Source of the DNA: Candidatus Hodarchaeota archaeon
Lineage (GTDB): Archaea > Asgardarchaeota > Lokiarchaeia > Sigyniarchaeales > SOKP01
NCBI GenBank assembly: GCA_048887225.1
Contig: JBHLJY010000026.1
Coordinates: 1 to 30,063, forward strand
Reading direction: 5' to 3'
DNA length: 30,063 nucleotides
The translations under genes were made by a program, and so were the position numbers. The notes below the pieces were generated by a model. That model had not been told where the DNA came from. It was given only the letters and a program-made list of their open reading frames with translations, and ran no database searches. Shown piece by piece: positions 1 through 30,063 of the stretch. Positions within the stretch are counted from its first letter, which is position 1, and each line of letters starts with the position of its first letter.

Positions 1-151
1 AATACTAGTATCTTATAATTACAAGCACATTTATGATTTAAAATCAAATAATGTTATACATTGAACTAAATAGATAATTTCTTGATTTTCAATTTGATTG
101 TTTGTGACTAAATCTATTTCCTTTTTGACTAACGAAAAAAGCCTTAGACAA

Positions 152-1435
152 TTACAGCATTTTAAATAATTTGCGTAAGGCATATGACATAATAAATTGT
201 TGTATCTGTCGTGTCCCAGCGCCAATCTCCTGGATTCTAGAAATCCCTAATAAATCTTGCATCAATGTGTTATCACATACACCAGCCCCCCCCATTAAAT
301 TCGCACTCTCATAGCATACTCGTTCTGTTAATTGAGCACATTGATATTTTAATTGAGCAACATATGCAGCAAGTGATAAATTAAACGCTTTAGGAAGAAC
401 ACCTTTGTTCTCTCTTATTTTTTCGTCAACTAGCCCACATATGTATAAGAGTGAAAGAGTCAAGTTCATAGTTTTCGCCCATAAATCTGTTAAGGGGAAT
501 CCAACACCTTGAAACTTTATAATTTCTTGGTCAAATTGTTTTCTCATATTAGCGTATATTATAGCATGGATTACTGCGTTCCAAGCTTGTGAAACATATA
601 AAATACATCCTCCTAATCTCTCTAAATTCAGTCCTTCAAAAAGATATTCTCGACCTACACCTGGAGTTCCTATAACATATTCTTTAGGAACGCTTAAATC
701 TTTGAAAGTCTCTTTACCAAGATACATTCTTGGAGTCCAAGGAATATTCACTCTTTCAGCAGTCCAACCATCCCATGATGTGTCTATTAAAAACTGCCCC
801 ATAGTGTTTCCGTTGTTTTTTTCCGCACATGCATAAACAATGGCCCAATGAGCTTTAGGTCCGTTTGTTTGATAAATCTTTTCTCCATTAATTAAAAAAC
901 TCCCGTCACTCTGTTCTTCACAAGTAGTTAACATATGGACCGCATCAGACCCCCTCTCGGGTTCTGTAATACATATACATCCTATTTTTTCCCCAGTCAC
1001 CAATTCTTTAATCGCTTTTAAGCGAACATCAACCCCTTCATGATGAAGTACTAATGGATTTATCGCTAGTACACAAGCACCCATAGCCATATTCAATTGA
1101 GGATCAAAAAAATCAGATGCAAGAATTCTTAAGAGCTCAGCTTTCAGCCCATAAGGCTCAAAATTAAATCCTACACTCTCGAAATTATTCACCCTCGTAA
1201 GATATCCCGCCTTACCAATTTCAGGAATCCATTCATAAAAATCTTCATTATGAGTAATGTTATGCTTCTTCTCGAAATCAATATAAAATTTCTGGATTTT
1301 TCGAAGAAAATTAAAATCATCTGGCTTTAATATGCTAACTAGATTACTATTTAAAAATTTATATCTTGTTTTTAATTGTAGTTTTTCTAAAATTTGATCA
1401 TTTATACACTGAACATCTCCTTTTTTATTTAACAT
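152..1435 (-). CDS. Acyl-CoA dehydrogenase, isovaleryl-CoA dehydrogenase-like
   Basis: CITEPERGSD, INGEKIYQTNG and RKQFDQEIIKFQGV motifs. EGLNLERL together with EIGAGT matches the IVD-type placement of the catalytic Glu. Confidence 0.9.
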   Translation of the reverse strand: MLNKKGDVQCINDQILEKLQLKTRYKFLNSNLVSILKPDDFNFLRKIQKFYIDFEKKHNITHNEDFYEWIPEIGKAGYLTRVNNFESVGFNFEPYGLKAELLRILASDFFDPQLNMAMGACVLAINPLVLHHEGVDVRLKAIKELVTGEKIGCICITEPERGSDAVHMLTTCEEQSDGSFLINGEKIYQTNGPKAHWAIVYACAEKNNGNTMGQFLIDTSWDGWTAERVNIPWTPRMYLGKETFKDLSVPKEYVIGTPGVGREYLFEGLNLERLGGCILYVSQAWNAVIHAIIYANMRKQFDQEIIKFQGVGFPLTDLWAKTMNLTLSLLYICGLVDEKIRENKGVLPKAFNLSLAAYVAQLKYQCAQLTERVCYESANLMGGAGVCDNTLMQDLLGISRIQEIGAGTRQIQQFIMSYALRKLFKML

Positions 1436-1703
1436 TAAAAACCACCCTTGTTTTAAGTTAAAAATTTTTGAATTGGACTAATATTAAATTGGTTTCTTAA
1501 TAAATAAATATTTAAAAAAAAATAGGTAAGTTTAATAACAGATTATTTGAATAATTTTTTCTCTAAATTTTTTTTTCATTTCTTATTTATATCTTAGAAC
1601 AGATATATGATTCTTGGATATTTCATTGTCATAACAACGCAATGACAAAACCAATATAATATTTGCGTATTATATTATTTATGAACGGTTAAATTCACAT
1701 TTT

Positions 1704-2930
1704 TCAATTAATTGAAATATCTTTATTACTAGAAGGATTAAAAATTTGTTTAAAGTTATTATCTTTAACAAGAATTATTTTAGGTAATGAATAAGGGAAT
1801 CGATTTGAAAAAGTTAGGGTATATGCCCCAACATTAGAAACTAGAACAAAATCTTTTTCAATTAAATCTTTAGTAAAAAAATAATTTTTTACTAGTACAT
1901 CTTGATCGGTCGGAAGGATACCGGCTATAGATGTTTTGTATTTATGTGGCTCGTTAATTTGGGATATATTATAAAATCTTAATGAGCATCTCGCGAATTT
2001 AGGACATATATGATTTCCAATATTCAAAAAAATCCACCGATCTTCGGTGACTTTTACAATCTTAGTTAAAAACAAACCGGTATCTCCAACAAAATATCTA
2101 CCTGGTTCAAAATAAATATGTTCATAATCAATACCCAATTCATCAATAGTTGTTTTTATGCTAATACCAATCTTCTCTAATTGATTTTTTGGCATCACGG
2201 TTGCTTCCGGGAAACCTCCTCCAAGGTTTATGTTTTCACATTTAAGATTTATTTTAGACAGAATCCTTACATTTTCCGCAATAGCTTGAATATTTTTTTT
2301 ATATTGATCAATATTATTCATTTGACTAGAATAATGAGATAAAACAGTTGTAATTTTGATATTTCTATATTTATTAATTAGATCTTTTAATTTTTTTTGG
2401 GTTTTCACGTCTAATTTGATTCCCAATTTGCTATCATATTTCTGAGAATTTATTCTTAGGCAGATTTTTTGAATTCTTTTTAATTTTTGAGCAATTAAAT
2501 TAATGTCCTTTAAATCATTTAAATTATAAACAATAATTTCTTTTACTTGATATTCTATACTCTTTTTAATAAGTTCTTTCGGCAAATATGGACCTCCAAC
2601 AATAATTTTATTCGTAGGAAAACCAACTTTTAAAGCTAGTTTAAGTTCTGGTAATCCTACGATTTGGGCTCCGAGGTCTTCAGAACATATTATTTTACAA
2701 ATATCGGGAAGGAAATTTGCTTTTAACGAATAAAAGGCTTGAAATTTCTTATGATTAAATATTGAACCAAAAACATCTTTAAATGTAGTAAGATTTTCTT
2801 TAAGCCTATTTTCTAAAAAAATCATAAGAGGAGTATCGAATTTATCTAAAAACTCGTCAATTGATAGTAAATCCACTAAAACTTTACCATTTTTTTCTCT
2901 TAAATATGGATTTCCAGAGATTTTTTTCAT
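1704..2930 (-). CDS. PLP-dependent group IV decarboxylase (diaminopimelate decarboxylase-like, divergent)
   Basis: YSLKAN (PLP Lys), NLGGGF, EPGRY and GAY motifs. The GPxCE motif is replaced by GILPTDQD. Confidence 0.8.
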   Translation of the reverse strand: MKKISGNPYLREKNGKVLVDLLSIDEFLDKFDTPLMIFLENRLKENLTTFKDVFGSIFNHKKFQAFYSLKANFLPDICKIICSEDLGAQIVGLPELKLALKVGFPTNKIIVGGPYLPKELIKKSIEYQVKEIIVYNLNDLKDINLIAQKLKRIQKICLRINSQKYDSKLGIKLDVKTQKKLKDLINKYRNIKITTVLSHYSSQMNNIDQYKKNIQAIAENVRILSKINLKCENINLGGGFPEATVMPKNQLEKIGISIKTTIDELGIDYEHIYFEPGRYFVGDTGLFLTKIVKVTEDRWIFLNIGNHICPKFARCSLRFYNISQINEPHKYKTSIAGILPTDQDVLVKNYFFTKDLIEKDFVLVSNVGAYTLTFSNRFPYSLPKIILVKDNNFKQIFNPSSNKDISIN

Positions 2931-2955
2931 TTTTATATTACAATTCTTAATAATA

Positions 2956-4254
2956 TTATTTTATTAAATCTAAATACACCTTTCGAGTTTTTTCAGCGAT
3001 GATATTCCACGTATAATTTTGAGTGACCTTTAATTTTCCAGCCAAACCAAAATTTTTTCTCATTCTTTTATTTTTCAAAAGCAACACTACTTTTTCAGCA
3101 ATATCATTAGGATTGTTAAATTCAACCAAAAGACCATCAACATTATCTTTAATAACTTCAGGTGTGGCGCCTATATTAGCGCCAATTACTGGTTTTCCTG
3201 CTGCCCAAGACTCCAAGAAAGAAATACCAAAAGCATCACTTCTACTTGGCATTAAATATATGTCAGATTCTTTAAAAGCCGCAATTTTTTTTTTATCAAA
3301 ATAACCGGTTAGATTATCTGGAGTAAAATTGATTATTCTAGCCTTTTTTAGTTTCTGAATTTTAGAAACTTCTCTATTATACGCCATTGTTGAAGGTCCT
3401 ATGAAAACAAAATAGACTTTTTTAATTTTTTCTAGGATAAGAGGAATTGCTTTTAAAATAGATAATGTCCCTTTTTCGTAATTTTTATAGCCACAATTTA
3501 AAATCATTTTATATTTTTTTTCTCTTTTTCTGAAAAAGTTTTCTTTGAAACTATAATCCTTAGCGCTCTTCTTATGATTGTTTTCAAATTTTTTATTATC
3601 AACTCCCATTGGAATGACTTTTATTTTTTCTTTAGGTAAGCCAATTTTATTCATTAAAAATTTTTTCTCTAAATTTGTGCATGTTATTAATAGATCAAAG
3701 TTACTTATTACTTCTAATAATGATGGTTCTAAATATCTTGGATTTGAAAAATGGAAAAATGGCGTAAGAATAACCGGTATATTGAAGATTTTTCCAAGCA
3801 TTAAGCCAATAATCAGATTAAAATATGGAAAAAATGTTGTATGTATTAAATCATAATCAAAATTTTCTGATTTCAAAAAAAAGTCAATTAATTCTGCTAA
3901 ATAAGGTCCGTTCTTTAAAAAATTTTTCAAACATTCATCAGACAAATTTAACGAGTTATAAATAGGAATACTTTTAATATTTTTTATTTTTTCTTCTAAA
4001 GAAGCATCATATTTTATGGAATATCTATTAATTTTCATATTTCTTACTATTTTAAACTGTTTTTCTTCTTTTCTAATTATTTTTCCGTTTGGATCTCTCA
4101 GGGCTTTAAAATCTATTGCGTTTGAGGTATAGATATCGATTTTATAGTGAAATTTTGAAGTAAATATCTCTGCCATTCTTTGTAAATAAAATTCTGCTCC
4201 AGAAATAGCAGGAAAATATCTAGTTGGTAAATATAAAATATTTTTTAATTTCAC
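2956..4254 (-). CDS. Glycosyltransferase family 4 (GT-B)
   Basis: N-terminal YFPAISGAE and C-terminal MPSRSDAFGISFLESWAAGKPVIG..G..E. GTG start preceded by GGAG. Confidence 0.9.
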   Translation of the reverse strand: MKLKNILYLPTRYFPAISGAEFYLQRMAEIFTSKFHYKIDIYTSNAIDFKALRDPNGKIIRKEEKQFKIVRNMKINRYSIKYDASLEEKIKNIKSIPIYNSLNLSDECLKNFLKNGPYLAELIDFFLKSENFDYDLIHTTFFPYFNLIIGLMLGKIFNIPVILTPFFHFSNPRYLEPSLLEVISNFDLLITCTNLEKKFLMNKIGLPKEKIKVIPMGVDNKKFENNHKKSAKDYSFKENFFRKREKKYKMILNCGYKNYEKGTLSILKAIPLILEKIKKVYFVFIGPSTMAYNREVSKIQKLKKARIINFTPDNLTGYFDKKKIAAFKESDIYLMPSRSDAFGISFLESWAAGKPVIGANIGATPEVIKDNVDGLLVEFNNPNDIAEKVVLLLKNKRMRKNFGLAGKLKVTQNYTWNIIAEKTRKVYLDLIK

Positions 4255-4323
4255 TGAAGCTGCTCCACTATGTTTATAAGAATGGTGATCTTTTTTATTT
4301 ACTAATAATAATTATAATAACTG

Positions 4324-4722
4324 ATGCAAATGTCAAAAGATTTACTATTTAATGTCTATAAGCGCGTGAAAGAATGTGGAATAATTAATGAGGATTTGAT
4401 TAAATACTTAGAATCAATTTTTCCCAACAAAACTAATAATGTGTTAGAAGTTATAAAAAGAGGGATTAAAAAAAAAGTTTATAAACCATCAAACAGAACT
4501 GTTTGGAGTGCTATGGGAGAAAATGACGAATATTTAATATATCCTAAATTGTTTTGTTCTTGCCACGATTTCTACAAAAATGTTGTGATTAAGAAAAAAC
4601 GAATATTTTGTAAACATCTTTTAGCCCAAACTATATGTGAAGCTTTAAATAATTATCAAGAATGTGAAATAAAGGATACTGAATTTATGAATTTTGTTCA
4701 AGAATTAAAGTTAAAAGAATAA
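4324..4722 (+). CDS. SWIM zinc finger protein
   Basis: CSCHDF-x11-CKH SWIM signature. Confidence 0.8.
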   Translation: MQMSKDLLFNVYKRVKECGIINEDLIKYLESIFPNKTNNVLEVIKRGIKKKVYKPSNRTVWSAMGENDEYLIYPKLFCSCHDFYKNVVIKKKRIFCKHLLAQTICEALNNYQECEIKDTEFMNFVQELKLKE

Positions 4723-5349
4723 AATCTCTGCTCTTTCTAATGAATTTCTTATAATTTCGTCATAATTAATGTGTGATTCTTCTCTATTAACTTCATTAGG
4801 TTTAGCATGGGTCTCTGGATATTGAGGGCTATATTGACATCCAGCTGAATTTTGAGATGTTATTTCATATAATCTAATTTTTTCATTTATTTTAATAATC
4901 TCAAGCTTATCTCGTCCAATAAGAGGCCTTAATAAAATAAATTCTCCCAAAAGGTCATTGTAAATGAATAAATTATCAAGCGTTTGGCTGGCTTGTTCTC
5001 CTAAAATATCACCAGTCACAATAGTGTTTGTACCTTCAATTTTTCCAATTTCCTTTGCTATTCTAATCATTAACCTTTTACATAATATACATGTTAATTT
5101 TCGTTCACATTTTACTTTAAATAATTCTAAATTATGATCGTGGTTAATAAAATATATTTTTATTTTATTATCTGTAAATCTAGTTAAGTTTTGAACTATT
5201 TTAATAACTTTTTTTTTCAGAGTTTTTTCTTTATCATCGGATGTTAAAAAAGTTAAAAAAACTGGTATATATCCTTTTTTAATCATCAAATATGCTGCAA
5301 TCGGACTATCCAGCCCTCCCGATAATAAGGAGATAAATTTGTCTGTAAT
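4711..5349 (-). CDS. thiI: ThiI-like PP-loop sulfurtransferase, catalytic domain only, probable ATT start
   Basis: The frame upstream of the ORF-track start encodes ITDKFISLLSGGLDSPIAAYL (SGGLDSP at 5302-5322). Also CILCKR, TGDILGEQASQTLDN, LRPLIG and a distal Cys. In-frame TAG at 5368-5370. Confidence 0.8.
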   Translation of the reverse strand: MTDKFISLLSGGLDSPIAAYLMIKKGYIPVFLTFLTSDDKEKTLKKKVIKIVQNLTRFTDNKIKIYFINHDHNLELFKVKCERKLTCILCKRLMIRIAKEIGKIEGTNTIVTGDILGEQASQTLDNLFIYNDLLGEFILLRPLIGRDKLEIIKINEKIRLYEITSQNSAGCQYSPQYPETHAKPNEVNREESHINYDEIIRNSLERAEILFF

Positions 5350-5356
5350 TTTATTT

Positions 5357-5959
5357 CTACTCCTTTCCTACAGTAATTTCTACCCTATCATATTCTTTTA
5401 AAGCTTTATTAAAATCTTCTAAAGAAATTTTTTTTATAATTTTAATTTTTTTATCATATTCCAATTGCCTAATCTTAAACATTAGCTTTTTGTTTTTTCG
5501 ATAGAATTTTTCGGCTTTAGGGTATTCATCCTTAAAAATTTCTTTTAAGTTCTCTACATCCGCATTTTTTAAATTATCATATTCAGCAACTACGAAATTA
5601 CATAAAGGATCTATTGATATCTGGAAATTGAACGCATCTATATGTTTTAAAGCCAAAGGATACGCCTTACAAGCTAGTGGCTTGATATCATGAACCACAC
5701 AACCTCTTTTATGGTTATAAAATGGACAACATTGATTTTCATTATCTAATAATATTCTATAAGTAATAACGTAAATCTTTTTATTATTTACGTCAGGAAA
5801 AACTAAATCTTCAATTACCTTAAATTCCACGTCTCTTTTTTTTGCCTCATTTATTAATCTATCAACTTCATCAGGATATAATGGAATTCTTTTCATATAA
5901 TCTCCTGGAACTTCATGACAACATGTTCCACACCTTTGACAAGAATAGCGTAAATTCAT
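5357..5959 (-). CDS. YkgJ-family cysteine-cluster (CxxCxxCC, Fe-S/Zn) protein
   Basis: CQRCGTCC...CPFY...C.VH..KPLACKAYP. Confidence 0.85.
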   Translation of the reverse strand: MNLRYSCQRCGTCCHEVPGDYMKRIPLYPDEVDRLINEAKKRDVEFKVIEDLVFPDVNNKKIYVITYRILLDNENQCCPFYNHKRGCVVHDIKPLACKAYPLALKHIDAFNFQISIDPLCNFVVAEYDNLKNADVENLKEIFKDEYPKAEKFYRKNKKLMFKIRQLEYDKKIKIIKKISLEDFNKALKEYDRVEITVGKE

Positions 5960-6150
5960 AATACTTTCGTTTAAAAATCTTATATTTTAATTGTCAATGA
6001 TAATTATTGTCAATATTATCTAAATGTACCTCTTAGGATAGATAATCAATATATTGAAAATCTATTTGGATAACATTTGATTTATTAAACAAAAAAAATA
6101 CAACTAATTCTATCTTGAAAAGTTATTTTTTAAAAATATGGGTATAAATT

Positions 6151-6966
6151 ATGGATGGAATTAGAATAATTAAACACATGGATTTTTCAGAGAGAGATTT
6201 TAATAATCCTATTTGTATTTTAGGAATGCCAGGTATAGCTGATGTTGGCAAATTTGCTTTAGATTCTTTAATTGGGCAATTAAAAGCCCAAAATTATATG
6301 GATATCATTTTTGACGAATATCCCGCTGGGGCTATTGTAGATGAAAGTTTATTAGCTGCTCCGAAGGCAGAAATTTTAATTTGGAAAGATCCAAATAAAG
6401 TGAGAGATATTTTGCTGATTACAGCCGATGCACAAAGTTTAACTCCTAAAGGAATTTACAAAATATCTAATTTTCTCACAGAAATTATATCTCATTGTTG
6501 TGTCAAACTAATAGTAGCCTTAGGGGCCTTTCCAGTAAGTAGTCAAAAGATTAGTTCTAAAATTCCAAGAATTTACATTACATCAACAAATGGGGATTTA
6601 CTCGACAAATTTATAACTAAAAATGAATTTTTAAAAAAGATTAAAAAAGGAGTTATTATTGGAGCAAATGGCTTAATTCCTACATTAGCGAAAGCACGGT
6701 TTAATATTGATGGTTTAGTTTTTTTAGGAGAAACTGATAATGTTGCTATGATTAATGAAGATATTACTGATCTGAAAGCTTCTATTACACTTTTAGATGT
6801 TATTAAAAAATCTTTTGATTTACCAATCAAAAATAAATATTCACTTGAAAATATAGATTCATTAACAAAAAATCTTCAAAATAAGAGAGAACAAATTGAA
6901 AAAGATCTTAATACGTTCCAAATAGTAGATAATTCAGATGATAAACGAAAGTCTTTGTATATTTAA
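6151..6966 (+). CDS. PAC2-family proteasome assembly chaperone
   Basis: GMPGIADVGK, LLITADAQ, ALGAF, IIGANGLI, GET..D..A motifs. Confidence 0.8.
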   Translation: MDGIRIIKHMDFSERDFNNPICILGMPGIADVGKFALDSLIGQLKAQNYMDIIFDEYPAGAIVDESLLAAPKAEILIWKDPNKVRDILLITADAQSLTPKGIYKISNFLTEIISHCCVKLIVALGAFPVSSQKISSKIPRIYITSTNGDLLDKFITKNEFLKKIKKGVIIGANGLIPTLAKARFNIDGLVFLGETDNVAMINEDITDLKASITLLDVIKKSFDLPIKNKYSLENIDSLTKNLQNKREQIEKDLNTFQIVDNSDDKRKSLYI

Positions 6967-7019
6967 AATTTAAAATTTTCTTTTATTTTACTTCTTACAA
7001 ATATGGATAAAGTTAAAAT

Positions 7020-7178
7020 TTACTGTACCTTAATTCTTTTTATAATATCGGGGCGCTTTTTATAAAGAATACGAAATCCACAGTGAGAACATTTAATTCC
7101 TGGCAAAGCGCTTAGCTCTTTCTTGCTTACTTCTTTGCCGCAAGTTTTTCTAGCACAGACATACTTAATTGAGATCAC
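7020..7178 (-). CDS. rpoP: DNA-directed RNA polymerase subunit P (Rpo12)
   Basis: YVC..CGKEV...IKCSHCGFRILYKKRP. The start is likely GTG 7178 or ATT 7169 rather than the ORF-track TTG 7244. Confidence 0.85.
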   Translation of the reverse strand: MISIKYVCARKTCGKEVSKKELSALPGIKCSHCGFRILYKKRPDIIKRIKVQ

Positions 7179-7298
7179 ATCAAATATTTTCTTTTTCTTA
7201 TGATATATCTTATCTTCGAAAAAAATTAAATTTTTTGATTTCAAATTTTTTAAATTAATTGATTAAATCTAAAATCGCTAAAACTACGAATAGCGTAA

Positions 7299-8219
7299 TT
7301 ATATAACTTGAGATTGCAATTTTAAGTGTGATATGAGTTCCTTATAGCGATTACGAATAGTTGCTTCTGTTACACCGGTGGCTATAGATATTTCTTTTTG
7401 AGTTCGTCGTTCACCTTCTTGTATAGCGGCAACGTATAAAGCTGCTCCAGCAAGACCTGTTGGAGCTTTTCCAGCAATAATATGAAATTTTTTTGCTAAT
7501 TTTAATATTTCTGCTGCGCGATTTTGTGTACTTCCTGAAAGACTTAATTCAGCACAAAACCTTGGAATAAAATTAATAGGAGATGACACTTTAATATTTA
7601 TTTTAAGTTCATTAAGAATTAATCTATAACAGCGAGCAATCTTTTTTTTATCTACTGAGGCAAATTCTATAAAATCATCCAAAGTTTTAGGAATATTATT
7701 CAATCTACATGAAGCGTATATTGACGCAATTAACATGGCTTCAATTGATCTCCCTCGGATTAAGTTTTTATTCGCCATTTTTCTATAAATATGAGCCGAT
7801 GATTCTTTTAAATCTTTCGATAAATTCAATTGAGAAGAAAATCTATCTAATTCATTCATAGCATATGCTAAATTTCTATCAATAGATTTATTTGTTCTTG
7901 TTCTTACATGCCATTTTCTTAATCTATATACCTCTGCCTTCATTTTTGGACTAATAATTTTTCCAAATGCATCCTTGTTTTTCCATCCAATCATAGTACT
8001 GAGTCCTTTGTCATGCAAGGTAAGAGTTGTCGGTGCACCAACTCTTACTTTTCTGTTTGCTTCCTCAGAAGAAAAAGCCCGCCATTCGGGACCAGCATCT
8101 ATTAACCTTTGATTTATAACTAAGCCACATTTATTACAAATGATTTCCCCTCGAGATTCGTCTGAAATTAAATTTTTATTACCACACTCTAGGCATAAAT
8201 TCAAACTTTTTTCCGACAT
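7299..8219 (-). CDS. tfb: Transcription initiation factor IIB (TFB)
   Basis: Zn ribbon CLECG..CNKCG, IDAGPEWRAF B-reader, two cyclin repeats, VTEATIRNRYKEL. Confidence 0.97.
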   Translation of the reverse strand: MSEKSLNLCLECGNKNLISDESRGEIICNKCGLVINQRLIDAGPEWRAFSSEEANRKVRVGAPTTLTLHDKGLSTMIGWKNKDAFGKIISPKMKAEVYRLRKWHVRTRTNKSIDRNLAYAMNELDRFSSQLNLSKDLKESSAHIYRKMANKNLIRGRSIEAMLIASIYASCRLNNIPKTLDDFIEFASVDKKKIARCYRLILNELKINIKVSSPINFIPRFCAELSLSGSTQNRAAEILKLAKKFHIIAGKAPTGLAGAALYVAAIQEGERRTQKEISIATGVTEATIRNRYKELISHLKLQSQVI

Positions 8220-8441
8220 AAATATGTCTACTCATAAAAATTCTGATCCTTATGTTCTATAATCAACTTTGAACATTTAAATATTTGCGTTTTAAAGATT
8301 GATAGGTTAATAAAAAAAACAATTTTTTATTGTTGGAATTAAAAAATGAATTAAAATATTTCATAGATTATTTTTGTCGGCTAATAATAATATAAATTTA
8401 AATCAAAAGTTTTTAATTAATGCATTTTTTCTCTTTATTTA

Positions 8442-8888
8442 ATGCGATATTTTTATTCCGCACATGGAAAACATTGTTATTTACGCTCGTTTCAAATAAA
8501 ATGTCCAAAATGTAGCGTAGATGTATTATATTGGGAGTGTCAGCATGGATGTAAAGTTTTTTTTGAGTACCCTCCCTATGGAAAATTAATAAAACATAGT
8601 TGTCAGCGATATATATCCAAGAGTCAAAAGAAAAAGTATCCTTTTATTGTAAAAAAACCAAAAAAACTGTTAGAAGACGCATCTCCTAGTTGTCCGATTT
8701 GTGGAAAATTATTCAAGACTGAAAATGACTTAAAAGAACACTTGAAACAAATAAAAAAGATAGATTTTCCACATAGAGAGTTTTTCGAAAGTAAAGTTTG
8801 GTTCGATAATTTTTTAGAAGAAAATAATCAAAAAGTAAGTACCAAACTAAAATTTGGGAGAATAAATATAAAGAAAAGAAATCTTTAA
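8442..8888 (+). CDS. Hypothetical zinc-binding protein with a C2H2-like finger
   Basis: CPKC/CQHGC/HSC cluster and CPICGKLF..LKEHL...H. Confidence 0.55.
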   Translation: MRYFYSAHGKHCYLRSFQIKCPKCSVDVLYWECQHGCKVFFEYPPYGKLIKHSCQRYISKSQKKKYPFIVKKPKKLLEDASPSCPICGKLFKTENDLKEHLKQIKKIDFPHREFFESKVWFDNFLEENNQKVSTKLKFGRINIKKRNL

Positions 8889-9003
8889 ATTGCTATCAAT
8901 AAATTTTTAATAATTATCTATATATTATTAATATACCAAACTTTATTATCAAAGTTTTTTATTAGTATTAATACATAATAATTCAGAATAAGGAAATAGT
9001 AAT

Positions 9004-9606
9004 ATGCCACTAGATCCCGAAACAGCAGTATATAATTTAATGCAATCTGAACCCACTATAATTGCAGCTGTAGTATTAAGTGGAAATAATATTATTTATT
9101 CTACAGATAATTGGGATGTGAGTGCCGATATTGGAAGGGTAATATCGAGTTGGAATTCAATGAATGCACAATTTATTATGCTTTCTGGAGTAAAATACTC
9201 AATACTACAGTGTACTACTGAAAGACTAGTAGCTACATCAATCAGGGGAGAGGGACATATTGTTGGCGCAAAAGATGAGGAACATAAAGTTCTTGCATAT
9301 GTAGAACCTGACGGACCCATGAATGCTGCTTATATGGATACAGCAAGATGTTTAGCGGCCATGAGCTCCAGTGGTCCATATTTGGATGAATCTGCTCAAA
9401 TGGGTAAAGCTATGCCCGCAGCAGCTTCAGCTGCGCCGTCAGTAGATCCGCAATTGAAAGGTGAGATCCAAGCTTTTTTAGACTGGATTAAAGATGCGGA
9501 TGGGCTTTCGGGTTATATTAATTATTATTTACAGCAAGATAACGCTCAGATAATATCCGAGTTGTCTAAAATTTATAGCGAACTAAGACAAATATTCGGT
9601 GTTTGA
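9004..9606 (+). CDS. Asgard profilin-like protein with a C-terminal helical extension
   Basis: STDNWDVS, GVKYSILQCTTERLVATSIRGEGH and YVEP match Loki-type profilin motifs as I recall them. About 75 extra C-terminal residues. Confidence 0.75.
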   Translation: MPLDPETAVYNLMQSEPTIIAAVVLSGNNIIYSTDNWDVSADIGRVISSWNSMNAQFIMLSGVKYSILQCTTERLVATSIRGEGHIVGAKDEEHKVLAYVEPDGPMNAAYMDTARCLAAMSSSGPYLDESAQMGKAMPAAASAAPSVDPQLKGEIQAFLDWIKDADGLSGYINYYLQQDNAQIISELSKIYSELRQIFGV

Positions 9607-9719
9607 ATTTTGTCAAAAGTTTAAAAATTTTTTAATTAAGATTAAGTCTTAACATTGAAATTTCAAATCTACTTTTATCCTATGAATTTTAAGGTAAATT
9701 TATAATTCTTTTAAAATTA

Positions 9720-10805
9720 TTGATGATTATGGAAGTTGGTGTTATCGCCGCAAGTGGTTATACAGGTGGCGAAGCCGTTAGAATATTATTATCTCATCCG
9801 AAAGTTAATTTAAACTATATCACGTCACGTAAATTAGTTTCAAAATACTTTTATTCTGTTTATCCAAATTTAAGGAAAATTTCAAACCTAAAATTTGAAG
9901 AATATAATATAATCAAGGCAAAAGAAAAATGTGACATTGTTTTTTTAGCAGTACCTCATGGAATTTCACAAGATATGGTTCCAGAATTATTAGAAGTAGG
10001 TTTGAAAGTCATTGATTTAAGTGCAGATTTCAGAATAAAAGACGAAAAAATTTATCAAAAATATTATAAAAAAGAACATTCTCATCCAGAATTACTTGAT
10101 AAGGTTATTTATGGGTTACCAGAATTTCACAGAGAGGAACTTAAAAAAGCAAAATTAGTAGCTGTTGCTGGCTGTCACGCTTCAAGTGCAATTTATAGCT
10201 TATATCCTTTAATAAAGGAGGGTTTAATTCAAACTAATAATATTATCGTTGATTCAAAAACGGGATCTTCCGGTTCTGGAGCTATTATGAACGAATCAAC
10301 ACACCACCCTATTAGAGCAAATAGTATCCGCCCTTATAAAATGATAGGCCATCGCCATACAGCCGAAATAGAACAAGAGTTGACTTTAATTTTAAAATCG
10401 AAAAATAATCGAAATGATCAGGTTAAAGTTGGATTTTCAGCTCATGCCGTTAACTTAGTTAGAGGTATTTTATCTACTTCCCATGTGTTTTTTGATGATT
10501 CGATGGATTTAAACGAAAAAAAATTGTATAATGTGTTTCGAACAACTTACAAGGACGACCCATTTGTACGTCTAATTAACCAAAAAGTTGGAATTTTTAG
10601 ATTGCCAGATCCAAAATTGATTATTGGCACAAATTTTGCTGATGTTGGTTTTAAAATTGATGATCATATGAACCGAATAGTAGTATTATGCGCCTTGGAT
10701 AATTTAGTTAAGGGGGCTGCTGGTAATGCGGTTCAATGCATGAATATTATGTGTGGGTTCCCTGAAACAACTGGTCTTGAATTTCCAGGATATTTTCCAT
10801 TATAA
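9720..10805 (+). CDS. argC: N-acetyl-gamma-glutamyl-phosphate reductase (ArgC/LysY family)
   Basis: ASGYTGGE, DLSADFR, YGLPE, AGC, GSSGSG, GHRHTAEI and DNLVKGAAG. The real start may be ATG 9723 or 9729. Confidence 0.92.
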   Translation: MMIMEVGVIAASGYTGGEAVRILLSHPKVNLNYITSRKLVSKYFYSVYPNLRKISNLKFEEYNIIKAKEKCDIVFLAVPHGISQDMVPELLEVGLKVIDLSADFRIKDEKIYQKYYKKEHSHPELLDKVIYGLPEFHREELKKAKLVAVAGCHASSAIYSLYPLIKEGLIQTNNIIVDSKTGSSGSGAIMNESTHHPIRANSIRPYKMIGHRHTAEIEQELTLILKSKNNRNDQVKVGFSAHAVNLVRGILSTSHVFFDDSMDLNEKKLYNVFRTTYKDDPFVRLINQKVGIFRLPDPKLIIGTNFADVGFKIDDHMNRIVVLCALDNLVKGAAGNAVQCMNIMCGFPETTGLEFPGYFPL

Positions 10806-10863
10806 TTCAATTAAAAAATGTAATTTATTTAAATTTCAATTGAATTTCTACAAATATTTTCTC

Positions 10864-11094
10864 TTAAATATAAAAGATTGAAATTATAATAGCGATTAAA
10901 ATAGGGATGAAGAAGAGTAAACAAAGAAAGCCACAAAAACTATTTCTCCAATTTATATAGCTATTTGGAGCTAAAATTACCTTACAATTAGGACATCGCT
11001 TTAAAGCAATGGTCTTAATCTCTATTCCACAATAATAACATAAAGATACTTTAACATCACTTTTTATTTTTTCATTTGATTCAATTTCAGACAT
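10864..11094 (-). CDS. Small zinc-ribbon membrane protein
   Basis: CYYC-x11-CPNC followed by a C-terminal hydrophobic helix. Confidence 0.55.
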   Translation of the reverse strand: MSEIESNEKIKSDVKVSLCYYCGIEIKTIALKRCPNCKVILAPNSYINWRNSFCGFLCLLFFIPILIAIIISIFYI

Positions 11095-11258
11095 TAAGAA
11101 TTCCTAAGACTTAATATTTTGATGAGATTACCTATATTTATATAATATTTAAATTGAATTAAATTTTAAAATCATTGCTTGAAATAAAAAAAAAGAAAAA
11201 CACCAGAGAAATAGACTCACTCAAATTTCTATTTAAATAAACAATATCCTCCAAAAAG

Positions 11259-11618
11259 ATGAAAAATTTAATCGATAAAAATATAGAAATAGATCACACT
11301 ATTATTTACTTTACTCTTTATAAATTACATAAAAGTTATCTTTTATTAATTTCTGATCAAAAAAATATGGGAATTGGAAGTGTCACACTCTCAAGTCCTC
11401 CTTTAGTTGAAGGATTAAAATCAACGGCTGCCTCTTATAATTTATTTGGAGTAGAGAAGAAATTATTAAGCACAATTATTTCAGAAAAAGCCTCAAATAT
11501 ATTGAAAGCACCAGTTTTATTGTTACTTTTTTTAAAAATTAAGAAAAAAGAAGAAGAAATCGCAAAACCATTAATGAAATTTCTAATTGAAATACTAACA
11601 GATATAGCTGAAAAGTAG
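11259..11618 (+). CDS. Proteasome assembly chaperone 4 (PAC4/PSMG4)-like protein
   Basis: Size and pattern (F.LYKL..SYLLLI..GIGSVTLS.P...LFG...S.IISEK......PVLL) resemble the PAC4 family; judged by eye. Confidence 0.55.
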   Translation: MKNLIDKNIEIDHTIIYFTLYKLHKSYLLLISDQKNMGIGSVTLSSPPLVEGLKSTAASYNLFGVEKKLLSTIISEKASNILKAPVLLLLFLKIKKKEEEIAKPLMKFLIEILTDIAEK

Positions 11619-11632
11619 AAAAACTAAATAAT

Positions 11633-11950
11633 ATGTCTCAAAAAACAGATTTTATTCTTACGAGAATTTTTGGAAAAAGCGTTAGAGTCAAAATCTTAGA
11701 AATTCTTATAGAAAACACACTTCAAAAAGAAATTATATGGTTAAATATTTCGGAAATAGCGAAATTATGTGGTATATCAACATCCTCTTCAAAAAGAATT
11801 GTGGATAACTTAATTGAAGAAGGTTTAGTCGATTTAAAGCCTATACAGACTCATGCTAAAAATCCAGAAAAAGAAATTCGACTAAATTTAGATAGCAAAT
11901 TAATAAATGAATTAATCTTTTTTTTCAGAAAGTTGAAAGGTTTTACTTGA
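11633..11950 (+). CDS. Winged helix-turn-helix protein
   Basis: IFGKSVRVKILEIL...NISEIAKLCGISTSSSKRIVDNLIEEGLV. Confidence 0.75.
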   Translation: MSQKTDFILTRIFGKSVRVKILEILIENTLQKEIIWLNISEIAKLCGISTSSSKRIVDNLIEEGLVDLKPIQTHAKNPEKEIRLNLDSKLINELIFFFRKLKGFT

Positions 11951-12025
11951 AAAAGTTAAAAGAGAAAAAAGTAAATTCTATCTTTCTTAAATAAGAGTTT
12001 TTAATTTATATAACAAAAGAGAGAA

Positions 12026-12183
12026 TGCAGGGAGTGGGACTCGAACCCACGAACTCCTATGAGGCTGGATATCTCATCAGAGTATAAGTCAACGGAAATT
12101 TTATTAAGAGGATCTTGAATCCAGTTTTGAGATTTTCTTTTCCCAAAATGTCCAGCGCCGTTGACCAGCTTGGCTATCCCTGC
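12026..12183 (-). tRNA. tRNA-Leu(CAA) with two introns (12119-12149 at 32/33; 12071-12113 at 37/38)
   Basis: Removing both introns gives an 84-nt cloverleaf: GCAGGGA/TCCCTGC acceptor, CTGGA-CTCAAGA-TCCAG anticodon arm, long variable arm, GTGGG-TTCGAGT-CCCAC T-arm. Both junctions fold as BHB-type motifs. Confidence 0.92.
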
Positions 12184-12318
12184 TGCTTTAATGAATTTTA
12201 AATAATTTGTTGATCTTGGCGTATTATAATATTATATAAGTTGCAATTAAAAAAATTTATTTCTTTAAATAGGAAAAAAATATAGTAAAGTATAAGGAGT
12301 ACGAGATAAAAAATTTTT

Positions 12319-12549
12319 TTAAAACATGAAAAATATCATTATGAACATAAACAGCATCAATACAAGAAGAAACACCAACTGAATCCTTCCTTTTTTTTTC
12401 TGTTTCATCTCGTAACCAAGATATTTATCCCTACAAGCTTGACCACAAAATTTCTTATCGGGAGGTACTGCTTTACCACAAATGCTACAATGAGCATGGG
12501 GACCCCATTTTTGTTTAATTTGATCTTTCCATGAGTTTTTTTGAGACAT
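12319..12549 (-). CDS. DUF2116-family Zn-ribbon membrane protein
   Basis: PHAHCSICGKAVPPDKKFCGQAC followed by a basic stretch and a TM helix. Confidence 0.8.
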   Translation of the reverse strand: MSQKNSWKDQIKQKWGPHAHCSICGKAVPPDKKFCGQACRDKYLGYEMKQKKKGRIQLVFLLVLMLFMFIMIFFMF

Positions 12550-12623
12550 CCTATTTTATTCACACTTAAAAAATTAATAATAAGATCACTAAATATTGAA
12601 GATTAAAATATTTTTTTTGAGCC

Positions 12624-13334
12624 TTATTTATACGTTATAATTGTACCAGTTATTTTTTTCTCTCCATTCCAATAGTTATTAAAGTCGTTTAAATCTTCTC
12701 CCGACGTAATTAACACTTTGATCTTACTTCTTTTCAATATCTGCAAGGAAACGGCATCAAATATGCGGTACTCACCAGCCGCTGCTTGTTTAGCTCCAGA
12801 AGATTTTAAAATTAATTCCTGCAATTCTTCATAATTTAATTTCTCATATAATTTAGCATCTTTAAATTTATTAGGATCTTTATCATAAATGCCTTTTACA
12901 TCTGTAAGAATAAATAATTCTTCAGCATTAATATATTCCGCAACTTCAAAAGCCACAGATGTCGTAGATTGCCCTGGTTGCAAACCTCCCATGATAACAA
13001 TTTTACCAAAGAGTATGGCTGTAGAAAGCTCTTCTATTGATTTTGGGACCTCTGGATAAGCAAAATCTTGAAAAGCTGATATAATTAATTTAGAATTTAT
13101 TCGAGACAGAGCAATTCCTAATATATCACATAGTGCTTCGTTGTCATTAAAAGATCTAACAGCATCAATATAGTCTCGTGCAATTGTCCCTCCACCACAC
13201 ACAATAACATGGGTCCCGGAGTATGTCTTTCTTTTAAAAATTTTACAGAATTCAGCAATTTTTTTTGAATTTATTTTTTTATCTTCAGTAAACAATAACG
13301 AACCTCCCAGCTTTATTACACTTTTTGCTTTCAT
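12624..13334 (-). CDS. pyrH: UMP kinase
   Basis: KLGGS, VCGGGTIARDYI, MGGLQPGQSTT, TDVKGIYDKDP. Confidence 0.95.
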   Translation of the reverse strand: MKAKSVIKLGGSLLFTEDKKINSKKIAEFCKIFKRKTYSGTHVIVCGGGTIARDYIDAVRSFNDNEALCDILGIALSRINSKLIISAFQDFAYPEVPKSIEELSTAILFGKIVIMGGLQPGQSTTSVAFEVAEYINAEELFILTDVKGIYDKDPNKFKDAKLYEKLNYEELQELILKSSGAKQAAAGEYRIFDAVSLQILKRSKIKVLITSGEDLNDFNNYWNGEKKITGTIITYK

Positions 13335-13403
13335 AATATTTTCAATCTATTTTTCTTTGTATAAATATATAGTTGATTTGATAAATTAAGTTATCTAAGA
13401 TAT

Positions 13404-14366
13404 ATGTCTAAGAATATCAAAAAAGTAATTGTTGAAGTCCCCCATAGAATATCTGGCTTTTTTGAAATAGTAGATGAAATAAATGGGAAAAAGATTAAGG
13501 ATCCAGTAAAGATTGGTTCCCGAGGCGCTGGATTTTGTCTAAGTGCTGTGGGGAGAACAGAGATCTCTATTGAGGATTCTAAAAAAGATGGAGATTCGAG
13601 ATGTAGTATTAATATTAATAATGAAAAATTAAATCAGAGGGCAGAAACATCTTATTATATTTTTAATTATATTAAAAAATATTTAAAAAATCCAGTTAAA
13701 ATCCAAATTAATCATACATTTGATCTTCCAGTAGGATGTGGCTATGGAGCAAGTGGTTCTGGGGCCTTAGGTACTATATTTGGTTTGAATTATTTACTAA
13801 ATCTTAATTTATCATATGAAGAAAGAGGGAGAATCGCCCATATAGCAGAAATAGTAAACAGAACGGGATTAGGGACCGTTTGTGGGATGTTGGGCCGAGG
13901 TTTGTGTATGTTAAAGGAACCAGGATATCCATGCATTATTAAACGTATAAATGTACCTCAAGGAATCAAGATAATTTGTGGTACTTTTGGAATGATTCCT
14001 ACTAAATCTATTTTAAAATCTGAAAACCTAACTACAAAAATAAAGGAAGCGGGGAGAAAAGCATTACAGAAATTAACAAACGAAGAAAATTTATTTATGT
14101 TTACAAAAGCTTCCATAGAGTTCGTAAAGGAAACTAAAATACTTTCCAGTTTAAATTTGATTAAAACCAAAGAATTAATGGATGAACTCAATAAATTAGA
14201 TATTATTGGTGCTAGTATGAACCAATTAGGACGTTCTGTCTATGCTATTGGTAAAAAGAAAGATGTAAACAAAATGATGGGAGTTTTTGAATCATATAAA
14301 CCAGAAATTAAAATATTTCATCTCTCAATTAATAATAATTACCCAAGAATCTTAAGAGAGAAATAA
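13404..14366 (+). CDS. Pantoate kinase (GHMP family)
   Basis: PHRISGFF, GSRGAG, LPVGCGYGASG, AHIAE...TGLGTV. Confidence 0.85.
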   Translation: MSKNIKKVIVEVPHRISGFFEIVDEINGKKIKDPVKIGSRGAGFCLSAVGRTEISIEDSKKDGDSRCSININNEKLNQRAETSYYIFNYIKKYLKNPVKIQINHTFDLPVGCGYGASGSGALGTIFGLNYLLNLNLSYEERGRIAHIAEIVNRTGLGTVCGMLGRGLCMLKEPGYPCIIKRINVPQGIKIICGTFGMIPTKSILKSENLTTKIKEAGRKALQKLTNEENLFMFTKASIEFVKETKILSSLNLIKTKELMDELNKLDIIGASMNQLGRSVYAIGKKKDVNKMMGVFESYKPEIKIFHLSINNNYPRILREK

Positions 14367-14377
14367 ATTATACAATT

Positions 14378-15184
14378 TTATTTCAGTGATTTTGATTTTA
14401 AAGTTGCTGCTTCAACGGCTTTAATAAGCGTGGATCTCAATTTTCCCTTTTCTAATACATGTAGAGCTGTTATTGTAGTTCCTCCTGGAGATGTTACCAT
14501 ATCCTTTAATTTTCCAGGATGTTCATTTGTTTCTAAAACCATTTTAGCAGCACCAAAGCCAGTTTGTGCTGCTAATTTAAGAGCAATATTCCTAGGAAGG
14601 CCCATTTTTACTCCTCCATCTGCTAGTGCTTCGATTATCATGAAAAAATAAGCTGGCCCACTTCCAGATAAACCAGTAACAGCATCGATATATTTCTCAT
14701 CCAATTCAACAATTATCCCTACAGAATTCAAAATATTTTTGATATATTCTAAATCGTCTTTATTTACAATTTTGTTGTATGACATAGCAGAAGCTCCAGC
14801 ACTTACCAAAACAGGAGTATTAGGCATTACTCTAATTATTCCAGTTTGTTTGTTGAGATATTTTTCTATATGATTGATGGTAATTCCTGCTGCAATAGAT
14901 ACTATAATCTTTTGTTCGTTTACAACTGAACTAATTTCTTTTAATACTGAGTCTATTACTTGTGGTTTAACAGCAATAAGGATATATTTTGATTCTCGAG
15001 CCAATTCAATGTTATTGTTAGCAGTATCTACATTAAATTCTCGGGATCGATCGTTAAGTAGATTTTCATTTGTATCTGAAATCATGATTTTATTTTGTTC
15101 TACTATTTTCGAGTTTAAAATACCTTTAAGTAAAGCGGTACCCATATTGCCAATTCCGATAATTCCCAATTCTTTATTAGACAT
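14378..15184 (-). CDS. proC: Pyrroline-5-carboxylate reductase
   Basis: GIGNMG, AVKPQ, RVMPNTP, SGSGPAY, VTSPGGTT. Confidence 0.97.
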   Translation of the reverse strand: MSNKELGIIGIGNMGTALLKGILNSKIVEQNKIMISDTNENLLNDRSREFNVDTANNNIELARESKYILIAVKPQVIDSVLKEISSVVNEQKIIVSIAAGITINHIEKYLNKQTGIIRVMPNTPVLVSAGASAMSYNKIVNKDDLEYIKNILNSVGIIVELDEKYIDAVTGLSGSGPAYFFMIIEALADGGVKMGLPRNIALKLAAQTGFGAAKMVLETNEHPGKLKDMVTSPGGTTITALHVLEKGKLRSTLIKAVEAATLKSKSLK

Positions 15185-15246
15185 AGATTAATATCACTTT
15201 TTTATTTAAAATAAATTTTTAATTAGTCCATATTAAGTTCTTCTTT

Positions 15247-15978
15247 TTATTTATATAATTCCCTTTTTAGACTTTCTATAAGGCTCTTTTTTATCATTCC
15301 ATTATTCCTATCGAGATCTTCGCAAACAGCCCTTCTGACACCAATTATATCTGGAGAAATTTGTCTTATTTTTGGTATATCTTTTTTCATTATATTTCCA
15401 GCCAAAGCTACTCTAAGATTTAATTTATTCGCTTTTTCTTTAAATGTAATTAATTCCTCCATACTTAAAAAATCAAATATCCCTTTATCATCTTTGATAT
15501 AAGTATCAAGCATTGCAATATCAGATCCAGATTCTGCTGCAATAGCTGGAATCTCTAAAAATTTTGGTGAAGTTTTTATTCTTGAACGATCTGCATATCC
15601 AGCTGCTACAACTTTTATCTCATTATTATAATCTTTTACAGCTTTCACAACATTTCTCATTAATTTAATACCTTGATTGTCGTTTTTTGGACCTTTTAAA
15701 CCCACCTTTATTACATCAGCACCTGAAACTGCCGCTCCTAAGGCTGCTAACGATGCTGAACCAGGTAAATTAGGAAAATTTCCAATGGCGGCACTTAATA
15801 GTTGAGAGCTATTTGATGGAATTAATTCTTTCATGCGTTTTATAATCCATGGAAAATTTGCTCCTAGAGATCCTTCACTAGGATTTTTGCAATCGATATA
15901 ATCTATTTTAGAGTCGACTGCAACCTTTGCTCCTTCTATGTTTTTAGGGCTTATTAATAGTTTAATTTTATTACGCAT
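15247..15978 (-). CDS. mfnB: (5-formylfuran-3-yl)methyl phosphate synthase (methanofuran biosynthesis)
   Basis: LLISP, IDCKNPSEGSLGANFPWII, KVGL, GYAD, MLDTYIKD, LAG, GVR. Confidence 0.9.
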   Translation of the reverse strand: MRNKIKLLISPKNIEGAKVAVDSKIDYIDCKNPSEGSLGANFPWIIKRMKELIPSNSSQLLSAAIGNFPNLPGSASLAALGAAVSGADVIKVGLKGPKNDNQGIKLMRNVVKAVKDYNNEIKVVAAGYADRSRIKTSPKFLEIPAIAAESGSDIAMLDTYIKDDKGIFDFLSMEELITFKEKANKLNLRVALAGNIMKKDIPKIRQISPDIIGVRRAVCEDLDRNNGMIKKSLIESLKRELYK

Positions 15979-16250
15979 ATCTAATCATTATTAATATAAA
16001 AAAATTAAAAAACTTATTTAGCCGAAAAAGGAAACAACAATATAATTTAAAATAAGAAGAAAAATCTAATTAGAAATAACTTGAAATTATTAACGAAAAA
16101 AAATTGAAATTCAAAAAGCTTTCATTTAAAAACCTCATTGATTTAAATCGTTAAACTCGTAGCAAAATAAAATTTGAAAGAAAATTTAAAAGTAATTTAG
16201 GGTATTATAAAAATAAATATAAATAGCATTTATTTTATTATGATATTATT

Positions 16251-16781
16251 ATGTCACCAAAAGAAATTACAAAATTTCCAATCACAGAAGCTGTTTTCAA
16301 AGATCCTTTAGAAGTTATAAAAGAATTGACAGAAAAATTCGACGGTTTAAAATATACGAAAGTTATACAAACATTTGTTATGGAAGATAGAAGATTAACT
16401 TTAAATTTACAAAAATTAGGATCTACTTTTTTTAAAGGAAAAATTGTATGGATTGGAAATAAAAAAGATGGCACCGAAGGAACATTATTTTGTGTTGATA
16501 CGGGATCTGAATTAAAACAAATTAATCCAAGCCCAGAGAATACCAGTTCGGTAACATTAGAAACTAAAAAAGAAGCGATTGTAATATCTACTGTATCAAC
16601 AACTAAATGCATAGTGTGTGGAAATGATTTAGAAATTTTTCATAATATAGCTGGATGTCCCATTTGTCAAGCAAAGGCACATCGCGAACATTTGATAGAT
16701 TGGATTAATATGAAACATTCGTGTCCAACGTGTAAAAAATCTTTAAATGTGTCATCTACAGGCGTAATTATGATTGATTAA
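16251..16781 (+). CDS. RING-finger protein (putative E3 ubiquitin ligase)
   Basis: C-terminal CIVC-x12-CPIC-x4-HREH..DW...CPTC. Confidence 0.7.
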   Translation: MSPKEITKFPITEAVFKDPLEVIKELTEKFDGLKYTKVIQTFVMEDRRLTLNLQKLGSTFFKGKIVWIGNKKDGTEGTLFCVDTGSELKQINPSPENTSSVTLETKKEAIVISTVSTTKCIVCGNDLEIFHNIAGCPICQAKAHREHLIDWINMKHSCPTCKKSLNVSSTGVIMID

Positions 16782-17529
16782 TATTATTTTTTTCTTTAAA
16801 AACTTTTAAGTTATCTATACTAATCGAACCATCATATAACGCAGTAGCAATTAAAACTCCAGTGAATTTATTATTATAATAATTCAACACATCTCTAAAA
16901 TCTTTAATTCCTCCTCCAACTAATACAGCTCCTTTAAAAAATTCTCTAATTTTTAAGTAAATTGATGGGATTCCTCCTATTTTTTGCCCAACTCTAAATA
17001 AATCAAGAAGTATTAGTTCCCTTACACCAAATTTTTTTAAAGTACTAACAACTTTTATTGGATTTTGAGTTTTCAGTTCTTTTATTTTTGAAATTATGGT
17101 TCCTTTAAACATATCAACACTTACAATTAATTTGAATTCTCCAAAAATTTTTAATCCTTCGCGAATTATATCAATACTATTAATAGATTCCAAGCCTAAA
17201 ATTAATTTTTTTTGTTTGTATTTCGAATATTTTTGAAGGTCTTCCTTATCTTTAATCCCAGGATCAATTATTACATTTATTTCTGGAATTCTTAATATTT
17301 TTGATAATATTTCTAAATTCGGTCTATTCTTAATAATTGCATCTAAGTCTGCTATATAAAATTCCCTGAAATTAAATTCCCGTTTGAGAACTTTTATAAT
17401 TTCTATTGGATCTGAAGACTTTATTAATTTAGATTCTAAAGGTTTATATTTAGCCCTCTCACCTTTTATTGCATGTACTGCCTTAGAATTCAATATATCT
17501 ATTACAGGTATGATTTTAAAATTTGACAT
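16768..17529 (-). CDS. HisA/HisF-related TIM-barrel protein (C1-cofactor-linked family)
   Basis: IIPVIDI....VHA..GER..Y.P, YIADLDAI, LLDL.RVG, VGGG, ATALYDG. Confidence 0.8.
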   Translation of the reverse strand: MSNFKIIPVIDILNSKAVHAIKGERAKYKPLESKLIKSSDPIEIIKVLKREFNFREFYIADLDAIIKNRPNLEILSKILRIPEINVIIDPGIKDKEDLQKYSKYKQKKLILGLESINSIDIIREGLKIFGEFKLIVSVDMFKGTIISKIKELKTQNPIKVVSTLKKFGVRELILLDLFRVGQKIGGIPSIYLKIREFFKGAVLVGGGIKDFRDVLNYYNNKFTGVLIATALYDGSISIDNLKVFKEKNNINQS

Positions 17530-17716
17530 AATTTATAATTAAAGATTGTTAATATTGAAGATTAAATTAATAAATTTTAAAATTTCTTGATTTTAATAAT
17601 ACAATTCTATTATAATTCTATCTGCTTTTCAAGAAAAAAAATGATAAAACAAGAATACTCCTTTTTTTTAAATTGGATGGCAATTTAATTAACAAATAAC
17701 AATTTAATTTTTAAAT

Positions 17717-17771
17717 AATCATTTCTAAATTACTTTTAAAAAATCATTTCTAAATTACTTTTAAAAAATCA
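17717..17771. repeat. Perfect 25-bp tandem duplication (AATCATTTCTAAATTACTTTTAAAA x2.2)
   Basis: Units start at 17717 and 17742, with a partial third copy at 17767. Confidence 0.9.
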
Positions 17772-17799
17772 GAATATAAATAAATTAAATTTGATAAAT

Positions 17800-19515
17800 A
17801 TGACAAATGAGGCGTATATCAATAAGATTATAGAGGAAACAGGTTTAACAAGAAAGGAAATTGAAGATTTGGTTAAGGAAAAGAAAATAGATTTAAAAGG
17901 ATTGATTTCTGATGAGGGTGCTTTATTTATAATAGCAAAAGAGTTAGGCGTTGATGTTAAAGATGAAAGTAAAGAAATTTTAAAAGACATTGAAATAAAT
18001 ATTTCGGATATAACCTTAAATATGAAAAATATCGTTTTAATAGGGCGAATCAAAGAAATATATCGAATTCACGAATTTAATAAAGGCGATGGAGGAATTG
18101 GCCGTGTTGGATCCTTTTTATTGCATGACAAATCTGGAGATACTCGTGTTGTCTTATGGGACGAAAATACAAAAATCTTTGATAATCCAAATTTTGAGAC
18201 AAATGAACTTGTAAAAATTTTAAATGGAAATGCTAAAGAAGGAAGATACGGAGATATAGAAATTCATATTGGAAAATTTGGGAAAGTAATATTATCTCCT
18301 GAAGACGTTGATTATAGAAAATATCCTAAAATTAAAAGCATAATTACTCCGATAGATGTCATTAGTTTATCTCTTCCTTCTGTTTCAATAGAAGGAAAAA
18401 TAATCCAGAAAACTCCATTAAATATATTTACAAAAAAGGATGGGACACCTGGAAAGGTAAGATCCATCAATTTAATAGATTCAACTGGAACAATAAGAAT
18501 TACTTTTTGGAATGATGATACAGAAAAAATAAATGATTATGAAATTGGAGAGTTTATCTCGATTACACATCTAAATCCAAGATTAAGTAGTATTAATTCA
18601 AACACTATAGAATTATATGCCAACAAGAATTCTCTAATAAATAAAAAAGATAAAAAACTAAAAATAGAGGCTAAATTAGTTGAAAATATTAAGCTACTTC
18701 AAAATCAACGAAATATCGTTTCATTGCAAGGAATAATTAGTTCTATAGATAATCTGAAAAAAGTCTCCTTAAAATCTGGAGAGGAATTGTCATTATTATC
18801 TTTTATAGTGAGTGATGAAACAGATGGAATTAGAGTTACTTTGTGGAGAGATAAAGCCGAAGAATTTTCTGAAAAATTGACCGTTGGAGCTGGAATTCTA
18901 TTAAAAAATGTTATGGTTAAATATAGCACTTTTTCAGGTAGATGTGAAATATCTTATATAGATGATTCGTTAATTGATTTTGTTGATTTAGATATGAAGA
19001 ACATTAAGAGTATAGAATTACCGAATAAACAAATGAGATCAGATTTTACTAGAAATTATACAAGAATTAATCATATAAATTCGTCTGGCGTTTTCGAAAT
19101 AAAGGGTTTTATTGCTAAGGAACTTAATAATATCACAATTTACGAAGCTTGTTCAAATTGTTTTAAAAAAATTGATAATTGTATTTGCGATGAAAAAGGT
19201 GCACTTGAACATAGAATGATTTTTAACGTAATAATTGATGACGGGAGTGGGACAATTAGAACAACTTTTATTGGAGATAAGGCAGAAGAATTAATTGGAG
19301 AATCAACTGAAACTATTTTAATAATTAAAGAAACACCGGATTTCAATACTTTTTTGGAAAAAAAATCTGCTGAATTACTCGGAAAAGATATTATTATTAA
19401 AGGTCGGGCAAAATTTAGTGAATTTTCTAATTCTTACGAAATAATTGCTTATGATTTTCAAGAAGTTAATGTAAATGAAGAATTGGAAAAATTAATTAAA
19501 GATATACCTGTATAA
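17800..19515 (+). CDS. Replication protein A large subunit (multi-OB-fold ssDNA-binding protein with Zn finger)
   Basis: Repeated D.SG/D.TG.IR..LW OB motifs, YEACSNC...CIC, DDGSGTIR, and a helical N-terminal domain. ATG at 17800. Confidence 0.85.
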   Translation: MTNEAYINKIIEETGLTRKEIEDLVKEKKIDLKGLISDEGALFIIAKELGVDVKDESKEILKDIEINISDITLNMKNIVLIGRIKEIYRIHEFNKGDGGIGRVGSFLLHDKSGDTRVVLWDENTKIFDNPNFETNELVKILNGNAKEGRYGDIEIHIGKFGKVILSPEDVDYRKYPKIKSIITPIDVISLSLPSVSIEGKIIQKTPLNIFTKKDGTPGKVRSINLIDSTGTIRITFWNDDTEKINDYEIGEFISITHLNPRLSSINSNTIELYANKNSLINKKDKKLKIEAKLVENIKLLQNQRNIVSLQGIISSIDNLKKVSLKSGEELSLLSFIVSDETDGIRVTLWRDKAEEFSEKLTVGAGILLKNVMVKYSTFSGRCEISYIDDSLIDFVDLDMKNIKSIELPNKQMRSDFTRNYTRINHINSSGVFEIKGFIAKELNNITIYEACSNCFKKIDNCICDEKGALEHRMIFNVIIDDGSGTIRTTFIGDKAEELIGESTETILIIKETPDFNTFLEKKSAELLGKDIIIKGRAKFSEFSNSYEIIAYDFQEVNVNEELEKLIKDIPV

Positions 19516-19594
19516 ATCTAAAATTTTTATTAATAAATGATTATAGAAATTTTAAGATTTATATAAAATAATAAATATTTAAAGTCAAATTTTC

Positions 19595-20530
19595 ATGAAA
19601 AAGGTAGATATTATTGGTTTAGGAGAAGTTGTTATTGATTGGGTTGCTGAAATTCCACATTTTCCTAAGCCAGACGAAAAAATCGATGCATTAAGTGAAA
19701 ATTACTTTCCAGGGGGAGTTACTGCTAATTATTTAGTTGCTGTTGCTCGTTTAGGAGGAATTTGTGGATTTATTGGAGCTGTTGGTGATGATTCTTATGG
19801 AGATTTCTTAATTGAAGATTTTCAAAAAGAAAAAGTGGATACTATGCTAATCTTAAAAAAGAAAGGAAAGAAAACACCTGTAAATTTTATATTTGTTGCT
19901 AAAGGTGAAAAAACAATTATACAATCACCTTATATGCAAACCACGAAAATTGATGTTGATAATTTAGACAAAAGATACATAGCTGATTCAAAATTATTAC
20001 ATACTACAATGATACACCCTAAAGTTACTGAACGCGCAATAGATATAGCAAAATATAATGATGTTAGAGTAAGTATTGATTTAGAGGCTCAAATCGCTCA
20101 AAAAGGCTGGGAGAACTTAAAGAATTCTCTTTTAAAAGCTGATGTATTAATTCCGAATAAGGAAGGGGCTAAATCAATTACTAATAGTAAAACGCCAGAA
20201 AAAGCAGCTAAAATCTTAATAAAGAAAGGAATTCCGCTAGTGATTATAACTATGGGAAATCAAGGAGCATTAGTAACTACAAATCGATTCCAAAAATTAA
20301 TACCTACCTATGAGGTTGATAATATCGTTGATACAACTGGAGCAGGTGATACTTTTAATGGTGCATTTTCGATAGGTTATTGGATTAAGGAATGGGATTT
20401 AGAAAAATCTTGTAGATATGCCAATGCTGCAGCAGCATTAAAAATTCAAAAATTGGGTGCAAGAACGGGGATGCCAAACGAAAATGAATTAATTAAATTT
20501 TTAAAAAAAAATAACGATCCCTTTTTTTAA
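19595..20530 (+). CDS. PfkB-family carbohydrate kinase
   Basis: PGGVTAN, GAVGDD.YG, PN..E-type motif, DTTGAGDTF. Confidence 0.93.
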   Translation: MKKVDIIGLGEVVIDWVAEIPHFPKPDEKIDALSENYFPGGVTANYLVAVARLGGICGFIGAVGDDSYGDFLIEDFQKEKVDTMLILKKKGKKTPVNFIFVAKGEKTIIQSPYMQTTKIDVDNLDKRYIADSKLLHTTMIHPKVTERAIDIAKYNDVRVSIDLEAQIAQKGWENLKNSLLKADVLIPNKEGAKSITNSKTPEKAAKILIKKGIPLVIITMGNQGALVTTNRFQKLIPTYEVDNIVDTTGAGDTFNGAFSIGYWIKEWDLEKSCRYANAAAALKIQKLGARTGMPNENELIKFLKKNNDPFF

Positions 20531-20593
20531 TAAAAAAATTTATTTCTTTAAAACCACCAGAATAGCGATAAAATTCCTTAAGAAAAATTTATG

Positions 20594-21025
20594 TTAATTA
20601 ATCAAACAGATCTTTCTATATTCATAGGGGCTGTTAATAATTTTTTTAAATCTTTTAACTATTTTTTCAGTAGAAAGCTGATTTTGTTGCTTATTAAAAG
20701 GCCAAGTTCCAAGAAGAACATCTCCAATCCTTTTAACATTTCCAATTAAAAATCCTGTCATTTCATTTTTTAATTGAAAAAGGAGTATATAATAATAATT
20801 AAACGAAACTAAGTAAGATTCTTGACCAAAATTTATTACATCATTAATATTTTTAAAAATAACTATGTTTTTGTTTGTTTCACTTAATTTTTTTAATTCT
20901 AAAATAAATCCAGAAGGAATTTTTATGGGATCAGCAGAAAATACACTCTTAAAGGTTAAAGTTAAATTCTTTTCTTTTGTTTCGTTATTTCCTTTAAAAG
21001 TAACCTTATAAATAGTTAAACTCAT
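20594..21025 (-). CDS. Hypothetical protein
   Basis: 143-aa ATG ORF filling the gap downstream of aIF1; no motif recognised. Confidence 0.55.
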   Translation of the reverse strand: MSLTIYKVTFKGNNETKEKNLTLTFKSVFSADPIKIPSGFILELKKLSETNKNIVIFKNINDVINFGQESYLVSFNYYYILLFQLKNEMTGFLIGNVKRIGDVLLGTWPFNKQQNQLSTEKIVKRFKKIINSPYEYRKICLIN

Positions 21026-21100
21026 TGGAATTAGAATATATAACTTTAAGGGTAATGTAGTTTACAATAAAATAATTTTAAGGTTTTCCAATTTTCTTTA

Positions 21101-21418
21101 TTACTCTTGAATTAAGATATTTTCTTCGGAGAATCCCATGTCGATTAAAAATTTTTTCATTTTAAAACGATGATCTCCTTGAAGCTCAATTTCATTCCCT
21201 CTTACAGTACCCCCAGAAGCGCATTTTTTCTTTGCTTTTGTTAAGATCTCCTTTAAATTAGCATCAAAATTTCCTTGGAATGTGATAACGGTCACCACAC
21301 GCCCCCATTTACGTTTATCGTTAGAGATAATTATTTGTTGTTCGTCTGCACTTAAACTATCACAGATACATAATTCTTTTGGAAAACTACATATTGGACA
21401 GATATCTTCGTCTTTGAT
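21101..21418 (-). CDS. Translation initiation factor aIF1 (SUI1), probable ATC start
   Basis: The frame extends upstream as IKDEDICPICSFPKELCICD...KRKWGRVVTVI. C-terminal KKKCASGGT..IELQGDH. In-frame TGA at 21428-21430. Confidence 0.9.
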   Translation of the reverse strand: MKDEDICPICSFPKELCICDSLSADEQQIIISNDKRKWGRVVTVITFQGNFDANLKEILTKAKKKCASGGTVRGNEIELQGDHRFKMKKFLIDMGFSEENILIQE

Positions 21419-21653
21419 TTTGTCTTTTCACAACCTTTCTTTTAATAGTTTTTAAATTTAGTGTTTAAATTTAAAACTCAATAATAAAAAATAATATATC
21501 AACCTCTTATAAAAACCTTTCACTCTTAGATCCAGAAAAAACCTATCTCTTTCAAAATAATTTAGTGGATTATTTAAAAATTTTAATGAATTATTATAAA
21601 AATAAAATCTTATTTTATATATTTAAGAAATTGATTAATTTTAAAATTTTCCG

Positions 21654-22196
21654 GTGATTCTTATAGAAAGCTTTTGGGTTTTTAAAGTAATTATCGCTGG
21701 TGCCGGTGGAGTAGGTAAAACCGCGATGGTAACTCGTTATTGTACCGGAAAATTTGAAGAAGGATACAAAATGACAATCGGGGCGGGCTTTCATACTAAG
21801 TCTGAAACTTTAGATACAAGTGAATCTATTAAGATGCAACTCTGGGATTTTGCCGGAGAAAGAAGATTTCGTGAATTACTACCCGATTATTGTAAAGGTG
21901 CCAGTGGAGCTTTCATTTGTTTCGATATAAGTGATTATGATACATTTCGTCAAATTCCAGAATGGTTAAAAATAATTCGCCAAAAAGCTGGCTTCATCCC
22001 TATAATTCTTATGGGAATGAAATGGGATTTGTCTGATCATGAAGTTGATTTTGATATGGCAAATGATTATGCTGAAAAAGCGAAATGTAATCAATGTGTA
22101 TTCTGTTCTTCTAAAGAGAACATAAATATTATTGAATCTTTTCAAGCTATGGCAAAATGGCTTATTTATTATGCTACTCAACCTCAAGAGGAATGA
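21654..22196 (+). CDS. Rab-like small GTPase (Ras superfamily)
   Basis: G1 GAGGVGKT, G2 TIG, G3 WDFAGE, G4 variant MKWD, G5 CSSK. No C-terminal prenylation Cys. The start may be ATA 21663. Confidence 0.9.
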   Translation: MILIESFWVFKVIIAGAGGVGKTAMVTRYCTGKFEEGYKMTIGAGFHTKSETLDTSESIKMQLWDFAGERRFRELLPDYCKGASGAFICFDISDYDTFRQIPEWLKIIRQKAGFIPIILMGMKWDLSDHEVDFDMANDYAEKAKCNQCVFCSSKENINIIESFQAMAKWLIYYATQPQEE

Positions 22197-22256
22197 ATCC
22201 TCTTTTTAATAATACTTCTATTTGTTTTCAACTTAAATTAATTTAATAAGAAAGAG

Positions 22257-22453
22257 CGCCCCTGGCTATAAGAACCCCTTAGTATTTCCCATGGGGATTT
22301 CCCGCTGCAAGGAAGCCTTGCTTTGTATGGATCGAACATGCGACCGCCCGGTTAACTTCCGGAGCTACTGTGATATCCAGTAACTAAGCCGGGTGCTTTG
22401 GGCGGGCTGAGCATGTTTATGCTCAGTGCTCTACCTAACTGAGCTACAGAGGC
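22257..22453 (-). tRNA. tRNA-Asn(GTT) with three insertions (about 22398-22430 in the D-arm; 22357-22386 at 33/34; 22267-22326 in the T-stem)
   Basis: Removing 33, 30 and 60 nt gives a 74-nt cloverleaf: GCCTCTG/CAGGGGC acceptor, GCTC/GAGC D-stem, CCCGG-CTGTTAA-CCGGG, GCATG-TTCGATC-CATGC, G73. Confidence 0.85.
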
Positions 22454-22473
22454 GTGGTCTTCCGATGGATTTG

Positions 22474-22611
22474 TGCTCCCGCCGGGATTTGAACCCGGTT
22501 ATCGACTATACATCAAGAGGATAGTTGTCGGCGGGGTGAAAGCCCGCAATGCTTTCAGCAGCTCTCTCTTATGAGGCTTGGAGAACTTTGGCCGGACTAC
22601 ACTACGGGAGC
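22474..22611 (-). tRNA. tRNA-Glu(TTC) with two non-canonical introns (22554-22588 in the D-loop; 22499-22526 at the variable loop/T-stem junction)
   Basis: Removing 35 and 28 nt gives a 75-nt cloverleaf: GCTCCCG/CGGGAGC, GCGGG-CTTTCAC-CCCGC, CCGGG-TTCAAAT-CCCGG. Confidence 0.9.
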
Positions 22612-22814
22612 ATTTTTTCTTCAATTCTTAGGGGATATAATAATCTAATAAAATCTCATTTGTACAAAATCAAACTAAACTATCATATAATGTGAATTTT
22701 GTAATTCATTTTTACATTAAAATTTTTCTTTTCCTATCTCTCTATTACTTTTTTAAAGGGATACTAGATTATTTTAATTATATAAAGAGAAATAAAGTTA
22801 AAAATAAAAAAAAG

Positions 22815-22928
22815 TGCGGGAAGAGGGATTTGAACCCCCGAACTCCTACGAGACTGGATTCTAAGTCCAGCGCTTCCAACGCGCCTTTAACCAATAACGC
22901 GCCTTTAACCAAACTTGGCAATTCCCGC
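22815..22928 (-). tRNA. tRNA-Leu(TAG) with a 29-nt D-arm intron (22874-22902)
   Basis: GCGGGAA/TTCCCGC acceptor, CTGGA-CTTAGAA-TCCAG, long variable arm; 85 nt after intron removal. Confidence 0.92.
22878..22912. repeat. 17-bp direct repeat AACGCGCCTTTAACCAA (period 18) inside tRNA-Leu(TAG)
   Basis: Copies at 22878-22894 and 22896-22912. Confidence 0.95.
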
Positions 22929-23135
22929 TTATTTATTGAAAGTAATTGATGTGTTAACAAATAACATAAAATACTCAAAAATTAATAATTTTTTTATTTC
23001 ATTGTTCAAATTTATATTTGTAAAATTTTTTAGAAAATATATAAGCAATAAAATTAAAATTATTACGAATCGTTGTAAACGACACACTTATTTAATTATA
23101 ATATCCTACTATAATGAAAATTATTGGTCTTCTTA

Positions 23136-24134
23136 ATGAGCGTTAGAGAATCTTTAATAAAGCATTTGACTTCTATTTTACGAGCTTCTTCAGGAACTAT
23201 CTTAGTAATACTATGTGATCAAAATGGTCTTTCTGTTGCCAAAATAGGTAGAAAAAGTGATATAGAATTAAATCCAAATGAAATTACAAGTCTGGCGGCA
23301 GCTGCTTTTTCTGCTAGTGCAGAAAATTGGGATGATCTCCAGATAAAAGACCAAGTTATTTCATTTTCATATTTTGATAAAGTTTGTTTAATTACAATTA
23401 GAATTAATGAAACTCTTCTAACAATAGTTCATGATTATCGTAAAGAATGGCCTTTAGACGCAGATAGTTTAGCGAGTTCAATGTATTATTTAAAACGGAA
23501 CTTGGGGGAATTCTTTGGAAGTGGTGTTGTATCGGAAGCGGAACTCGAGGATTTTTCAAATAAAATTCGAAGTGCAATTTATCTTTTTGGAATGGGAACG
23601 GAAGTCCCATTTGTATCTTATACACCAGAAAATTTTGATAAAACGAACTCATTACCTTTTATAAGCATTGTTTTAGATTCAATTCAAAATCCAATATTCA
23701 TAAGGTATAGTTTAGTTGTTCCATCCGGATTAACAATCGATGCTCGAGAGGTAAGCGGCCAAGATTTACCAGTTTCAATTGAAGCTTTTTCAGCCAATGC
23801 AAACGTTGCTTTTCAAAAAATGAAAGAAGAATCAGAAGGGAGTTCTATTGGAGAATTATTATGCTATTTAGCAATTTCTGGTCAAGATCCTAATAATTTT
23901 TACGGGCTAATAACTTGTCCCGCCGGAAAATTGAAATTTTCAGAGGTAGAAGGGACATCAAATATAGAAGAGGTTTCGTTTGTGGGGTTGTTTACCTTAA
24001 CATACGGAGGAATTCCAGTTATGGGAGAATCTAGAAATATTATTTATTCAATATTAGAAATTATTGGTACTGAACAAATAACAGAGAATTTTATCAAAAC
24101 CGTTAATGTTCTTACTAGTTCTAAATATGAATAA
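23136..24134 (+). CDS. Roadblock/LC7 domain protein, probably two roadblock domains
   Basis: Domain 1: ILCDQNGLSVA...SLAAAAFSAS...L. Domain 2: LVVPSGLTID...FSANANVAF...GEL. ATG at 23136. Confidence 0.7.
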   Translation: MSVRESLIKHLTSILRASSGTILVILCDQNGLSVAKIGRKSDIELNPNEITSLAAAAFSASAENWDDLQIKDQVISFSYFDKVCLITIRINETLLTIVHDYRKEWPLDADSLASSMYYLKRNLGEFFGSGVVSEAELEDFSNKIRSAIYLFGMGTEVPFVSYTPENFDKTNSLPFISIVLDSIQNPIFIRYSLVVPSGLTIDAREVSGQDLPVSIEAFSANANVAFQKMKEESEGSSIGELLCYLAISGQDPNNFYGLITCPAGKLKFSEVEGTSNIEEVSFVGLFTLTYGGIPVMGESRNIIYSILEIIGTEQITENFIKTVNVLTSSKYE

Positions 24135-24209
24135 ATTTGCTGGATGTTTCTACTTAACTCTTTATTAAATCACGTATCTATAATAATATATGTAAGCTAA
24201 TGATTTAAT

Positions 24210-24668
24210 ATGAATAACTCGAAATCTGTAAATTCAATCCCTAAAATATATTGTTTACACTTTAAAGAATGCGATCCAAAAAAATGCACGGCTTTAAAAT
24301 TAAAAAAATTTGATATGTTGAAGTTAATTAACGAGATAAAGGGCTCTTTAAAGAAAGCATTAATATTAAATCCATTTGCTCAAAAAGAATTATCATTAGA
24401 AGATAGAAAAAGTATATTAAAATATGGTCTAATTGTATTAGATTGCTCTTGGAAGACACTCTTAAATATTAAAGATTTTAATAACGAATATGCCCGCAAA
24501 TTACCTCCTTTAATAGCTGCCAATCCTGTTAATTATGGGAAATGGGAAAAATTAACATCCGCAGAAGCTATAGCAGCTGCCCTTTATATCATTAAATTCA
24601 ATGATTATGCAAAACTAGTACTTTCAAAATTTTCTTGGGGAACTGAATTCTTCAAAATAAATTATTAA
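24210..24668 (+). CDS. tsr3: 16S/18S rRNA aminocarboxypropyltransferase Tsr3
   Basis: CDPKKCT, LDCSW, RKLPPLIAANPVNYG...LTSAEA, FSWG..F. Confidence 0.95.
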   Translation: MNNSKSVNSIPKIYCLHFKECDPKKCTALKLKKFDMLKLINEIKGSLKKALILNPFAQKELSLEDRKSILKYGLIVLDCSWKTLLNIKDFNNEYARKLPPLIAANPVNYGKWEKLTSAEAIAAALYIIKFNDYAKLVLSKFSWGTEFFKINY

Positions 24669-24697
24669 AAAAAAGAGAATAAAAAATAAAAAATATA

Positions 24698-26302
24698 TTA
24701 ATCTTCGCCACCTTTTGAAAGGCCACCCGCAGCAATTACATCATCAATTTTTATTATCATTGACGCAACTTCTGTTGCTGATTGTATTGCTTGCGTTAAA
24801 ATTAATAAAGGTTCAATGACGCCTAATTTTATCATATTATCTGGCTTTCCAGTATCAATGTTTACACCATATGATGTTCCATCTTTAGCTTCGTGTTTTG
24901 ATCTTAATTCAACAGTTAAATCTACAGGATTGTATCCAGCATTCTCTACCAGAGTTTTAGGAACAATTTCTAAAGCGTTTGCATAGATTTCTATAGCTAA
25001 TTGCTGCCTACCGCCAATTGTTCCAGCATATGTTCTTAATCGTTTTGCAAGCTCTATTTCTGAGGCTCCACCCCCTGGTAAAATGTATGGTACTTCTATT
25101 GCTGCTTTTACAACGCTAAGTGCATCATTTATCATTCTTTCCGCTTCATCGACAACATGTTCAATTCCTGCCCTAAGTAATATGCTGACTGCTTTAGGAT
25201 CGGCACACTCCGAAACAAAAATCATATTATCGTCTCCAATTTTCTTTTCTTCTACTTTACCAGCATTACCAAGATCATTGGCATTAACATCAAAAATGTT
25301 GTTAATAATTTGTGCGTTAGTTGCTCTCGCTAATTTTTCCATATCAGAACGCTTTACTCTTCGTATCGTCATTACGCCACCTTTAGCTAAGAAGTTTTGT
25401 GCCTTATCATCAATTCCTTTTTGGCAAAAAACAACATTAGCACCAATTTCTGTTAATTTAGCAACGCGATTTTTCAACATATTTGATTCTTCTTCGAGAA
25501 ATTTGTTTATTTGATCAGGTGTTTGAACTCTTATTTCCGCATCAAATTCGGTTTTTTCTACTTCTAGAGAAGAATCAATTAACGCAATTTTAGCATTTTT
25601 AATTAATTTTGGCATCATAGGATGGACTACTTCTTTGTCAACGATAATCCCATCAATAATACTAGAGTCTAAAAAACTCTTTCCTTCCTTTTTAATTATC
25701 TGAATGTGGTCAAGATCAATTATTTGATGGTCACCACGGTTTTCTTTAACTTGAGTAACAGCTTTCACAGCAATATCTGCAAAATAACCTTTTGCTCTCG
25801 CTATTAATTTGCTATTCATTGAAGTTTCAGCAATTTTAATTAGAGTTTCTATATCGTTAGTATCAATTTTAGTAGCTATTTCTTTCAAAATTTCTTTACT
25901 TTTCACAAGCGCTTTCCTATATCCTTTAAAAATAATAGTTGGATGAACAGATTGCTCCATTAATTCTTCTGCAAGATTTAATAATTCACCTGCGATTATC
26001 ACACTTGATGTAGTTCCATCTCCGACTTTTTCGTCTTGAGTTTTAGCAACTTCAATAATCATCTTTGCTGCTGGATGTTCAACATCAATAGCATCTAAAA
26101 TTGTAGCGCCATCATTTGTTATTGTTACATCTCCCAAAGAGTCAACAAGCATTTTATCCATTCCTTTCGGTCCTAATGTAGTTCTAACTGCTTCTGCGAC
26201 TGCCTTAGCCGCAGATATATTATTTTTTTGGGCATCTTTTCCTCGCTTTCTTTCGGTCCCTTCTTTTAATATGATAATGGGGACTCCTGATAACTGTGCC
26301 AT
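24698..26302 (-). CDS. Thermosome (group II chaperonin) subunit
   Basis: [36 protein letters not shown]. Confidence 0.98.
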
Positions 26303-26436
26303 ATTATAATCACTCTATCAATATTTACTAAAAAATTATATTTATATAGATCTCTAAGTCATAAAATTAAAAAAGTTTACGAAAATAAAATATTGTAAGG
26401 GCCATTTAAAATATTTTTTTTCGAGGATTTTAAAGT

Positions 26437-27921
26437 TTAAGTTTTTAATTTTTTTATCAAGTTCTCTCTTAAAGATTTAGCTTTTTCAACATTTTCGACT
26501 CTTTTTAGATACTTTTGATATAATTCGTTTTTATCTTTATTTAGGGATTGAATAAATTTGTTGACTTCATTTTTTGATGGAGATCCTTGACTTATACGCT
26601 TATCTAAGCATGTATTTAAATCTATTAACGATTCTACAAAGTTTTCGGACAAACCAATTTTCTTATTTTCGATATCTAAAATTGCCTTTTCAATATTTTT
26701 CTTTATGAGAAGATCTTGTGGATTTTTAGATTCTCTTACTAATTTCGCCACAATTTTATGAGATTGCCGAAAAGGAATGTTATACTCGTTGACCAATAAT
26801 TCTGCAAGGTCTAACGCTAATATAAAACTCTCGTTAACTGCTTTTAACATATTATCCTTATTAACTTTAATCGTAGAAAAGAGTCCTATAAGCATTTCTA
26901 TAATCGACAATAATAAATCAAAGGAATTTTTTATTAACATTTTTAATTCTTGAAAATCTCTTAAGTAGCCTGATGGAGTTGCTTTTATTATCATAGTTGC
27001 TGCAAATAAATTTGATACAATTTTTGAAGTTTTACTCCTGATAAGCTCTAATGTATCTGGATTTTTCTTTTGAGGCATAACACTTGATACCGAGCAAAAT
27101 TCGTCATCCAACTCGATAAAATCAAATTCTTTTGAAGACCAAATTAATAAATCTTCTGAGATCCTTGAAAATTGGAGTGATATTAATGATAAGCACATTA
27201 AAGTTTCAAGAATATAATCTTTGGAACTAATTGCATCTATTGAATTTTCAACTACTCCTTGAAAACCTAACAATTCTGCTGTTCTTTTTCTATCTATATT
27301 TATACTTGTACCACCTATCGCGCAGGCTCCAAGAGGATTTAAATTATTTCTATTATAAACTTCCTCTACTCGCTCCAAAGATCTTAAAATCTGAGCAACA
27401 TAATTATTTAAATAATGAGAAAATACGCCTAATTGCCCTCTTTGAAGATGTGTATAGAGAGGCATAAAAATATTTATTGCACTTTTTGATTGAGTAAGTA
27501 AAACATTAGATAGCTCAAATAGCATTTTAGACAGATCGTTTAATTCATTTCTTATTTTTAATCTAATATCAACAGATACTTGATCGTTCCTAGATCGTCC
27601 AGTATGAATTTTACCACCAACTTCAATTCCAATCTCATCAATAACACACTTTTCGATGAGTGGATGAATATCTTCAAAACTTTCGTCTAATTCGAGTTGA
27701 TTGTTTAGCAATTTATTTCTAATATTTTCAAGGGATGTTAAAATCATTTTTATTTCATTTTTATTTAATACACCCTGTTCAAATAACATGATATTGTGAA
27801 CTTCGGTCCCTATTATATCTTCTTCCGCAATCCATAAGTCTTCCTTCAATGAAGATAAAAATTTTAAGACTTTCTTATCTAGAGGTGCTTCTATTCTGGT
27901 TCTATATATATCTTTTCCCAT
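26437..27921 (-). CDS. argH: Argininosuccinate lyase
   Basis: EDIH, HTGRSRNDQV, YTHLQ, SSVMPQKKNPD. Confidence 0.96.
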   Translation of the reverse strand: MGKDIYRTRIEAPLDKKVLKFLSSLKEDLWIAEEDIIGTEVHNIMLFEQGVLNKNEIKMILTSLENIRNKLLNNQLELDESFEDIHPLIEKCVIDEIGIEVGGKIHTGRSRNDQVSVDIRLKIRNELNDLSKMLFELSNVLLTQSKSAINIFMPLYTHLQRGQLGVFSHYLNNYVAQILRSLERVEEVYNRNNLNPLGACAIGGTSINIDRKRTAELLGFQGVVENSIDAISSKDYILETLMCLSLISLQFSRISEDLLIWSSKEFDFIELDDEFCSVSSVMPQKKNPDTLELIRSKTSKIVSNLFAATMIIKATPSGYLRDFQELKMLIKNSFDLLLSIIEMLIGLFSTIKVNKDNMLKAVNESFILALDLAELLVNEYNIPFRQSHKIVAKLVRESKNPQDLLIKKNIEKAILDIENKKIGLSENFVESLIDLNTCLDKRISQGSPSKNEVNKFIQSLNKDKNELYQKYLKRVENVEKAKSLRENLIKKLKT

Positions 27922-28311
27922 CTTTCTTCAATCAAACTTAGTGATATTTTTAAATTAATTAAATATAGGATATAATGGAGATCGCTTATGAACTTTGTGT
28001 TACACTTTTTTGAATTTTAAGTATAATTTCTATTATAATTAATATTGTTTTTTATACTTATAAGAGCAAAGGTTATTAACATTTAAATTCGGGTAATAAA
28101 AGAGTAAGTCTTTTAACCTAAAGTAAAATGCTTTTTTATTTGAATTTTGTCGGATAAAAGAAGATGATTTATTATCAATCTTTAAAACGAATATTAAATA
28201 TTTTTTATTAAAGAAATTTCCAATTAATTTTAAGTAGGTCTAGGTAATTTACATAATTTACCAAGGAAAAATGAATAAATTTTAAGGAAAATATTTTTTT
28301 ATATATTAATT

Positions 28312-29520
28312 GTGACAGTTATATTTGGCATAGTTGGGAAACCTAGCAGCGGAAAATCTACTTTTTTAAACGCAGCATGCTTAACTCATGCTAAAGTTGG
28401 TGAATTGCCTTTCACTACGATTGAAGCAAATAAAGGAGTGGCATATATAAAAACTGACTGTGTTTGTAAGGAATTAAATGTTGAAGATGATCCAAAAAAT
28501 TCAATTTGTTTAGACGGGAATCGGTTTATACCAATAAATTTATTAGATGTAGCAGGTTTAGTTCCAGATGCTCATAAGGGTAAAGGATTAGGGAATAAGT
28601 TCTTAAATGATCTAAGCAGAGCTGATGTGCTCTTACATATTGTTGATATGACGGGAGCCCTTGATAAATCAGGAAATAGAGTTGCTATGGGCGAAAATGA
28701 TCCTTATGATGATGTTTTATTTTTAAGAGAGGAAATAGATTATTGGGTTAAGGATATCCTTAGCAGAGAGGACTGGGATAAATTTACAAAAATTTCAAGA
28801 GACAAAAAAAAAATAATAAAAGATTTATATAAAAGACTTTCAGGTTTAAAAATTAATCAACAACACGTCATCACAGCCTTAAAGGATTCAAACTTGGAAG
28901 ATAAGGCAGCAGCACAATGGACCGAGGATGAAAAATTAATGTTTTCAAAAACTATTAGAAAACTTTCAAAACCGATTTTGATTATCGCAAATAAAATTGA
29001 TAAAGAGATTAGTGTGAAAAATCTTGAAGAAATAAAGAAGAAATATGATGGACCGATAATACCATGTAGCGCGCTGGCAGAATATTTTTTACGAAAATAT
29101 CATGAAGAGAAAATTGTAAATTATATCCCTGGATCTACTGATTTCCAAATTATTAATAAAGATAAGTTGAGTTCTGATGAATTTGAAACATTATCCAAAA
29201 TAAAAAGTCAGATCTTAGAAAAGTTTAATGGGACGGGAGTTCAAGCATCACTAAATTATGCTAGTTTTGATATATCAAACCTTATTGCTGTTTATCCCGT
29301 TTCAGATATAAATAATTTTTCTGATAAAGATAATAATGTCCTACCTGATGTTTTTTTAGTTAAACAGGGAACATTATTAAGAGAGTTTGTTGGTGAAAAA
29401 ATTCATACTGATTTAGCTAAGCATTTTATACATGGGATTGATGCTAGAACAAAGAAGAGATTAGGAGAAAATTATGAACTGCAGCATAATGATATCGTAA
29501 AAATAGTTTCAGCTAAATGA
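28312..29520 (+). CDS. ychF: Archaeal YchF/Obg-family translation-associated NTPase with TGS domain
   Basis: GKPSSGKST, PFTTI, DVAGLVPDAH.G.GLGNKFL, NKID, IHTDL. Confidence 0.92.
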   Translation: MTVIFGIVGKPSSGKSTFLNAACLTHAKVGELPFTTIEANKGVAYIKTDCVCKELNVEDDPKNSICLDGNRFIPINLLDVAGLVPDAHKGKGLGNKFLNDLSRADVLLHIVDMTGALDKSGNRVAMGENDPYDDVLFLREEIDYWVKDILSREDWDKFTKISRDKKKIIKDLYKRLSGLKINQQHVITALKDSNLEDKAAAQWTEDEKLMFSKTIRKLSKPILIIANKIDKEISVKNLEEIKKKYDGPIIPCSALAEYFLRKYHEEKIVNYIPGSTDFQIINKDKLSSDEFETLSKIKSQILEKFNGTGVQASLNYASFDISNLIAVYPVSDINNFSDKDNNVLPDVFLVKQGTLLREFVGEKIHTDLAKHFIHGIDARTKKRLGENYELQHNDIVKIVSAK

Positions 29521-29593
29521 CGCTCATGAAAAGTATTACTCTTCTTTTGATGATAAAATAATGTAAACTAATATTATAATTATCAAGATAATT

Positions 29594-29659
29594 CCGAGAA
29601 GAATTAGTACAAAATTATAAACTTCTACTGGGTCGAATTCTGTATCTAATTCCGGTTCT
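29594..29659. other. Long imperfect inverted repeat (hairpin)
   Basis: GAATTAG-TACAAAATT (29601-29616) pairs with AATTCTGTA-T-CTAATTC (29636-29652). Flanking AGAA/TTCT and CCG/CGG extend it. Confidence 0.6.
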
Positions 29660-29813
29660 TGAAGTAAGAAAAGAACGATAAATAAAACGAAACTAAAAAA
29701 TTTCATGCTAGTATTAGAATAAGAAGAAATATTTAAAAAAATTTCTCATTTTTTATGCGTTCTTTAATTTAAGAGCTTTATAATACTTAATAATAAAAGT
29801 GGTTTATTTTAGA

Positions 29814-29914
29814 TGGACCTGACGGGAATTGAACCCGTGACCTCTTGAATGCAAGTCTTGCTTATTCATATATATGAATAATTATCAAGCGATCTTCCGC
29901 TGATCTACAGGCCC
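29814..29914 (-). tRNA. tRNA-Ala(TGC) with a 29-nt intron at 32/33 (29855-29883)
   Basis: GGGCCTG/CAGGTCC acceptor with G3:U70; CTTGA-TTTGCAT-TCAAG after splicing; BHB central helix CTTG/CAAG. Confidence 0.93.
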
Positions 29915-29986
29915 AGTTAAAAAATAGGAAGGAGAAAAAGAAGTTTAATAAGAATTCCCTAAAAAAACTTACATCTTTTTTAATAG

Positions 29987-30063
<77 letters not shown>

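Follow-up and report, generated by a model that had tools for sequence, protein, structure and literature searches.

Results

The window, by which we mean the whole 30,063-nt stretch of DNA analysed here, carries five tRNA genes, all on the minus strand: tRNA-Leu(CAA) (12026..12183), tRNA-Asn(GUU) (22257..22453), tRNA-Glu(UUC) (22474..22611), tRNA-Leu(UAG) (22815..22928) and tRNA-Ala(UGC) (29814..29914). Every one of them is interrupted, by nine inserts in total, each 28-60 nt long, which lie at positions 32/33 (twice), 33/34, 37/38, 48/49 and 63/64, in the D-loop and in the D-stem (twice). When the nine inserts were excised in silico, ARAGORN folded all five genes as standard cloverleaves, and each spliced form regained a 7-nt anticodon loop with U33. 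A previous sequence-only reading of this DNA had counted nine insertions in five interrupted tRNAs, mostly at non-canonical positions, and our mapping bears out both the count and the sites; it named eight places, to which the first insert of the Asn gene adds the ninth.

Both Leu genes are class II. The Leu(CAA) gene, which gives a spliced form of 84 nt, contains an intron at 32/33 (12119..12149, 31 nt) with a relaxed HBh' motif, four central pairs and an 8-bp inner helix, and a canonical intron at 37/38 (12071..12113, 43 nt) with a strict hBHBh' motif. The single intron of the Leu(UAG) gene interrupts the 3' strand of the D-stem at about position 23/24 (22874..22902, 29 nt; HBh', four central pairs, 6-bp inner helix); the genuine 5' acceptor strand of this gene lies upstream of the Rfam match. 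In the Glu(UUC) gene (75 nt when spliced), an intron in the D-loop (22554..22588, 35 nt; HBh', four central pairs, 7-bp inner helix) is followed by one at 48/49, the junction of variable loop and T-stem (22499..22526, 28 nt), which has a relaxed motif of three central pairs and a 5-bp inner helix. The Asn(GUU) gene (74 nt when spliced) has three introns. The first lies between the 3' strand of the D-stem and position 26/27 (22398..22430, 33 nt), shows only a weak BHB-like motif and has boundaries that can slide by 4 nt; the second, at 33/34 (22357..22386, 30 nt), has an HBh' motif with four central pairs and an 8-bp inner helix; the third, at 63/64 in the 3' strand of the T-stem (22267..22326, 60 nt), has no clear BHB under strict geometry. 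Lastly, the Ala(UGC) gene, which carries a G3:U70 pair and starts 73 nt downstream of the 16S rRNA 3' end, the usual location, is interrupted at 32/33 (29855..29883, 29 nt) by an intron with an hBH-like motif of four central and two outer pairs. A Ras/Roc small GTPase gene adjoins the tRNA cluster.

Taken together, a strict or relaxed bulge-helix-bulge (BHB) occurs at the boundaries of seven of the nine inserts (one strict hBHBh'; four HBh' with four central pairs and inner helices of 6-8 bp; two weaker relaxed motifs), and under strict geometry no convincing BHB was found for the first and third Asn introns. Most introns are near 30 nt long and share a hairpin-type HBh' architecture. The output of the strict BHB scan was mostly noise. 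Candidate introns were combined by iterative removal; the Asn gene was left unsolved by this BHB-first pipeline and was settled by eye and with the orthologues of relatives. An alternative, canonical-looking cut in the Ala gene, with three central and five outer pairs, was rejected, on functional and comparative grounds only; it would leave the tRNA with A33 and a meaningless anticodon, AUU. Split or permuted gene arrangements were also discarded, since the exons of every gene follow one another in order within 101-197 bp.

The sequence-only reading had also held that standard annotation would miss these genes. Indeed, ARAGORN in default mode detected none of the five, and the Rfam tRNA model at its gathering score detected one, with a misaligned acceptor stem. 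ARAGORN in intron mode recovered two, one of them mislabelled Ile-UAU.

We compared the five genes with their orthologues in nine genomes of the same genus and several of the same family. Exons are conserved. The introns are variable in sequence, in length and in where, or whether, they occur. Leu(CAA) orthologues in two of these genomes (G002 and G012) have the identical two intron sites. A Leu(CAG) paralogue without introns aligns with the two exons of Leu(UAG) and skips the insert, and the Leu(UAG) genes of congeners have an unrelated 33-nt intron at the identical site. The Glu(UUC) orthologue of G007 is intronless, 75 nt long and has the same mature form as the spliced window gene; in that of G004 the D-loop is interrupted at the same site, by an intron of 30 nt, and neither orthologue contains the 48/49 intron. 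The Asn orthologue of G004 is devoid of the first Asn intron, which fixes the mature Asn sequence, so that sister genomes independently confirm the mature sequences of both Glu and Asn. Relatives have a shorter Asn 63/64 intron or a T-loop intron instead. The Ala genes of congeners need the identical 32/33 split, and in G006 the anticodon arm is intact and the D-arm carries an intron instead. Examples of differences within the genus are 33/34 against 37/38 and T-loop against T-stem in Asn, and anticodon loop against D-arm in Ala. Across ten genomes, five of the eight inner-helix pairs of the Asn 33/34 intron have changed on both sides, and this helix is paired in 88% of cells, as compared with 23-40% in slid controls. 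Exons therefore appear, from these alignments, to be under constraint, and introns to be free to vary except where they are paired. The lineage-wide expansion in an Asgard archaeon proposed in the sequence-only reading is supported by these data, since interruptions are common to the genus and family genomes, albeit with variation.

Genome-wide, we found 41 tRNA genes, 16 uninterrupted (39%) and 25 interrupted (61%), with approximately 0.9 introns per gene. Beyond the window, 20 of the 36 other tRNA genes are interrupted, and the chance of finding all five window genes interrupted is about 0.07. With 61% of genes interrupted, the five of five in the window reflect sampling of an intron-rich genome and not a special locus. 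An intron-rich genome had been anticipated; the interruption of all tRNAs, as in the window, does not extend to it. The census is incomplete, as it is short of five or six isoacceptors that would be expected. In searching for further genes, a GC-island scan for hidden tRNAs proved far too noisy (1338 islands), scans anchored on the T-arm and D-arm gained solely Asp-GUC, and BLAST of the mature tRNAs against the genome returned no additional loci. A Leu-UAA gene was found incidentally. Two interrupted genes on contig C4 have a tentative identity, one with a Gln-like body (C4:915-1050) and one with the anticodon UAU or UAA (C4:46936-47119). The Val-CAC gene model is poor, and candidates at C1:249384, C7:8997 and C46:3861 were rejected as they appear to be AT-rich or coding false positives.

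The failure of standard finders on these loci could indicate that they are tRNA pseudogenes in decay, disrupted by random insertions, and that the working copies reside elsewhere or in unassembled DNA. The assembly lacks a 23S rRNA gene as well as some of the isoacceptors, which leaves room for such copies. However, in a genome with an estimated completeness of 98%, we found neither intact duplicates of these genes nor another gene for any of their five anticodons; the exons are conserved and fold perfectly once spliced, and Ala(UGC) follows the 16S gene, as is usual. Furthermore, the interrupted genes recur in independent assemblies with compensatory changes in their introns. We therefore regard decay as highly improbable.

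The candidate splicing machinery was identified from protein families: PF01974 and PF02778 each match two 201-aa ORFs, one on contig C1 (186656-187261) and one on C3, the separate, paralogous subunits of a splicing endonuclease (EndA). Both subunits comprise an N-terminal domain and a C-terminal domain of the catalytic type. The α subunit retains the Tyr-His-Lys triad. Its best match among solved structures is the Aeropyrum pernix α subunit (3P1Z_B, E = 5e-35), with whose triad it aligns, and its K-P-R motif aligns with K44-P45-R46 of the A. pernix specificity loop, a loop which was shown to give broad specificity and whose Lys44 and Arg46 bind RNA (Hirata 2011, PMC3241643). The β subunit, best matched by the subunit of the Methanocaldococcus jannaschii homotetramer, carries a Ser at the position of the catalytic His of that enzyme. 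Judging from sequence, the endonuclease is of the two-subunit (αβ)2 type with a CSL/L1 loop and a non-catalytic β subunit. Its form is crenarchaeal and not the ε2 form of ARMAN, which the sequence-only reading had named alongside Thermoproteales. The Atlas cluster nearest to EndA is commonest in Promethearchaeota, which, with the Ras/Roc GTPase gene next to the tRNA cluster, makes it very probable that the organism is an Asgard archaeon. An RtcB ligase is also encoded in the genome.

When 21 introns of the genome were compared all against all, no significant similarity emerged, and the only matches were chance ones of 7-9 nt, in line with the earlier remark that no two are alike. Transposing introns of the Thermoproteales type, for which the common size and architecture of most introns would speak, are very improbable on this basis, as related sequences across tRNA types were not seen among the 21. 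Copies of host exons were found in three introns of the genome. The Leu(UAG) intron holds a perfect 14-nt copy of the spliced exon junction (18 nt with one mismatch), and the inserts of C4:915-1050 and C4:46936-47119 hold 13-14-nt copies of adjacent exon sequence, which none of 100 shuffles bettered in either case. When introns were tested more generally for exon copies, 20 of the 21 gave a negative result, so duplication is a minority route at most. Local tandem duplication, by which part of a tRNA gene is copied into the gene itself, may be the origin of some introns in Asgard tRNAs, a tentative suggestion which we think is rather unlikely to be correct; how introns arrive was left open in a recent preprint, which did not examine duplication (Goswami 2026, doi 10.64898/2026.10.13.758758).

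Discussion

The window very probably contains five functional tRNA genes with nine protein-spliced, BHB-type introns, the expression of a genome- and lineage-wide Asgard trait with quick turnover. The precursor would fold so that each exon-intron boundary lies in a bulge next to a 4-bp helix, in most cases backed by a hairpin of the intron (the relaxed HBh' motif). A heterotetrameric (αβ)2 endonuclease would cut both bulges, its crenarchaeal-type specificity loop tolerating relaxed motifs at any position, and RtcB would join the exons. The fast turnover between species may be understood most simply if introns are tolerated insertions, which persist where the endonuclease can still excise them. 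Actual splicing, the substrate range of the enzyme and neutral accumulation are in this respect what we infer.

tRNA introns have been proposed to block virus integration in intron-rich archaea. The introns described here might accordingly be kept by selection, as disruptions of the tRNA att sites of viruses and other mobile elements, an idea which has that precedent and no direct support from our data. The genome encodes only three tyrosine-recombinase homologues, on contigs C7, C24 and C25. No tRNA gene was detected on C24 or C25, and on C7 the only tRNA call, itself dubious, is about 117 kb away from the recombinase, so that the association with integrases raised in the sequence-only reading was not seen. 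Moreover, no integrase was found within the window, 39% of tRNA genes are still uninterrupted, and no enrichment of mobile elements was reported near gained introns (Goswami 2026). We consider selection by this route improbable, and favour tolerated, protein-spliced introns.

These results place the genome among the intron-rich archaea and, by extension, the genus and the family to which it belongs. Default tools under-annotate its tRNA set, as they did in the window, and the tRNA complement, codon usage and completeness estimates of such assemblies need intron-aware methods. In addition, the differences within the genus constitute a compact data set on the speed of intron turnover.

As a comparison system we take the ε2 EndA of ARMAN-2 and the disrupted tRNAs of DPANN archaea. 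There, as here, a broad-specificity endonuclease accompanies non-canonical introns; unlike ε2, a fused three-unit protein, the enzyme described here consists of two separate 201-aa subunits, and we saw no tRNA genes in split or permuted form. With the EndA of A. pernix (PDB 3P1Z, PMC3241643) it has in common the triad, the loop Lys and Arg and a separate, His-less β subunit; the identity between them is at the level of distant orthologues, and activity and assembly of our enzyme are predicted. In Thermoproteales (Sugahara 2008 and Fujishima 2010, as cited in later work), interruptions affect about 70% of the tRNA genes; introns sit at non-canonical positions, several can share a gene, the BHB motifs are relaxed and the (αβ)2 EndA has the specificity loop, much as observed or predicted here. 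In contrast to our genome, the introns of Thermoproteales form families common to several tRNA types, which were read as a sign of transposition; such families across tRNAs amount to 28% in Thermoproteales and 1.5% in Asgard lineages (Goswami 2026).

Previous studies of Asgard archaea have described the same trait, together with an (αβ)2 EndA (Kaneta 2018; Valentin-Alvarado 2024, PMC11291895; Goswami 2026), and the intron expansion is therefore not new and leaves the current picture unchanged. As in the published Asgard tRNAs, several BHB introns can occur in one gene, and many of them lie outside the canonical site, in the D-arm, in the stem or loop of the anticodon arm, in the variable region or in the T-arm; they are missed by standard annotation, have been repeatedly gained and lost, form no families across tRNAs and are accompanied by a predicted (αβ)2 EndA. 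The preprint gives 0.91 introns per gene for 'other Asgard families', and 2.2 per gene with 92-97% of genes interrupted for Atabeyarchaeia or Freyarchaeia (Goswami 2026). The burden found here, approximately 0.9 introns per gene and 61% of genes interrupted, is unlike that of the extreme Atabeyarchaeia or Freyarchaeia and fits the 'other Asgard families' of that study.

tRNA genes in the window

Default-mode ARAGORN found no tRNAs over the 30-kb window, and at the gathering score Rfam returned a single tRNA match (22815–22900, minus strand), as well as an archaeal 16S rRNA, whose final 76 nt lie at the end of the window. Four perfect T-arm motifs were observed where 0.1 would be expected by chance, which, together with weak covariance-model matches, suggested that more tRNA-like loci were present. 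On the minus strand we recognised five genes that have every acceptor, D, anticodon and T element, with inserts between these.

In order to model the introns, every candidate pair of cut sites was scored for archaeal bulge-helix-bulge (BHB) geometry (four central pairs, 3-nt bulges, outer and inner helices), and candidate introns were removed iteratively, the resulting tRNA being then checked with ARAGORN. Leu-CAA (12026–12183) contains a 31-nt intron at 32/33, with four central pairs and an 8-bp inner helix, and a 43-nt intron at 37/38 with a strict motif, while Leu-UAG (22815–22928) has one of 29 nt in the 3' strand of the D-stem (four central pairs, 6-bp inner helix). Glu-UUC (22474–22611) is interrupted by 35 nt in the D-loop (four central pairs, 7-bp inner helix) and by 28 nt at 48/49 (three central pairs, 5-bp inner helix). 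Asn-GUU (22257–22453) has three introns, namely 33 nt between the 3' strand of the D-stem and position 26, with a weak motif, 30 nt at 33/34 (four central pairs, 8-bp inner helix) and 60 nt at 63/64 with no clear motif. The 29-nt intron of Ala-UGC (29814–29914) lies at 32/33, with four central and two outer pairs; a canonical-looking alternative cut was rejected, as on a G3:U70 body it would yield the anticodon AUU together with A33, and the relatives need the split at 32/33. The sequence-only reading had proposed nine inserts, almost all at non-canonical positions, and the final models agree, with eight of the nine non-canonical.

Inserts differ between relatives

When 40 related genomes were searched for orthologous tRNA loci, the Leu-Glu-Asn cluster was present in same-genus and same-family genomes, and orthologues of Leu-CAA and Ala were likewise found. 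Exons are nearly invariant, while the inserts differ between genomes. In the congener G004, Asn lacks the first intron and has a canonical 37/38 intron in place of that at 33/34, and Glu-UUC has the D-loop intron only. In G007, Glu-UUC is intronless (75 nt), and in both G005 and G007 the Asn T-arm intron lies in the T-loop rather than at 63/64. Another relative (G006) has its Ala intron in the D-arm and leaves the anticodon arm intact, and at the Leu-UAG site congeners carry an unrelated 33-nt intron. In an alignment of ten Asn 33/34 introns the 4-bp central helix never varies, and both sides have changed in five of the eight inner-helix pairs; 88% of all cells are paired, against 23–40% when the partner strand is slid. 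The window inserts are real, evolving introns, and not assembly artefacts or pseudogene decay.

Introns across the genome

In the genome we found 16 clean, uninterrupted tRNA genes and 25 interrupted ones, five of them in the window. Of those outside, 11 were mapped (the Val-CAC model being poor), and the other nine could be read by eye or resolved only in part (Pro-GGG, Leu-GAG, Thr-CGU, Thr-UGU, initiator Met, Asp-GUC, Leu-UAA, a Gln-like gene and a UAU/UAA gene). A canonical intron alone occurs in four genes, and the total is approximately 36 introns in 41 genes (0.88 per gene). One gene with a Gln-type 5' half (contig C4, 915–1050, plus strand) has two or more inserts, and a 14-nt repeat inside it covers the anticodon region. 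T-arm/D-arm anchor scans and BLAST of mature tRNAs left five or six isoacceptors without a gene in the assembly. Since five genes taken at random from this pool would all be interrupted with a probability of ~0.07, the window samples the genome and is not a hotspot. Both findings that would have counted against the sequence-only reading are absent, as the tRNA genes elsewhere in the genome are not mostly intronless and none of the five has an intact duplicate.

Within the Leu-UAG intron, the sequence of the spliced exon junction recurs without a mismatch. This copy forms part of a direct repeat of 18 nt (one mismatch; 22874–22912, minus strand), made up of the end of exon 1 and the start of exon 2. 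Two further interrupted genes have 13–14-nt exon copies, each exceeded by 0 of 100 shuffles; among the 21 introns of this genome that were compared, the others have no such copies. Tandem or local duplication goes unmentioned in a 2026 preprint (Goswami et al., doi 10.64898/2026.10.13.758758). It may give rise to a minority of introns, a reading that we consider rather unlikely.

Three integrase homologues are encoded (contigs C24, C25 and C7). No tRNA genes were found on C24 or C25, and on C7 a distance of ~117 kb separates the integrase from the only tRNA call, a dubious one.

TiaS is the agmatidine synthetase for tRNA-Ile2. Its domain PF08489, present in four of four archaeal controls, was not found in this genome (estimated 98% complete), and in a tRNA gene with about three introns (C4, 46936–47119, minus strand) the choice of cut site decides whether the anticodon is UAU or UAA; AUA may therefore be read by a tRNA-Ile(UAU).

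Genomic neighbourhood

A Ras-family small GTPase, a eukaryote-like signature protein (21654–22196, plus strand; Pfam Ras 2e-38, Roc 9e-28), directly adjoins the tRNA cluster, and the neighbouring ORF at 23124–24134 has a weak roadblock-like (MAPKK1_Int) match. tRNA-Ala(UGC) begins 73 nt past the 16S rRNA 3' end (29814–30063, minus strand). The next gene is not 23S rRNA but a YchF/Obg-like GTPase gene on the opposite strand (28312–29520, plus strand), and the whole assembly yielded no 23S rRNA gene. Promethearchaeota are the commonest members of the Atlas cluster nearest to the tRNA splicing endonuclease (EndA); like the Ras-family GTPase, this makes the organism very probably an Asgard archaeon.

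Splicing machinery

Two EndA paralogues of 201 aa are encoded, each with both Pfam domains, as is an RtcB ligase. In the copy on C1 the Tyr-His-Lys triad is kept, and the closest match is the A. pernix catalytic alpha subunit (3P1Z_B, E = 5e-35). The K-P-R of this copy lines up with K44-P45-R46 of the Crenarchaea-specific loop, which confers broad substrate specificity, with Lys44 as the RNA recognition site (Hirata et al., PMC3241643). The copy on C3 has Ser where the catalytic His is expected, as would fit a structural beta subunit. Both the paralogue pair and the loop match the (alpha-beta)2 EndA with L1 loop described throughout Asgard archaea (Kaneta et al. 2018).

The rtcB gene, outside the window (C13, 33313–34649, plus strand), is itself split by a 29-nt insert (33458–33486) with a good BHB motif (four central pairs, two outer pairs, 9-bp inner helix), the removal of which joins ...GGVGY|DINCG... 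in frame, so that the ligase mRNA itself seems to need tRNA-type splicing.

Comparison with other Asgard archaea

In Atabeyarchaeia and Freyarchaeia, introns occur in 92–95% of tRNA genes, and are often non-canonical and multiple (Valentin-Alvarado et al. 2024, PMC11291895). The 2026 preprint, which surveyed 90 Asgard genomes, counts 0.91 intervening sequences per gene outside its focal families. It also reports that introns missed by tRNAscan-SE are frequent in the D-arm, that introns have been gained repeatedly, that BHB motifs are enriched and that (alpha-beta)2 EndA is widespread, with neither copying between tRNAs nor a link to mobile elements. Our figures closely match this description, and the intron richness noted from sequence is therefore a correct finding that is already known for Asgard archaea.

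Follow-up and report, generated by a model that had tools for sequence, protein, structure and literature searches.

Where does translation of aIF1 begin if no canonical start codon is available ahead of its conserved N-terminus? This question is raised by the SUI1 reading frame on the minus strand of the window, by which we mean the whole analysed stretch of 30,063 nt. The frame is open from 21427 to 21101 and is preceded by an in-frame TGA (21430–21428), located three codons 5' of an ATC. Behind the TGA it reads AAA GAC AAA ATC (21418–21416) AAA GAC GAA GAT ATC TGT and then enters the zinc knuckle CPICSFPKELCIC. Neither ATG nor GTG nor TTG occurs in frame between this TGA and the knuckle, and the frame first meets a canonical codon, a GTG, some 34 codons further downstream, within the SUI1 domain. 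The initial annotation had pointed out this gap and had proposed initiation at the ATC together with a feedback of aIF1 on its own synthesis. Each sequence detail that it listed for the gap was found on the minus strand.

The start region of aIF1

Identification of the product as aIF1 was supported by profile and structure matches. Pfam PF01253 (SUI1) was hit with E=1e-17 and 64.9 bits against a cut-off of 25.5, and NCBIfam NF002096/PRK00939, a model named after YciH by NCBI, with 115.9 bits (cut-off 98). The M. jannaschii aIF1 structure 4MO0 (102 aa) was aligned end to end (E=4e-26, query residues 5–103), residue 5 of the query falling on residue 3 of the chain, and PDB chains of eIF1 matched as well. 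Since the window's genome (98% complete) yields one SUI1 match, aIF1 is present as a single copy, which presumably represents the functional factor. The four cysteines of the zinc knuckle (CxxC...CxC) are invariant among 91 Asgard aIF1 sequences. Residue changes specific to the window's family are mostly conservative (E/D, K/R, L/A, C/S, plus one G-to-F); all are located outside the conserved RKWG loop, and none suggested a mechanism. A different form of SUI1 was met in Asgard families f13, f21, f18 and f8, where the best match has no N-terminal zinc knuckle (loci L186, L190, L199, L203, L208, L215 and L295–L297, e.g. ...KRKISSLAPLDFETQLAL...).

Conservation of the reading frame begins at the proposed ATC, and stop codons are found just 5' of it. 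As described in the initial annotation, an SD-like AGGttGTGA lies 9 nt ahead of the ATC at 21418, with GTGA (21431–21428) as its 3' end, and the same element contains both a TTG-TGA start-stop in the aIF1 frame (21433–21428) and an out-of-frame GTG (21431) opening a 14-codon ORF. This ORF is most probably incidental to the SD sequence. A second in-frame ATC (21403–21401) and an ATA (21394–21392, in CCA ATA TGT) were considered as alternative starts and rejected, both being at least 24 nt away from the SD and the ATA being placed inside the zinc knuckle. The coordinates of all features are collected in Table 1.

Table 1. Features of the aIF1 locus, further genes with near-cognate starts and the initiator tRNA. 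Plain positions refer to the window; G000 denotes the window's genome, with its contigs numbered C.
Feature	Position	Strand	Remark
aIF1/SUI1 CDS	21101..21418	-	ATC (proposed start) to TAA (21103-21101), 105 aa
Zinc-knuckle coding segment CPICSFPKELCIC	21362..21400	-	CPIC...CIC; true start must be upstream
Proposed near-cognate start codon ATC	21416..21418	-	Aligns with TTG/GTG/ATG of sister-family orthologs
Spacer between SD-like motif and start codon	21419..21427	-	9 nt, purine-rich
SD-like element AAAGGTTGTGA	21428..21438	-	Holds in-frame TGA (21430-21428), in-frame TTG (21433-21431), out-of-frame GTG (21431-21429)
Out-of-frame GTG ORF	21387..21431	-	14 codons; GTG without own SD
BRE/TATA-like element (GTGAAAGG TTTTTATAA)	21507..21523	-	Predicted promoter; leader would be roughly 65 nt
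ThiI, near-cognate start	5349-4711	-	Pfam domain directly after SD-positioned ATH
Other ATH-start genes	G000 C1:77147-78568, C4:91325-92101, C5:75679-76335, C3:134405-135136, C3:118797-119447, C4:216782-217753		Pfam domain directly after SD-positioned ATT/ATA
Other ATH-start genes (rest)	G000 C1:201604-203031, C4:137937-138467, C2:399914-401203, C2:401327-402637, C23:8479-10053		Same basis
Initiator tRNA	G000 C34, about 10990-11160	+	A1:U72, GGG/CCC anticodon stem, CAU, encoded CCA

The 16S rRNA gene is cut by the end of the contig; its last ~90 nt, including the anti-SD tail, are part of the window (about 29975–30063, minus strand), and the 3' end reads ...GGATCACCTCCT. Compared with AGGAGGTGA, the element AAAGGTTGTGA agrees at 7 of 9 positions and deviates at two internal ones. 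In the 2008 long ORFs of the window's genome GTGA is enriched 4–10 nt 5' of the first ATG with a mode at 6 nt, and GGAGG peaks at 9–10 nt. The GTGA spacing of 9 nt on aIF1 therefore lies in the tail of the GTGA distribution, within the observed range. The other verified genes starting at ATH (ATA, ATC or ATT) mostly carry GGTGA or GGTGT exactly 6 nt upstream. For the imperfect SD and the longer spacing on aIF1 we can offer no explanation other than that the site is weak on purpose.

We aligned 110 orthologous aIF1 loci, 30 from related genomes and 80 from GenBank MAGs, the latter mostly labelled Promethearchaeota and produced in many studies with many assemblers. The layout of GTGA, exactly 9 nt and ATT or ATC is present in 96 of the 110 loci (ATT in 91, ATC in 5), a count that overstates independence because members of a family are related. 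Of these 96 loci, 76 carry the full motif AAAGGTTGTGA unchanged, and the GTGA is invariant. No in-frame canonical start was found before the knuckle in any of the 79 readable GenBank loci. Nine codons without a canonical start are not improbable by chance; the recurrence of the same layout in 96 loci is beyond chance. The ortholog alignment that the initial annotation had proposed as a check thus returned orthologs without ATG or GTG starts, and the comparative data give strong support to initiation at ATC behind the SD-like element.

The aIF1 loci of five MAGs (L031, L035, L039, L042 and L062) are 85–98% identical to this Lokiarchaeia gene in spite of labels such as Thorarchaeota, Hermodarchaeota, Odinarchaeota, Hodarchaeota and even Nanopelagicaceae bacterium. 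These MAGs are probably mislabelled or contaminated bins.

Near-cognate starts on other genes and on aIF1 of other lineages

In the 2433 long ORFs of the genome we searched for in-frame ATH codons that have a strict SD and precede the first canonical start. The screen returned 50 candidates. In about a dozen of them a Pfam domain begins 1–12 residues after the ATH, and the first canonical codon of these genes follows only 13–110 codons downstream. Besides ThiI the genes encode an FAD oxidoreductase, a MinD-like ATPase, a small GTPase, HisA, V-ATPase subunit D, TFB, PGM/PMM, rubrerythrin and three phosphodiesterases. The domains placed directly after the ATH are NAD_binding_8, the P-loops of CbiA/MinD and Ras, PGM_PMM_I, a rubredoxin-like domain, ATP-synt_D, the TFIIB zinc ribbon, three Phosphodiest domains, His_biosynth (profile positions 1–227 of 228) and ThiI.

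The strongest case for these starts came from orthologs. HisA of the window's genome starts with ATA; in the 97% identical relative G002 the codon aligned to it is ATG, and in both the codon follows GTGA TAT GAA with the TGA in frame. PGM has ATA versus ATG in relatives of 84–85% identity, and the ATT of ThiI is restricted to the window's own small clade. AtpD carries ATA, ATC or ATT in 17 of 21 members of the family and ATG or GTG in all nine sister-family loci. The earlier proposal that further genes such as thiI start at ATH was thus borne out in about a dozen cases, by the position of the Pfam domain together with the start codons of orthologs. At one AtpD locus (L170, genome G011) an ACG stands at the aligned start behind GGTGA, which suggests that ACG may also act as a start in the window's family.

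Genome-wide, the enrichment of ATH codons positioned behind a strict SD is modest (ATA 4.7% and ATT 3.7% versus a background of 2.9%), and the case therefore rests on the individual verified genes. SD-positioned ATA and ATT are also enriched in the sister-family genome G032. A two-component fit to the distance between the upstream stop and the first canonical start assigned about 5% of the genes of the window's genome to a 'slow' component. As the same fit gave a similar figure of 6.8% for a sister-family genome, the 5% are not specific to ATH starts and represent a loose upper bound. We can only say that genes starting at ATH number in the dozens in the window's genome.

Standard gene callers, which accept only ATG, GTG and TTG, miss or truncate aIF1 and dozens of other proteins, including TFB, the V-ATPase D subunit, HisA and small GTPases. 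Such miscalled starts affect marker-gene sets, protein family alignments and the constructs used in structural work on Asgard proteins.

We also determined which initiator tRNA would read these codons. Running ARAGORN on the whole genome returned only 18 tRNAs and none with a CAT anticodon, a shortfall explained by introns interrupting the tRNA genes. A pattern search located the initiator tRNA gene, which contains an intron of about 47 nt after position 37 in the anticodon loop. Its anticodon is a normal CAU, so AUH would be read with a mismatch at the third position, the type of complex that aIF1 reportedly rejects.

We then compared how constantly ATH is retained at the aligned start within the window's family. 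The codon is found in 21 of 21 genomes for aIF1, 17 of 21 for AtpD, 6 of 18 for HisA, 3 of 14 for ThiI and 1 of 19 for PGM; these are counts from related genomes with four control genes, given without a statistical test. The starts of HisA, ThiI and PGM flip between ATG and ATH within the family, whereas aIF1 keeps ATH. aIF1 is the most constant gene in this comparison, and AtpD shows that long retention of ATH proves little by itself.

More informative was the survey of other Asgard families. Outside the order, 14 of 61 aIF1 loci with a zinc knuckle have no canonical start within reach. They belong to five families and combine an SD with ATA or CTG. In three genomes of f17 and in f11, AGGAGG is followed after 9 nt by ATA. 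Seven genomes of f9 show CAGGAG...CTG TCA GAC, with GTG at the same codon in four others, and f6 shows GGAAGGTG...CTG. In f16 one genome has ATA and two relatives have an ATG two codons upstream. Within the sister family f2, ATA stands in a single genome at the position where its relatives have TTG, GTG or ATG, and in many of the remaining Asgard lineages aIF1 carries GTG or TTG. A 400-kb portion of the f17 genome G067 shows no enrichment of ATH starts (5.9% versus a background of 4.9%), and 44% of the first ATGs there have a strict SD. The ATA on aIF1 is an exception in this genome, as AUU on infC is in E. coli. Non-canonical AtpD starts were found in none of the 27 resolved loci outside the window's family in the same phylum sample.

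AtpD of f17 showed a peculiarity of its own (L305, L308 and L310 from genomes G083, G067 and G057). Here the frame does not open until GCT AGA ATG GAA, immediately behind a TAA; this TAA is itself preceded by the perfect hairpin GGGTGY...GCACCC, and about 10 N-terminal codons of the orthologs (the ...PTR stretch before MELL) are missing. A bulge-helix-bulge-type mRNA intron or a shortened N-terminus may be the reason.

Proposed mechanism and competing explanations

That aIF1 starts at a near-cognate AUC or AUU is highly probable from the aligned loci. The aIF1 mRNA would be a leadered transcript on which the 30S subunit is positioned by the imperfect SD (AAAGGUUGUGA, core GUGA). Initiation would take place 9 nt downstream at AUC, or at AUU in most relatives, and would use the ordinary initiator tRNA with anticodon CAU, the third codon position being mismatched. 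This part, a leadered mRNA with an imperfect SD and AUC/AUU initiation by Met-tRNAi, is shown or closely implied by the alignments.

The second part concerns regulation. The aIF1 of S. solfataricus has been reported to discriminate against non-canonical start codons (Hasenohrl 2009, cited in PMC6237735). If aIF1 of the window's lineage likewise destabilises complexes on such codons, its own synthesis would be expected to fall as the factor accumulates. A rise of aIF1 would lower initiation on its own AUC or AUU and a fall would raise it, giving a set point for the amount of aIF1 and for stringency, and dozens of further genes with AUA, AUU or AUC starts in the window's family would be under its control as well. 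Taken together, a weak codon, an SD with mismatches and a long spacer would make the start site unusually sensitive. Autoregulation appears more plausible in view of the ATA, CTG and ATT starts recurring on aIF1 in several Asgard families, and less exclusive in view of the ATH starts on many other genes and their retention on AtpD. We put the odds of a feedback through the near-cognate start of aIF1 at about even and treat autoregulation as a good hypothesis, not as a finding. As the best joint explanation we favor SD-positioned AUC/AUU initiation combined with self-limiting feedback by aIF1, with a probability of roughly 0.55.

The main rival to the feedback accepts the near-cognate start and holds that the weak codon was kept only for low output in a lineage that tolerates AUA, AUU and AUC. 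AUU would either set a low constitutive output or represent a frozen accident, kept because a change would over-produce aIF1. Many verified ATH-start genes in the same genome, the drift of HisA, ThiI and PGM between ATG and ATH, the retention of ATH on AtpD without any link to fidelity and the enrichment of SD-positioned ATA and ATT in the sister-family genome would all be expected under such tolerance. It accounts less well for the fact that aIF1 alone among the genes examined has ATH in every genome of the family, and that aIF1 lacks a canonical start in five more Asgard families where AtpD shows no such case. One of these five families has no general ATH enrichment, and GTG or TTG is used on aIF1 in many remaining lineages. 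We consider a near-cognate start without feedback possible but less likely than one with it.

A further explanation places the start upstream, at the GTG (21431) or the TTG (21433), followed by a +1 frameshift on the A-run, by readthrough of the TGA or by reinitiation after the GTG ORF. In the window, GTG-AAA-A could let tRNA-Lys slip by +1, and the aIF1 of S. solfataricus was once annotated as frameshifted (PMC8211752). However, no slippery site is conserved, as illustrated by GTGATAAGAG, GTGAAACTAG and GTGAATGTAG, and the leader lacks a conserved RNA structure: RNAalifold predicted no pairs in 20 diverse sequences, and the leader of the window folded no better than its shuffles (z=-0.26). 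Two or three in-frame stops are found in the five codons upstream of the start in 45 of the 96 loci, e.g. GTGATAA and GTGATAATAG, so that up to three stops separate GTG and ATT. The in-frame TAA or TAG in the spacer of many relatives indicates that the spacer is untranslated in the aIF1 frame.

Nor is the GTG frame itself conserved. In L019 and L021 the spacer is 8 nt and brings the GTG into frame, which argues that the distance is kept and not the frame. The GTG is in frame in three members of the family (L018, L019 and L021), whose aIF1 could start there. In L016 GGAAGGAA takes the place of GTGA with similar spacing, and there is no GTG. Both GTG and TTG lack an SD at a usable distance. As to reinitiation, a 5-codon ORF starts at the out-of-frame GTG of the ATT-type relatives (L004–L017, L033–L110). 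Its second codon encodes K, S or N and always begins with AA or AG, and its TAA or TAG overlaps the ATT as ATTAA or ATTAG. This overlap may simply reflect constraints on the sequence or may hint at coupling, but in the ATC clade to which the window belongs the GTG ORF reads on past the start codon. The ortholog layout, the extra stops and the variable sequence after the GTG thus speak against a homopolymer error, readthrough of the TGA, frameshifting as in prfB and a functional uORF at the GTG, and point to a ribosome-binding role of the SD-like motif. We regard an upstream start with recoding or reinitiation as very unlikely.

A (near-)leaderless mRNA starting at or just before the ATC, with AAAGGTTGTGA as promoter-proximal DNA or the binding site of a regulator, appears slightly less probable still. 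An A/T-rich, TATA-like stretch about 18–30 nt upstream of the ATT in most loci would suit it, but 79 of 93 orthologous loci have a much better BRE/TATA-like element, A[AG]A[GA][GA]TTTTTWWAA, at 76–98 nt ahead of the start (most often 79 nt; 110 nt in one locus). The position of this element predicts a leader of about 45–65 nt that includes the SD. Furthermore, GTGA pairs with the 16S tail and lies at SD distance, and another SD-like motif is substituted in L016. We know of no precedent for a leaderless mRNA that initiates on a 5' AUU.

An error of sequencing or assembly, e.g. one extra A giving GTGAAAAGAC in place of GTGAAAGAC, whose deletion would bring the GTG into frame, can be dismissed as the cause, since the same frame relation recurs in the 96 loci from MAGs of many studies and assemblers, about 100 independent assemblies in all, most of the loci lacking an A-run after GTGA and many containing extra stops.

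We return to near-cognate initiation combined with feedback. A literature search found no report of a non-AUG start or of autoregulation of archaeal aIF1, in line with the earlier impression that neither had been described. If the feedback holds, control of a fidelity factor by a weak start would be present in all three domains, including the closest archaeal relatives of eukaryotes, and the origin of eIF1 autoregulation would become testable. A broader and more speculative version, which we judge less likely than not, is an archaeal stringency thermostat: a third independently evolved case, after IF3 and eIF1, in which aIF1 is encoded with AUU, AUC, AUA or CUG, stringency is set permissively and a regulon of AUH-start genes tracks the level of aIF1. 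HisA, AtpD, TFB, ThiI, PGM and GTPases would then be among the genes relying on AUH starts.

Relation to known systems

Two of the systems compared share only part of the arrangement. A 'rare ATT start codon' has been proposed for the tubulin AtubA of Kariarchaeaceae, a Heimdall-group lineage (PMC13394414). As on aIF1, an ATT that follows a plausible ribosome-binding site gives back a conserved N-terminus which gene callers cut off, but AtubA is a structural gene covered by one remark, with neither a link to a fidelity factor nor a survey. The programmed +1 frameshift of prfB (RF2) resembles the aIF1 locus in that the gene of a translation factor has a stop in frame close to its 5' end, with an SD-like element beside it. 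In contrast to prfB, aIF1 has no conserved slippery site or frame relation, and several stops follow each other in relatives. With its varying post-GTG sequences, its spacer of 8 or 9 nt, up to three in-frame stops and a relative (L016) without any GTG, a prfB-type frameshift was rejected for aIF1.

The infC gene of bacteria, encoding IF3, starts with AUU and is subject to translational autorepression, findings reportedly made by Butler and colleagues in 1987 and by Sacerdot and colleagues in 1996. AUU starts in E. coli are nearly unique to infC. As with infC, the gene of a factor rejecting non-canonical starts begins with AUU, AUC or AUA behind an SD, and the codon is kept across a large clade. 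IF3 and aIF1 are unrelated proteins, however; the infC feedback was demonstrated experimentally whereas that of aIF1 is a proposal, and unlike in E. coli, dozens of other genes use AUH in the window's lineage.

Eukaryotic eIF1 (SUI1) has its AUG in a poor context and is negatively autoregulated (Ivanov et al. 2010, cited in PMC6237735). aIF1 is its ortholog, and the proposed logic is the same, a suboptimal start on the mRNA of the stringency factor itself. The means differ: eIF1 retains its AUG and has a weakened Kozak context that acts during scanning, whereas on aIF1 the codon itself is near-cognate and is placed by an SD. The closest system to aIF1 is bacterial infC in logic and eIF1 in ancestry.

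Follow-up and report, generated by a model that had tools for sequence, protein, structure and literature searches.

The tRNA-Asn locus and its setting

The stretch of DNA analysed here (the window, 30,063 nucleotides) belongs to a 3.27-Mb archaeal draft genome of 49 contigs with 30.5% GC and a completeness of 98%; the records of congener genomes carry Asgard MAG labels from their submitters (Hermodarchaeota, Thorarchaeota or Promethearchaeota). On the minus strand, from 22453 to 22257, lies a 197-nt tRNA-Asn(GTT) gene in which an acceptor stem, a D-arm, an anticodon arm with the anticodon GTT, a variable loop and a T-arm can be read by hand, broken by inserts of 33, 30 and 60 nt. A preliminary description made from the letters alone had reported a tRNA-Asn interrupted three times, with 123 of 197 nt inserted, and the sequence left after removal of the three inserts bears this out: its 74 nt are called as tRNA-Asn(gtt) by ARAGORN, and their minimum-energy fold is the cloverleaf (-29.3 kcal/mol).

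The gene is divided into four exons, all on the minus strand: exon 1 (22431-22453; tRNA positions 1-22), identical or nearly identical in orthologues, with the 5' strands of the acceptor stem and D-stem, the D-loop and the first base of the 3' strand of the D-stem; exon 2 (22387-22397; 11 nt, positions 23-33), with the remaining D-stem, position 26, the 5' strand of the anticodon stem, C32 and U33; exon 3 (22327-22356; 30 nt, positions 34-63), with the anticodon GTT, the 3' strand of the anticodon stem, the variable loop, the 5' strand of the T-stem, the T-loop and C61-A62-U63; and exon 4 (22257-22266; positions 64-73), with the last two bases of the T-stem, the 3' strand of the acceptor stem and the discriminator G, CCA not being encoded. 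This assignment is independent of any drawing of splicing motifs, because the 74-nt exon sequence matches the uninterrupted tRNA-Asn of two relatives (L012 and L015), in the second of which the gene order Leu(TAG)-Glu(TTC)-Asn is that of the window.

Standard finders miss the gene: ARAGORN returned no tRNA in the window, and Rfam only the neighbouring tRNA-Leu. The preliminary description had asked whether the genome has any further tRNA-Asn gene; none was found in the 98%-complete genome, either by pattern searches that tolerated up to four mismatches, by the tRNA model of Rfam or by ARAGORN when introns were permitted. Only 27 tRNA matches pass Rfam in this genome. Most relatives likewise contain a single match to tRNA-Asn. 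As far as sequence can indicate, the locus is likely to be a functional, single-copy tRNA-Asn(GTT) gene with four introns at three sites, spliced by EndA and RtcB.

The neighbouring tRNA genes are also interrupted, tRNA-Glu by two inserts and tRNA-Leu by one. The tRNA-Glu(TTC) gene (22474-22611, minus strand), with inserts in the D-loop and the variable region, ends 20 nt ahead of tRNA-Asn; the spacer contains neither a T-run nor a TATA-like box, and a TATA-like sequence, TTATTATAT, stands about 28 nt upstream of the 5' end of tRNA-Glu (near 22639). The tRNA-Asn gene is probably co-transcribed with the tRNA-Glu gene, and such a transcript would need six excisions if the 60-nt insert consists of two nested introns, as proposed below. 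The tRNA-Leu(TAG) gene (22815-22928, minus strand) has a D-arm insert with a 15-nt direct repeat (GGTTAAAGGCGCGTT) across the exon-intron border, and its Rfam match begins only at the second copy of this repeat.

Introns at positions 22/23 and 33/34

BHB motifs were laid out from 5' to 3' as outer helix, one strand of the central helix, 3-nt bulge and inner helix, followed by inner helix, the other strand of the central helix, 3-nt bulge and outer helix, with the cut after the second base of each bulge. Intron 1 (22398-22430, minus strand; 33 nt at 22/23) fits a relaxed HBh' form of this layout: its central helix joins AGGT (22436-22433) to GCCC (22403-22400) with three of four pairs, its bulges are AG|A and AA|A, and an 8-bp hairpin (22426-22419 with 22414-22407) is reached across an internal loop. 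Because of a 5-nt repeat, AGCAC, the boundaries of this intron can be shifted as far as 26/27, and 22/23 is the register that gives the best motif. Several relatives have a shorter intron at 22/23 in which AGGT pairs with GCCT at all four positions and the inner stem directly adjoins the helix.

Intron 2 (22357-22386, minus strand; 30 nt at 33/34) has a clean HBh' motif: CCGG pairs with CCGG (4/4), the bulges are CT|T and AA|G, an 8-bp inner stem is formed by 22385-22378 with 22370-22363, and there is no outer exon helix. Among more than 25 relatives its 3' end, CCGGAA|G, is invariant and its inner stem covaries; both the 22/23 and the 33/34 sites are occupied in more than 25 relatives, with covarying stems and conserved 3' ends. 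Both introns are as the preliminary description had them, a relaxed 3/4 helix in the D-arm and, at 33/34, a clean CCGG/CCGG helix and the bulges CT|T and AA|G, to which the register 22/23 and the 8-bp inner stem are added here.

Near the 3' end of intron 1, CCGCCC (22400-22405, minus strand) is complementary to GGGCGG of exon 3 (22344-22349, tRNA positions 41-46), a pairing that may constitute a competing fold of the precursor. In one relative (L008), a single case, the two elements read CCACCC and GGGTGG; both have changed, and the pairing between intron 1 and exon 3 is retained.

The 60-nt insert at position 63/64

The third insert splits CAT|GC in the 3' strand of the T-stem at 63/64 and contains the features that had been described for it, namely the hairpin GCAAGG/CCTTGC, the other named hairpins and an inner copy of CCATG. 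The preliminary description had been unable to draw a canonical BHB for the insert as a whole, and a motif scan agrees: no one-step BHB was found, the central helix at the outer junctions reaching only two of four pairs. The same description had offered tandem or nested introns, four or more in total, as one explanation. The nested form of this proposal, with a total of four, is the one to which the comparative data point; the tandem form fails, since cutting at U63|A together with A29|T30 first leaves no motif for the 3' junction.

The inner intron (22268-22297, minus strand; 30 nt, insert columns 30-59) is defined by a central helix of GGGA (22303-22300) and TCTT (22273-22270), by bulges AA|T (22299-22297) and AT|A (22269-22267), and by an inner stem of CCCC (22296-22293) with GGGG (22278-22275). 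The central helix pairs at four of four positions counting two G-U pairs and is weak in the window, where the other two pairs are A-U and G-C; in the window it is separated from the inner stem by one unpaired T (column 53). Its build of 1 + hairpin + 4 + 2 = 30 nt is the size and build of the other introns in this tRNA-Asn gene family.

What remains of the insert is an outer intron in two parts on the minus strand. Part A (22298-22326), which occupies columns 1-29 of the insert, includes both the hairpin GCAAGG/CCTTGC and the tract GGGAAA, and is built like the 30-nt introns at 63/64 in relatives; part B is a single invariant A (22267, column 60), which after excision of the inner intron would stand second in the AA|G bulge on the 3' side of the outer intron. 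Joined in this way, the outer intron would be 30 nt long and end in GGAAAA|G, followed by GCC. Its central helix would then be formed by GGAA of the insert and by the exon strand ATCC, A58-C61 of the T-loop (22329-22332, minus strand), with three of four pairs, a class of motif that is frequent by chance (10.64898/2026.10.13.758758). The two introns have different flanking helices, a 4-bp stem adjacent but for the one unpaired T in the inner intron and a hairpin across an internal loop in the outer.

The inner motif lies wholly within the 60-nt insert, and its boundaries, 29|30 and 59|60, recur in 13 aligned sequences and in a 59-nt variant. The outer 3' bulge (A29, A60 | G64) is interrupted by the inner intron, and the GGGA(A) strand is common to both central helices; with this bulge split and this strand shared, the outer motif would be formable only after removal of the inner intron. 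We regard it as probable that the 60-nt insert is one 30-nt intron lodged within the 3' bulge of a second 30-nt intron, bringing the introns of the gene to four.

Conservation and covariation of the proposed nested motifs

The 60-nt form is found in eight species genomes of two genera and in six further metagenome sequences, 14 distinct sequences in all, 13 of them 60 nt long and one 59 nt; the alignment used for the counts below (A1) comprises the 13 sequences of 60 nt, the 59-nt variant not being among them. The central helix of the inner intron pairs in 52 of 52 cells of this alignment, and its two variable columns change between C and T only. A28, A29, T30, A58 and A60 are invariant, and column 59 varies freely. 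At least six different sequences of the inner stem occur at the same place; of its seven pairs, four have changed in both partners, and of the whole tested structure, five, counts that are taken over related sequences and so overstate independence. The covariation score exceeds that of all 500 of 500 shuffles, and 84-85% of cells are paired with the structure, against 35-59% with slid partners.

Single-sequence minimum-energy folds recover the inner central helix in 12 of the 14 sequences, with a mean z of about -2.2. RNAalifold on ungapped alignments returned the outer helix TCC x GGA in all 13 sequences together with the outer hairpin and did not return the inner motif, likely as a result of the inner stems lying in differing registers.

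The outer intron has counterparts in relatives that carry an ordinary 30-nt intron at 63/64 (L004, L007, L014, L028-L030, L033, L034, L036 and L037). These use the same site and the same T-loop ATCC strand, which pairs with GGAT, GGGT, GGGA or GGAA before AA|G, at all four positions where its partner is GGAT or GGGT. Their bulges read AT|N and AA|G, except that L037 has TT|G for the second, and they are as long as the outer intron of the window with the inner one excised; the ending predicted for the joined product, GGAAAA|G, is found exactly in four of them (L007, L028, L030 and L033). In these introns the additional 30 nt are missing, and a single step suffices for removal. Recurrence of the same three insert sites in many relatives, together with the covarying stems, indicates that the inserts are not due to chance.

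In four other relatives (L008, L010, L044 and L047, in genomes G024, G012, G051 and G122) the tRNA-Asn gene has four separate introns, at 22/23, 33/34, 59/60 and 63/64, the last two separated by a 4-nt exon, CCAT. In the first of these (L008) the 63/64 helix pairs better with the 59/60 intron present (TCCC x GAGA) than with it removed.

Alternative readings of the insert

The chief alternative is that the 60-nt insert is one intron removed in a single step, a broad-specificity (alpha-beta)2 EndA accepting a bulge-helix-loop or another relaxed shape and the inner hairpin serving as structural padding. [quoted passage not shown] That pairing, however, places the 3' cut five bases too early and is absent from the second genus, which has CAAT there; the central helix at the outer junctions stays at two of four pairs, and the four bases before the 3' bulge have no conserved partner. 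Removal in one step also leaves unexplained the invariant AAT and A-N-A bulge columns and the restriction to C-T changes opposite GGGA, and we consider it unlikely. An alternative pairing between columns 3-6 and columns 55-58 was rejected because it has the wrong BHB geometry and is inconsistent across sequences.

Nesting could also operate in another register or order, the inner cut falling one base earlier (GGGA x TTCT) and leaving two bases behind, and the outer intron being removed with a 3' bulge of 4-5 nt. A strict scan of the window in fact picked out this register (positions 156 and 185), the CCCC/GGGG stem lying immediately next to the helix, and a count by hand over the alignment gives 51 paired cells out of 52, but the register fails in G002, where A faces G. 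Its product would be a 31-nt outer intron with a 3' bulge unlike that of any natural 63/64 intron of the relatives, and there would be no explanation of why A60 is invariant next to the variable column 59; the register used here is preferred because of its product and the invariant A60, and the shifted version is judged improbable. Least probable is that the locus is a pseudogene, or that the T-arm insert is not removed, with tRNA-Asn supplied from elsewhere. Two standard finders miss the gene and a further copy could be unassembled in a draft of 49 contigs, but neither pattern search nor Rfam nor ARAGORN with introns found another tRNA-Asn, the exons fold perfectly as a cloverleaf, and the layout is kept in 14 diverged sequences with the exons intact in all of them and the two strands of the acceptor stem changing in step wherever both are seen. 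The degenerate gene that the preliminary description had considered is contradicted by this evidence, the layout being conserved across two genera. Its suggestion of an unusual endonuclease specificity is not needed, given that two nested introns require no new enzyme specificity and that the genome encodes an EndA of the usual type, described below.

The insert was also inspected by eye for the TGATGA and CTGA motifs of a box C/D RNA, and both were absent.

Predicted splicing path and splicing enzymes

If the 60-nt insert consists of two nested introns, its removal would take two rounds: in the primary transcript, GGGA of the outer intron would pair with TCTT near the end of the insert, presenting the bulges AA|T and AT|A and, with the capping stem, completing the inner motif; EndA would cut this motif and RtcB join the ends, leaving GGAA followed by AA|G; GGAA would then be free to pair with ATCC at T-loop positions 58-61, presenting the outer bulges AT|A and AA|G; and a second round of cutting and joining would link U63 to G64. 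Cleavage at these bonds and in this order is predicted from motif geometry, conservation, covariation and the presence of the enzymes. Four metatranscriptome runs were compared with the locus (five runs contained about 4% of words): only unspliced contigs touch exon 3, and these carry other introns and thus come from relatives. The runs that contain DNA of the locus are sediment metagenomes.

The genome encodes two paralogues of EndA, each of 201 aa. The alpha-like paralogue (G000 C1:186656-187261, plus strand) is closest to the catalytic alpha subunit of Aeropyrum pernix (3p1z_B, E = 5e-35), keeps Tyr, His and Lys, and aligns without gaps through the Crenarchaea-specific loop, where it has a Lys opposite Lys44 of the specificity loop. 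A role of Lys44 in EndA was reportedly described by Hirata et al. in 2011. In the second paralogue (C3) the catalytic His is replaced by Ser, which identifies it as beta-like. Asgard archaea possess an (alpha-beta)2 EndA with an L1 loop (PMC5829648), and by its sequence the EndA of this genome is of the usual Asgard/TACK (alpha-beta)2 type with the L1/CSL loop. This answers the question of EndA type that accompanied the preliminary description: an (alpha-beta)2 enzyme with an alpha-like subunit retaining Tyr/His/Lys and a beta-like subunit without His.

RtcB is also encoded, and its gene is itself interrupted by a 29-nt insert (G000:C13:33458-33486; locus L068, about 209-237) inside the conserved GVGYDINCG motif, the unspliced frame reaching a stop. 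A canonical HBh' motif is formed by this insert, with a 9-bp stem, a central helix of TTGG and CCAA (4/4) and the bulges AT|A and AA|A, and removal of the insert restores the frame and the GVGYDINCG motif. It is present in G002 as well, and eight relatives have a homologous stretch that is shorter by exactly 29 nt. The rtcB mRNA may thus depend on the very splicing system of which RtcB is part, and the two could form a feedback loop.

Relation to known interrupted tRNA genes

Nested introns with an obligatory order of removal have been described in pre-tRNAs of Crenarchaeota with multiple introns (Sugahara et al. 2007, RNA 13:671; Tocchini-Valentini et al. 2009, PNAS 106:20246, via PMC3978253). 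[quoted passage not shown] The present case differs from those so described in belonging to an Asgard archaeon and in its site, the 3' strand of the T-stem at 63/64, and also in that the inner intron lies in the outer 3' bulge, one base from the outer cut, with the GGGA(A) strand common to both motifs. The crenarchaeal cases were tested in vitro, whereas the tRNA-Asn case is known from its sequence.

Multiple introns in non-canonical locations, including D-arm sites of the 22/23 type and T-arm sites, are also found in tRNA genes of Thermoproteales, again with relaxed HBh' motifs and a broad-specificity EndA (PMC4033280, PMC4090602). The maximum there is three introns per gene (PMC4033280, PMC4090602), against four in the window if two are nested and four separate introns in the relatives mentioned above.

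Asgard tRNA genes are known to be heavily interrupted. Introns are reported in 92-95% of the tRNA genes of three complete Asgard genomes (PMC11291895), and PMC11291895 and 10.64898/2026.10.13.758758 describe Asgard genomes in which most tRNA genes have several short non-canonical introns, many missed by standard software and mostly with BHB-type boundaries; the genome of the window resembles them in having several intervening sequences per tRNA gene. A 2026 preprint by Goswami et al. reports Asgard tRNA genes with up to five intervening sequences each (10.64898/2026.10.13.758758). A term search of the text of this preprint yielded no mention of nesting, nor do the intron passages retrieved from PMC11291895 mention it. 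The labels of the congeners (Hermodarchaeota, Thorarchaeota, Promethearchaeota) fall outside the focal families of these two reports. Heavy interruption of Asgard tRNA genes is thus already published, as is the ordered nesting of tRNA introns in Crenarchaeota, and the arrangement proposed here would be a case of such nesting in a new lineage, at a T-stem site.

Implications and possible origin of the inner intron

Once read as two nested introns, an insert that appeared to have no motif obeys the ordinary rules, and an apparent exception is resolved; the solution is tidy, and the mechanism is not new. Censuses that count inserted stretches would undercount Asgard tRNA introns, the 60-nt insert scoring as one, and nesting is worth testing wherever a long insert lacks a motif. 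The relatives provide a natural series at one site, from no intron through a 30-nt intron and the proposed nested arrangement of 30 nt within 30 nt to separate introns at 59/60 and 63/64 around a 4-nt exon, and this series could be used in the study of ordered splicing by (alpha-beta)2 EndA and of intron gain and loss.

A speculative and unlikely proposal is that the inner intron was gained by insertion, as an exact 30-nt unit, in what was already the 3' bulge of a BHB motif, at a distance of one base from the outer cut. If BHB bulges are favoured targets of insertion, for instance by the EndA/RtcB reaction running backwards and the product being copied into DNA, the locus would be a natural record of the gain of a tRNA-type intron, completed by relatives with 0, 30 or 60 nt at the same site, and the GGGA strand used by both motifs would serve as an inbuilt switch of splicing order, or checkpoint, in maturation of the T-arm. 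A blastn-short search of every intron against the whole genome for repeats or mobile copies matched only the locus itself.

The inner intron echoes the last part of the outer one: in several sequences of the 60-nt form, columns 36-61 of the alignment (for example L023:1202-1227:-) contain GGGAAAT or a near copy twice, 13 nt apart, and G102 has a tandem duplication of a 13-nt unit. These repeats hint at growth of the inner intron by local duplication, as opposed to import.

One relative (L017; G020:C199) has a second, partial tRNA-Asn at about 948-1130 (plus strand), with the exons as far as the T-loop and without introns 1 or 2. This copy, which could be a duplicated fragment or a rearrangement, is inverted relative to the full gene and runs straight into tRNA-Leu(TAG).
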